From assembly GCA_004431415.1 (NCBI GenBank), contig QPMI01000482.1, positions 186,001 through 250,000 on the forward strand: 64,000 nucleotides of DNA. Reading direction: 5' to 3'. Position numbers and translations under genes: made by a program. Under the pieces are notes generated by a model, which had not been told where the DNA came from, ran no database searches, and saw only the letters and a program-made list of their open reading frames with translations. The stretch comes from Cyanophora paradoxa CCMP329. Its lineage: Eukaryota > Plantae > Glaucophyta. Shown here in pieces: positions 1-64,000 of this stretch (position 1 is its first letter; every line of letters starts with the position of its first letter).

Positions 1-307
1 ACATTCCGCTAATTATCTCGCGGACAGCGACCGTATCGGCACATTCCTAAGGGACAACTACGCTTTGGCGGAGGATAACACGAAATACATAATATGTGAC
101 GATCTGTTTAAGGATTGCTCAAATACGATGAGAGATGTTGATAGAAGAGCAGCGATAACAGGACGAGCTGTAAGCAATAAGGTGATGGAGGTGTTTAAGA
201 TCGGCTCGACTGTAAAAAAGGTTGGTGGAAAATCGAAGCGTGTTTATCTCGGTCTCACAAAGAACCGCGCTAACGATTTTGAAGACGATGACGAAGATGT
301 GGAATAA
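1..307 (+). CDS. 3' end of mirror copy of the D5-like primase-helicase (partial)
   Basis: Translation matches the C-terminus of 6284-9166. Confidence 0.9.
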   Translation, partial: HSANYLADSDRIGTFLRDNYALAEDNTKYIICDDLFKDCSNTMRDVDRRAAITGRAVSNKVMEVFKIGSTVKKVGGKSKRVYLGLTKNRANDFEDDDEDVE

Positions 308-378
308 AACTTATTGGAAAATATACTATTGATATCTTTTTTATGATCATGAACCGTAAGACTCGGTTCTTAATAGAA

Positions 379-688
379 GGTTACTTTAAGGTTTCTCGGA
401 GTTACTCGGAGTTACTCAGAGAGGTTACGCAGCGGTTCCGTTAATTTGTTACCATTTTCAGTATTGATATACCGAATTTCTCTTTATTTCACAGCTGTGA
501 GTTACGGTTACGCAACTTTTTGAATTCTTTCTGAAAATTTGGAGGGGGTCTTTTTATAGGTGAAGGTCTAAAACTTGCGTAACCGCGTAACTTGCGTAAC
601 CTCTACGACATTATGGTGTCATTTCTCTATTATTTTGGGTTACGTAACGTTTCTCCTTGCGTAACTTGTGTAACCTTAACGTAACCTT
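379..688 (-). repeat. GTTAC/GTAAC iteron block, mirror of 5902-6212
   Basis: Reverse complement of the block at 5902-6212. Confidence 0.9.
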
Positions 689-829
689 CTTATTAATACA
701 GATATCACATGTTCTCTCTTGTTATCATTTGTTGGCGTTATAGAATGTAGGTAAGACATCGGAAAAAGTGAAAAAATGACATCTTAACTACATATAAGGT
801 TGTTGTGATATATTCATTTGATAATTAAG

Positions 830-1054
830 ATGGCTTGCAAACTCCCCGAACGCATCGACATGGGTGAATATCTCATTAAAGACCTTCCGGAAGAGTTAAA
901 ACCACTTGCACGCAAGATGGACTTAAAAGGAATACGAGAATACTATGAGAGAACCTACCCTGATTTATACAAGAAAAAACAGCGTGTCGAACCATCGGAA
1001 TGCATCACTGTTAAGGTTCCAAAAGGCGTAAAGGTCAGAATTCAGAGAATCTAA
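830..1054 (+). CDS. Small hypothetical protein (mirror copy ends at 5536, - strand)
   Basis: ATG preceded by AAAAAATGAC (771-780); identical in both arms. Confidence 0.6.
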   Translation: MACKLPERIDMGEYLIKDLPEELKPLARKMDLKGIREYYERTYPDLYKKKQRVEPSECITVKVPKGVKVRIQRI

Positions 1055-2051
1055 CACGCTGAATAATATAAAAAACAATTGTAACGCATGATTAATAGAA
1101 ACAAAAAAACATTTAAAATGAAGAGCTTCTACGCTATCAGAGAGCATGACGCCCTTCTTTTTATACGCGATTCTTTGAGAATCCGGAAAACAGATGTATG
1201 GAGAAATTCGAAGACTTCTGTAAAGAATTTACCCAAATCGCTTATGGTAACACTGAAATACGAAGACCATCAAGAAAGCAAAAATTAAAAGACCTTTTTC
1301 AAAACATGATCTTGTCATTTGATGCTGATAATAGAAATACTAAATATCATAATACAGTCACAGGATCTGTTAGGGAACGTCTCCAAGAGAAATTAGCAAA
1401 ACGAAGAATTTCACATTAAACGCACTTTAAAAAGGGTCTTTTTGCAAACCTCCACAGAACCGTGTAGGTTTATGTTTCGATCTACGCAAACAGCTACAAT
1501 GTCCTGTATAGGTAGTTTTGAAAATTAAAGCGTTTTCACTCTTTCCTGTTCCGATAACATTCGCATTCTGAAAGAAATGACCTTAATATTAACTTCCTTA
1601 TTGCGTCGCGACCTTCCAATTGTTGTGATCTTTACCCAAAAGTTTGACAAAGTCTAAGATATGGATAAACTCGGAACGCGATATATCATTAGGTAAATCA
1701 AACGGCTCCGTTTCTATTTCCCAATAATTCACTTTGTAGAAATATAACAAACCGTCAGATCCCTTAGCATAATGTATATCGGGATTCTCTGTAAAATATC
1801 CGATTTGCTCAATTTCCATATTATGTCGCTATTATCTAATTCATTCATAAACATTATCAATCTGTCGATATTGATTTTAATTAAGGAAGTATTAACTGAA
1901 AACACGGGCTTTCCGTTGTACATATACGGCGTCTCCATCATTGCAATCAATCTTAGCACGAGCGTTAGGATGTCTCCCATGCCGCTTAAATGGTTTTCAT
2001 TTTTTGCCCGCTCAAAAATTGACGCCCCACAAGAACAAACCATAACCTGTA

Positions 2052-2561
2052 ATGCAACGCTCTGTTATGCAACGCGCTGTAATGGAGCAATTCACTACGT
2101 TTTTCACTCAAAACAACGTTATCTATAAAGATGTGTCGCATGTATTTGCTAAGAGTTTCGAAAGAGGTTATATGATGATCGCGAAATTAGCAATGCAAAC
2201 ACCTAAGATCGTTTATATTGCTTGTCTTAAAAAAGATGCTATCCCACATTTCAGGATTCGCGGTTTTGTTAAAAACGCTGTGGTCTTAATTAAAAACGAT
2301 GATTACTATGTATCTACTGAATTCGCTAAACATCACGTCCATGATTTCTTAACCATTCCATACAGTTGCTATGTCTGTTTCGATGATAAAGAAAGTGGCG
2401 TTAGATGTCCGGCATGCAATGCAACAGTTTGCTATAAATGTTGGGCTACCATGAGTTTAAACGGTGACCGAAAATGTCCGACATGTCGCAAACAGCTAAC
2501 GCATCCATTTATGGTCGAATCTAATGATGCTACATATGTATTCGTCGAAAAAGAGAATTAA
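2052..2561 (+). CDS. RING-finger protein, putative E3 ligase
   Basis: CYVC...CPACNATVCYKC...CPTCR; AAAAATTGAC at 2014-2023. Confidence 0.8.
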   Translation: MQRSVMQRAVMEQFTTFFTQNNVIYKDVSHVFAKSFERGYMMIAKLAMQTPKIVYIACLKKDAIPHFRIRGFVKNAVVLIKNDDYYVSTEFAKHHVHDFLTIPYSCYVCFDDKESGVRCPACNATVCYKCWATMSLNGDRKCPTCRKQLTHPFMVESNDATYVFVEKEN

Positions 2562-2745
2562 CACACTCTAAACCTCTTTCGAAATGCTATAATCCACATT
2601 GTTTACTTTTCCCCTTTGTGAATCAAACAAAAGAAGTAATCGGAACTATTTGCTTACTACCTTTTTTACATATTGTAGCCAAATAGTTTTGTCTCTTGTT
2701 AAGCACAGTGCTGATTTAAAGATAAATTATGTTAATTTATGAAAG

Positions 2746-3894
2746 ATGGCGCCAAAATTAACAACCGAAACTTTCATACAGAAAGCAAAAGTGAAACATG
2801 GAGAGGCAAGGTATAATTATGACTCTGTTGAATATGTTTCAGGTCTAACACCCGTTAACATATTCTGTAATACTTGTCAAAAAGTTTTCGCACAGAAGCC
2901 ACAATATCACCTTGCAAATAATGGTTGTCCATCCTGTGGAATCAAAGCCATTTCAAAGAAAAAACGAAATGTTTTAACTGACATGATAGCCAAAGCTAAA
3001 CAAATACATGGAGATCTTTACGATTACTCTTTCATTTGTGATTATGAAGGAATCGATAAAAAAGTTATCATTAGATGTAACACCTGTAAATCTGAGTTTT
3101 TGCAAACATTCAATAATCATTTAAGAAAAGCAGGCTGTAAATTGTGTTCTTCTAAACAAGGGGGTTTAAAAAATCGACTGACAAAAGAAGAAGTTTTAGA
3201 AAGATTTCGTGAAGTTCATGGTAATAACTATGATTATTCACATATGGATTTCCGAACTACAAGTATTCCTATAACTATCAAATGCAACAGTTGCAGTCGG
3301 CTTTTCGAGCAGAAACCTGAAAATCATTTTAAATCAGGTTGTCCCCATTGTGCATGTGCAAAATTGGGCAGGCAGCTACGAGTTACACAAGAATTGGCTA
3401 TACAAAGGTTTAGAGAAGTTCATGGGGACTCTTTTGATTACTCATTTATGGAATTCGAAACTGTAATGAAACCAGTTAAAATCATATGCAGGTCTTGTAA
3501 TACAATGTTTGAAAAACGCCCCTGTGATCATTTAAAAAGCGGCTGTGTTAATTGCAAAACATCTATATCGAAAGGAGAGCAAAAGGTTAAATCAGAGTTA
3601 AACTCTTTGGGAATCGAATTTTTTCAACAACATGTGTTTAAGGATTGCCGACATAAAAAACCTTTAAGATTCGATTTTTATATACCATCTTTAAAGGTCG
3701 CAATCGAATATGATGGACGACAACATGGGCAAATTATTAATTTCTTTGGAGGTAAAGAGGCATTTGAAGAAACACTTATAAGAGATGGAATTAAAAACAG
3801 ATTCTGTGAAGCAAATAATATAAGGCTTCTTCGGATTCCGTTTTATGTTAAAGACATTAAAGGAACTATCGATGACTTCTTTAAAAGTCTTTAA
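2746..3894 (+). CDS. Homing-type endonuclease: repeated Zn-ribbon modules plus C-terminal Vsr/DUF559-like PD-(D/E)XK domain
   Basis: Four repeats of HG-x-YDYS...CxxC...H...GCxxC; SKGE..., RFDFYIP, IEYDGRQH, RDGIKNRFC, LLRIPF. Confidence 0.85.
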   Translation: MAPKLTTETFIQKAKVKHGEARYNYDSVEYVSGLTPVNIFCNTCQKVFAQKPQYHLANNGCPSCGIKAISKKKRNVLTDMIAKAKQIHGDLYDYSFICDYEGIDKKVIIRCNTCKSEFLQTFNNHLRKAGCKLCSSKQGGLKNRLTKEEVLERFREVHGNNYDYSHMDFRTTSIPITIKCNSCSRLFEQKPENHFKSGCPHCACAKLGRQLRVTQELAIQRFREVHGDSFDYSFMEFETVMKPVKIICRSCNTMFEKRPCDHLKSGCVNCKTSISKGEQKVKSELNSLGIEFFQQHVFKDCRHKKPLRFDFYIPSLKVAIEYDGRQHGQIINFFGGKEAFEETLIRDGIKNRFCEANNIRLLRIPFYVKDIKGTIDDFFKSL

Positions 3895-4026
3895 GACAAA
3901 ACTATTTGGCTACAATATGTAAAAAAGGTAGTAAGCAAATAGTTCCGATTACTTCTTTTGTTTGATTCACAAAGGGGAAAAGTAAACAATGTGGATTATA
4001 GCATTTCGAAAGAGGTTTAGAGTGTG

Positions 4027-4536
4027 TTAATTCTCTTTTTCGACGAATACATATGTAGCATCATTAGATTCGACCATAAATGGATGCGTTAGCTGTTTGC
4101 GACATGTCGGACATTTTCGGTCACCGTTTAAACTCATGGTAGCCCAACATTTATAGCAAACTGTTGCATTGCATGCCGGACATCTAACGCCACTTTCTTT
4201 ATCATCGAAACAGACATAGCAACTGTATGGAATGGTTAAGAAATCATGGACGTGATGTTTAGCGAATTCAGTAGATACATAGTAATCATCGTTTTTAATT
4301 AAGACCACAGCGTTTTTAACAAAACCGCGAATCCTGAAATGTGGGATAGCATCTTTTTTAAGACAAGCAATATAAACGATCTTAGGTGTTTGCATTGCTA
4401 ATTTCGCGATCATCATATAACCTCTTTCGAAACTCTTAGCAAATACATGCGACACATCTTTATAGATAACGTTGTTTTGAGTGAAAAACGTAGTGAATTG
4501 CTCCATTACAGCGCGTTGCATAACAGAGCGTTGCAT
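4027..4536 (-). CDS. RING-finger protein (mirror copy)
   Basis: Identical to 2052-2561. Confidence 0.8.
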   Translation of the reverse strand: MQRSVMQRAVMEQFTTFFTQNNVIYKDVSHVFAKSFERGYMMIAKLAMQTPKIVYIACLKKDAIPHFRIRGFVKNAVVLIKNDDYYVSTEFAKHHVHDFLTIPYSCYVCFDDKESGVRCPACNATVCYKCWATMSLNGDRKCPTCRKQLTHPFMVESNDATYVFVEKEN

Positions 4537-4544
4537 TACAGGTT

Positions 4545-4991
4545 ATGGTTTGTTCTTGTGGGGCGTCAATTTTTGAGCGGGCAAAAAATGAAAACCATTT
4601 AAGCGGCATGGGAGACATCCTAACGCTCGTGCTAAGATTGATTGCAATGATGGAGACGCCGTATATGTACAACGGAAAGCCCGTGTTTTCAGTTAATACT
4701 TCCTTAATTAAAATCAATATCGACAGATTGATAATGTTTATGAATGAATTAGATAATAGCGACATAATATGGAAAATTGAGCAAATCGGATATTTTACAG
4801 AGAATCCCGATATACATTATGCTAAGGGATCTGACGGTTTGTTATATTTCTACAAAGTGAATTATTGGGAAATAGAAACGGAGCCGTTTGATTTACCTAA
4901 TGATATATCGCGTTCCGAGTTTATCCATATCTTAGACTTTGTCAAACTTTTGGGTAAAGATCACAACAATTGGAAGGTCGCGACGCAATAA
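4545..4991 (+). CDS. Hypothetical protein 148 aa (mirror copy 1598-2043 split by a 1-nt indel)
   Basis: Intact ORF in the right arm. Confidence 0.55.
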   Translation: MVCSCGASIFERAKNENHLSGMGDILTLVLRLIAMMETPYMYNGKPVFSVNTSLIKINIDRLIMFMNELDNSDIIWKIEQIGYFTENPDIHYAKGSDGLLYFYKVNYWEIETEPFDLPNDISRSEFIHILDFVKLLGKDHNNWKVATQ

Positions 4992-5169
4992 GGAAGTTAA
5001 TATTAAGGTCATTTCTTTCAGAATGCGAATGTTATCGGAACAGGAAAGAGTGAAAACGCTTTAATTTTCAAAACTACCTATACAGGACATTGTAGCTGTT
5101 TGCGTAGATCGAAACATAAACCTACACGGTTCTGTGGAGGTTTGCAAAAAGACCCTTTTTAAAGTGCGT

Positions 5170-5502
5170 TTAATGTGAAATTCTTCGTTTTGCTAATTTC
5201 TCTTGGAGACGTTCCCTAACAGATCCTGTGACTGTATTATGATATTTAGTATTTCTATTATCAGCATCAAATGACAAGATCATGTTTTGAAAAAGGTCTT
5301 TTAATTTTTGCTTTCTTGATGGTCTTCGTATTTCAGTGTTACCATAAGCGATTTGGGTAAATTCTTTACAGAAGTCTTCGAATTTCTCCATACATCTGTT
5401 TTCCGGATTCTCAAAGAATCGCGTATAAAAAAGAAGGGCGTCATGCTCTCTGATAGCGTAGAAGCTCTTCATTTTAAATGTTTTTTTGTTTCTATTAATC
5501 AT
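5170..5502 (-). CDS. Hypothetical protein 110 aa (mirror copy 1088-1419 split by a 1-nt indel)
   Basis: Intact ORF in the right arm. Confidence 0.5.
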   Translation of the reverse strand: MINRNKKTFKMKSFYAIREHDALLFYTRFFENPENRCMEKFEDFCKEFTQIAYGNTEIRRPSRKQKLKDLFQNMILSFDADNRNTKYHNTVTGSVRERLQEKLAKRRISH

Positions 5503-5901
5503 GCGTTACAATTGTTTTTTATATTATTCAGCGTGTTAGATTCTCTGAATTCTGACCTTTACGCCTTTTGGAACCTTAACAGTGATGCATTCCGATGGTT
5601 CGACACGCTGTTTTTTCTTGTATAAATCAGGGTAGGTTCTCTCATAGTATTCTCGTATTCCTTTTAAGTCCATCTTGCGTGCAAGTGGTTTTAACTCTTC
5701 CGGAAGGTCTTTAATGAGATATTCACCCATGTCGATGCGTTCGGGGAGTTTGCAAGCCATCTTAATTATCAAATGAATATATCACAACAACCTTATATGT
5801 AGTTAAGATGTCATTTTTTCACTTTTTCCGATGTCTTACCTACATTCTATAACGCCAACAAATGATAACAAGAGAGAACATGTGATATCTGTATTAATAA
5901 G

Positions 5902-6212
5902 AAGGTTACGTTAAGGTTACACAAGTTACGCAAGGAGAAACGTTACGTAACCCAAAATAATAGAGAAATGACACCATAATGTCGTAGAGGTTACGCAAGT
6001 TACGCGGTTACGCAAGTTTTAGACCTTCACCTATAAAAAGACCCCCCTCCAAATTTTCAGAAAGAATTCAAAAAGTTGCGTAACCGTAACTCACAGCTGT
6101 GAAATAAAGAGAAATTCGGTATATCAATACTGAAAATGGTAACAAATTAACGGAACCGCTGCGTAACCTCTCTGAGTAACTCCGAGTAACTCCGAGAAAC
6201 CTTAAAGTAACC
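5902..6212 (+). repeat. Iteron block R1, putative replication origin directly downstream of the primase-helicase
   Basis: Series of GGTTACG/GTTAC, core AAAGAATTCAAAAAGTTGCGTAACCGTAAC, then series of GTAAC. Confidence 0.85.
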
Positions 6213-6283
6213 TTCTATTAAGAACCGAGTCTTACGGTTCATGATCATAAAAAAGATATCAATAGTATATTTTCCAATAAGTT

Positions 6284-9166
6284 TTATTCCACATCTTCGT
6301 CATCGTCTTCAAAATCGTTAGCGCGGTTCTTTGTGAGACCGAGATAAACACGCTTCGATTTTCCACCAACCTTTTTTACAGTCGAGCCGATCTTAAACAC
6401 CTCCATCACCTTATTGCTTACAGCTCGTCCTGTTATCGCTGCTCTTCTATCAACATCTCTCATCGTATTTGAGCAATCCTTAAACAGATCGTCACATATT
6501 ATGTATTTCGTGTTATCCTCCGCCAAAGCGTAGTTGTCCCTTAGGAATGTGCCGATACGGTCGCTGTCCGCGAGATAATTAGCGGAATGTTCGAGGATGC
6601 ATTGGGGCGGATGGTCGATTATATGATTAACATCATGGTTTTTAAGCATGTCTATGAGAATCTCCATGTTTGCCCTGCGCCATTCACCATTTACGTCATT
6701 ATCGGGATTCAACAACCCGGTAAGGTCTTTATCCGCTTTCTTCTGTCCGGGCTTAGGTTCGACGGCATAGACCTGCTGAAATGGAACAGAACGGAAGCGG
6801 CGCGCTACTGCATTGTCGGGCTGATCAAATTCGAGGTTATTATTACAGAGGATGACGATAACAAACATCGGAGCAAATGAAATTGGTTCTTTGAAAAGGG
6901 TTCTTACTGTGATCTCATCACAACCTGTGAAATTCTTGATTTGTCCCGCCAACAGTTTGCTACCCGTGTTTGGTTCGTTTGTATGGACGAGCCTAACACC
7001 TTGCTTATTCGCAAGTTCCGGAATCATTCCATTACCTTTATCCTCCTTCGTGAAAATCCCAATGCTCATATTTCGTGAGTAGTCGCCAAATGTCTTATGC
7101 ATGAAATTTTCGATTACGCTCTTTCCGTTCGAGCCGATACCGGTAAACATATAGAAAAACTGCATGTTATTTTTACCCGTTAGAGACTTGGCATAAACAG
7201 CCTTAATGTATCTTGCAAGTTCGACATTGTCACCTGTGATATCCATGTAGAAGTCATTGAGTCGTTTGACCTTCTCAGGATCCACCGGAATATCATAGTT
7301 ATAACAGACTGTCTTAGTCATCATATCAGAAGAACGACCATTACGGAACTCAAACGTGTTAAGATCATAAACGCCATCGTCAAAGCCAACAACATTCGCG
7401 ACTGAATCCAACCTATCGGCAAATGTCTCATCGTAAAGGTCATGAGAGAGATATGTAAGAAGTCCTTTCGTGTAACCTCCACAGTTAAGTTTTTGCGCAA
7501 TTTTTGCACAGGCGGCTGCCTTTACTGCGAATTCCTTTTTATCGCTCTGTTCCTCCGCCTTTGCCGCCTTGGTAGCCCAATGGTTCTCCCGGTCTAAGTA
7601 TGCTTTCCCGACAACCTCACCGATAAGAGTTATCATACCACCATCATACTTATTATCTACCTTCCAAAATCCGGTTTTCTCATTCAGGATCAACCACAGA
7701 CCACGTGAAAACCGCACTTTGTAGCCAATTAATGCTTTACAGATCTTGCTAACAGGAAGTGGGAGACCTTGACTTAATAGCGTCTTATCCATTTCTAATT
7801 TGATTTGAGCCATCTTATCATTCATGGCGCTAACATCGGAATAGTCATTCTCATCCATACACACCTCCTCATCGATAAATGCAAACTGTCGGCTTGGTTT
7901 AAACAGTCCATAATACGTGTCCGGGTTATCCTCTCTCAGATAATGCACAAGTGAGCCGAAAGTTATAGTTTTGTTTTCGGAACCGGATTTTTTGCCTTTG
8001 CGGATACTCATCCATTTGTTCGCGCATTCATCATAATCATACTTAGGGCTTTTCTCGGAGTATTCGTGAAACAGCGCCTCCTGTTTCGTGGGTGGTATAT
8101 TGTTTTCCTCTCCAACATTCGCGATTGCGAAACCAACATTAAGCCAACCTTCGTATGTATCCGATCTTTCAGCACTAAGACCCATCACGACTTCTCTCAG
8201 TTTCTCAAATGAAACGTTATTAGACTCCTCCGGCTGCTCTTCACTCTCCGTTTTCTTTGTTGTTTTTTTGCTTGTCGTCGCCGTCTCCTTCTTCTTTGTT
8301 GTGGTCTCCTTCTTGGTCGTCTCCTTCTTGGTCGTCTCCTTCTTGGTTTCAGTCTTGCCTTCCTCCTTCATTTGCTCTTTTGCAACTTCCGCCTTTGCCG
8401 ACCGTTCGTTTTTCTCATCTTGGGTTAGGTTAGCATCAAACATATACATGTTTGATTCATCGATAAGCACAGTGGGGCAATCCGTGAATTGCGCGAAAAA
8501 GTCGCTGTCATACATGGTTTCACAATCCACGAATTTGGTAAATACTACATCCTTATCAACATCGCGTTTAGTCTTGTTTTGGGAATCCAACCATTTACCC
8601 TTGCAACTACCCAGACAAACAAGCGCCTGCCTTGTCTTATAAACGAGTGGGTCATAATCCACCTTTGGCGTAAGTCCGATTACATTTAAGAATTTCGGGA
8701 TGTCTTCATGACGACAGCACAGATCGGTAAAGACGAAATGCCCCGATACCTTAAATTGGGTCACATCTTCCTTAACGAAATGGATAGGACGATGACGCAC
8801 GGACACAGCAATGGTAGCACCGGTGAGTTCGTGTAGTCTGTTGCGCATCTCACGGATGAATTCATCGGCTTCCTTGTAGTTATCGGCAACATCCGGTTTA
8901 AGATCTACGTAGCCGTCATAATCCAGATAAACACGGGTGATTTCGTTCGGCTGAATGCATTCGGCGTAGGTCGGTTTTTTGCCTTTCTTCAAATCATCAT
9001 TAATCCTTTCCGTAATCTGATGGTCGAAATACTCTATGACAGTCTCGCTGTCAGTATTCGGAGTGAGACAATGGAGAAAAGCCCCATAATTATGTTTTTC
9101 AGGTGTAAATTTGCACAGGTTACCGAGTCTCTCACAGGGAGTTGCGATTTTTGTGTTAGCGTTCAT
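6284..9166 (-). CDS. D5-like AEP primase / PriCT-2 / SF3 helicase
   Basis: YLDYD and SGHFV primase motifs; YEGWLNVGFAI (PriCT-2); GFDDGVYDL (D5_N); Walker A GIGSNGKS, TNEP, LCNN, RRF. Confidence 0.93.
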   Translation of the reverse strand: MNANTKIATPCERLGNLCKFTPEKHNYGAFLHCLTPNTDSETVIEYFDHQITERINDDLKKGKKPTYAECIQPNEITRVYLDYDGYVDLKPDVADNYKEADEFIREMRNRLHELTGATIAVSVRHRPIHFVKEDVTQFKVSGHFVFTDLCCRHEDIPKFLNVIGLTPKVDYDPLVYKTRQALVCLGSCKGKWLDSQNKTKRDVDKDVVFTKFVDCETMYDSDFFAQFTDCPTVLIDESNMYMFDANLTQDEKNERSAKAEVAKEQMKEEGKTETKKETTKKETTKKETTTKKKETATTSKKTTKKTESEEQPEESNNVSFEKLREVVMGLSAERSDTYEGWLNVGFAIANVGEENNIPPTKQEALFHEYSEKSPKYDYDECANKWMSIRKGKKSGSENKTITFGSLVHYLREDNPDTYYGLFKPSRQFAFIDEEVCMDENDYSDVSAMNDKMAQIKLEMDKTLLSQGLPLPVSKICKALIGYKVRFSRGLWLILNEKTGFWKVDNKYDGGMITLIGEVVGKAYLDRENHWATKAAKAEEQSDKKEFAVKAAACAKIAQKLNCGGYTKGLLTYLSHDLYDETFADRLDSVANVVGFDDGVYDLNTFEFRNGRSSDMMTKTVCYNYDIPVDPEKVKRLNDFYMDITGDNVELARYIKAVYAKSLTGKNNMQFFYMFTGIGSNGKSVIENFMHKTFGDYSRNMSIGIFTKEDKGNGMIPELANKQGVRLVHTNEPNTGSKLLAGQIKNFTGCDEITVRTLFKEPISFAPMFVIVILCNNNLEFDQPDNAVARRFRSVPFQQVYAVEPKPGQKKADKDLTGLLNPDNDVNGEWRRANMEILIDMLKNHDVNHIIDHPPQCILEHSANYLADSDRIGTFLRDNYALAEDNTKYIICDDLFKDCSNTMRDVDRRAAITGRAVSNKVMEVFKIGSTVKKVGGKSKRVYLGLTKNRANDFEDDDEDVE

Positions 9167-9345
9167 TTTCAGCGATTGGTTCTTAACTTTCTCAAAGAAA
9201 ATAATCCGAGGAATTGATGAATTCCTTTTTACCTTATCTTCTCAGCAAGTCCTTAAATGCTTTTCGGTTGCCCATGGCACTTTAATGATTTGGCTTAGGT
9301 TATAAAAAAGAGAAAGTAAAGCGTCATTTTTTCACCTCCTACCAA

Positions 9346-9795
9346 TCAATTCGCTACGATTTTTTCCGATGATGCATCGGGATTACAAGTATTGTATTTA
9401 CGAGGTCGTCCCCCTTTCTTTGCCGTCTCTTGCTCAGTTACCTTAGAAGCCTTTTCGAGGCGTTTCCGTTCTTGGTAGTTCCGCGTTATCTCTTTCCTTC
9501 TATTCCTAAATTTTTCATCCTCCGCATATCGCCGCTGAATATACAAAGCCATCTTTTCCAATCTCTCCGGTGGATTAACTGTTTTCTCACCATTTGCGAT
9601 TCTCTGTTGTTTCATCTCCTGATACTTAACACGCTTCCTCTCCGCATCTTTTGCCCTTCTTATTCTTGCCTTTTCTTCCCGTTCTTCCTCAGTCAATCCT
9701 GTTTTTTCCTTCTTTATATTCCTTTCCACCGGTGGGACAGGTTCCCCATTCTGAATAGCGAAAAGCTCTTGGTTTGATTTCCGAGTATTCGCCAT
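9346..9795 (-). CDS. Basic coiled-coil protein with AT-hook
   Basis: GGRPRKY motif, K/R-rich; AAAAATTGAC upstream (9880-9889, - strand). Confidence 0.65.
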   Translation of the reverse strand: MANTRKSNQELFAIQNGEPVPPVERNIKKEKTGLTEEEREEKARIRRAKDAERKRVKYQEMKQQRIANGEKTVNPPERLEKMALYIQRRYAEDEKFRNRRKEITRNYQERKRLEKASKVTEQETAKKGGRPRKYNTCNPDASSEKIVAN

Positions 9796-9945
9796 TATTC
9801 CTCTATATAAGAGTTAGATAATATCCCTTTCACTTCTCTTTTAAGTCAAACCCTTAAATACCTTTCTGTGTTTTACAGTGTCAATTTTTGGACATCAACC
9901 GTAAAAATTGTAACAAATTTTTGATCTGTAACAGTAAAGTGTAAC

Positions 9946-10281
9946 ATGGAAGCCACCGAATACATTGAAATTGTAACGGATGAAACGGAAATGGGCAAAT
10001 ATCAACATGAGATGGGCGAATATCAACATGAGATGGGCAAATATCAACATGAGATGTACGATGTCGAAGCATATTTAATGAATAGTTACAGGTTAAGTAC
10101 TGACGGTGATTATACACCTTCCGATGTAATCCATGCTGAAATAGAAGAACTTGTAGGCTCTCCGATTTCAAAAACAATGATTGGAATCGTGATTAAGCGC
10201 ATTTTCGGGATTAAATCACATGCTGTAAGAATTGATGGCGTTCTCAAAAGAGTGTTCGACATTGAAAAAACTCTAAGCTAA
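9946..10281 (+). CDS. Small protein with a 7-aa repeat and possible winged-helix domain
   Basis: EMGKYQH repeated (21-bp unit x3); C-terminal pattern resembles the D5 C-terminal wHTH. Confidence 0.5.
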   Translation: MEATEYIEIVTDETEMGKYQHEMGEYQHEMGKYQHEMYDVEAYLMNSYRLSTDGDYTPSDVIHAEIEELVGSPISKTMIGIVIKRIFGIKSHAVRIDGVLKRVFDIEKTLS

Positions 10282-10416
10282 TTAAAGAAACTGTAACAGA
10301 TAGTAGCACAACCCAATGAATTTAAACGATATATTGACGTTTTCACAGTCTATTTCGCCATATCCATAGTCAATGCATCAGATAAACTGAATGATAAGAA
10401 TTATACGAAATTCTTA

Positions 10417-10851
10417 ATGAAAGCCAACGAAAGACAGATTATATACTTTATTCAACAGAACCGCAAGAATAAAGGGGTATTTGATGCATGGAAGCAAAAG
10501 GCGGGATATCATGCCCTTCAACCTATTCGTTTTGCATTCTCATATAAACACCGTTACATGTTAGTCCCATATCTTGATGAGGAGAACACCAAATGGTTCG
10601 TAGATATCATTATTAAGTCATTCGCGAGGGAAAACTTTGAGAGTCCGAATGAAACATGTCCTATCTGTCTTGAAAACATTGACACTAACATAAATAATAA
10701 AGGCTGTATCGTTTGCAATACTCTTATTTGTCCTAATTGTTTCCTCTCTTCACTTGAATCACATGAGAATGCTAAGTGTTCAGTTTGTAGAACTAAACTA
10801 TTTTTTGACGGAATGGAAGCATTGGAACCTAAGTTATATGCAAATGAATAA
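10417..10851 (+). CDS. RING-finger protein
   Basis: CPICLE...CIVC...CPNC...CSVCR. Confidence 0.8.
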   Translation: MKANERQIIYFIQQNRKNKGVFDAWKQKAGYHALQPIRFAFSYKHRYMLVPYLDEENTKWFVDIIIKSFARENFESPNETCPICLENIDTNINNKGCIVCNTLICPNCFLSSLESHENAKCSVCRTKLFFDGMEALEPKLYANE

Positions 10852-10871
10852 GAAGAACAATGTTAAATAAT

Positions 10872-11180
10872 AAGGTTACGTTAAGGTTACACAAGTTACG
10901 TAGGTAAAAACGTTACGTAACCCAAAATAATAGAGAAATGGCACCATAATCTCGTAGAGGTTACGCAAGTTACGCGGTTACGCAAGTTTTCACTATTTTA
11001 TCTGAGAAAGACCCCCGCCATCTTTTTAAAAGAATTCAAAAAGTTGCGTAACCGTAACCGCCAGTGTTAAAAATACTAAATCTCCTGTATTATAACACTG
11101 AAAATCGTCTTACAATTGTAAAATATCTACGTAACCTGTTGCGTAACTCATCTGTAACTTCTTGTAACCTCTATGTAACC
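10872..11180 (+). repeat. Iteron block R2
   Basis: Direct repeat of R1. Confidence 0.85.
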
Positions 11181-11225
11181 GATGCAAAAAATGACAACCC
11201 GCCAAAATAGACAGTGTAACCTACA

Positions 11226-11525
11226 ATGACTTCACGGATTCCCGACGCTTTCATAGAACAGCTTCAAAATCCCGATTTATCACAGGATGACCGCAGTAGC
11301 ATTATTTACGAGAACCTTGTTAAGAAAAACGATGGGTGTAATATCAACCAACTACCCGGATATTTACAGAGAGAGTTTAAAAAGAAGGTTTCCCGATTCA
11401 TTGATTTCGATGAGAACACACCCAGGGAAATATCGAAAGCGATTCAAAGGGGGAAGGCACGACATGATGGTAGCGTTATTACATTCAGATTGAGGCAGAA
11501 GCTTGAAAACCGCACACAGAAGTAA
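11226..11525 (+). CDS. Hypothetical protein
   Basis: ORF with AAAAAATGAC at 11186-11195. Confidence 0.55.
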   Translation: MTSRIPDAFIEQLQNPDLSQDDRSSIIYENLVKKNDGCNINQLPGYLQREFKKKVSRFIDFDENTPREISKAIQRGKARHDGSVITFRLRQKLENRTQK

Positions 11526-11555
11526 TAAAAATAGCGCTTGCGCTATCGATGAAAT

Positions 11556-11822
11556 TCACATGGTCTTAATTTTAGCGATCGTATTCACTACATCTATCAT
11601 TACATCGATTGCATCAATATACTGTTTAACATGTCGTAGTCTTTCATAATCTTGCCTTTTTGTGTGTTTAAGGTCAATCTCCCGATGGATAAGCTCAATC
11701 TTCTTATTATGCAATGTCGCCAAAGTCACCCAATGTCCATTATTCATCTTCTCTTTCATGTCAGAGCGGCACGCTAAGCTTGCCTTGCGCAAGCGCTCAG
11801 AAAAACTTTTATCTTCCATCAA
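11556..11822 (-). CDS. Hypothetical helical protein
   Basis: 88-aa ORF convergent with the previous gene. Confidence 0.5.
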   Translation of the reverse strand: MMEDKSFSERLRKASLACRSDMKEKMNNGHWVTLATLHNKKIELIHREIDLKHTKRQDYERLRHVKQYIDAIDVMIDVVNTIAKIKTM

Positions 11823-11830
11823 TTTTTACA

Positions 11831-12331
11831 TTAATCACGTTGCGTCTTTATGTCATTACGACAGATCGGACATTTAAAGCTCTCTGATCTCTTCAACTGT
11901 AAATAGCATGTGTTGCACATTTTGGCGAAACATGTCAAACAAGACACTTGTATTTTACTTTTACAATCATCGAGACATATGACGCACTCCTTAGTTTCAT
12001 TAGATTCAGTAGGAAGGTTAGCAGACCATTTAGAGATGATCTTAGAGATAAACGATTTACACGATGTTTCAGTAAGAACCGGAACAAGAATATAGTGAGT
12101 CTCTAATGTAAGAAAGCAGACGAAACGGGTATTAGGTGAATATCCCGAGTTTTTACGAAACATTTCGAAATACGCACGATGTTTAGTATCATACGGCACA
12201 ATACAGATAGTGTTAGGGTTTGCCTTCTTTAAAGATAGGTCAGCATCGATGAGAACAGGAATATGGGTAATACTCTTAATGTAGGTCAGGATATCCGACG
12301 CGTTCATATTGTACATTCCGCTGTATCTCAC
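11831..12331 (-). CDS. RING-finger protein
   Basis: CVICLDD...CLTC...CNTC...CPICR; shares YxLVPxLxE with 10417-10851. Confidence 0.8.
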   Translation of the reverse strand: MRYSGMYNMNASDILTYIKSITHIPVLIDADLSLKKANPNTICIVPYDTKHRAYFEMFRKNSGYSPNTRFVCFLTLETHYILVPVLTETSCKSFISKIISKWSANLPTESNETKECVICLDDCKSKIQVSCLTCFAKMCNTCYLQLKRSESFKCPICRNDIKTQRD

Positions 12332-12466
12332 TTATTGTTTAAGTTTTAAAATTTGCTTCATTTTTTCATCGCTTCACAAGCGGATCCTATCGCTTCTCGT
12401 GACATGATCTTATGTATCGCACCCGCTACCGTTTGATAACAGATGACATTTTTAAGATGTTATAAT

Positions 12467-12786
12467 AAGGTTACGTTAAGGTTACACAGGTTACGTAAGT
12501 AAAAACGTTACGTAACCTTAAAAATACCAAAAAGACACCATAAATCTCGTGAGGTTACGCAAGTTACGCGGTTACGCAAGTTTTAGACCTTCACCTATAA
12601 AAAGACCCCCAGCCATTTTTTAAAGAGAATTCAAAAAGTTGCGTAACCGTAACCTCAATGGATCTAAATGGTTATTTTTATCGATTACCACACTGAAAAT
12701 GGTGTGGTTTATCGAAAAATCACTACGTAACCTCACCTGTAACCCCGCGTAACCAAGTGTAACCGCCGTGTAACTGTTGTGTAACC
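12467..12786 (+). repeat. Iteron block R3
   Basis: Direct repeat of R1. Confidence 0.85.
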
Positions 12787-12867
12787 GCAGTTTTCCAATT
12801 GTTTAACCAAAACTTTACAGAGAAGGATTTATGAAAAATTGACAATCTTTTTAACATCTGATTACAA

Positions 12868-13329
12868 ATGGATCAATTCATTTATTTCGGAAACACCACA
12901 AACGAGCCGCACCATTACTACGGCGCTTACATGTTGGATATAAGCAACCTCCGTAATACTTGTTTCAGATCACTATTAGATATCAAAGATTGTGGCGTTA
13001 AATTCGATGATGACACAGGGTATTGGTTTGTTTGCTACAAGTTTCACAGAATCTTAAAGCACTTTCCTACAATAAACCCCATCGTTATCGATCCTGATTA
13101 TCATAATCGCCCGAAACGTCTATATTTCGTTGGTGACATAAAAACTAAACTACCTGAAATAGAAGCTAAACGTATATTTACCCAGGCATCATTACGTAAA
13201 TACATTAAAAACCAAGGCGCTTTATTTGATAAGCGACACCGTCTATGGTATGTCACCGATCCTGAAAATGAGATATGCAAGATCTTTAAGATGTTCGATT
13301 GTGATCATCTAACATCTCTACGTGGTTAA
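12868..13329 (+). CDS. Hypothetical protein with two DUF5710-like motifs
   Basis: GVKFDDDTGYWFV and GALFDKRHRLWYV; AAAAATTGAC at 12834-12843. Confidence 0.55.
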   Translation: MDQFIYFGNTTNEPHHYYGAYMLDISNLRNTCFRSLLDIKDCGVKFDDDTGYWFVCYKFHRILKHFPTINPIVIDPDYHNRPKRLYFVGDIKTKLPEIEAKRIFTQASLRKYIKNQGALFDKRHRLWYVTDPENEICKIFKMFDCDHLTSLRG

Positions 13330-13404
13330 AGATAAGCAATTATCATGTATCATTTTTAGTTATCATGATATCATAGTATAACAGTGATTAAATGTAAGAA
13401 TAAC

Positions 13405-13714
13405 AAGGTTACGTTAAGGTTACACAAGTTACGTAAGTAAAAACGTTACGTAACCTAAAAGTATAGAGAAATGACACCACAATGTCGTAGAGGTTACGCA
13501 AGTTACGTGGTTACGCAAGTTTTAGACCTTCACCTATAAAAAGACCCCCAGCCAAATTTTCAGAAAGAATTCAAAAAGTTGCGTAACCGTAACTCACAGT
13601 GACAAAATAGCGATAAATCAACCATTTTAACACTGAGAATGGTCTTAGTAATCGTAAAATATCTACGTAACCCATCACGTAACTCCATGTAACTTTTTAA
13701 ACATCAATGTAACC
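13405..13714 (+). repeat. Iteron block R4
   Basis: Direct repeat of R1. Confidence 0.85.
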
Positions 13715-14416
13715 TTCACATAAAAGTACGATCGAATACATAGAAGAGCAAAACAGTTTAATACAAGCAATTCGACAAAATGCACCACAGATACAATTTT
13801 ATAACCGTAAAAAACAAAATCCCAGTGAAAGGATTCCTTTGTTTTCTAACAATAACATTGATCAGCTATTATAACAAAAGGACATAATATATCATTTTAC
13901 TACAATAGCTTTCTACAATGACATCTCCCCAAGATTCCCCCTATTATTAAAGTGGACTCAAGGTTGACTCATATTAATCGTAAAAGTAGTAATAGTATAT
14001 GGATTTTGTTACGAATTCAATACAAGGGTTGAATAAGTGGGTTGAGTTGACTCAAATTTCACAGGAAATAACAATGAATCAGAATATAAAATGCATTTTT
14101 GAATCAACTACACCAACTAACACTGAGATTTTCACAATATAAGAGGTCCTTACTGAATATGGTATGTGTCACACCCAAAATCCTAAGGGTCCCCCCTTAG
14201 ACTCAACAAAACAATGATAAAATCATATAAGTTTCATGTATAATTACGATTGGATTCAATAAGAGATCGATTTGTTTTATTAACAAATGAATCATTTATG
14301 GATCTTAATCGAGTTTAGCGATATATTTCCGATTAAATGAATTAAATTTAATTAAATTTAATCGAGAAAGTACATGAATATAATATCGATTAAATCAATT
14401 AACTTTTAGACCAATC

Positions 14417-14700
14417 ACACATAGTAAAATGCGGAGTTTTAACCAGAGGCAAGATCTAATTGAGATTCAGTTATATTATTCGGAAATATATACAGATTAT
14501 CGATTAACTCAGTAAGACTAATCGGAAAATAAGAGAAATTTACGATAAAATATCGAAAAGAATACAAAATAATCGAAATAATTGAATATTCGATAAGATA
14601 TACACAGATTATCGATTGATTGAAATAGAATATACGAGATATATCAACAAAATCAATTAAGATTAAGCCGAGGGTTAAAACTCCGCATTTTACTATGTGT
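14417..14700. repeat. 284-bp MITE-like unit with perfect 28-bp inverted repeats
   Basis: ACACATAGTAAAATGCGGAGTTTTAACC at 14417-14444, reverse complement at 14673-14700; AT-rich interior. Confidence 0.8.
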
Positions 14701-15070
14701 AACCACTGGTGGACTGAAATCTGTGACATATCAGTATGCTAAGAGTCTTGTTGATGGTATTGCAGCAGAGACCAAAAACGAAAACAAGATCAAGGAACAG
14801 CCAATCACAAAGGAGAAGGTTGAGAAGAAACCAGAGGTAACCCATGAAGTAATCCCTGAACCTGTTCATGTCGCAAAAGACTCACCAACAGAACTGATTG
14901 CAAAGACAATCGATTACCAAGACTCCAACAAAACGGATTTGCCGGTTCTCAATAAATTGATCCTCCGGGTTGCCACTTCGCAGGCTGATCCAGTCAACTC
15001 GATTCCAAATGCTGCCCCAATGGTCTCAGGGTTTGCAAAGCTTGGTATTAGACCCGGTTATCGCCGTTAA
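14701..15070 (+). pseudogene. 5'-truncated gene, paralogue of 21757-22234
   Basis: GIAAETKNENKI...ILRVATSQADPV...MVSGFAKLG vs GIAVETKMENKI...ILRIASSSADPV...MLSGFTKLG; no N-terminal ATG, frame abuts the 28-bp IR. Confidence 0.6.
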
Positions 15071-15347
15071 GGATCATTTCAGAATTTTTAAAAATCTTGA
15101 ACATTGTTAGCGCTACGTAACCAATCTTATCCCGTAGGCTCAAAACTTCTTCATTTTTATGGAGGCGTTGTAGAGCGAAGTGAACCTTTTTGGGTATCGG
15201 TGGCTTTATCATTTTTCCAGCATCTTCTTTCGTACTGGATGCTCTGCAATCGGGACCAAAATTTGACAGGAGTTTAATCGCTATATACAGACAGAAAAAC
15301 TACTTAAAGATTTCTTAACATATATTAAGAGAGTAGAAAGGGACAAA

Positions 15348-15605
15348 ATGCCAATCAGTGAGGCTCAGAAGCGTGCTACTTACCGTTATCGTAAAACTGA
15401 AAAAGGTCAGGAATATTTAAAAAAGTATAATGCGAAATTCGCGAAGCAAATGCGTGATTTATATCATACTGATGATTGTTACAGAGCCATGAGAATCGTT
15501 GAGAGTTCCCAGCGTCTCTATGTTTCCAATGCAGTCTGCTTTGTTAAGTATCTCTATGGTGTCCCCTATTCTAACCGTGGTCGCAAATCGAAATATGTCT
15601 GTTAA
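15348..15605 (+). CDS. Small basic protein
   Basis: MPISEAQKRATYRYR N-terminus; AAAATTTGAC and CTTAAAGA upstream. Confidence 0.6.
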   Translation: MPISEAQKRATYRYRKTEKGQEYLKKYNAKFAKQMRDLYHTDDCYRAMRIVESSQRLYVSNAVCFVKYLYGVPYSNRGRKSKYVC

Positions 15606-15846
15606 TCGTTTTTCTCAGCGCGATCTGCTCTGAGAAACCCGCGGGAACCGCGCTGGAGCCACAAATAAAATCATTCTGTTATTTTTAGAGTTCGATCATC
15701 GAGCCAACCCTTTGTTATTTTTATAAATGCCCTCGACTAAATTTATTTTGTCGAAGACTTTCGGTTTTGCCGGTAAAAATTGACGCGAGTATAAAAGTAT
15801 TTAAGGAAAACTTTTGTAGGTATATATTAAGACAGTGAACAAAGAA

Positions 15847-18800
15847 ATGCCTCGTCCTTCAAATCTAAGATTGAAGAAGCGCAAGACAAAGTTCCTTGGT
15901 AGTTTATCCTATGGATATGCCAATGACCTGCTCACAGAAGAGCAGTTCAACTATTTCCTTCATGAGATAGCCTTCAAGAGACCGAGAGAGCAGAAGTTAT
16001 TGGATCTTGAAGAAACTCTTGAGGGAATTCTCAGACCGAATGAAAGGGTGCAGAGATTTAATGATGAATTCGATAGGTTGGGCAACATTGATGCTGAGAG
16101 GCCCCAAGGGAGAACCAGAGAGGAGAGGAAGCAAGCCAAAAGAGCGGAGCGCTTTGATCGCAAGCAGAATAAGAAGGCTAAACGTTCCGCTCGTTCCCAG
16201 AAGAATGTGGAAAAGCAGCAAAGTAAGCAGTTCAAAGCGCTGGTAAGGAGAATCATAAGGGATATTGAGGCCCAGGATGGCGATACAGTCTCGCTTCGTG
16301 TGAGGTTTTACCGAATTCCTGAAGACTTCAATAACCTCCCAAACAACTACGATGTTGTTATCCACGAAGACACACCTTACATTGAAACACAAAAATCCGG
16401 AAAACGCGCATTGATGCTTTCCTGCCCAAGCAAGTGCTGGTGAGATTGCTTGAACAGGTGCAAGAGGACTTTAATAACTTCCTTGCATTGTGGACTCTGA
16501 ACGAGATTGCTTCCTTCCTGATTTCTATTGGGCAAAGCAACCCTCGCAATCGAGACTATCAATTCGTTAAGGTTTTCACGAATGATGCGCCCAATGGATC
16601 AGACATCAAGTATCCAGAGGTGATGACAATCGAGGAGATTATTGTCAGCGATAACAAAACAGTATACCCTTTGAATGAACGAGTTCTGCGAGATGGGCAG
16701 GCTCCAAAAATCGTTTCTCGTTTCGTGAAATACACCCTCAATGGTCAGGCTAAGTGTGTGATGGACCAAATATGTCCCGATGATTCACTTACCATCAAAG
16801 ATTGTTTAATCGAAGCATTACATCAGGTTCTATGCAAAGGGTTTGAGTATGCCCGCAGCATCAAGAAGTATAAGAAGGTCAACTACTCCAAAGACTGGCT
16901 CTTTGCTCAGATCAAGGGATATGAACCTAAGCCTGATTCCGATTGGGGAGTGAGTTTTGATGAGCTTCTTCCTTTCTTGAAAAAGTGGCGCATCAGGTTC
17001 ATTGCAATTGGAAAGGATGACAAGGTTATTCATACTCTTTCCTTCAAACCGAATCGAACCAACTCTCACTTAGTTCCCGCAAGTGTTTATGTGCAGATTG
17101 CAAACGACCACGTTTATGTATTAAATAAGGATCTCAGTAAACTGGTTCGTTCTTTCAATGGAACTGGCGCCCGTGAAACCAAGAAGAGTATGGGTTCAGC
17201 AGCCATGAAATACAAGATCAAAACACAGTTCAACGATAACAGCTTCTTTGCTTACAGCGAGGAGGATATCATCAAGATCATTGCCAGAGAGAAAGATAGT
17301 AGTTCTGAAAAAATTAAGATCACATACAACAAGCCACTACTTGAGTTGTTGGGAAGCTTCCGAAAGGCTAATCACGAGGTTCACACTTCCATTACTGATG
17401 AGGGAACAATAACCTACATTCACTACACAATAGAGGATAAAGATGTAATTATCCTTCCACCAGGCAACATGGTGGATATGGAAAATATTGATGTGAACCT
17501 TGCAGATGATGCGCATCGCAAGTTGTTTGATGAGATGAGTCAGATGATGTATAGGGCGCTTATCAACAAACCCTACAAGAGCAAATATAATCCAGAAACA
17601 TATGCAGCATTTACTAAAGGGCAACAGAGTGCATTGACTGGGTTCTTTGGATCTGCCTCTGAGGTCCGAACAATGGTAGAGAACATTGCCTATGGATCCA
17701 TTGATACTCACAAGCTCGACATTTCCAAAGCATACACACACATCGTTTCGAAAGTGCTTAAGGTGTTTCCAGTTTTCAGTTCATTTGATAGATTCGAAAA
17801 AGTCAAAGTGTCTTGCAGCTCGGACATCGAAGACAATTCGTTCTATTCCGTGAAAGTGAAAGCCAAACACTTCAAAGCATTCAGAAATTATGGTGAGGCG
17901 AATACCTTGAATCAATACAAGAGGATTCTCGTCGATTCAAAGTATAACCTGATGTATGGTGAGGTTTTGAAAGAGTTTTACGAGGATATTAAGGATGACA
18001 TCAGCATTGAGGCAGTTCTAAGACCTTATCGGATTGCCGAGAATGTCACCTTGCAGGCTTTCAAGCAGTTGTATGCAAGTCAGCTTTCGACCAAGGAGAA
18101 GAAAGACATTGCCAACCATCACATTGGTCTATTTGGTAAGAAGTCCCAGCGAAAAGCAACCACCTACACCTTTTTCAATAAAAATGATGCTCTGAATTTC
18201 ATTGAAGAGAATGGAGGGACCCTGAAGTTTATAAGTTTCGATCAAGAGAAGCCAACACACACATCAGTTAAGAATGAGAAGGACATTAAATCGCCCATGA
18301 TTTGGTATGTGAACCAGGAAGAACAAGAACGGGCTTTCATTGATGGTTTCCTGCCAATGCAGTGCGTGATTTACTCCACCATGCGAGGCATCATGTATCG
18401 CCTATGCAAGAAATTGCTCTCTGAGGGAGTGGGAGTCCTTGCAATCAAGACCGATGAGCTGACAATCGATAGACCATATCCATTCGAGCAGTTTGACCGA
18501 AACCTATTCGAGAACACTGGAAAGTTTGATGTGAAGCCAGCAAACATGAACTCGATAACCCACAGTAAGAGGACTTCCAAAAAACCAAAGAGCCACATGA
18601 TCACATTTGATCGACTCAAAACTCGTTCCAAACCTTTCATCAATGTTGAAAAGATTGTTCACAAGGTTCACAAGTTCCAGGATGAGTATGACCTCCCAGC
18701 AATCGTAAATGCTTTGGATGGGCAAGGTAATGTGCTGATTAAAGGAGTGAAACCGGGAACTGGTAAGACTACTTTGGCAAAGGCAATGGCCAAGAAGTAT

Positions 18801-20038
18801 GGTAAGAAATGCTTGTTCGTTGCGCCTACTAATAAGAGATGCAAGGATTTGCGAATGGAACTAAAAGCAGAGTGGGGGCAGGATGCTCCTGAGGTGATGA
18901 CTATTTATCGAGCCTTGAATTTGAATGTTGATGATGAGAGAATGAAGGGAAATGTTGGGAAGAAGGTTTCGGAATTATCTAAGTACGATTGCTTTGTTAT
19001 TGATGAGATCTACCAGTTTGAGATTAGGGAATTGGAATCTCTGTGCGATGTGATGACTGTGCAGTTCCCAGACAAACTCTACATCGCAACAGGCGACCCC
19101 TACCAGAACCCACCCATCCAATTCATAACAGTCAATCAACGAGATTACTACAACAAGATCTTCGATAGACTTTTCAAGAACGAGGTTTACCTGCAGGTTG
19201 GAAAGCGTCATAAACTGGCTGCAGATCAGAAGAAATTAGACCAGTTATGGGAGGACTTATTCAGGACTGAACTACCAGTTTCTATTGCTGCCAGACGATT
19301 GGGCTTGAAAGTAGTTGATACATTGGAGAAGGGTGATATCTCAGTATGCAATTCAAACCGCAAGTGTGCAGAGGTGAACAACAAAATGCATAAAATGATT
19401 CATGGAGAGGATCCTGTATATAAGACAGGTGTGGAGCTGATTGCAAAGGTGCGAATGACAACAAGTGAGGGCATCATTCAGCGGGGCTTTGTTTACGAAG
19501 TGGTCGAATACAAAGCCAAGGAAATTCTCACTCTCAAAGACATTGATTCGGGTGAAGTGCATACTCTAAAAAGCGAAGATATCAAGTATTTCGCATTGAC
19601 CCATGCTTTCACCTGTCACATCATTCAGGGTGACACAATCAGGGATTCTCGTGTTGTAATTCACGAGACTGGGTCCCCATATGTTACTGCTGAGTGGTTC
19701 TATGTTGCAGCAACTCGAACCCAGAATCTCTCAGATACTGTGATTTTCGTTGATAAATCCGAGGCAGCCACAATGGTGAAAACGAAGGAGGATCAAGCTC
19801 AGAAAATCGATTCCTACAAATCCAAGACAAACAAGCCAATCGGGAGTTCTCCTTGGCAGAGTATGTTGATTGGGACTGGTTCAAAAAGCAGTATGGGAAG
19901 CAATTGGGGCGATGCAGAAGGTGCTTTGATATTATGGATTTCGAAGAAGCCACTGTTGATCGGGAGAACAATGCTATCGCTCACATTTCTCGAAACTGTT
20001 TCTTGTCACATTGTAGGTGTAACTGTTCAGCCCAGTAA
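15847..20038 (+). CDS. Divergent family-B polymerase + SF1 (RecD/PIF1-like) helicase + C-terminal HNH fusion, ~1400 aa, two apparent frameshifts (~16390, ~19823)
   Basis: LDISKAY, KDIANHHIGLFG, IKTDE; GVKPGTGKT, IDEIYQ, GDPYQNPP, TCHIIQG, YVAATR; CRRC...TVDRENN...H...N...CRCN. Confidence 0.8.
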
Positions 20039-21096
20039 TGGAGAATATTCTATCATACAAAAAATACAAACAGAAGCTCATTAGTGAAGGGAAGGAATTT
20101 GATGAGGCGGAACTGAGAAACAAGTATAAGAATTCCGAACTGCATCAAATTTTCAAGAAGCCTAGGAAAAAGACTACGTTTTTAAGAATAGTTGCCCAGC
20201 CATACTCATTTCAGGTTGATGTCATGTTTTTCAGAAAGTTTAAGACAGCAAATTATGGATACATTAAAGCGCTTAGTTTCATTGACATTCTAAGTAGAAA
20301 GGCATTTGTGTATGCTTTCAAGACCAGCGAAGAGATTCCGGGAATACTTAATAAATTCAAGGGCGAAGCAGGTAAGGTTGTAGGATTGGCAGGGGATAAT
20401 GAGTTTTCCAGTGCGGTTTATCGAACTTGGTGCAGTGAAAATGGTGTCGAATTGTATACAGATGTTGCGAAAGAAGATCACATTTCTGCTGGGAATAAAC
20501 TTGGGATAATCGATCGATTCACTCGAACCTTCAAACAATACATGAACAAACTCATGGTCTCGAGGAATACTTCGAAGTGGGTCGAATTAATCCCAGATGT
20601 GCTAAAGGCTTACAATAACTCGCCTCATTCATCACTGAACAATGATTCCCCAAACCAAGTGTTTGCAAGTCCACAGAAGCAAATGTTTATTTTCCTAAAA
20701 ACCACCAAGCATAACATGGATGTTAAAGAGAATCAACCCGATAAAATCAAACCAGGAGATACTGTAAGAGTTTTAGAGGAGAGAGGTGCATTCTCAAAGG
20801 AAGGCCCCAGGTTTAGTCAGAAGATTTACAAAGTAGCTGGGAAAGATGCTAATCGATTCAAGGTGCTTGAAGATAATGGAGATGATGCAGAGGAATTAAA
20901 GAGACGTTTTAAGCAACAAGAGTTACAGAAAGTGAAACGAGATGAGATAATGAAAATTCCACAGCAAATGAGGATTCAAGCTGTAAAGAAAACAAACACA
21001 GTGAATCGAAAAGTTGCAAAAGAGGGAATCAAACCAAATCGCAGCAAAGTTGTTAGAAAAAGGTATCAATTAAGAAGCGGATTAACTAAAAGGTAG
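20038..21096 (+). CDS. Retroviral-like (rve) integrase
   Basis: FQVDVMF, IDILSRKAF, GDNEF, GIIDRFTRTFK, YNNSPHSSL, GDTVRV. Confidence 0.9.
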   Translation: MENILSYKKYKQKLISEGKEFDEAELRNKYKNSELHQIFKKPRKKTTFLRIVAQPYSFQVDVMFFRKFKTANYGYIKALSFIDILSRKAFVYAFKTSEEIPGILNKFKGEAGKVVGLAGDNEFSSAVYRTWCSENGVELYTDVAKEDHISAGNKLGIIDRFTRTFKQYMNKLMVSRNTSKWVELIPDVLKAYNNSPHSSLNNDSPNQVFASPQKQMFIFLKTTKHNMDVKENQPDKIKPGDTVRVLEERGAFSKEGPRFSQKIYKVAGKDANRFKVLEDNGDDAEELKRRFKQQELQKVKRDEIMKIPQQMRIQAVKKTNTVNRKVAKEGIKPNRSKVVRKRYQLRSGLTKR

Positions 21097-21097
21097 T

Positions 21098-21756
21098 TGG
21101 GTGTAATGCATATAACTTCGATTGATTAGATTTTAGATATAACTTCGATTAAATAAAATAGATTGTGACTGAGGCTTACTGAGATTTACTGAGATTGGGG
21201 ATTGGGTTACTGGGAATCATGCGGATATTGCTTGAAGGGGCAAATTATATTGGGGTAATTTTTGGGTGTAATGCTCACAAATTTGGGTGTAATGCATATA
21301 ACTTCGATTAAATAAAATAGATTGTGACTGAGGCTTACTGAGATTTACTGAGATTGGGGATTGGGTTACTGGGAATCATGCGGATATTGCTTGAAGGGGC
21401 AAATTATATTGGGGTAATTTTTGGGTGTAATGCTCACAAATTTGGGTGTAATGCATATAACTTCGATTAAATAAAATAGATTGTGACTGAGGCTTACTGA
21501 GATTTACTGAGATTGGGGATTGGGTTACTGGGAATCATGCGGATATTGCTTGAAGGGGCAAATTATATTGGGGTAATTTTTGGGTGTAATGCTCACAAAT
21601 TTGGGTGTAATGCATATAACTTCGATTAAATAAAATAGATTGTGACTGAGGCTTACTGAGATTTACTGAGATTGGGGATTGGGTTACTGGGAATCATGCG
21701 GATATTGCTTGAAGGGGCAAATTATATTGGGGTAATTTTTGGGTGTAATGCTCACA
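21098..21756 (+). repeat. 159-bp tandem repeat, four copies plus a partial
   Basis: ATGCTCACA recurs at 21271, 21430, 21589 and 21748. Confidence 0.95.
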
Positions 21757-22234
21757 GCTCAGCTCTGCTGACGAAAACGCTATTTTAGATAAGATCCCAA
21801 ATTCGCGGACAAAGAAAAGCAAAACTAGTAAACTGAAGGATACTGACGATGGTCCGCTGTATGTATCAGAGACTGGTAATCGTAGCAGATATTTCATAAA
21901 AACAGTGACTGGGTTGAAAACAATTTCAAAGAAGCGTGCTGGTGATCTTATTGCTGGTATAGCGGTTGAGACGAAAATGGAAAACAAGATTTTAAACGAA
22001 CCGATTGCTAAGACCAAAATTGATAAAAAGCTTTCTCCTCCATCATCTGCTGTTCCTGCTAAGACGATCGTCGCAATCCCCCAGGTGGATGAGAATGCTA
22101 GCGAATTACCTGTAGCAAACACATCGATCTTGCGCATCGCCTCTAGCAGCGCTGATCCTGTCGGGCCGTCGATCGAATACAAACCAATGTTAAGTGGTTT
22201 CACTAAACTTGGACTACGTCATCGGTGGGAATAA
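21757..22234 (+). pseudogene. 5'-truncated PLV-type gene cut by the tandem array
   Basis: Open frame SSADENAILDKIP...GLRHRWE starts at the array end without an N-terminal ATG. Confidence 0.6.
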
Positions 22235-22299
22235 TTAGCGTCTAGCTAGAACCTGAACTCGAGTATGTAATTAGATTCCGATGATATAGTAATTACGTG

Positions 22300-22744
22300 T
22301 AGCTTAACCCTTGAAACCTCTTTGTTTTTTAGATTCGAAATACACACAACTAACGTCTAGAATTGAGCTAAACGTGTTTCCTCTGTTAGCTTCATTGTAC
22401 TCATTAATATCGTCTAGAATTGAGCTAAACATGTTTTCTCTGTTAGATTCAAAGTACACAAAATTAACGTCTAGCTGTATCTGAAGATTATTCTGAGACC
22501 AGCGCTTTGGGGGTCCGCCTAAAATCACTGCTATATCTTTTGCAAAATCGATCGGACTAGACGTTAGATACTACCTAGCGGTTGCTGGATGGTTGGTTTG
22601 GAGAGGTTGTGGTGGTAGACGTAACGAAGGGATGGAAGAGAATGTGTGTTGGAAGGCGTTGGAGTGTGTGGGTTGGGGTGGTTTGGAGGAGTGAGGGTGA
22701 GAAAGAGGTGGGTGGGCTGGAACCCCCACTATCTCATTTTTTTT
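22300..22744. repeat. Right terminal repeat of element 1, related to element 2 TIRs
   Basis: Shares CTAAACGTGTTTCCTCTGTTAGCTTCA subrepeats, GGTAGACGTAAC and a TCTCA(T)n end. Confidence 0.8.
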
Positions 22745-23602
22745 GCGCGCATTACTAAAGTGTTACACGGTAGCCTAGTAGATCTTATTGCACCCACAGG
22801 GTCCGGCTGCGGGCTGCAAGGAGGCCGCCTGGCACCCTCGAATTTTCGAAGCTTATAATTAATTATAAGCTCCATGGCCAGGCGAGAAGATCTAGATCGA
22901 TCTAGATAGGGACCTGCGCAGGCGTGCGCACACGTACACGCGGCGAAGGGGCGAGCGCAGGAACGCCACATTCACGCGGCGAGTCGGTCACTGCGCACGC
23001 CAGCGCTAGCATTAGCATATGCATCTTTAATTTGTAATTAAAGAGAATTCGAATGAACGACGTCGCCTCGAGCTCGCGGCAGCGCGCGCGCACCGCTCAT
23101 AGTAACACGACGTTGGACGGCCGCAGCCGCACCGGTACCGCTCATAGTAACGCGGGCCGGCCGGGGCGCGGCGACGTGGGTGAGTTGCAATTGCCGGCAA
23201 CATGTCTGCTGCTGCGCTAGGCTGCTATTACTTGTACTGGCGACGGAGACCGGAATCGGACTTCGGAACTGAAGCGACTTGCATTCATATGGCGAGCGCG
23301 CGACCAAGGCACAAGACGATAAGTTGGTGGCCTTCGGCCAAAAGTTCGGCGCAAGCCGTTGTGGCTTGAGCTATGAGCTTGAGCCTGAGCCACGTGCACG
23401 ATCGAAGCTAGCGCTTGCAATGCATGGGCTCTGCCTTGAGCTTGAGCTGAAGCTCTGCGAGCTTGAACTACAGCTCTTCGAGCTTGAACTAGAGCTCTAC
23501 GAGCTTGTGACCAAGCCTGATCTGCTGCGGCTTGAGTTAGTTCCGAGTTGAGTTTAATGTGTACCCCGCTGATTGTTTTCTTGTACCCCACCCTCGCGAT
23601 CG

Positions 23603-24643
23603 ATGTCCGCGCTCCTCTCCTGGCGCGTGGGGGCGACTGTGATGATGTTGCGCATCAACTACATCCTCATTGGACTCGCGAACATTGATATCGGAGTCCC
23701 CCACTCTACTGTCTTGGGCGTGGTGATGGGTGACACATTCGCGATCAGATGGTTCTTAGTGATCATGCTGTTTTTGAAGCCGGAATCGCACTTCGACGGC
23801 ATGTTTTCAGCTTTTGAGAAAAACGTCTGGAGATATGAGTCTTCTCCACCTTTTCAGCATCTTTGCGGGGCGTGCGATACGTTCTTTGTGCAGCGAGACG
23901 TATTGACAGAACTTTGTATGAGAGCCATGAACTTAGAAGCAATTAACGGCTTGCGCCGAAAAGGCATCTTCAAATTTGTACCCCGCTCCCGCGCCATACT
24001 AGCGGCCTCGGGCGGCAATTGCAGTCCTCCGCTTCCCCGCATAGCTCTCAGAATGCCGGATAAGAGAAGGAAAGGCGACGGGAGGCGGATGGCAAGCCTG
24101 GACAACACCGCCGCAGCCTACCCATATCGCCACGACCGCGACCTCAGAGGCGAGCTGTCTCGAGCGCCCGGAATGCTAGCTGTGCTGCGAAATCGCTCAT
24201 ACGAGTCCTCGCGGCGTGCAGGGACGCAGGTGCTGTTCTGCAAGCGCGACTTCCTAGCCACCGTGCGGCGGCTGCTTCGCGAGGACCAGAATCGCATCCT
24301 TTTCAACGGTTCGAAGCGCGCGCGGGAGCTCTACATGGCAGCGCTGCGGAGGCTGCAGGAGGACGCGAAAGCCCAGCCGTCAGCCCAGCCGTCAGCATCC
24401 GGTAGCGGACACGCTGAGCAGCCCGACGACCCGCCGACTGCGCGGGGCGTCAAAGCCGAGCCCGGAGATTCTCGTAAAGCTTCCGGCAGCGGCGAAGCGG
24501 CATCGCAAGAAGGGACACCAGCGCCCGCGGGGGTCCTCCCGGAGAACGCAGTGGGCGCCGTGCCGCCCGGCGCGAGCGGAGCAGCGGCGGAGGATGGCTC
24601 CGCTCCGGAAGTCAAGGACGAGGCCAGCAGAATGTCTTTATAG
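23603..24643 (+). CDS. Possible host hypothetical protein
   Basis: Long ORF, no recognisable domain. Confidence 0.3.
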   Translation: MSALLSWRVGATVMMLRINYILIGLANIDIGVPHSTVLGVVMGDTFAIRWFLVIMLFLKPESHFDGMFSAFEKNVWRYESSPPFQHLCGACDTFFVQRDVLTELCMRAMNLEAINGLRRKGIFKFVPRSRAILAASGGNCSPPLPRIALRMPDKRRKGDGRRMASLDNTAAAYPYRHDRDLRGELSRAPGMLAVLRNRSYESSRRAGTQVLFCKRDFLATVRRLLREDQNRILFNGSKRARELYMAALRRLQEDAKAQPSAQPSASGSGHAEQPDDPPTARGVKAEPGDSRKASGSGEAASQEGTPAPAGVLPENAVGAVPPGASGAAAEDGSAPEVKDEASRMSL

Positions 24644-24899
24644 CGAGCGAAATGCCCGCGGCCCTCCTGACCCTTCCCACGTCCCCCCTGCCGCCCTCAA
24701 TCACGCCGGTGCCACGGTGCCCGCCATCCATGCCCGTCTGCCCACTGACGCCTCTTTAAGATGCTTGCTTCTGCTATTCAACACTCCGCTCCCCTCGGAG
24801 TTCATTCTTTCCCCACCCGCGCCTCCTCCCAACGGGCCCTTCCCTGCCCCCTGCAAGCGCCCGGCCCGCTCTTACCGTCCCCCGACGCCGCTACGGATC

Positions 24900-27800
24900 C
24901 TCTCTGGTTAACATGTACACCAAAGCGCGGGGCTACGCGCGTGGGGGGGAGGAGCCGCCGAGGAATCCCGCGCCCGACGCCAGAAGGCCCTCGTACCTGG
25001 CGGAGATCAGCCGCGGGCAGCAACTGGGTGCGGGCTACAACGGAAAGGCGCACAGGCTGCAGTAGCCGCCGCCAACGCGGACCATGAGCTTGCCGTTGAT
25101 CACGCTGAGCTTTAGCAGCCGCGCACCGTACTGCGAGGAGGAAGCGGCGTCAGTCTTGGAAGCGGGGGGTACATATGAATCGGGGGCACCTTGTACTGCC
25201 CGTCGCCGACGCGCTGCAGCTCGAAGTGCACCCCCGCGTCCGCGAACGAAGCGAGCATGTCCTCAACCTGGTCGCGGGTTTCAATCCCGGTGGTCCCTTT
25301 TTCTACGGAGAAGGCGGACCTTCGCGTCGATCTCGGCCGCCGTGCGGGCGGGTACGGGATCCGTGACGTCACGGAGGCGCATGTGGTACGAGCCGCCGGG
25401 CTGGAAGGGGGAGTCGTCGGCGAGGGGTACGCGAGGATAGGAGGGGCGGACCTTGCGGAGGATGCCCTTGCCGTCGGCGCTGTGGCTGCGGGGGGCGGAG
25501 GAGGGGGCGGAGGCGGGGCGGAGGGAGGGGCGGACGGGGCGCCCCGAGGAGGAGGCGAGGGCGCGCTGCGAGGCCGGGGTCTTGCGCGGCTGCTTCGTCG
25601 GCGTGTTCCCGGGGCTCGACAGCGCGCTGTGCGTCGCCACGGCCGCCGTGGCGGTGGCGGCGGCGGCGGAGGCGGGGAGGGAGACGGGCGGGGCGGGGGC
25701 GGCGGGCGTCTCGAATCGCCCGGCGATGGACCTGCGGGGCGGGGAGCCTCAGGGGCGGTGTGGGGCGGGCGGGCTGGGTGGAGGGCGGGCCTGATGGGGG
25801 TGGGGGAGCCGGGGGCGCTGGGGGCGCGCTCGGAGGCGGCGTGGGAGGCGAGGGGGCCGTCCAGCGAGAGGGCCGCGAACGAGGGCCGCCGCGAGGGCGA
25901 CCCGACGCCGGGTACCGCCGCGGCGACGGGCGCTGCGCGGCGGGGGCGCCGGGCGCCCCGTCGGCCGGCCTGGCGCGAGCGGCATTGGGTGGGAGCGAGG
26001 GGCGCGCACGAGGATGGAGCTCTGGAGGCGCTCCGCCGCCGCCCGCCAGCGCGCGCACTCGTCGAGCACCTTCGGGCGGGGTGAGGGGTGAGGGGGCGCG
26101 GGGCGGGGCGGGGACTGGGGCGGGGACCTGGAGGCGCTCGGCCTCGGCGGCGCGGGAGGCGGCGACGAGGTCCCGGCACTTCCCTCCCACTCCACGCACT
26201 GGCCCCGCATCTGCACCCGCCCCGCCCGCCCCTCAGCAGCGGCGCCCACGCGGCGGCGTCGAGGGGCGCGGGCCTCGGCGGCGGCGCGCTGGAGGGTCTC
26301 CGCGGCCGCCCGCTCCATCGCCGCCTCGTCCCGCGCCCGCTGCAGCTCCTCCGACGCCGCCTGCCCAGTTGTGCCCGTGAGTCACCCGGAGGGAGGCCGA
26401 GCGGAGGGGGTACGTGCCTGCAGGAGCTCGGTGAGGCCGTCGACATCCTTGGCCTTCACAGCGACGTCGCGCGCCCGGCTCGAGAGCTTCGCGCCCCGCA
26501 GGATCGCCGGGAGCTGCGCGCGGGTCGGAAAGGGGTGGGTGGGTGGGGTGGGGTGGGGTGGGTGGGGTGGGGGGGGGGGGGGGGGGGGGGAGGGAAGGGG
26601 GGGAGGGGAGGGGGCTGGAGGGGAGGGGGCGGGGGTACGGCGCACGTCGTCGGCGTCGAGGCTGGCGTCCCTCCGGGCGTTCCGGTCCCGCTCCTCCTGC
26701 AGCTGCGCCTGCCCCCGTGGCGGTCGGACGGTAGGACGGAGAGCACGGGCGGGGTACAGGGGCACCTCGAGCGAGTCCCGCTCGGCGGCGAGGGCGTCCA
26801 GGGTCATCTTGAGGCTCTGCGCCCCGCGGGGCGGCGTCAAGGGCGCTCCAGGGGGCTGCGAGGCACGCCGAGGGGCGGGGGCGGGGCCGGCGCGCGCCTG
26901 CAGCTCGTGCCTCGCGGCGTCCCGGTCCCGAACCGCCGTCGTCAGCTGCGCCGGACGGTCGGCGGCGGCCGCCGCGGGGAGGGTACGGGGTCCTCGCCTG
27001 CTTCGTGGCGTCGACCTTGGCCTCCCGCGCCTTGGCCGTCTCCGCCTCCGCCTTCTGCCGGCTCTGCCGGGGCGCGGGGGCGCGCTTGAGAGCAGGGAAG
27101 CGGGGGGAGGGGGCCGGGGGCGGGGCGGGCCTCGTCGGAGCGCCTGCGCTCGGCCTCGGCGAGGTCCATGAGGCCCCGCATCCGCTTCACCTGGTTCCGC
27201 AGCGCCTCCATCTCCACCTGCCCCAGCGCGCTCGGAGGGCGGAAGGGAGGAGGAAAGGAAAGGGAAGGGAAGGAAAAGGAAGGGGGCGCGCCTCGAGGAC
27301 GCCGAGGCGCTCCCTGTGGGCCTTCTGGCTGGCCCGCAGCGCCCTGTTCTCGCGCAGCGCATCCCCGTTCTGCTGCCGCACCTCCGACTCGATGCGCGCC
27401 CGCAGGTCCTCCAGCCCCTTCAGGAACCGCTCCTGCACAGTCTCCGCGGTCAGCGGCGAGGCGCTCAGGACGCGAAGGAAGCGCCGGCGGGGTGGGGCGC
27501 CTTGATGAGGGCCATGTTCTCGTCGGAGGTCTGGAAGTGCTCCCGCATCGCCCGCTCGATCTCGCGCTCGATCTCGTCGCGTTTCTCGTCCGACGGGCCC
27601 GCGGCCGGCCGCTCCTTCACGCGCGGCGGCAGCAGCAGCTCCTGCCGGATCTTCGCCTTCAGGCCTTCGTTCTCTGCCCGCGCGGCCTCCAGCTGCACGC
27701 GCAGCGCCGACACGATCTGCCGGCGGCGGACCGGTCAGAGGCGCTCCAACGCGTCAAGCAGAGCGCGCCCCGCACCGCGGCGTCCTCCCGCACGCGCTGC

Positions 27801-28164
27801 AGCTGCTTGTTCTCCTCCGTCAGCTGCTCCACGTCCGAGCGCAGAACCTCCACCGTAGTTTTCAGCTCAGCGACCCGCGGGTCCTCTCCGCTAACCAGGC
27901 TCGATATTGCGTCTAGCGACGTGCGCGTCGTGCCTGTGCTCCGGCCGTTCGAGCCGGTCATCAGGTTGAGCTTCAGGCGTGCGTTCTCGGCCTGCGATAC
28001 GAAGCACGTTTAGCTGAAGAGCTTTTCCGGCTCAAAACTGCTGAAAGACCCCAGGGAGCAGCTACCTTTACGTCTTCAAGGCTATTCGTTGCCTCGAGCA
28101 GGCGGCGCTGCAGCAGCTCCACCAGCGAGCTGGACTGCTCAGATTGCTTCAGCATCGCGGCCAT
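24900..28164 (-). CDS. Host multi-exon coiled-coil protein with C-terminal GAS2/GAR domain (boundaries approximate)
   Basis: Coiled-coil exons; LQRVGDGQYK then YGARLLKLSVINGKLMVRVGGGY matches the GAR signature MVRVGGG. Confidence 0.7.
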
Positions 28165-28407
28165 CCCGGGGCCAAGCTGGCTGGCAGGGTCCTGCGTGGC
28201 CCGCGAAGCTCGTCAGGCAAACGCGCTGAGGGGCTTTGTGTAGCGCAACGTTATCAAACGTTTGCGAACCTTTGCCGGCCCCGGCGTGGTCGCGGAGGCG
28301 CCCCGCATCGGCGGACGGTTAGGAATACACGTACCCCCAGATCAGCCTCTCGGACCCTCTCCGACCCTCGAGTTCACCAGTTCTCCAAGCGCCAAGCGGT
28401 CGTAATT

Positions 28408-30475
28408 ATGGCGCCTCCTGATCCCGCACCTATCCTGCAAGTCGCCTGGGGTTTGCTAGCCGGTGCCATCCCGCCCGCCCGCGCCGCCTCACGCTGTTCC
28501 TGTTCCCAGGCTTCGCGGCTTCGAAGGTCTTGTTCTCGGCACTTGAGCGAGGTGAGCCTTAGTCGGACGAGGCGTTAGGACGCGGACACGTGCTCCGACC
28601 GACGTGCGCGGCCGACGGAGCGGCGCGTATGCTCGATGCTGCAAAATCATATTCTAGCACGTGATCACGTTAGCGCGCAGCGCTTAGATCAGTGCTTGTA
28701 CATGTGGCCGCGGCTCCCTCTAGATCTGGGTCGTCCGCCCCGGCCCCGGCCCCGGCCCGGTGCTGACATCGGCCACAGATGTCTTCTCCGTCATCGCGAA
28801 GGAGGGTCACATGAGCCTCGAGCAGGCCACCTCGAGGTTTCAGCTGCATCCCCGCGGTGCGCCCCGGATCAAATCTCACGCGAGCTCGCCCGCCGGGTCG
28901 CCGGGAGCCGACAGGCGGCGCGCCGCAGCGGCCGGGGACTTCTTGAAGACGCTGGAGTCCCTCGGGTTCCTCCACCGGGACGACGGGGGCCTGTACGGCA
29001 ACACGCCCCTCTCCGCCCTCTACCTCGGTGCCCCCGGCCCGGGCGCCCGCCTCCGCGGCCGGCGGGCGAGGGCGCTCCGCCCGCAGATCGCGCGAGGGAG
29101 AGCTGCGTCGCCGGCATCCTCCAGATGATGAACTCGCGCCTGTACCCCGCCTGGGGCGCCCTGGGCGAGGCCCTCACGACCGGCCTGCCCACGAACGAGA
29201 TGGTACCCAGCTGCTGCGCGGTCTGTCGCCCCCCGGCCTACACGCCCCTGAACCGCCCCCCCCCCCCCTCCCCCCCACACACAGCGCGGCCTGTCCTCCG
29301 AGGAGATGCAGCGCGCGGTACCCCGCTCTTCCTCCCCTCCCGGGAGTCCATCCGGCTGCCCTGACAGGGGTACGTTCGTCTCAGCTCTCCGCGAACGACG
29401 GCAAGGACAGCTTCATGAGCGACCCCAACTTCTCGAAGGCGAGCGGGCTGTACCCCCGGCTCCGCTTCTTCCCTCCGAGCTGAGAGCTGTACCCCCGGCA
29501 GGCGATGACGGGGCTGAACCTCTACGTCGCGGCGAAGCTTGCCGAGGTCTTCCCCTGGCACAAGTACCGCTCCCTCTGCGATCTGGGTACCCCCAGCTCA
29601 GGGCCTCGAGGGTACACCTTCGTTGTTTCGTAACAGCGGCGGCGCGGGCAGGGACGGCGGAGGGGGCGATCCCGACGGTGATCGCGCAGAAGCACCCGCA
29701 CCTCACCGCCATCGGCTTCGACCTTCCCGCCGTCGGGCCCACCTTCGAGTGCGCCCCACACGTACCCCGGCCTCGCACCCTCCCCCGGAGCTCGAGACCT
29801 GCACCCGCTGCGCAGGGCGTACGTGAAGAGCAAGAACCTGCAGGAGCGGGTGCGGTTCGTGGGAGGGGACTTCTTCGCCCCGGAGAAGAAGCTGCCGCAG
29901 GCCGACGTGCGCGGGCAGATGAGCCGAGCCGAGCCGAGATGAGCGGGGTGGGGCGGGCGGGGCGGCAGGTGCTGATCTACGGAACGGTGCTGCACGACTG
30001 GGACCTCGCCCAGAAGCGCGCCCTCCTCGCCAAGGCCCGCCCCGCCGGCCCCCGCCCCGCCCCTCGCCCGCCCTGAGGCCGGGGGCGGGCAGGCGCACGA
30101 GTCGCTGGCGCCGGGCGGCGTCTGCCTCGTCTACGACGCCATGACCGACGGTGCGCGCGCCCGCCCCCGAGGCCCCAGGCCGCCCCGCCCCCGCCCCCGG
30201 GGCGAGCGGGGGCGGGGGCGGGGCAGGGCACGACGCGACCTCGGGCCTGATCATGTCCCTCAACATGCTCGTCGAGGTGCCCGAGCTCGAAGCCTCCGGA
30301 GCCTCGATCTCCCGCCTCTGAGGCGGCGCGCGGGGCGCCCCGCCGGCAGCTGCCCGGGGGCTTCAACTACGGGAAGGGGGAGTGCGAGGGCTGGCTGCGG
30401 GAGGCCGGCTTCACGGACGTCCACTCCCTCCACGTCTGGTCCTCCGTCTACGCCGTCGTCGGCACCAAGCCCTGA
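28408..30475 (+). CDS. Host multi-exon SAM-dependent O-methyltransferase (Methyltransf_2 + dimerisation domain)
   Basis: Exons FAASKVLFSALE, LYGNTPLS, LCDLG, GFDLP, GGDFF, VLHDWD, LAPGG, WLREAGF. Confidence 0.88.
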
Positions 30476-31314
30476 CCCCCCCCGCCCCAACCCGCCGGGG
30501 CGCCCCCGCCGCTGCCTGCGCGGCTGCCGTGCCCAGCTCGGATTGTTTTCCGGGACCGTTGTTTCAAGCGATCGTGGTTATCGCCCCGCCCGGGCCTCCC
30601 GTGTGGGAATTTGAAGCCTGGTCGCCATGGGGCCCGGGGCGGGTATGGGCCTAGGGCGTGGGCTGGGGAAGCCTGGAATCAGTGGGAACCCATGGTCGCA
30701 TCGAGACTGAGTGAAGCGTGGTTGAGGGACTAGTAAGGGACTAGGGACTAGTGGTACGGAGACATCATGGCATGTGATGGGACTCCGGGGGAGTGGAGGG
30801 AGTGGACGTCCGCGAAGCCGGCCTCCCGCAGCCAGCGGGGGAGGGGGGGGAGGGGGGGGGAGGGGGGGGGAGGGGGAGGGAGATAACCCACAAAAAACAT
30901 AGGACTTTCAGTCGAAACTTCGACCGAACCGTTGCACGCCGGCATCGATTTATCGGCCGGGCATGCCGTTCGCAATCATCGAAGCGGCTTATATATATTA
31001 CCTTCACGTATCGTCAGAAAAAGTGGATCTGAAACTGCCGCCGCGCCCCCCTCAAACGTTCGAGAGAGCAGCGCGCGTGCCCGTCCCAACGACGGTGCTC
31101 CATCACGTGAAAGTGATTTGCACGTCCGCCGAGCTCTATGCTCGCCTCGGAATAAAGGGGCCGGATGACGACCTGAAGGCGTGAGTACGGTCGAACCACT
31201 GCATGATTTATATAATTATCTCATTTTGATCATGAGCGTGATTTTCTCTCACCCACATTCGCCGCGTACGCAGGCGGGGCTATAGAGCTACGATGTCGTC
31301 AAGGCGATGAACGC

Positions 31315-31320
31315 GCTGGA
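31315..31320 (+). repeat. Left target-site duplication GCTGGA
   Basis: Same hexamer at 54715-54720. Confidence 0.92.
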
Positions 31321-31895
31321 AAAAAAAATGAGAGAGAGCCCACCACGGTGGCCCACCCCTCTTCGCCACCCCCATCCCATCACCACCTCTCTCGCTGCAC
31401 CAGCCCTAGCGTCCACCCCGCTATCACTCCAACCCCGCTCTCTCGTTACGTCTACCCCGCTCTCTTGTTACGTCTACCGACCCACTCCCTAGGACGAAGC
31501 CTAGCAATATCTGACGACTATACAAGGCAGAGCTGTGAAGAAGAATAGACGAAGAGGAGCGCGGCCCCCCTTGCGCGCGGTCTGCAGAGCAACAAGTAAG
31601 AATAGTCTAGACGATATTAATGTGTTCAATGAAGCTATCAGAGGAAACACGTTTAGCTTAATTTTAGGCGATAATGAAGTGTACATTGAAGCTAACAGAG
31701 GAAACACGTTTAGGTTAATTTTAGGCGATATAGATGAGTACGATGAAGCTAACAGAGGAAGCACGTTTAGGTTAATTTTAGGCGAAATGATGAGAACATT
31801 GAAGCAACCAGAGGAAAAGCGTTTAGCTCTATCTAGGCGATAATGATGAGTACATTGAAGCACTTCGTGTCCCAAGAGCGCTCTGGTGCGGCCTC
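31321..31895 (+). repeat. Left TIR (~575 bp) with internal ~60-bp tandem units
   Basis: Reverse complement of 54142-54714. Confidence 0.95.
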
Positions 31896-32043
31896 TGGAG
31901 AGAGTAACTTTTTACATTCACTGTAATTCCTAGCTTGCCATGAGCAGCACCAGTGACATGTTATAAAGGAATAGCACCGCCCTATAGTAACGAGCGGTTG
32001 GTTGCGCGCTTTCTCCGAAAATCTTTTGGAGCGCTATTGTTAA

Positions 32044-35000
32044 ATGGAACGACGGTTTGAGATCGCGCGGCTCAAAGAGCAGATAGCAGGCCAGGCCGAG
32101 GTTTTGTACAATCGCAGGTTTATTCATGGACAATTTAGAAACAAACTACAGCGCATCAGTGCGAGTGGCTCACGTACGAGACTACCGACACTTCAGAAAT
32201 ACGCATCACTTTTGAACGAGCTTTCAACAGTACCAAGACCGCCGAGACCAGTTTCAGCTGCTCGGCTAGAGGTTGCTATTGCTGAGGGTATTGTAGCAGG
32301 ATTTTCAGAGCTTCCCGATCCGAGTGTGAGCGAGTTAAGCGAAACTGAAGTTACTGAGGAGGACGGCACAGTGACGACACGTACAGCGCTGAACGGGACA
32401 TATGCTGACTGGGAGTACAGGCCCTCACGTGGAACAGGCCGAGTCACGTCGATGCAGGCACAGATTGAAAATAATGCAAGATTCAGAGCAGGCGCAGTGG
32501 CATTTGTAAGCGTGCAGCAAGAATTAGCGAGTCAGGATCGAATGGGTATAGCTTTACAGGTATCAGGAGTCGGACTCTATCGCAAGCCTAACGAGGACTC
32601 AGCGCTTGCAGTAGTCATTGAGCACAGGAAATTTTACCGCATACTCCCAGGGTCAGACATTGTTGAGGCGATCCGCTCACAGCTGGAGGAGCTAGATACT
32701 ATTGCGCAGGAAAAGAGCCGTGATTCTTCCGCCTTCGAGACGTGGATTAAGCTACGCTTTACCGCGATTAGATACTTCAGGCGTATGGGTGGCCGCGTCC
32801 GCGGGTTTGTACTTCCGAGCTGGCTTGCACTCAAGCAGGCCTTGATCAATATCAATGCACCAAACAACGAGTGCTTTAAATATGCTGTCCTCGCAGCGCG
32901 CAATCCGCTGGCCCCAGGGGTGGATTCGAGACATGCAGGAAGCTATCGGCAGCACGAGGCATCGCTAGATTGTACGATGCTAACGTATCCGACACCACTC
33001 GATTCAAAAATGTTCAGTAAATTTGAGTGTGCGAATAATGTTAAGCTCTGCGTCTACACGACTGCGCTAGACAAGCAAGACATCGTTCCGATCCACATTA
33101 GCGCAGCAACGGATGCTATACCGATACTTTACGTGCCAGCAGGCGACGGGAATGATGTGGGACATTATTTGTGGATAAAGAACATATCGCGCCTGTTTGG
33201 AAAGCATGGGTCGAATGCGAAGCACTATTGCTTGGCCTGCCAGTGCGGCTTTGGCTCAGACGAGGCCTTTCAGAATCATCTTAAATACGACCGGTGCCTT
33301 GATCGAGATGAGCACGCCAGGGACGTGCTTCCGAAAAAGGGCGAGCACTTTATAAAATTCAATAGTTTCGAAAAGACGATTCGCCAAAGACTAGTTGGGT
33401 ATGCTGACTCGGAAACTATGACTGTACCTGTTTTACAGACCGAGAGTCCAGCAAAGACGAAGCAGCTAGGAGTCCACGCAATAGCGTCGATCGGCTGCTT
33501 AGTTATTCTAAACAAGGGGCAAAATCAAGGAACGAATGAAACTGTAGAAAGCGTTGAAAATTCAGAGACGATGCAACAGGAGCAGTTTTGGTTCTCGCAT
33601 ATGGGATCACAAACTGAGGAGTCTGCAGAAGCATTTGTTGCTTGGCTAGATGAAAAAGAGCCGCAGTTTAAGGGAATCTTGGAGGAGAAAGCGACGATGC
33701 AGATTACACAGGCGCAAGAGCGCTCCTTTCAGGCAGCAGAAACATGCTATATGTGTGGAAGCGAGTTTAAAGAAGTCAAAGATAAAAATCGAGATCACTG
33801 CCACGACTCCGGGCAGTATCTTGGAGCGGCATGCAATGCCTGCAACAGGCGACGAGCAAAAGCTGCCGCCGTGCCAATATTCTTTCACAATGGACGAGGA
33901 TTTGACTTTCACCTATTAGTGAGGGCTTTAGCAGCAGGATATAACCGGCGGAAAGTCGCAGAAAATGCATTCCGAGACGAGGTCGAGCGCAAGTTTCAAG
34001 CAAAATACGCAGGACGTGAGCTGAGTACAGATCATGCAATAAATGCAAAGAAGCGACTTGAGCGTGAATTACGTCCTCGTGAGTTACTGTCGACGAAGTT
34101 TGACCAGGTGTTTCAGAACAGCGAGCGTATGTCACAGTTCACATACGGCATTTACGTTTTCCGTGACTCTGCTCAGCACCTGCAGGGTAGTCTCGATAGC
34201 CTTGCGGCTGCAGTACCTGATGTGAAAAAGAATATCACACGTGCACTACATGAGAGCGAGACACGGTTCAAACTAATGACGCGCAAGGGTGTCTATCCAT
34301 ACAAGTACATTACGGGCTGGGATCGTCTTGCAGAGACATCACTACCAGGACGCCGCCAATTTTACAATGAGCTAAAACAGTTGAAGTGCTCTCGTGATGA
34401 TTATATCCACGCTCAATCGGTCTGGCGTGAGCTTGGTTGCAGGACAATGGCTGACTATACATTGGAGTACATGAAGACAGACATAGCTCTTCTAGGAGAC
34501 ATATTTGAAAACTACCGTGACACGTGTATGGAGACGTATAAGCTGGACCCAAGCTACTTTATGAGCATTCCAGGTTTCTCGTGGCAAGCAGCTTTGAAAC
34601 ACACTGGCCAGCAACTGGAGCTGTTTCACGAAGGGCAAGAAGATATGCACCGCTTTATTGAGAAAGGGATTCGGGGAGGAATCTCGATGATATCAACACG
34701 CTATGCTAGAGCTAATAATGCCTGGATTGATAAGTACATCGTGGGTCACAGGAAAAAACAGGGCTGGTTACTTTATCTCGATGCGAATAATCTTTATGGA
34801 CTTTCTATGAAACAGAAACTTCCTACAGGGGACTTCAAATGGGAGAACATTAGTATTACTACTGATCCTAAACTGTATATCACAGACCTAGATGCAAACG
34901 GTCCACGAGGGTTTGCTTTGGAGGTTGACATGCATTGTCCAGAAGAGCTGCATGATTATTTTAGTGATTATCCACTTGCTCCCGAGCGTATGTGCATTGT

Positions 35001-36086
35001 AAAAGAGCACCTATCAGAGGCGCAGCGAAAAACTATTGAGCGTGAAAAACTAAGCGGGATCGAGAGAACGCCAAAGCTGGTTCCAAACCTGTTGCCAAAG
35101 AAGAATTATGTTGTTGATGCACGAGTGCTACAGTTTTATGTGTCGATGGGAATGGTTGTTTCTAGAATACACAGAGTGCTTTCGTTCGAGCAAAGTGCAT
35201 GGCTAGAGAGCTATATCGATTTGAACACTCTGAAGCGAAAACAGGCAGAATTCCCGTATGAAAAAGATCTTTATAAGCTACTAAATAATGCGGTGTTTGG
35301 GAAAACGATGGAAAACGTACGCAAGCACTGCAATTCAGAGCTTGTGACAACAGGAGAACGACTAGCGAAAATCAACACAGAGCCGAACCGCTTGAGACAG
35401 GTCGCTATCTATGACGAAAACTTGGTGTATGTAAATAAGCGAAAGAGCGAATACAAACTCAACAAACCGATCTACTGTGGGTTCACAATCCTTGATCTAT
35501 CAAAGCTACATATGTATCGGTTTTACTACCAGGTGCTGAAAGCGCTTTGGGGCGAGCGGCTTAAGCTACTTGGAACAGATACAGACAGTCTCATTATTCA
35601 GATTGAGACCGAAAATTTATACGAGGACCTTCGCAAAATCAAAAACGAGCTAGATGTTAGTGAATACCCTACGAGTCACCCGTTCTTTGAAGGGATGTCA
35701 GAAGACGAAGTGCAGCGACTAAGATCGATGGGCAAGGTTCCAGGGCTGTTCAAGGACGAGTGTGGCGGCAGACAAATGCTTGAGTGGATCGCGAACCGAC
35801 CGAAATCGTACTATATGAGCACAGAGGAATCACAAGTGCACAAGTGCAAGGGCGTTAACAAGACGTTCAGCAGCTCGCTGACACGAGAGCGATACTACGA
35901 CTGCATCTTTGGGGCATATCATGCAACGTAGATGGAATTCTCGGCTTCAGATCGAAACAGCATCGGATCTGGCTACAGCGGACATCAAAGCAAGCCCTAC
36001 ACCCGCTTGATACCAAGCGATTCCTGTGCGAGGATGGTGTGAACACCAGGGCGATAGGTCACTATAAAAATCTTTCGAATAACTAA
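32044..36086 (+). CDS. Protein-primed DNA polymerase B with embedded EndoVII-like Zn module (apparent frameshift ~35912)
   Basis: YADSE, RDHCH...CNACN, FHNGRGFDFH, RKGVYPY, YLDANNLYG, KLLNNAVFGKTMEN, DTDS; C-terminus FRSKQH...KQALHPLDTKR...AIGHY continues in another frame. Confidence 0.93.
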
Positions 36087-37014
36087 TGGCACCCTCATTC
36101 AAAATCACTGCACCACCAGGGCATATCAAGTCGACATACTTTTCATAGGACGTTTTCGACTATTTGCAGCGATTGAGATTGCAACTCGATTCGCAGTTGT
36201 CAGAAAGCTTGAAGATGCTAAACAGATTCCGAAATTCATCGCTCAGCTGCCTGGGATCTGGGGTTTTTCGGGCGACAATGGCTTTAATACGGCTGCTGTG
36301 CGGGCAATGGCCGAAGAGAATTCATTTTCGATGCACACTGACGTCGCTAAGGATGATCACATATCGAAAGGCGACAAGCTAGGGATCATCGATCGATTCG
36401 CACGGACATTGCGAGCCATGATTCAGGCAGACACAGAGGAACGAGGGTCGCCGAATTTTCTCTCCCGGCTGCCTGCTTTGATCAAGGCATACAATCAAAC
36501 AAAACACAGCTCTTTTGGCAGAGAGTATTCACCAGCCTGGATGCGAGATCACCCGCAGATCGCTGCCCAGCTGCACCAGGTGCGTCAACGACAGAACGAC
36601 ATTGAGAGAGACGCGTTGAATCTACCAAAGCCAGGGACTGAGGTGCAGATACTGGAGCCTAAGAGCAGCATCTTTGCGAAGGGAGCTACGAAACCGAGCA
36701 AGGAGACGTACACAGTCGTGGGACAGGACAGGAACCGAATAAGGGTCGCAACCAAAGAGGGACAGATATTAAGCCGTAGAATCAAGCCTTCAGAAATTCG
36801 AGCCCCGAGACAGCTTCCAAATCAGTCAAAAATAGAACGAGCTGCGGCCAAAGCAAAGCAAGAGCAACAGCTACGGCGCGAGGGTCTCATTGAAACGAAA
36901 AAGTATAGCGGACAAAGTCGGCAAGCTCGTGAGCTCAAAAAACTAGAGGTTGCAGGGGAGCCTTCACTGCGATTAGGAAGTAAGGTCGCTGGAAACTATG
37001 CCCGCCGCAATTAG
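36086..37014 (+). CDS. Retroviral-like (rve) integrase (apparent frameshift ~36120)
   Basis: MAPSFKITAPPG / YQVDILF, GDNGF, LGIIDRFARTL, YNQTKHSS. Confidence 0.85.
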
Positions 37015-37290
37015 CGACCTAATTTCAGTGCGCCTTCGCTCTCGGTATTTTCGGTCGTTGTCAAGTTTTCGTTCAGGGTGTGCAAGGTTATATTGACGGG
37101 AGACAGCAATCTGCCGCTGCCGGTAATCTGGATTTTCATGGTATCGCTTTCGCTGCAGATCTGCACGTCTTTTGCGTCTCTCTGCAAGTATCTCTGGCGT
37201 AACCTCAGTACGTATGTGCACAGGCTTATCAATATTCTTGCGAGGCCTGCCTCGTGGACGGGAAGCAGTCGTTAGTTCAGCACTGTCCAT
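36973..37290 (-). CDS. Basic AT-hook protein
   Basis: RPRGRPRK. Confidence 0.65.
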   Translation of the reverse strand: MDSAELTTASRPRGRPRKNIDKPVHIRTEVTPEILAERRKRRADLQRKRYHENPDYRQRQIAVSRQYNLAHPERKLDNDRKYRERRRTEIRSLIAAGIVSSDLTS

Positions 37291-37392
37291 TTGATGAGTG
37301 GTGCTGTGATTGTTATATAGGAAAGAAATTCGAGAAACGTTTATGGCGCGTTCAAATCGAAAAATTAAATCGCAGCGGTTTATATAAAACAA

Positions 37393-37620
37393 ATGCCAGG
37401 AACAATTCGATTTGGAAAATACCGCGGTGAAACTCATTTGAAGGTTGTTTTAACCGATCCAAAATATGCCGAATGGTTATTATCTTGGGAACATCTCCGT
37501 GAGTACGATAAAAGGGAATTGCAGCGGGCCTTTGAGATTTGTCAATCAAATGATCGAGCAAAACAGCGAAGGAGACCAACTGTAGAAGGAGAGGATCTGC
37601 CCGATTTTGATTTACCTTAA
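37393..37620 (+). CDS. Small DUF3820-like protein
   Basis: FGKYRG...DPKYAEWL. Confidence 0.65.
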   Translation: MPGTIRFGKYRGETHLKVVLTDPKYAEWLLSWEHLREYDKRELQRAFEICQSNDRAKQRRRPTVEGEDLPDFDLP

Positions 37621-37652
37621 AGATATCTCAATCTCAGAATGTAAAGAGAGAC

Positions 37653-38186
37653 ATGGAGGTCACAATTCCAGATGTTCCCGAAGGTGTTGCGTTGATTCCA
37701 ATTACTGGTCGTAGGAATGGTAGAAACGGAATTGTTGTAGCTTATGCACTTGTGTCGCAGGATGATGCTCAACGTGCGCTCGGATTTCGCTGGCGTTTGG
37801 ATAAATATGGATATGCCAGAACCATGATCAATGGAAAGACCGTGTATTTGCACAACTACATCAGCGGCAACTTGGAGAACGGATTGACTGTTGATCACAT
37901 AAATCTGAACAAACTTGATAATCGTCGCGAGAACCTGCGACTGGCAACAAAGCGGCAGCAGAATTTGAACCAAAACCGACGGGTCACAAACACATCAGGA
38001 TTTATTGGAGTTAGCTTACATCAGCAGATTGGTAAATGGGAGGCGCGATATCGGATAAATGGTCGCAAAAAGCACATCGGTTACTTTACCACTGCTGAGG
38101 CAGCAGCTCGTGCCAGAGACACCTTTGCCCTTCAGCATACTTCCGAATCTGATCGTCCATTTCTGCGTCTAAATTTTACAACCTAA
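37653..38186 (+). CDS. HNH-AP2 endonuclease 1
   Basis: VDHINLNKLDNRRENLR; SGFIGV...W...HIGYFTTAEAAARARD. Confidence 0.92.
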   Translation: MEVTIPDVPEGVALIPITGRRNGRNGIVVAYALVSQDDAQRALGFRWRLDKYGYARTMINGKTVYLHNYISGNLENGLTVDHINLNKLDNRRENLRLATKRQQNLNQNRRVTNTSGFIGVSLHQQIGKWEARYRINGRKKHIGYFTTAEAAARARDTFALQHTSESDRPFLRLNFTT

Positions 38187-38787
38187 TCCTTCTCCCTCCC
38201 ATCGCATTCTTCAGTTGCGACCCAGTAGCATTTGGCTCAGAAACATTGGGAGTTGCTGGTTTAACCTCGGCAGAGTCAAGCGATTGCTCGGCTTTAGCTT
38301 TTTCGTTTTTCAGATACCGCAAATCCGGCATGTCAACAGGTCTATGTTTAAACATCTCGCTACGAAGCATCTCCCTAATTTTCGAACGTTCTTTTTTCTC
38401 TTTTACGTAGCTCTCGATATTAGCTGATCGAGCCTCAAGATCTCGCAATTTAGCTGTTAGTTCCTCGATCTGACTCTTTGATACTGTTGCTGTCTTGATT
38501 TTTGGCCCTGAATAACGTGGTTCAGACGCCATTGCTTGGATAATTCGAGCAGACTGCATATCGTTTACAGTTTTAGCCTGGCTTTGTCGGTCGTCAACCG
38601 CACTTGCATTAGCTGCTGCCGAGGCGATCGTTTTCGCTACAGGGGCATTTAGTTTGGGGTTACTTGCGAGTTCCCCGCTAGGATTAGCAACAGCTGCGCC
38701 TTCAGTCGACCCACTTTCAACTAGTGGTTCAACAACATTGACCTTGCGTCTTTCACGATATCCCTTCTTAGGAATCCCTTTTGCCAT
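38176..38787 (-). CDS. Hypothetical protein 203 aa
   Basis: ORF directly downstream of the ATPase. Confidence 0.65.
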   Translation of the reverse strand: MAKGIPKKGYRERRKVNVVEPLVESGSTEGAAVANPSGELASNPKLNAPVAKTIASAAANASAVDDRQSQAKTVNDMQSARIIQAMASEPRYSGPKIKTATVSKSQIEELTAKLRDLEARSANIESYVKEKKERSKIREMLRSEMFKHRPVDMPDLRYLKNEKAKAEQSLDSAEVKPATPNVSEPNATGSQLKNAMGGRRIRL

Positions 38788-38796
38788 CTTATTTTA

Positions 38797-39570
38797 TTAA
38801 GATAATATTTTAAAACGCCTTTTTTTAGAGATAACAGGCAATTCTTTTTTAGACTCTTCTTCATTCTTAAGCCCGAAGGGCAAGGAGCCCTCCTTGGGCG
38901 AAGCCCACTTTGTAAAACGAAAACTCTTATCTTCAACAGCTTTGTCGACGTACCAGGCCGTATCATACTTGGTCCCATCCAAAACTAAGCACTGATAATC
39001 GTGCGCCCAAGTCTCGAACAAGGCGATGAACTTATCCTTTGGTAGGTGTGAAAAGTCTCGATAAATTGCCTCCAGTTCAGTATGATTAGAGTAACTGAAG
39101 AAAAAACAATAATCAGCATTAGAACGAATCGATTGACTAAGAGCTGTTAGTTTTTGCGACATTAAAATCGTAGAAATGCAAAAATGGCGGCACTGCATAA
39201 AAAGTCGATTAACAACCTTGCTGTTTCGAAGATCAACAGTTTCAGATGCAGCAACAAGATCGTCCAATACAAGTAATATCTGCGGCGCTTTCTTTTTGTT
39301 TTCGATTAGAGCGCGCTGTGAATCAATGATTTCTGCAACAATGGCAGGTTGAAAATCATCGTAAAGCTCTTTTGTTATTGCTTCGTATTCACCATTGAAT
39401 TTGGTGGCCGTAAACACAACCACTCGATTAATCTTTGGATATAGCAGTCGAAGCAGATGCTTTGTGCAATAGAACGATTTGCCACTATTAGATTTCGATA
39501 TAAACAGGGCTTTAAAAGGGACCCTCATATCGCTAGGCTGGAACTTTGCGAGCTCTTGAGACTCATCCAT
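38797..39570 (-). CDS. A32-like FtsK/HerA packaging ATPase
   Basis: SKSNSGKS, LLVLDDL, CRHFCISTILMSQ, IRSNADY. Confidence 0.9.
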   Translation of the reverse strand: MDESQELAKFQPSDMRVPFKALFISKSNSGKSFYCTKHLLRLLYPKINRVVVFTATKFNGEYEAITKELYDDFQPAIVAEIIDSQRALIENKKKAPQILLVLDDLVAASETVDLRNSKVVNRLFMQCRHFCISTILMSQKLTALSQSIRSNADYCFFFSYSNHTELEAIYRDFSHLPKDKFIALFETWAHDYQCLVLDGTKYDTAWYVDKAVEDKSFRFTKWASPKEGSLPFGLKNEEESKKELPVISKKRRFKILS

Positions 39571-39708
39571 CAAAAAATAGTCGTCAGACAAGCCGAAGGC
39601 AAGGAGCCTTCTTGGCTCCGCACTGCCTCGGCTGCGCCCAACTATTGATATTCGCAGGCAAACACAACCGCGACCGCAGGCGAGTCAGCTTGTCTGGCGA
39701 CACTGTGA

Positions 39709-41096
39709 CTAGAGATTAACTTTCCGCAGTCCCGCAGCATCAACAATTAGGACAGTGTGAAGGAGAGCGCGAATTTGGACGTAAATCTTGTTGTTAGCAT
39801 CATACGCAGCAGGGTTCATGATATTCAGGAAGCAGCTGCTGGAGTTCGTCAGATCTACGAAACCAGTTTGAGCAGCATTTCGAATCGATTTATCCCCACT
39901 AATGCAAAATGGCAATCCAGTCAGAACATACCGATTAAGGGGTGCGTCGAGATTGGAGCACTTGAAGACATCAGCGATGAGTTCAGCACCTTGCAATAGA
40001 GGAACAGGCTCATTTGAATAAAGCCGCTGTCCATTCAATTCGCAGGAAATAGTAATATCGCGAGCATTAGCCTCGGTTTTGAGGACACTGTGTTTTCCAT
40101 CAGTTTGGTTCATGTTTGGCTGCTTGCGAATGCTAACGAATAGGCCGTAACAAAGTCCACTGATTTGAGACAGATTAATTCGGGTGGGCGCACCAGCACC
40201 AGCATAAGTAATTGAATCAGCATCAACCCAGCCGACATCGGTAGCGGGAATTGCGATTCCAGACGTTTTGACTTTCTCAATCACCTGGGCAAAAGTGGCC
40301 TCATCAACGTTGATGCAATGAGCAATAATCTTTGGATTCGAAAGCTCCGGATTGGCAGGGGTGACACTGAGAACATTGGGAGTTATATTCTAGCCGATGT
40401 TTGCAGGGATGCAGCAGCAGCTCCCACGCTCCCAAGTCCATCTTCTTTAGAAGCATCACCGCCTATGGCATATTCTGTTACAAACCTACCACCATAGCTG
40501 GTTTCGACGAAGCCCTGGGCACGATCACGGAACCAAACCTCGACGGAAACCTCGCCAGATAGAGCACCAATCGGAAGCACAGAACCCTCCCAGGGACAGG
40601 GGATTTTTACACTGAAAATACCTCCAGTGCGATTGCTCCCCTGAGGTGGTGTTCCATGGAGCCAGCCACCGGATCGGTACTTCTTTTTAAGCTGAGCATC
40701 ATCATTGAAAATCAGAGCGCTGTGAACAAGCCAGTCCTCGGGGACAATGTAGCTGTAGGAAGCATATTTGATTTCGATTCGCTTTACGAGAGCACCAACC
40801 GATCGCAAATAACCAGTGCGAACCAGGTCAGTGTCACCAGTAAATGCTGTCAGCTCGGGAAGGGTAAACTGGAGTTCGAGCCCCTGAAGGAAATTGTAGC
40901 GGGGCAGGAAATAAGTAACCCTCTTTCCGAAGCAGTCTCCATAGTCATTGCTTGGGTTGACAACAACACGCACAGGCTTTGTTTGGCTGGTTAGACCTAA
41001 CATAAGCTCATTGTTCATGAAGAAGTCCTTTGCTTCCTGCGGAGTTGTCAGGAGCTCTTTGAGACCGAGCCGCTGCAAGTTTTGGGTAACATCCAT
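39709..41096 (-). CDS. Major capsid protein, double jelly-roll (apparent frameshift ~40389)
   Basis: ~460 aa when joined, beta-rich (YFLPR...LELQFTLP, VKRIEI, PIGAL...VEVWF); lies between ATPase and pentons. Confidence 0.72.
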
Positions 41097-41141
41097 TGAA
41101 GTATATAATTGCAGTGAAAGAAAATAATTTGGGCGCTTAGC

Positions 41142-42098
41142 TCAATTTGACGAATTGATCCAAGGATATGTCTTTGACCTTTTCTGGAGCTGAAGCTTTG
41201 CAAGTTCGTAAACAACATCACCATTGGGTTCGTCAGGACCATAACGAATTTCGAGAATAAATGACACAGGAGCTCCATTTAAATCAGCGATTCGCTGCAT
41301 AAAATCGTAAATCTCAATAGTCACAGAGTAGAGGTCCAGCTTTGAATAAACATACTTATACAAAGGAGTTGCTTCAGTTGAATCATAGTAGGCTGTTTCG
41401 CCTGGACGGAGGGCGCTGGGAATGCTGAGCTTTGAGAAAAAGCCAGGAATTGAAGTATTGGGCATACTGACAAGGTCACCAATTTCAGGAATGCGAAGTA
41501 GCACATGATCATCGGGAGTGACATCGGGTTCATAAGCGCCTTCTATATATTGAATATCGACAGTTAAAGCCTTAGACCGAATCGGTAGAATTGATCGCAA
41601 GCCTAGCAGCTTTGCAGTTCGCTGAGCCCTAGCAACAGCCTGGTAGTTTCTGATTTCCCGCCCACCCAGGTTCGGTGCCAACATCAGAGCAATAAAGAAC
41701 TCGAAGCTAGCTGTGAACCCTATTGATTTAACTGCTGAATTATACGTGCACGTGATACCAGTCCCCGTCAACCTTTCGTTTATCTTTGTCACAAGCGAGG
41801 TGACGTCGTAATTTCCAGGTGGAATTGTAATGTTATTCCAGGCTCCAAAACCTGGCTGAGGTGGGTCTGGTCCCTCATTTGCAGGATCATATTTGCACCA
41901 ATATATATACGTGTCAAACACTAAATCCTCTGCTGGATCGAGTGCATCAACTGTGCTCATTGTGTTGGGGATCTCAGCAGATACCAGGCGCACGGCTTTT
42001 ACATCCTGATAAACTTTAGGCAGTCTTACTTTAAATTTTGAGGTGGATGTCAGCTCATCCGCTTGGTGGCTTGCAATGCAGACGTAGTCCGTCGGCAT
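41142..42098 (-). CDS. Minor capsid (penton) protein 1
   Basis: FKVRLP...VRLVSAEIPNT, IPPGNY, DLNGAPVSFILEI. Confidence 0.8.
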   Translation of the reverse strand: MPTDYVCIASHQADELTSTSKFKVRLPKVYQDVKAVRLVSAEIPNTMSTVDALDPAEDLVFDTYIYWCKYDPANEGPDPPQPGFGAWNNITIPPGNYDVTSLVTKINERLTGTGITCTYNSAVKSIGFTASFEFFIALMLAPNLGGREIRNYQAVARAQRTAKLLGLRSILPIRSKALTVDIQYIEGAYEPDVTPDDHVLLRIPEIGDLVSMPNTSIPGFFSKLSIPSALRPGETAYYDSTEATPLYKYVYSKLDLYSVTIEIYDFMQRIADLNGAPVSFILEIRYGPDEPNGDVVYELAKLQLQKRSKTYPWINSSN

Positions 42099-42125
42099 CT
42101 TTTTTATATCAGTTAGAGAATAAAA

Positions 42126-43043
42126 ATGGTCGAAGACAAGCATCGACGCTGCGCCAGGCTCAGCTTTGACAGTAGAGACAGAAGGCCAATCGATTCAGAG
42201 GCAAACTTTGTGCTAGAAATAAATGAACCTATAATCAATCCAGTTGCTGTTCGACTTACCCAGTGTGAGTTCGCAAACAGCCTTTACACGAGCATTAGAG
42301 ATGAGTATCTTTCGATCACCTTCCCCAACATTTGGACGGAAAATCTGGCAGTTTTTGAGCCTGGTATAATTACTACTGCAAATATGGGCGAAACAGATCT
42401 TTACAACTTTGGCCTATCGTTTAAGTTTGAACTGGGGGGAATCGTAATAGCATATTTCAAATTGTTTCGGGACCCAGAGACACTGAAGATGTCTGCCTAT
42501 TGCAACCGTTCCTGCACAGTAACCTGCCAGTTCAAAGCTCTATCGAATCTGCTAGGGCTGAACCGAAATGAGCCCCTCCAGCTGTCTCCTATCGTGTTTG
42601 AAGGAGGACAAAGATCAGTAACTGCAGCTGAGCGATATCTCGAGGTTGCTGGCATTCCAGTAACACCTTCACACCCTGAATATGGCGTGGATTTCACCGA
42701 AAGAATGCGGAGTGAGCCACTTGGTTATGCTGTCGAATTTCCAAAGATAATTGACATGAACAGCGACCAGTATCTATTCCTAGTCTGTGAAGAGCTTCGA
42801 CCATTTGCTTCAAAGCTTCGCCGTGGGGCCAAATCAATGTGCAACTACGGGCTTGCTCGAATTCAAATGAGTCAGGACGTTGGCAAATTCGTTTACATAA
42901 ATCAGGATCACAACGGCGAATGGATCCCCATCGAAGAGCGACTTGTGTTGACTTCCTTGCGACTGCGCATTGTAGACAGAGATGGTGATGATGTATTACT
43001 GAATGGATTGCCATGGTCTGGGGAGCTCCAGTTCATCACTTAG
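42126..43043 (+). CDS. Minor capsid (penton) protein 2
   Basis: FDSRDR...VRLTQCEFANSLY; LRIVDRDG...LNGLPWSGEL. Confidence 0.78.
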   Translation: MVEDKHRRCARLSFDSRDRRPIDSEANFVLEINEPIINPVAVRLTQCEFANSLYTSIRDEYLSITFPNIWTENLAVFEPGIITTANMGETDLYNFGLSFKFELGGIVIAYFKLFRDPETLKMSAYCNRSCTVTCQFKALSNLLGLNRNEPLQLSPIVFEGGQRSVTAAERYLEVAGIPVTPSHPEYGVDFTERMRSEPLGYAVEFPKIIDMNSDQYLFLVCEELRPFASKLRRGAKSMCNYGLARIQMSQDVGKFVYINQDHNGEWIPIEERLVLTSLRLRIVDRDGDDVLLNGLPWSGELQFIT

Positions 43044-43555
43044 AAGTTAAGTTGTAGAAATGGGTGATCAACTTCGGGAGTATTTGCAAGCGCATAGGCA
43101 TCTCGAGCACTAGCAGCAGCTTCAGCAGTAGTATAGTAGCCGATGTGCTTTTGACGACCATTTATTTTAAATTTAGCATGCCATTTTCCACGCTGCTGAT
43201 GGAAGCAAACACCAATGAAACCACTTGTGTTATTTCGCAGCTGGCCACGATTCAAATTCTGCTGCCGCTTTGTTGCTACTCGTAAGTTTTCACGTCTATT
43301 ATCAAGTTTGTTTAAATTGATATGATCCACTGTCAACCCTCCCTCAATATTCGGGTAAAGGAAATTATGCAATCTAATTGTTTTTTTCTTTCCATCCACT
43401 TTCACACTTCTTACTGCATAGCCATTGCCATCATTCAAATGCCATTTATTTTGAAGCACTCTTTCAGCATCCTCTTGGGACACAAGGGCATAGGCTCTGA
43501 TATTCCCTCGGTGATCGCGAAGTGGAACTGTTACTGCTCCATAAGGAATGTCCAT
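43040..43555 (-). CDS. HNH-AP2 endonuclease 2
   Basis: Same motifs as copy 1. Confidence 0.9.
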   Translation of the reverse strand: MDIPYGAVTVPLRDHRGNIRAYALVSQEDAERVLQNKWHLNDGNGYAVRSVKVDGKKKTIRLHNFLYPNIEGGLTVDHINLNKLDNRRENLRVATKRQQNLNRGQLRNNTSGFIGVCFHQQRGKWHAKFKINGRQKHIGYYTTAEAAASARDAYALANTPEVDHPFLQLNF

Positions 43556-43663
43556 TTCTACAGCTGGACTGCTCACCTTTTCAGTTAGAAACCTTCAATC
43601 TCTTTAAGGCAAGAAGCCACTTGTGCTCCGCACTGATTTTAAAAGCGGCACAATATATAAAAA

Positions 43664-44025
43664 ATGTCGCAGTTGATGCCCATAGCTCAGATTGAAAAGT
43701 ACTTACCGTTGATGCGGGACAAAAAAGTATCACTTGTTGCGATTGGAGATAAGCCAAGCACAGTCGGCAGACAAGCTGCCTCGGCTGCGCCCAAACAAAC
43801 CTAGGTTTTCTGCAAGCTTACCGCCGATTTGGTCCTGACGGAATCAAAAAGGAGTTCGCAACCAAAAACACAACTTGGTATCAGCGAAGAGAGAATTACA
43901 TTAAGAGGCGACTGGGAGGGCGTAATGGAGCACCATTTTGGGAGAAAGATAAATCTGGCAGAACTATTCCAACACGTCTTGGACTCTCTCTGATTTCCTG
44001 GGCATTCATGCCGCCGCCTAATTAA
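43664..44025 (+). pseudogene. Small gene interrupted by a 32-nt insertion (not in the ORF track)
   Basis: MSQLMP...KPST then NLGFLQAY...WYQRRENYIKRR...PTRLGLSLISWAFMP; deleting 43763-43797 restores one frame. Confidence 0.6.
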
Positions 44026-45502
44026 TGTAACGTCCCCGGAAATCAAGCCGGAATGCATTCACATTTATAAATTCGTTTGTTATAATTTGCACATAGTTAT
44101 ATACCTGTGGGGTGAACAAATGCGAGTCACTATGCATTAGATCGAAGCCTGCCATTGTTGGGTTCGCAGCAAGCACATTTGCTAGGACCGTATTTTCAAA
44201 AAGCCTCCCATCTTGGACATATCCTAAGTTGGTCAGAATGCTGAAATTAAATAGGACTCCGGCAGCAAATGCTGGCCCATACATAATGATTTGATGTAGC
44301 TCAAAAGGCTTGGGAAACTCGACTTTAATCCAGGGATTAGGTAAAGTGCCCCCTTGGAACCCTGTTGAGTTGGGTCGCACATGAGAAGGTGGGTGCAATT
44401 CCTCAAAGTCGTTGCTTGTAATGTTTGCATCTGGAATTATAAACCAGTTGACATCAAATGGCGGCTCAAATGTTAAAGTAGACGATATGATTAGTCTCTC
44501 ATCGTTCAGTAGGTCGTAGTTCGCCAGTAGAAAGCTGCAGAGTGCATTTATTTTAGCATTTATTTCGGTTTGTTTCAGCCATAAATCAGTCGTGGAAATC
44601 AAATAAGAAATATTCGATGGGGAGGCATCGTCAAGCTTGCTCATGACTGCAGCTGGTAGCGGAACACTTAAACGCCAGTATCTTGTTAGATTCCTATCCG
44701 CATCAACTGGAAGCAGTTCCTGCATTTGAAAGTGCGATTCCAGCTCGCTACCAGCCATTAGCATAGAAATGATTGGGCTGCCTGAGAGGGATAGGATCCA
44801 GCCCAGTGCGCCCCAGCCTGACGTCTCCGAATTCGAAAAGCCTGCAGTCAATTGCTCACTGGCTTGGACTTCACCACAGCTAATGCTCACAAGAACAATT
44901 GGATCTTCTGCATCGTAAATTTTACTGGCGTGGCTGAGTGCAGCAACTGAGGGATTATTCAAACAGGCAATTGCCCCGTCAACAAGGTTTTTGTCTCCTA
45001 GAACCTTCGGTGGAAAGAATGTTGGCGCTGCAGAAGATGCTCTAACTGCATCACGAATCAGCGTGCTCGAGTATGGCCCATCTTTGGTGAAAACTACGGG
45101 CTGCATCCGAACTGTATCAAACGCTGTAATTAATATGTCTTTGGTCGATTCTGCAATTGTGTAGTCTAGGGCAACGTCTGTGAGCACCGACTCTAGAGGG
45201 TTTGCATCATAGCGGCTTCCTGAGAGCAAGCTTGTGAGTGATCTCGGATTTGCAAATATTACAGGTAGGTTCGTTTGATATAGACTCAAGATATCACCTG
45301 CAGAATATCGGTAAGCAAGAACAGAGCCTGGAGTTGATGGGATCGCCAATCCGGCCGCTATTATTGCCCCTGTTGAGGTGCCTGCAAAGAAATCAAACAG
45401 CTGTGGTATTGCTTTCCCAGTAATCGCCTCAATCCGCTGTAGAATTCGGGCAATGACTATGCCACGAGCACCTCCACCTGATAGTGAGAGAATGACCTTC
45501 AT
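44018..45502 (-). CDS. Patatin-like phospholipase with C-terminal beta-rich domain
   Basis: GGGARG, GTSTG, ASSAAPTFF, DGA. Confidence 0.9.
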   Translation of the reverse strand: MKVILSLSGGGARGIVIARILQRIEAITGKAIPQLFDFFAGTSTGAIIAAGLAIPSTPGSVLAYRYSAGDILSLYQTNLPVIFANPRSLTSLLSGSRYDANPLESVLTDVALDYTIAESTKDILITAFDTVRMQPVVFTKDGPYSSTLIRDAVRASSAAPTFFPPKVLGDKNLVDGAIACLNNPSVAALSHASKIYDAEDPIVLVSISCGEVQASEQLTAGFSNSETSGWGALGWILSLSGSPIISMLMAGSELESHFQMQELLPVDADRNLTRYWRLSVPLPAAVMSKLDDASPSNISYLISTTDLWLKQTEINAKINALCSFLLANYDLLNDERLIISSTLTFEPPFDVNWFIIPDANITSNDFEELHPPSHVRPNSTGFQGGTLPNPWIKVEFPKPFELHQIIMYGPAFAAGVLFNFSILTNLGYVQDGRLFENTVLANVLAANPTMAGFDLMHSDSHLFTPQVYNYVQIITNEFINVNAFRLDFRGRYIN

Positions 45503-45526
45503 TTTTAAAAGGGGGCTTATATAAAA

Positions 45527-48500
45527 ATGTCCTACATCTTGAAGAAGCCAGTGCCACTTCGTAGATCTCCAGATTTCGTTGATGATCGACTCATAAATAT
45601 TCGCGTTTTCGGAAGCATCTTGGCAGACTTCAATGCTGATCGTGACATCCACAGGACCGAGTTTAGTCGACCAGCTGCATTAATTCTGCGGAACTCCCAC
45701 GTTGGTGCCCCGGATATTGCACAGAGATTCTGTCTTGGTCCCACTGAGAACTTTGTTGCTGAAATTATTGGGTCCAGGGCGTTGCCACGACACCTTCGCA
45801 TTGCCTCCTCAGGCACAGTCTCCAAGTATGATTCCGGTAGATTGATATTTAGGCTACAAAATGATAGAGGGGTCCACACATCAGCTCTACGTCTAATTGA
45901 TGAATCAAATGATGTCGCAAACAAAACTGCAGCTCACATCACTGGGCGAATTCTCCTTGGCGAAGATGCTGCAATATCAGTGCTTGCATCACAAATTCAG
46001 CCGTTCCCCTGGGATTTACTATATACCGATGCACGAGAAGCAAATCTTCTTTTCGGGTTTGATGTAAATCAAATCGATACCGAGCCAGCCACCAGGTTCG
46101 ATATTCCTGGATGCACCTTCGGCTCTATCTTGATTGAGGCTGACAGGCACCTGCTCCCGGCATTGCATGATAGATATGACCTAGGGCTTCGCACCAGGCA
46201 GTGGAGAAATATTCATGGAACTAATATTTATCAGGATGGTAAGAAGGTTAGCACCGAAGAGCAGGTTATCAACATTTTCAACTACTACTTCGGACCTATT
46301 GTCCCTATACCACCTCTTCCAGGGTTACCAAAGCCGCCAATCCCGGATGGACCTGGTCGAGAGCGAGTTGCTGATGAGACAGTTCCTTTTGGTCAACATA
46401 TTGTCAGTTGGAGCAAGTTCGCAATAAACCTATCTTCGAACCGAAAAAACAAATAGATGAACAGTATTTACCTCCTGAAATCGATATATTAGAGCTTGAT
46501 GATTACCAATTTGTCCCAGATGAGGAAGAGTATTTACCTGACGGTTTCGACCCGCAAGAGTATGAGTATGATCAATACGACCCAAATGAGGAAGAGTATT
46601 TACCCGATGGTTTAGATCCACAAGAGTATGAGTATGAACAGAATTATGAACCCCATGAGGAATATTTAGCAGATGGTCTCGAACCACCAGTTGTGGATTA
46701 TGAGCAACCTTATGAACCCCATGAGGAGTTTTTACCAGATGGTTTACAACCGGAGCTTTTTGAGTTCTTTCCAGATTGGGAACAGATCAACAACAAACCA
46801 GCGAGATATCCACCAGAGGATCACAACCATGATTGGGATGAGATCTTGGGTAAACCTGAGAAATATCCACCTGAAGATCACAGGCATGATTGGGGCGATA
46901 TCGATGGAATTCCACCTGAGTTTCCGCCAGAAGACCATTTACATATTTGGAGCGAAATACGAGAGCAGCCCACTTTTGCATCAGCAGGAAATGTATTATT
47001 AGGAGATATTAACAATGGTGTGAGTCTCTACCAAAATATAAACACACCAGAAAGATTACAATTAAACGATTATTATGTGAATCGTCAGGGAATCGATGCA
47101 GGCACCACAATGGACGGTGAATTGTATATTAGACCACCCACAAGGGATGTAATATTACCACTTGGTGGTGGAATTGAAATTAAAAATACAAAACCAGGAA
47201 TCTACTTAACAAACTACTACCCTGATGATGTCCCGATGACAGATAGTCTAATTTCTCTACCATCTGATCCGGCAAACTATGATAACAAAGATGCAACAAT
47301 ACAAATTAATGTTACGAATGTTAGCGATTTAGACGGATCAAGACCAAAACTTATATTCAGTCGTGAACAACTCGCAGCAGAAACACTTTTAGGAGATCGC
47401 GATGATTATAAACAATGTGAGGTAGCATGGATTAAAACAAATTATAATGGTGGAGTTCCTGAGGGTCTTTTAGAAATCAATCAGAGAGCCTCAGCGAAAA
47501 ACATTCATAACGAAAATATTTCAAGAGTCGTAACAGAAGATTATTTTAGATGGGATAATATCCCTGACGCACCCGAAAAATTCCCACCAGAAGACCATGA
47601 ACATGTTAAAGCCGATATTACAGATTTCGCACATGAACACGTCAAAGCCGATATTACAGATTTTGCCCACACTCACACAAAAGATCAAATAACAGATTTC
47701 GCACATGAACACGTCAAAGCCGATATTACGGATTTCGCACATGAACACGTCAAAGCGGATATTACAGATTTCGCCCATACTCACACAAAAGCAGATATCT
47801 CAGACTTTGCCCATACTCATCTAAAAGCAGATATTACAGACTTTGCACATGCTCACACAAAAGCAGATATCACAGATTTTGCACACACCCACCTTAAAGC
47901 AGATATTACAGACTTTGCACATACTCACCTAAAAGCAGATATTACAGATTTTGCACATACCCACACAAAAGTGGATATCTCAGATTTTGCACATAGGCAC
48001 AATTGGGACGAAATAGACGAACAGCCAGTTTTTGCCCAATTGAATGCAATCGGAAACGTTTTTAATGGAGTCACACTTTACCAATCGAGTAATACACCTG
48101 AAAGGCTATTTTTGAATGATCATTATGTTAGTCTCAATGGTTCATTTACAGGTCAAGACGGCACACCGATGGTGGGAACTCTTGCAGTAAGATTACCCAG
48201 GGATCCAATCGTAAATGGAGTGTATAGTGGCGATTTTAATGTAGGAATTAATGATACTTTCCCCAGTATCTATGTCACGAATTATCACCCGGGTGAAACA
48301 GGACAAGTAGCGGATTTTTCAGCAGCGATACAAGTAAATGTAACAGATCAAAGCGCATATGATGGAGCAAGACCTAAAATAGTTTTCACAAGGGAGAAAG
48401 TTGTAAACTACCTTCCTGTTGCGGGACAACCCACAGATGATCACGGTAAATGTGAGATGGCGTGGATTAAAACGTTATCAGGTGGCGCCTTAGAAGTCAA

Positions 48501-51075
48501 TCAGAGAATGGCGGCGAAAAACTTACACAATACCACCCTTTCCGGTGTTGTTACAGATGATTACTTAGAAAACAAAGATTATGTTACAAATACAGAATTA
48601 CAGTTAGCTGTTACAGATTTTGTTACAGATACCGAATTAACGTCAGCTCTTGCGAATTATCTACCTCTCACAGGTGGAACTGTAACAGGAATTGTAAACG
48701 CTACCACTTTACAAATTGGTGGAACAACAATTCCAAAAGGTTACGATTTCGACCAATTAGATGTGGTTTCGACAGACAGGAGCGCAAATAATTGGAACTT
48801 AGGATGGACACCAAGAACCGGACAAACAGGATGTTATACAACACCACAAAATGATGAAGATTGTAGCGCTTGTTTTATGCGTTGGACAGTTCCAGAAGGT
48901 ATGAAATCGTTTTACATCCAGCACATGCCGTGGTATAATGGTAGATACTTTGATATTTACGGGCAAACTGTGAATGGATATCAACATTTCTTAAAACGAG
49001 TTAATGATTATCAAGGAATCCTATCAGTTAATAATGATGGAACCAATAATACTATTTTGTTCACTTCTATCAATTGCGAATTTTACACAAAGATATATAT
49101 TCAAGGTCGAAAAGGTCGCATTCATCTCACAGGTGTTTTTGGGTGGAGCAGACAGAGAGCAACAGATAATGAATTGGGCATGATCTCTTGGGATAATATA
49201 TTTAGCAAACCGTCATTTTACTCAGCCGCAGACCTTCCAGCAACAGCAAAATGGACAACTAACACATGGTTAAAATCAACAGACAATATAGAAAGATTTT
49301 GGTTCGGTAATAATGATTGCACATATATACGAGGATATGGAAACTCTGAAAATGTATGTGTGGAGTTTCGCAATGGCTCCGATTTAGCATTATTAAAATC
49401 ATATAATAATGGTAATTTATGGATAGGAAGAGGTTTAAATGTCACTACAAGTGTAAGCGCAGCATCAATTACAGCAACTACTATAAATGCAACAACCATA
49501 GATGTTGCAACACTAAAAAGAAATGGTTATGACGTTCCGAAATGTTATGCTTTTGATGACACAGTAGCAGGTGGCGCTTATCAGTTATCGAGCGGAACTT
49601 GGATAGTTGGATATGGAAACTCTTGGGATCCAGGATATAATTATGGAAGTTATGCATATAACAGTGAATCCGATGATACAGCAGTTCCTACAACTACTTG
49701 GATTCAATACACAATCCCAGCAGCATTAGTAAATGGGACAGCATTCCTTACACATTTACCATGGTATAATTGCCGTTATTTTGAAATTTGGGGAGTCCGT
49801 AGTAATGGAGCAGTCGTATTTATTACGAGAGTTAATAACTATCAACCACATGACGGCAATAGCGACGGTTACCACAACGGGTTAAACAATGTCCCTATTT
49901 TCCTTGCCGGTCGATTTACTCACATCCGCATTTATCCAAAAGTCGGAAGAGTTCACATTATGGGTATTGGTTTTACACACGATCGCGCACATAGTAGTTC
50001 TCATGGTGGTTCAACCGGTTTTATTCATTGGAATAATGTTTACAGTAAACCTACTATTCCTACATCCTATTTGTCGTTAACAGATGTTACCAATTCGATT
50101 GGAAACATTACGAGTTTTGATGTGGTTTCAGGATGGAATAGTGCAACTGTATATTTCACAGGATCTTGGGGAACAGGATGGAAACCTACAACAGACAATC
50201 CAGTAGAAGGATTTTATAGCACCATTACTGATGATCAAACCAGCAGTGACTACATGCAAATGGAAGTTCCCAGTGGAATGCGAACATGTCATGTCCAATA
50301 TTTCTGTTGGACAAATTGCAGATATTTCGATATTGGAGGTTATCGAAACAATAGATGGAATCACATAATGCGAGTAAATACCTATCAGAATATTTCAAAT
50401 GTAGCCGATTCAAATTGGCATGATGGGTTAACATGGACATCCTTCTTTTGTGCGAATTTCTCACATATTCGATTTATTGCAAGAAAGGGGAGATGTCACA
50501 TTGGGATGATTGGATGGACAAAAGAAGTAGGAAGAACAGCACCAGCAAATGGGATGATCAGTTGGGATAATGTGTTCAGTAAACCAGGAACAGCAGTATG
50601 GTCGCATAACACATGGTTAGCATCAACAGAAGGCTATTCCCGTTTCTATTTTTCCAGTGATGGAACAACATATATAAGAGGACATGGAACATATGTTTGT
50701 GTGTGGAGAGATGCAAATGATTGGGATATGGCTTCGTTGGATAATGTAGGGACATTTTGGGTAAGGACACAATACCTTGCAAGTGATAGGAGATACAAAA
50801 CAGATATTAAGAAGCTAACAGGGGCGTTGCCAGCAATTGAAAGATTAGAAGGGGTGTCTTACAAGAAAAAAGATACCCAAAATGGTAGAACCTGTTTAGG
50901 ACTAATAGCACAAGATGTGGAGAAAGTGATACCAGAAGTTGTTGGAAAAGGAAAGGATGGGTTGTTAGCAATTGAATACACAGCATTGGTTCCTGTTCTC
51001 ATAGAAGCCGTTAAAGAATTATCCCAGAAATGCAAGAGTTTACAAGATCAAATAGACCAATGGCGCAGTCGCTAG
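45527..51075 (+). CDS. Large fibre/spike protein with C-terminal peptidase S74 chaperone, ~1850 aa (apparent frameshift ~46410)
   Basis: SDRRYKTDI...GLIAQDVEKVIPEVV...IEAVKEL; HxHxKADITDFA x11; one extra G gives SWEQVRNKP, matching internal W-x-x-I-x-x-KP repeats. Confidence 0.82.
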
Positions 51076-51139
51076 ACAAGCTAGCTCGCCTGCGGTCAGG
51101 CTGCTTAACTGCCGTAATAAAAATGTCTCAGTATAATAA

Positions 51140-51448
51140 ATGGCGACGTATCCACTCGGTGGATCTCCTTCCACTACTTCTGAGCCTGTCGCTCTTGCAT
51201 TCGATACTATCAAACTTGTAGCAGCACTACAAACTGTCGAAAAAACGATACAACAAACTAACAAACTGTCCCCAGTTGTTCATGAATATAAAAACCTCTT
51301 GGTTAATGTCCTTGCGCAATCGGCTTATGGTGATCCTGTTGCTAAATACTCTGAGTGCGATAGCAATATCAAAGCAATGACAGCCAATATTCAAGCTCTT
51401 TCTGTTGCTTACCAAGCCCTTGGAGCGAATCTAATCACTTTGGCTTGA
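51140..51448 (+). CDS. Hypothetical protein
   Basis: ORF with AT-rich leader. Confidence 0.6.
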   Translation: MATYPLGGSPSTTSEPVALAFDTIKLVAALQTVEKTIQQTNKLSPVVHEYKNLLVNVLAQSAYGDPVAKYSECDSNIKAMTANIQALSVAYQALGANLITLA

Positions 51449-51504
51449 TGGTAGTTTGGCTTGTCTGCCGACTTTTTTTTCTTTCCTTCTTAGTAAAATA
51501 AGCA

Positions 51505-52359
51505 ATGGGCGAATATAATCGGGTTCAGTTACCTATCTATTCACTTGGATCCCCTGCAAATCATTTTCGCCAACACGAAGTCAATGATGAGGTTCGCGGT
51601 CTGGAATCCACTGAACGACCTAATTCGAATGGTAACTCTTTTGACAAAAACTCAATGATTCGAGTAAAAGAACTTCGAGCTGACAAGAACTCAGGTGTGG
51701 TTAAAACAACTCGACTACTCGTATCTAATGCCAACTTCTTCCAACCAACTAATGGTGGCCCTGATGCTTATGGTGTTGATCTGAAAGCCCTTGACTTCGA
51801 TAAGAATTCTGCTGCTGTTACTGTGAGATCAGGAGGAGCTTTTATTGGCGGTGGCTGCAGAATTTCAGGTCAACTCTCTTCTTCGATTGCATACAATGAT
51901 GTCCCGGATTCCCTTGAACAAAATGTTGAAAATCCACAACGAATTCGGTTCTATACACCAGTTGCACAGCAACCTTTTCTTCACTTCTATGTTGCATCAT
52001 CTGTCACTCTTGAAAATTCAGAGTTGGTTTCCATTACAGGAACTGATCGTGTGAGAAGGAATATTCCTCTTCCCACAGCAATGCTTTCGATGTGCAGAGC
52101 AAACAACAATCAACCAGGTCACAATTACCTTTTCTTTGTTCAAGCATCAAATCATTTCGGTCGGGGATATTGTGTATATAACAATTTGACATTTACTTAT
52201 GATCTGTTTGTCACTGATGTAGGAGTTTACAATACTATGATTATGGGACTCAGAACAGATATAGCAGCTGTTTCGGCACTTCGTGGTGTGAATGTTGCTG
52301 ATATCTTTACAACCGGATTTTACCAGGAGCCAGATGTTATTGACGATCCTACTCCGTAA
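51505..52359 (+). CDS. Putative virion protein, paralogue A
   Basis: N-terminus (SPANH...GLESTE...DKNSGVVKTT) shared with 52933-53760. Confidence 0.7.
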   Translation: MGEYNRVQLPIYSLGSPANHFRQHEVNDEVRGLESTERPNSNGNSFDKNSMIRVKELRADKNSGVVKTTRLLVSNANFFQPTNGGPDAYGVDLKALDFDKNSAAVTVRSGGAFIGGGCRISGQLSSSIAYNDVPDSLEQNVENPQRIRFYTPVAQQPFLHFYVASSVTLENSELVSITGTDRVRRNIPLPTAMLSMCRANNNQPGHNYLFFVQASNHFGRGYCVYNNLTFTYDLFVTDVGVYNTMIMGLRTDIAAVSALRGVNVADIFTTGFYQEPDVIDDPTP

Positions 52360-52870
52360 AATTTAGATGCAGGAATGGCTTGTCTGCTTCAGAAGTATGT
52401 TCAAGAGCGTAAGCATCGCGGGCACGAGCAGCTTCTTCTGCGGTTGCAAAGTAACCAATGTGCTTATTGCGACCATTTACTCTAAATAGAGCTCGCCATT
52501 TGTTCTTAGACTTGTTATAGCATACCCCTATATACCCACTCGAGTTATTTTTTTGAAGCATTTGATTTAATGATTGCTGTTTCTTTGTAGCAAGGCGTAG
52601 ATTCTCACGTCTATTATCCAGTTTATTACAGTTAATGTGATCTATAGAAAACCCTGGATTGACTGATCCCACAATTATCTGATGCATTCTTGTTGTCGTC
52701 TTCTTTCCATTAACAGTGATATTACAGATAGCATAACCCTTTTTATCAAGATTCCAACGTTTCTCATTTACCAGCTCTGCATCAGCTGCTAATATCAAAG
52801 AATATGCCACTATTCCAGTTCGTCCATAGATAGGAATAGCAAGTTCTCCATGTGCAATTTCGATCTCCAT
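52349..52870 (-). CDS. HNH-AP2 endonuclease 3
   Basis: IDHINCNKLDNRRENLR plus AP2 motif. Confidence 0.9.
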   Translation of the reverse strand: MEIEIAHGELAIPIYGRTGIVAYSLILAADAELVNEKRWNLDKKGYAICNITVNGKKTTTRMHQIIVGSVNPGFSIDHINCNKLDNRRENLRLATKKQQSLNQMLQKNNSSGYIGVCYNKSKNKWRALFRVNGRNKHIGYFATAEEAARARDAYALEHTSEADKPFLHLNFTE

Positions 52871-52932
52871 CTGGACAGTCTTCCTTTTGCCTTGTTATTC
52901 TATATATTCATTTTCTTTAAGTCATAACAATA

Positions 52933-53760
52933 ATGGCTGAATCAATAGAGCGTATTGTTACAGCTCAGCTTTCATTAGCCAGTCCAGCAAATCACGTTCT
53001 ACAACACGCTACTTTTGACGATGTGGAAGGTCTTGAATCAACAGAGGTTCAACCGACAATGAATACCTTCGGATCTACACATAAACTTAGATTGCAGGAA
53101 CTCAGATGCGATAAAAATAATGGTATAGTTAAGACAACGAAACTTCTTGTCACAAATGCAAATTTTAGCGCAAATTATGGCGATCCAGACAGCTATAGCT
53201 CCCCTATTTCGACTTATTCTTTCGAATCTAGGTCAGGAGCGATCAACTGCAAGACAGGGGGAGCATATATTGGTGATGGTTTGCGTGTTGGGGGAACAAT
53301 CGGAGCTCCTCTCTTCGTGAACGACACGCCAAACCCGATCGACAATCTGACGCGGATTCGCACCTATGTCCCCGGTATGAATGCACCGTATATTATAAAG
53401 ATCTTTCCAATCGTTGTTAATGAGCAGACATCAGTAGTTGATTCTCTGGTTGAAATTGGTGATCATTATAAGGTAGTAGTCGATATTCCACCAGATATTT
53501 ATGCGCTCTGCCAGGTTGAGGGTGGAACTCCGAATATTTCAGTTGTAATCACACCCTACGACAATTTCGGGATCGCGTATCATGGTGTAAATTTCGGATT
53601 AGAAGATTATCAGTTTTTAGTAAGAGCAACGAAATTCGGTATTTATAAATGCATTCTCTTCGCTGAACGAACCGATGCTATTGCTAAACAGAACACATAT
53701 GCAGAGTACTACGGCACTAATAGGTACTTCCCCATTTTCGGACAGGATACGGCTCCATAG
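52933..53760 (+). CDS. Putative virion protein, paralogue B
   Basis: Paralogue of 51505-52359. Confidence 0.7.
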   Translation: MAESIERIVTAQLSLASPANHVLQHATFDDVEGLESTEVQPTMNTFGSTHKLRLQELRCDKNNGIVKTTKLLVTNANFSANYGDPDSYSSPISTYSFESRSGAINCKTGGAYIGDGLRVGGTIGAPLFVNDTPNPIDNLTRIRTYVPGMNAPYIIKIFPIVVNEQTSVVDSLVEIGDHYKVVVDIPPDIYALCQVEGGTPNISVVITPYDNFGIAYHGVNFGLEDYQFLVRATKFGIYKCILFAERTDAIAKQNTYAEYYGTNRYFPIFGQDTAP

Positions 53761-53799
53761 CCGCATTCCTTTGTTTTTTTTATATTTTTCCATTAATAG

Positions 53800-54135
53800 A
53801 TGGATTTGCTTCGAAAATGTATGGATATGTTCCATCTCAACGTCACCAGCAAATTGAATTGTAGTTGCTGCGAGACGACCATTAACCTCGAAATATCGGA
53901 CACTGAGGGCTCTCGCACCCCAGAAGCTCAGGCTTCGCCTATCAACACACCCAGGACTTCTAGGTCCAATTCTCCATTTACTCGAACTGATTCACCTGTA
54001 CCTTGGCTTGATGCTGAAGGCCGAAGATTGTCGTGGCCTCCCCCAGATATCCCGAAGCCAATGAAAAGAAGAAAGTCCTTGCTATCAAGTTTCAGAAAGG
54101 AGAAGACTCCAGTTTCGGAAAAGCAGCCAGATTAA
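53800..54135 (+). CDS. Small protein with CSCC motif and S/P-rich tail
   Basis: ORF ending just before the right TIR. Confidence 0.55.
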   Translation: MDLLRKCMDMFHLNVTSKLNCSCCETTINLEISDTEGSRTPEAQASPINTPRTSRSNSPFTRTDSPVPWLDAEGRRLSWPPPDIPKPMKRRKSLLSSFRKEKTPVSEKQPD

Positions 54136-54141
54136 GTGGAT

Positions 54142-54714
54142 GAGGCCGCACCAGAGCGCTCTTGGGACACGAAGTGCTTCAATGTACTCATCATTATCGC
54201 CTAGATAGAGCTAAACGCTTTTCCTCTGGTTGCTTCAATGTTCTCATCATTTCGCCTAAAATTAACCTAAACGTGCTTCCTCTGTTAGCTTCATCGTACT
54301 CATCTATATCGCCTAAAATTAACCTAAACGTGTTTCCTCTGTTAGCTTCAATGTACACTTCATTATCGCCTAAAATTAAGCTAAACGTGTTTCCTCTGAT
54401 AGCTTCATTGAACACATTAATATCGTCTAGACTATTCTTACTTGTTGCTCTGCAGACCGCGCGCAAGGGGGGCCGCGCTCCTCTTCGTCTATTCTTCTTC
54501 ACAGCTCTGCCTTGTATAGTCGTCAGATATTGCTAGGCTTCGTCCTAGGGAGTGGGTCGGTAGACGTAACAAGAGAGCGGGGTAGACGTAACGAGAGAGC
54601 GGGGTTGGAGTGATAGCGGGGTGGACGCTAGGGCTGGTGCAGCGAGAGAGGTGGTGATGGGATGGGGGTGGCGAAGAGGGGTGGGCCACCGTGGTGGGCT
54701 CTCTCTCATTTTTT
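54142..54714 (-). repeat. Right TIR of element 2
   Basis: Reverse complement of the left TIR; followed by TSD GCTGGA. Confidence 0.95.
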
Positions 54715-55073
54715 GCTGGAGGGGGCGGGCTACAGCCTGATGAGCAGCGCTTCCACAAGTTTCGACACGCATTTCAGCAAGAATGTGTACCATCATGATC
54801 ATCGCATGACCGTCGAGAAGTTGTATTTTAGGATCTGAACTTGTCCTGCACATTGGCCCCCCCCCCCCCCCCCCCCCCAGGCCCTGTAGATGGGACCCGT
54901 AGGCCCAGCTAGCACGCGTGCGGGCCTCGAGCTCGATCCCTGCTGTCCGGACAATCCTCTTAATCAAGAAAAGATCAAGCGCTTCATGAAAAGCAAAGCG
55001 ATCGCTGGCATGAAATTACAGGCGGGGAGCGCTGGCGGCCCTCTACGGGGCGACTGGGGGCCGGGCGGGTTCG

Positions 55074-58000
55074 TTATGTGGAGGAGCGGAGGGAGGCGAA
55101 GAGGGTCTCCAGGTCCTCCGCCGTCCGGCAGCGCGCCGCCGGCGGCACGTACCCCGACGCCACCTGGGGGGCACGTTAGAGGGCCGGGCGAGGAGCGGGC
55201 GCAGGAGGGGTCGGGGCTGGGGTCGGGCGGGGCGCGCCTCGAACTTCTGGGCGACCTCGAAGGTGGTGTTGACGGCCTTGGGGCTGTGCATCGAGGCGAT
55301 GCAGACGTCCGCCACGTCCGCCGCCGCCACCTTGTACGTCTCCGCGTCGTCCACGCTGCGCCCGGATTCGACGAGTCGAACTCGAAACCTCGAGAGCGCG
55401 AATTCGGGTTCGAGGACGGACCAGATGCGGCCCTGCTGGTCGAAGACGACGGGCACGGTCCCCGCCGGGTCCGTCGTGAACTGCGCCGGGCGCACCACCG
55501 TGTAGGGCACGCCTGCGCCGAGGGCAGGGGGCGGTCGGGAACGAAAGAAGGGCCGGGGTCGCAGGGGGCACCGGAGTTGCGAAGTGCGCGCTCGCCCTTG
55601 AGGCGCGTCGCGCGGAACAGGTCCTTCTTCTGCGCGGGCGGGGCGCCGGGCTCGGCCTCCGCGAGCGCACCGGGGAGCGCCCCGCGGGGACTCGAACCTG
55701 GACCTTGTAGGCGCCGATGATGACGGCGTCGTCGCGCATGAGCTCCATCATCAGGTCGGGCTCTGCGGGGCGCGGCGTTGAGAGAGGGCGACGGCGGGGA
55801 GGGCACGGGGGGCGGACCGGAGGACTGGGCGGCCTCGCCCGGGGCCTCCCCGTCGCCCTCGCGCTCGACGACGGCGGTGGCGGGCGGCGGGGACGACGAC
55901 GCCGGCGTCGCTGCGCCGGCGGGGCGGGGCTAAGGCCGCGCCCGAGGCCCGCGAGACGGCGGGCGGGCGCGCGCACGCTCGCCGGAGATCCACTTGGAAG
56001 AGATGACGCCCTGCGGGGACCCCTCGCCTCAGGGAGGGCGGGGCGGGGGGCTGCTGTTGGAGGCGCGGGGCGGGGGCGCCTTGGAGGAGTAGAGGACGGT
56101 GGAGTTGGCGGGGGCCGCCTCGTACGAGTTGACCGCCGCGCACGAGAGCAGCACCACCTGCGGGGCGCGCGTGAGAGGCGGAGCGGGCGAGAGCGGGGCG
56201 CGGGGGCGGCACCTCGGGCTCGGCCGCGCGCTTGTACGCCTTCACGAAGTCCACCTCGAGGTAGAACTGCATACCCCCGCGTCGACTCGGGGGAGGAGGG
56301 GTACGGTGAGCTCCGTTCTCCCGGGCGGACCTGGCCCTGGTCCTTGGGGGACTTGGCGAACTGCGCGAGGCCGAAGCCGGCGACCTCCGAGAGGTCCTCC
56401 ACCGCCCTGCGGGGTACAGCGTCAAGGGGGGTAGGGGGTGGCCGGCGGGGGCGCGTGCGCACGAGTAGTTGTCGAGGAAGGCGCCCGAGTCGGAGTCGAT
56501 GGCGCGGAAGCGCTCGAAGGGGAGCCGGACAGTGCACCAGCCTGCCCGCCGGCCGTAGCTCAGCCTCGGACCAGCTCTGGGCCGGGCGGGGCGCGCTGGA
56601 GGCCGGGCGTACCGTACGGCTGCGACTTGAAGAGGCACGAGTAGTAGAAGCCTGCCGGGCGGGGCTTCAGCGCGGGCGGGGTGCAGGGGCCGGCGGGGCG
56701 GGCGGGCGGGCGGGCACCCTTCTCGACGGACTTCTTGGTGCGGAACGTGAGGGCGTACGTCTTCCCGTCGCCGTTCACGCGGAAGATGAGGCCCTGCCGG
56801 CGCGGCGTCACGGGGGCACGACACCGCGGGCGCAGGCGCAGGGGGGGCGCACGTTGTAGTCGGAGAGGTCGTGCTCCATCCCCGGGGACTGCACGTGCAC
56901 GCCGCTGCCGTACGCGAAGCCCGAGAATACGCTGCGCGGGTGCCGCATCAGCGGCGGGGGCGGGGGTGCCCCGGGCGAAGCGATCGCACCGGGCGGGGCG
57001 GCCGTCGTTGAGGGTGCGCTCCTCGAGCTGGGCGCGGGAGGAGACCTGGACGGCCTGCGAAGGGAGCGGGCGGATCAGGGGCGGGGGCCATCTCTTCGGG
57101 CAGCCGGGCGCACGCTGACGCCCTTGAAGCCGGTCTTGAGCGTCATGTTGAGCGACGTGCTGCCGATCTTGCTCCACTCCTGCGCGCGCGGCCGCCGGCT
57201 CGAGGGGCCCGACGCGTTCGCCAGGCGCCGCGCGGCCTGCGCACCTCGATTTGGGTTTTCTTGAAGTTGACGACGGTCTTCTTGGCCGCGTCCTGCTTCT
57301 TCTTCAGGTTGTGCTTCGCATCCTGCACGGCGCCCGCGTTGAGCTCGCGTCCGGCGGAGGCACCAAAGCAACCCCGCCCCCGCGGACCTGGAACGCGCGG
57401 ACGACGCTCGACACGCCGGCGTTGTAGACTTGCTCGAACTCATTCGCGATGAGCGAGCCTGTAGCTGGCGGCGTCGGCTGCGCGGCTCGCGCGGCGGGGC
57501 GCGCGAGCGACGCAAGGACGCACCGGCCGCGAAGATGACCTTGTCGGCGCCGGCCGCCGCCTCCACGAGCGCCTTCGTGTCTGAAAGCTCGCCCTCGAAT
57601 ATCTCGAGCTGCGCCCGCGTGAGGCGCGGCGGCACGGACGCCGGCGCGGGCCCAGCGCCGAGCTCGCGAGAGCGCACCCCTGCCGGGAAGAGCTCCTGGC
57701 ACTTGGCCGCGCTCCGGACGTACGCTTTGACCTTGTAATTGCGGAGCAGCAGCTTGCGCGTGATAATGCGGCCGATCGCGCCCGTGGCGCCGACGACGAG
57801 CACGGTCGTATCGCTGCGGTCCTCGCTCCCGCCGCCCAAGTCTGCGCCTTACGGTGAGGGGGAGCCAGGAGCAGCGCCAGCAAAACGTTTGAAGCTAAGG
57901 ATCCGCCCGGACCGCCCGGCGCGCCGCTGCAGCTATCGCTCGCTCCTGCACGTGGGACCACCCGTGCGCGCGCACGACGCCACGAACCGAAAAGGGCCTC

Positions 58001-58369
58001 GCGCGGAAGAGAAGACTCCACAGGCTCGTCGAAGATGACTTCCAGAACGCGGTTCTTTACCCTCGTGAACACGTTCTGCAACTGGCCGAGACCGAGGGCG
58101 TTGCCAGACACATCCGGCTCGGGGACGGATGGCTTGGGCTGCTCGTCCTCAGCCCGCACTGTAAGACGCCTGCTGGCCTCGAATCGCTTGCTCGATTGCA
58201 CCGAGCAGCCGCGGGCGGCCAGGCGCTCGCCCATGAAGCCGCCCTCGCACAGGGTCGCCTGGGACGCGGCGGTGTTCGCGTCTTCGTGCCGGCAGATGCG
58301 GCCCGCTGCATGACGGATGTTGCCGCTGCCCTTGACGGGCGCCTGAGCCCCGGCGACGAACGCGGCCAT
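55074..58369 (-). CDS. HCF173: Host multi-exon plastid-targeted NAD(P)-binding + CIA30 protein, HCF173-like
   Basis: MAAFV start; VLVVGATGAIGRIITRKLLLRNYKVKAYVR; FRVNGDGKTY (CIA30); PYTVVRP. Confidence 0.72.
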
Positions 58370-59332
58370 GCTTTGATATGGGTACAGGCAGCTAACGCCT
58401 GGATTTGCGACCCAGCCCGTGCACGTGACCTCGAACGTTGACGCTCTTTGACGTCGACGCCGCATGCGCAGACTCCGATCAGACGCTCGAGCTCGGACGC
58501 AAATGCGCATGGGCCGCGCGGGTAAACCGGTTCGCAGCGCGCGGGGCTGGCGCGCTCCGAGGCGGGCCGGGCGCGCTCCGAGGCGCGCACGCGCATCCTT
58601 AAGTGGCACTTTTAAGCGCTAGCTGAGCTTTAGTGCCGGAAACGTTTACTTTGGCCGCGCGCCTTGAGGAGCGAGCACGAGCCTTCTCATGATCATGAGG
58701 AGCGAGCACGAGCCTTCTCGAGCTCAATTTACGACAATATTTAATACGTATTCATACATGTCGTCGCAAGCTCTTGTACTAGATCTTTACATGTATACTG
58801 GCACGCTGCCGCGTGGCCCCACCAGTCGGGCCCAAGGCACACAAATGGGATTCTTTTTAAAAGTACACTGTTACGATTTCACTCAAAAGCCTAAAACACG
58901 CGTGATGAGTTACAAAATCCGGACTCGTTATGCTGCGTTCCAAGCGCGCGCTGGAAACTACCGTTCAAAGAAGCATACACGAGGTAACACGCGCTGGGCG
59001 CGACACCTAAATACCGTTGGGAAAGGGCGGGGAGGGGATAAACTGGACGCGCACACAAGCAACTGCCCCAGAATGCGTCCACCTACAGAATCTGCTGAAG
59101 CACTGCGTATATAGTTTCACTCATGATTCACTGTCACTAGCGAAGCGGAATGGGAACCGGGAAACTGGGTCGTCCTAATCTAGAGAAAGCGGCCGCGTGT
59201 CAGGCTCCAGGAAACTAACGACGCGTTGGCAAGCCACGGAAAGGAAAAAGAGGCGGATGTGAATGGAGAGAATCGGGGTAATAGAGTCGTTTTAGGAGGT
59301 TTTCGACGCGCGGCCGAGAAGAGCGCGGCCGT

Positions 59333-61660
59333 TTACATGGACCAGACGTAGCAGAAGCGCATGGACCCGAACCCGTTGAACTGGGAGGCGAGGCTGGAAG
59401 TGTAGGCGCCCATCTCGAGGAAGAAGAGCCACTGGCCGACCTGCGCGGCGGGGTCGATTCGAGGGGATCGGAGGCGCGGAAAAAGAGAAGCGAGAGGAGG
59501 AAGAAACAAGGCGCGGACCTCGAGCTCTGGGAGGAGGAGGCCCTCGCCGATGACGTCGAGCGAGTCGTGGGTGGGGCCGAAGAGGCTGCAGCGGTGCGTG
59601 CGCGCCTCGCGCAGGCTCTCCGCGCTGGTCCCCGGGGGCGCAACGACGTGCGGCAGGAACTCCGCGTTAAGCAGGAGGCGGTCCTTGAACGAGCCGTACA
59701 CCCCGTCCGAGATCCAGTAGTGGAAGTAGACCTGCCGCCCGCCTTCGTGAGCGCGAGGCAAGGCGAGGGCGAGGCGGCGTCGTCCGGGTCACCTTCTCCT
59801 CCTCGGCGAAGACCGCGATCTCGCGCTCGTCGCAGGAGCCGTCCTCCGAGCCGCAGACGGTCGGAATGTCGCTGCCGCCGCACGCTGAGCCCGACCCCGT
59901 GCTGCGTGGCTGCCCGCTCGCCAAGATGACGCCGTCGGAGGAGCCAATCGTGCTCGAGCCGCCGTCCTCGCCATCCGAGCTGGCGGCCAGGGCGCGGGCG
60001 GCCTCAACGATGCAGAGCGAGTCGTCGCTCGCAAAGGTCGCCTCGGCCTTCGCAGGAGGGGCCTCCTTCGCCTTCGCGACGCGCGCGGAGATCTCCGACG
60101 CTGCCTCGCCGATGAAGCGACGCTTTCCGAACACGCTCGCGGCGAGCTGCGGGGCCGGCGGGTGAGCCGCCCGCGAATCGCCGGGGCGGCTTCGGGGAAA
60201 GAGAACGGACCGTGTACGCAGAGCACACGTAGTAGCGACCGGGCTCGGCAATGACTTCGACCGGGGCCGGGAAGAGCTCATCGAGCAGCGGGTTCAGCGC
60301 GGCGCAGATCTCGGAGAAAGAAATGCCGTCCTGGCCCGAGTCCGAGCCTTTCGCGACGCAGTCAGCTCGCCGACGCGTTCGTACTGGCACCGCGCGAGCG
60401 CACCGGGGAAGCCTCCGCCGAGGTCGAGGAGGGTGAACGGCGGGAGGCCGACCTCGACCGCCTTGTCGAACAGCCGGCGGGCCTGGCGAACGGCGTCCAC
60501 GAAGGCGTCGACACTGAAGCAGCCACTGCCGACGTGGAAGCTGCGCTGCCAAGTCACGGGGGACGGAGGGCAGGACATGACGAGAGAGCGAACCTGACGC
60601 CGATGACCTTCAGCTCCAGCTCCTTCGCAAGACGCAGGAGCGACTCGCACTGATCGAAGGGCGCTCCAAACTTCGAGCCCAACGGGATCAAGGAGTGCGA
60701 GTCTTCGGTATACATGCGAAGAACGAGCTCCGCGTCCGGCATCATGCGGGCAAGCTTGTGCAGCTCCGCCGCATTGTCGAACGTCATCGTCTTCACATTC
60801 GCGCTCTGAACGCATCATAAGCGGTCGGGTTGACGACACGTGCGGCACGCGGCGACACCAGGCGCACCTGTGCGAAGCGGACTTGGGGCGCCGCCTTGCA
60901 TGGGTTCGCGAAAATGATACGCGAGGGGTCAACACCGCAGTCGAGGACCTGCGAGCCAGCCCCTCGGCGACGAATCTAGGGAACCATTTCGCTGCGACGC
61001 ATGCCCTGCCTACCTGGAGGATCTCCGTCTTGGACGCACAATCGAAACCCGCACCAAGGGCGGCGAGGGTCTTGATCACGGCCTGATCGGGGTTGCACTT
61101 CACAGCTGCGCGGGTAGGTAAGGTTGGTGCCCAGAAACGGCGGCAACGGGCACGCCCGAGCAACGCCGCGGGGACGCCGCTGGGAGGATCGGAATCCTTA
61201 CCATAAAAGGGCTTGACTCGGGGGAAGAGCTTAAGCCACTGCTGGTGCTTGCGGGCGACCGCCCCCAGATCGACGACATCTTCCCGTCCGTCAGACCGGC
61301 AGACAGGACGCTGGGAGGCGCCTCAAAACTCACAGAATGCCTCATCCCGATTGCGGTTGGGCGTCTCGTCCCGGAGGAACTCGACGACGTCCAGCTTTTC
61401 AATCGGGCGGAGAGGGATGGATTCGGCTAGGTACTCCGGCACACGGGCAACATCTGCCGGGCAAAGCAAGGCAAGACGAGTTCAGCTGAAGGGCGCGGCG
61501 CCGCGGAGACGGGAGGCCGAGGCATGGGTCGAATGAAATCTGGATGCGAGGCAAACTCACCCATTGCGCCGTCCGCGCCGGCGGAGGAGAGGAAGTGGAG
61601 GAGAGAGGGAGAGGAATCATGCTTGCCATTAGCCCCGTTAGTGGCGGGGACGCCGGGCAT
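59333..61660 (-). CDS. ODC: Host multi-exon ornithine decarboxylase-like protein
   Basis: PFY/AVKCN, FDCAS, MTFDN, SKFGA, SFHVGSG, LDLGGGF, AEPGRY, DGVYGSF, MGAYT. Confidence 0.88.
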
Positions 61661-62899
61661 CGTGGTGAGACTTTGAGGAATCGGTCACGATGCCTTCCTG
61701 AGCGAGCGGTCCACGCCGACCGCTTTCCTCACACCGGGATCTCAGCACTCAGGCGGAGGTTCCCGGCTGGCCGCGGCTTTGAACAGGCCCTGCCGATTCG
61801 CATGAGTTTGCGGCACGCGGGTCAGGCGGGAGGGAACGAACGTGGCTTTCGATGAGGAACTCGGCTTCAGAAACACGAGGCATGGTTCATCACGGTTGAG
61901 GGCTGTCGCGCTGTGCGCCGCTGTAATCGCTCTTGTCGATGGGGTATGCGAACTACTGATCGCGTCACCTGTACCCCTGGGATGCACATGGGGGCCATGC
62001 CAGCTGCTGCCACGGACCCACCAGGCAGCCTACTGGCACCAGCTGCTGGCAGCCTACTGCCGCTGCAGTACAAACGCACCGAGCTAACGTGCGCGGCACG
62101 GGCCCCGGCTACTTCGACGCTCGATCGGCCGGCGCCCGGCGGCCGGCGCGGCCGCGGCCGCGCGCGCGCGGGCGCCCGGCCGAATTCGAATTCGAATTCG
62201 AAGGAATGCATGCGCAGTACTAGTCGCGCGCATGCGCATGCGCGCATGCATATGCGCATATGCGCATATATGCATATGCGCACTGCCGCAGGCTACGTAT
62301 ACTAGGCTAGCGCTGCGCATGCGGCGCCGGCACGCCGCGGCGCGCGCGATCGCGAGCGCTCGAGCCGTGGGTCGGGCCGGTTGTGCACATGCGCGCGACT
62401 CGAGCTCATGATCAGCATGCGCAGGGCGAGAGCGCGTCGACGTACGTACGCGTCGAAGTAGGCCGAGATATTGCGATTGATCATGATGGGGTCGACGTGG
62501 CAAAAGTACTTGAAAGTTGCAATTGATATCGATATCGATGCGGCCGACTTCCGAAGTTCCAGAGTTTCGAAGTTCCGCGGGCGTGGCACGAATCAATAGC
62601 CCGCGGCCCGCGGCGCCTTGCCGCGGCCTTGGGCCGTAGGCTCCCAGGCCCGAGGCCCTCCCTTCGCGCGCCACGGCTGCAGCTGCCGGCGCGCCCCTCC
62701 CCACCGGGCAGGACGCCCCGTCGCCCCCCCGCCTCGCACCACGGCCCCCCAATGCATGACCGTACCGAACTGCGAGCGAACCGCTCCTGGCGCACCCTGT
62801 CCCCTCATCCCGCACACCGCCCCGCGCTCTTCACCCGCGCGCCGTAAAGAGCCCGATCGCTTCGCATTCGAATCTGAGTGCCGCAGTGCGAGCACTGAC

Positions 62900-64000
62900 G
62901 GGCCGAAGCGGGGGTACACCGCTCCCTACCCCTACCACCTGTCGGTCTTCTTCTCGCCCTCGAGCCGCCGCTGGTGCCAGCTCTGCGCCCCGCCCGACCG
63001 TCAGAGGAAGGCCCGTCAAGTGGACGAAGGGGCCGGCGCGCCTTCTCCTTCCTGGGGTCCTGCTTGCGCTCGGCGCGGGGATCGTACACGGCGTACATCT
63101 CGAGCTGCTCCCGGTCCGCCAGCTTGTCCTGCAAACGACTCCCCTCGTGAGACACGCACGAGGGCCCCTGGTGTCTCGTGGGCGCACGTGGAGGAACTCG
63201 AGGCGGTGGCTCTTCCAGTCCTCGTCGTCCTCCGGCCCCGCCCCCGCCACGCCGTCCCCCGGCGGGGGCGCCGGCGCCGCCGGCTGCGGCGACGCCGACG
63301 CGGGGCCTGCGGGGCACTCAGGGGAAGAGGAGGAGGAGGAGGAGGGGGGGGGGGGGGGGGAGGGGGAGCGGGGGGCGGGGCGGGGGCACGCACGCTCGTC
63401 CTCGGAGCCGCCAGCGCCGGAGTCGCTGCGGGGGGCCTTCGCGGGCGGCTGCCCCCCCACGAGCTGCTTCTTGAACGCCTCCATCTTCTCCAGCGTCTGT
63501 GCCCCGCGCCCCCGTCAGAGCGCCCGCCCCCGAACCCCCGAGGCGTCGGAGGGCCCGCACGGTGAGCTGCCGGTTGGCCGTTGCGTTGCGCTGCGGGCGC
63601 GGGTCGCAAGGCGCGGGCACGGGGGCACGCGGCAGGCCAGGGGGGCGGCCTGCCTTCTTGTACTTGAGGCGCTGCTGCTCCAGCGGGCTCACGTAGTCCG
63701 TCGGGTCCGCGCGCTGGCGGGGCGCGGCTCGTGAGCCGGGCCGCCCACCCACCCCTCCCCCCCCCCTCCCGGGGGGGTACGGGGAGCACCCTGATCTCGG
63801 CGGGGTTGAGGCGGTCCTCCTTGAAGGCGAGCTGCCCCACCTTCCGCTTCCGCTCCTCCTTCGCCATCTCCGCCAGCTGCCCGCCCCCTCGGCTTGGGGG
63901 GGGGGGGGGGGGGGGGGGGGTAAGGGGGGACCTTCTGCTTCACGTCGGGCTGCTGCTTCTTCCGCGGCTGAGAGGCACCCGCCCCAGAGCCCGAGCTGCG
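62900..64000 (-). CDS. CWC27: 3' part of a spliceosomal CWC27-like gene (partial, end approximate)
   Basis: SPLEQQRLKYKK, TLEKMEAFKKQL, DWKSHRLEF, YAVYDPR resemble the CWC27 C-terminus. Confidence 0.6.

What the first reader, a model, noticed from the sequence alone, without database searches (positions are those of the whole stretch)
1..22744. Capsid-less composite replicon with PLV-type terminus: candidate new giant-virus/PLV satellite
Seen: in 22.7 kb there is no MCP, penton or packaging ATPase. Instead there are two replication modules (D5 primase-helicase with iteron blocks; PolB-SF1-HNH plus integrase), RING cargo and a right end related to the neighbouring PLV's TIR. Known: transpovirons and other satellites lack capsids and depend on helper viruses. 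Inference: an integrated satellite that could be mobilised or packaged in trans by the element-2 family and expressed during giant-virus infection.
Basis: partly seen in the sequence, partly recalled or inferred. Interest (0 to 1): 0.88.

Follow-up and report, generated by a model that had tools for sequence, protein, structure and literature searches.

The report
Fold-back replicon nested inside polinton-like element
This stretch is likely two viral elements, one inside the other, and not one capsid-less satellite: a mirror-duplicated primase-helicase unit with likely origin repeats abuts a cut gene of a multi-copy polinton-like element that runs off the window, so whether that outer element has capsid genes is unknown.

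Summary
The parts list is right: no capsid, penton or packaging ATPase in 1-22,744, two replicases, and a right end collinear with the neighbouring PLV's TIR. The one-element reading is not supported. (1) Positions 1-2,694 are an exact inverted copy of 3,894-6,590 around a single-copy endonuclease gene, and short-read contigs back this. (2) Gene X is cut at 14,700/14,701: a 262-aa homologue and a sister copy carry the missing half. (3) Contig depths differ by part: D5 module about 7-8 copies, PolB-helicase-integrase about 11-15, the stretch between them hundreds. Best reading: a D5 replicon with phage-type iteron blocks and a hairpin end has inserted into a Tlr1/transpoviron-type PLV element. 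That element's left part lies outside the window, so 'capsid-less' cannot be judged for it. Nesting, double replicases and capsid-less TIR fragments are already in 2026 preprints. The new lead is the inner unit. If its mirror is complete, it is a 22.8-kb palindrome with no capsid or integrase gene, close to PLV genome size, and its variants seem to come in pairs. Packaging in trans and giant-virus induction are untested.

The parts
1..2694 (.). Left arm of a fold-back: inverted copy of 3,894-6,590, running off the window inside the 3' end of a second D5 gene
   Evidence: 0 substitutions, 3 one-base gaps; the contig over the RING gene has twice the spacer depth in 3 of 3 DNA runs
2746..3894 (+). 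382-aa zinc-finger endonuclease (homing type), sole gene of the single-copy spacer 2,695-3,893
   Evidence: PHROG 559 E 4e-75; one 1,259-nt contig per run at depth 89/33.5/30, reaching 30 nt into each arm
4027..4536 (-). RING-finger ORF, 169 aa (mirror copy 2,052-2,561)
   Evidence: Pfam zf-C3HC4 E 5e-6
4545..5760 (.). Three small ORFs of unknown function (148, 110, 74 aa)
   Evidence: No Pfam or PHROG hit
5890..6210 (+). Iteron block directly 3' of D5: 7 GTTAC, A/T core, 8 GTAAC; likely origin (mirror copy 380-700)
   Evidence: the same motif lies 3' of primase-helicases in 29 of 37 tested IMG/VR loci
6284..9166 (-). 960-aa D5-type primase-helicase (PriCT-2, D5_N, SF3/DUF5906)
   Evidence: 23-31% identical to giant-virus-type D5; about 7-8 copies by contig depth
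9346..13329 (.). Cargo: two more RING ORFs (10,417-10,851 +; 11,831-12,316 -), a DUF5710 ORF (12,868-13,329 +) and four unknown ORFs
10860..11180 (+). Iteron block 2
12460..12790 (+). Iteron block 3
13390..13715 (+). Iteron block 4
13920..14700 (.). Very high-copy non-coding repeat; likely the end of the inner element; 14,417-14,700 folds as one long hairpin with 28 perfect terminal pairs
   Evidence: summed depth about 275-490 times single copy in bin 13,885-14,418; fold z -10; contigs of X20 and X22 stop matching at about 13,920 and at 14,700
14701..15070 (+). 3' half of gene X, cut at 14,700/14,701
   Evidence: 63% identical to residues 135-262 of the 262-aa P0126; residues 1-122 match nowhere in the window; a loose end in X15 supplies the missing motif
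15348..15605 (+). 85-aa basic ORF; the window allele differs from that of most PolB-family copies
   Evidence: tables 3 and 5
15847..20038 (+). Tlr1-like protein: likely vOTU, pPolB palm (motif C KTD), Pif1/RecD-type SF1 helicase, C-terminal HNH-like domain; the two frame breaks are window errors
   Evidence: the contigs laid at 16,424 and 19,821 carry one extra base in 3 of 3 DNA runs
20038..21096 (+). rve integrase, 352 aa, about 30% identical to element 2's
21137..21756 (+). 159-bp tandem array, 3.9 identical copies
21749..22234 (+). Gene X', paralogue of X (43% aa), lacking the N-terminal part of P0126
22240..22744 (.). Right terminal repeat, collinear with element 2's TIR
   Evidence: depth about 2 times X' in X1 (28.7 vs 14.1) and 1.4 times in X15
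22745..22750 (+). Predicted 6-bp target-site duplication (partner not in the window)
   Evidence: element 2 shows a 6-bp duplication; junction contig 22,714-23,345 is single-copy

Best explanation
The region is likely two nested elements: an outer multi-copy polinton-like element (Tlr1-type PolB-helicase fusion, rve integrase, PLV-type terminal repeat) whose gene X is cut at 14,700, and an inner D5 primase-helicase replicon that is mirror-duplicated and likely inserted there. Outer element: the integrase likely joins the TIR ends to host DNA with a 6-bp duplication. The fusion protein would replicate the excised linear DNA by protein priming and strand displacement, or only unwind it if the palm (KTD for DTD) is dead. 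About 11-15 near-identical copies point to recent spread. Its left part, with or without capsid genes, lies beyond position 1. Inner element: D5 likely binds the GTTACG iterons, melts the A/T core and primes replication. The hairpin at 14,417-14,700 would be its terminus. A fold-back during replication likely replaced one half of a parent genome with a mirror of the other half, leaving only an endonuclease gene at the centre. With no integrase or capsid gene in the arm seen, it would depend on proteins of other resident elements. The repeated blocks likely also drive cargo shuffling. Shown: gene content, fold-back, cut gene, depth differences. Inferred: direction of insertion, origin function, terminus, trans-dependence.
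For: Cut gene. The 30 loose letters before 14,701 in X15 (table 7), translated by hand in X's frame, give HRNRYFIR, matching NRNRYFIR in P0126 and NRSRYFIK in X'. Single-contig depths: spacer 89/33.5/30, host junction 96/32/22, D5 core 717-745/234/138-151, PolB-INT 1015/478/243. One 4,612-nt contig spans PolB-INT with 1 other letter in X1 and X15. A joint at PolB-family depth (1108/241) skips 15,341-15,600, and at 15,476 only about 93 of 2,288 depth in X1 carries the window letter, so most sisters differ from this copy left of PolB. Fold-back. Origins; none of 79 giant-virus-type D5 loci exceeds 8 pentamers per 350 bp, against 15 here. PLV kinship of the outer unit: the same PolB-SF1-then-INT order in L080, L081, L085, L087, L097, L098; L097 also has Ulp1 protease, penton-like and collagen-fibre ORFs, and L095 is a complete TIR-bounded PLV with this integrase family.
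Against: The 14,700/14,701 junction itself is not shown as bridged in the truncated contig tables, and the loose end comes from one contig in one run. The other end of the insertion and its target duplication are outside the window. D5 (7-8) and PolB (11-15) copy numbers are close enough that some sisters could carry both. Contig depth is a rough measure, contigs drop rare variants, and the runs may all be one strain. The high-copy repeat could be an unrelated miniature transposon. Palm homology is weak by profile comparison (E 0.04), and both structure predictions were too poor to use (pLDDT 33 and 40).
Confidence: 0.65

Rival explanations
1. One composite capsid-less satellite with both replicases spreads as a unit between two PLV-type TIRs and is packaged by the element-2 family.
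For: No structural gene in 22.7 kb; TIR collinear with element 2's; module copy numbers within a factor of two.
Against: Gene X is cut at the border; most PolB-family copies have another allele left of PolB; the iterons are confined to the D5 part (13 vs 9.9 expected in 13,751-22,744); the left end is unseen.
Confidence: 0.12
2. The D5 block is a decayed fragment of an endogenous giant virus, duplicated passively, next to a PLV end.
For: D5's listed IMG/VR relatives are largely from giant-virus bins or long contigs; RING genes and the endonuclease are common giant-virus cargo (recalled; endonuclease hit in L036).
Against: Only 23-31% identity; no other giant-virus core gene; D5 is intact in several copies; iteron blocks are missing from 79 of 79 such loci but typical of small phage-type replicons.
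Confidence: 0.1
3. The inner unit is the replication arm of an ordinary capsid-bearing D5-type PLV or virophage; the fold-back is a local, one-off inverted duplication of a few kb and its capsid genes lie just left of the window.
For: D5-type PLVs and nested PLVs are described (10.1101/2025.10.09.676808 passages; 10.64898/2026.07.28.741278 passages); only 2.7 kb of the mirror is visible; the spacer is single-copy.
Against: All 12 listed joints in the D5 module sit at about 2 or 4 times single copy in X1 and X5 (1.5-2.0 or 3.3-4.7; X15 is noisier, 1.3-5.3), none at 1, as expected if arms come in pairs.
Confidence: 0.1
4. The fold-back is a long-read assembly chimera.
For: The arms are identical apart from three one-base gaps; the window has indel errors.
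Against: In 3 of 3 DNA runs the spacer contig ends 30 nt inside each arm (one base under the tool's 31-nt bridging rule, but where a contig must end at a repeat), and the arm contig has double depth.
Confidence: 0.03

Closest known systems
Tlr1 and PLVs with Tlr1-like helicases (PMC5499653, PMC11161782; passages seen)
   Same: pPolB palm fused to an SF1 helicase with a C-terminal HNH domain, upstream Cys/His motifs, rve integrase next to it, TIR
   Different: Tlr1 and those PLVs carry capsid genes; here none is seen, but the element is cut by an insertion and by the window edge
Transpovirons (PMC7031253, passages seen)
   Same: Same fusion protein type, a TIR of about 500 bp, a tandem repeat 3' of the helicase, no capsid gene seen
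   Different: This one is integrated in a cell genome in about 11-15 copies and has an rve integrase; the three transpoviron core genes other than the helicase were not identified; association with giant-virus particles is untested
Nested and double-replicase polisuviruses (10.64898/2026.10.13.758929 section 13; 10.64898/2026.07.28.741278 sections 5 and 7)
   Same: Nested elements, pPolB together with D5, AEP-SF3 modules without integrase near endonuclease genes, capsid-less fragments that keep TIRs, RING genes, terminal palindromes on non-pPolB elements
   Different: The sections read do not describe a mirror-duplicated whole arm, paired arms, or repeated iteron blocks between cargo genes
P4/SaPI-type phage satellites and their primase-helicase origins (recalled)
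   Same: Inverted iterons around an A/T core directly 3' of an SF3 primase-helicase; the same hexamer occurs in IMG/VR loci
   Different: Eukaryotic host, giant-virus-like D5, four blocks per arm, no integrase in the arm, helper unknown
Snap-back defective genomes of DNA and RNA viruses (recalled; one search listing)
   Same: One end duplicated in mirror image, structural genes lost, helper needed
   Different: Here integrated and apparently inherited in several copies; full mirror not shown

Membership tests
Polinton-like virus (outer element) | MCP, minor capsid and packaging ATPase genes | tested here: inconclusive
   None in 14,701-22,744, but the element continues outside the window
Polinton-like virus (outer element) | Terminal inverted repeats with a 6-bp target duplication for rve-type elements | tested here: inconclusive
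   One end is collinear with element 2's TIR, depth suggests two per element; the partner end is not in the window
Tlr1-like replicase | pPolB palm fused to an SF1 helicase with a C-terminal homing nuclease | tested here: met
   SF1; palm motifs B and C align in register with element 2's pPolB, weak score; HNH-like tail matches L085 and L087
Tlr1-like replicase | rve integrase | tested here: met
   Pfam rve E 0.008-0.03; 218 relatives, conserved acidic residues
Transpoviron | About 7-kb linear element without a capsid module | tested here: inconclusive
   8.0 kb is visible from the cut gene to the TIR; full length unknown
Transpoviron | Propagates in giant-virus or virophage particles | not testable with these tools
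   No particle or infection data
Endogenous giant-virus fragment (inner element) | Other Nucleocytoviricota core genes beside D5 | tested here: not met
   None among the ORFs of 1-14,700
D5-type PLV/virophage (inner element) | Capsid module and integrase or recombinase | tested here: not met
   Absent from spacer and right arm, 2,695-14,700; the left side beyond 2.7 kb is unseen
P4/SaPI-like satellite (works-like comparison) | Iteron origin 3' of a primase-helicase | tested here: met
   (sequence pattern only; binding untested)
P4/SaPI-like satellite (works-like comparison) | Packaged by a helper's capsid | not testable with these tools
   Only a size coincidence: predicted 22.8 kb against 23.4 kb for element 2

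The most novel reading that the evidence does not exclude
The inner unit is a 22.8-kb palindromic satellite replicon: two mirror arms, each with a D5 primase-helicase, four phage-type iteron origins, RING cargo and a hairpin end, and no capsid or integrase gene. About four such palindromes exist in this genome, sized to fit a PLV capsid and moved by resident PLV integrases: a snap-back parasite of polinton-like viruses, and a eukaryotic counterpart of SaPI/P4.
Probability: 0.25. Interest if true: 0.8.

Novelty: new variant of a known kind. Interest (0 to 1): 0.5.

Why it matters
Surveys of endogenous protist viruses start from capsid genes (PMC10120064 passages), so capsid-less replicons are under-counted. 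A 2026 preprint proposes that AEP-SF3 replicases move on their own but names no origin sequence in the section read. This locus offers a candidate origin, shared with phage replicons, a candidate terminus and a multi-copy family on which to test that idea. If the palindrome is complete and packaged in trans, it adds a parasite of PLVs to the host / giant virus / PLV system. If not, it is an ordinary nested PLV locus and a warning that 'capsid-less' calls at window edges are unsafe.

Tried and rejected
No whole genome is held, so the left end could not be read. Single-protein scans of IMG/VR with PolB-SF1 and D5, the two-sequence integrase alignment, a degenerate integrase pattern and the hairpin arm found nothing. 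The word-indexed protein search with PolB-SF1 gave no hit among 5,348 candidates. Both AlphaFold jobs were too poor for a fold search, so no ORF was tested structurally for a jelly-roll fold; the ESM Atlas did not answer. Rfam: 0 matches in 1-23,000. The sigma-70 scan was at chance level. No RNA holder listed; the few contigs of the guessed-RNA runs X20 and X22 say nothing on expression. The idea that the 111-aa ORF is a free copy of D5's C-terminal domain got no BLAST support. A palindrome that includes the PolB module was rejected on one data point (window allele at single-copy depth at 15,476 in X1). Earlier scan notes: none. A D5-profile search of the 51 iteron loci hit only 3; Pfam was needed.
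Full report
Observation. The region 1-22,744 is A+T-rich (37-40% G+C, spacer 33%) against 68% in the host flank. It holds a 960-aa D5 primase-helicase, an SF1 helicase fusion, an rve integrase, three RING paralogues and a zinc-finger endonuclease. No structural gene was found. Pfam hit none in 20 ORFs while finding Pox_A32 in element 2. Ten capsid, penton and ATPase queries hit 0 of 492 peptides (low sensitivity). No open frame outside the four big genes exceeds 184 codons. The right end aligns with element 2's TIR over about 510 bp. A single-copy contig crosses the end at 22,744 into host DNA in 3 of 3 DNA runs.

What was missed: the fold-back. Positions 1-2,694 mirror 3,894-6,590 with no substitution and three one-base gaps. 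The 1.2-kb spacer holds only the endonuclease gene. In X1, X5 and X15 one 1,259-nt contig covers the spacer at single-copy depth (89, 33.5, 30) and ends 30 nt inside each arm, one base under the tool's bridging rule. The contig over the adjacent RING gene has depth 189.5, 64.5, 41.5. The duplication is therefore very likely real. The window begins inside a second D5 gene, so the element's left end is not visible.

What was missed: the cut gene. 14,701-15,070 and 21,749-22,234 encode paralogues, X and X' (43%). A profile search of 1.84 billion proteins found one clear relative, P0126, 262 aa. X matches its residues 135-262 at 63%, and residues 1-122 match nowhere in the window. A loose end before 14,701 in one X15 contig, translated by hand, gives HRNRYFIR, the motif that P0126 and X' have at that point. 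So other copies carry X uncut there, and here it is cut exactly at the edge of a 284-nt hairpin (14,417-14,700; z -10).

What was missed: copy number. From single contigs, relative to spacer and junction: D5 core about 7-8, PolB-INT about 11-15, X' about 14, TIR about twice X' in X1; summed depth at 13,885-14,418 is several hundred-fold. The tool warns that summed depth is no copy number, and the runs may be one strain. PolB-INT collapses into one 4,612-nt contig with one other letter in X1 and X15, so the copies are nearly identical. The two frame breaks in the window's PolB gene are assembly errors. A joint at PolB-family depth skips 15,341-15,600, and in X1 the window allele at 15,476 is single-copy. 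Most sisters therefore differ from this copy just left of PolB.

Outer element. The fusion protein has conserved Cys and His motifs, palm motifs A-C with KTD for DTD, a Pif1/RecD-type helicase and an HNH-like tail. This is the Tlr1-like helicase of PLVs and transpovirons (PMC5499653 and PMC11161782, passages); the vOTU label rests on those passages and on recalled motifs. The integrase has 218 relatives. Of 22 loci fetched with integrase alignments I examined the 12 longest. Six have PolB-SF1 upstream of the integrase (L080, L081, L085, L087, L097, L098), five have an element-2-type pPolB, and one is a distant retroelement-like hit. L095 is a complete 14.8-kb TIR-bounded PLV with capsid-like, penton-like and ATPase ORFs. 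L097 has penton-like, Ulp1 and fibre ORFs. L080 (11.6 kb) and L081 (17 kb), both from one giant-virus bin, show no recognisable capsid gene; L085, L087 and L098 are too short to say. Capsid-bearing and apparently capsid-less relatives both exist, so I put the outer element's capsid status near even.

Inner element. Five blocks (four per arm) each hold 7 GTTAC, an A/T core and 7-9 GTAAC; the first lies about 75 bp 3' of D5. The pattern of three GTTACG hexamers hit 51 IMG/VR loci, and 49 of 51 also have at least three pentamers in each orientation. 49 had a long ORF ending nearby. I scanned 37, dropping one very long ORF and 11 judged look-alikes by length and spacing. 29 of 37 are primases or helicases, 23 with the same DUF5906 domain as the window's D5; 6 had no family and 2 were repressors. 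Some of the 37 are near-duplicates. None of 79 giant-virus-type D5 loci exceeds 8 pentamers per 350 bp, against 15 here. This supports origin function by analogy with P4/SaPI origins (recalled); binding is untested. Sister copies show joints between blocks (12,621 back to 11,204; 588 to 444), which fits cargo shuffling. One joint at about 3.4 copies links 13,908 to 13,942, so the D5 side and the high-copy repeat are joined in other copies too.

Pairing. All 12 joints listed within the D5 module lie at 1.5-2.0 or 3.3-4.7 times single copy in X1 and X5, and 1.3-5.3 in X15 (two X15 rows, 2,066-2,507 at 99.6 and 11,768-11,800 at 70.2, are read and fall in that range). None is at one copy in X1 or X5. 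That fits arms inherited in identical pairs, about four palindromes, but contigs drop rare variants and recent duplications would look the same. A full mirror would span 22,810 bp; element 2 is 23,392 bp. The size match is suggestive only.

Prior work. 10.64898/2026.07.28.741278 (sections 5 and 7, passages) reports nested PLVs and virophages, capsid-less fragments with TIRs and target duplications, pPolB together with D5, and terminal palindromes on non-pPolB elements. 10.64898/2026.10.13.758929 (section 13, passages) reports second replicases, integrase-less AEP modules near endonucleases, and transpoviron-like EVEs. PMC13215967 (abstract and first part of Results) notes complete pPolB elements without structural genes. 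PMC12721341 was seen as abstract only; PMC12220804, PMC10120064, PMC7031253 and 10.1101/2025.10.09.676808 as passages. Six searches listed no paper whose title or seen text describes a mirror-duplicated D5 replicon or iteron blocks in PLVs. The library lacks most subscription papers, and the preprints' supplements, which I could not see, may bear on this.

Verdict. The outer element is a new member of the Tlr1/transpoviron-type PLV lineage with unknown capsid status. The inner fold-back D5 replicon is the part worth following (novel case 0.25). Overall interest 0.5.

Noticed in passing
window 31,323-54,714: Element 2 is a complete PLV: 573-bp perfect TIRs, 6-bp target duplication, pPolB, rve integrase, A32 ATPase, a capsid-like gene with a frame break near 40,386, two penton-like ORFs, three HNH-AP2 genes, a patatin and a 1,321-aa fibre with an S74 chaperone domain; its PolB end has about 9-16 times single-copy depth.
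   Followed up: partly
L081 and L080 (IMG/VR, one giant-virus bin): 17-kb and 11.6-kb contigs, 16-17% G+C, with pPolB(HNH insert)-SF1 plus the same integrase family and no recognisable capsid or ATPase gene; candidate integrase-bearing transpoviron-like elements.
   Followed up: partly
window 14,167-14,173: Loose ends in all four runs show that other copies of the high-copy repeat continue here with tandem 9-mers built on GTCAC; the window copy looks like a deletion between such repeats, possibly of a second iteron type.
   Followed up: no
window 14,953-15,843: Gene X and the 85-aa ORF region have far higher depth than PolB, and X5 shows another sequence following the PolB start codon region, pointing to further sister families in this genome.
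   Followed up: no
L102-L152: The GTTACG iteron triple with inverted partners recurs 3' of unrelated primase-helicases (DUF5906, VapE, Prim-Pol, DUF927) in IMG/VR; a shared origin motif across helicase families.
   Followed up: partly
window 23,115-24,436: The host flank next to the insertion site is itself a repeat of roughly ten-fold depth, with a 346-aa ORF at 23,603-24,643.
   Followed up: no
L095:1-14788: Complete 14.8-kb metagenomic PLV with 76-bp TIRs, pPolB, this integrase family and a full capsid-like module.
   Followed up: partly
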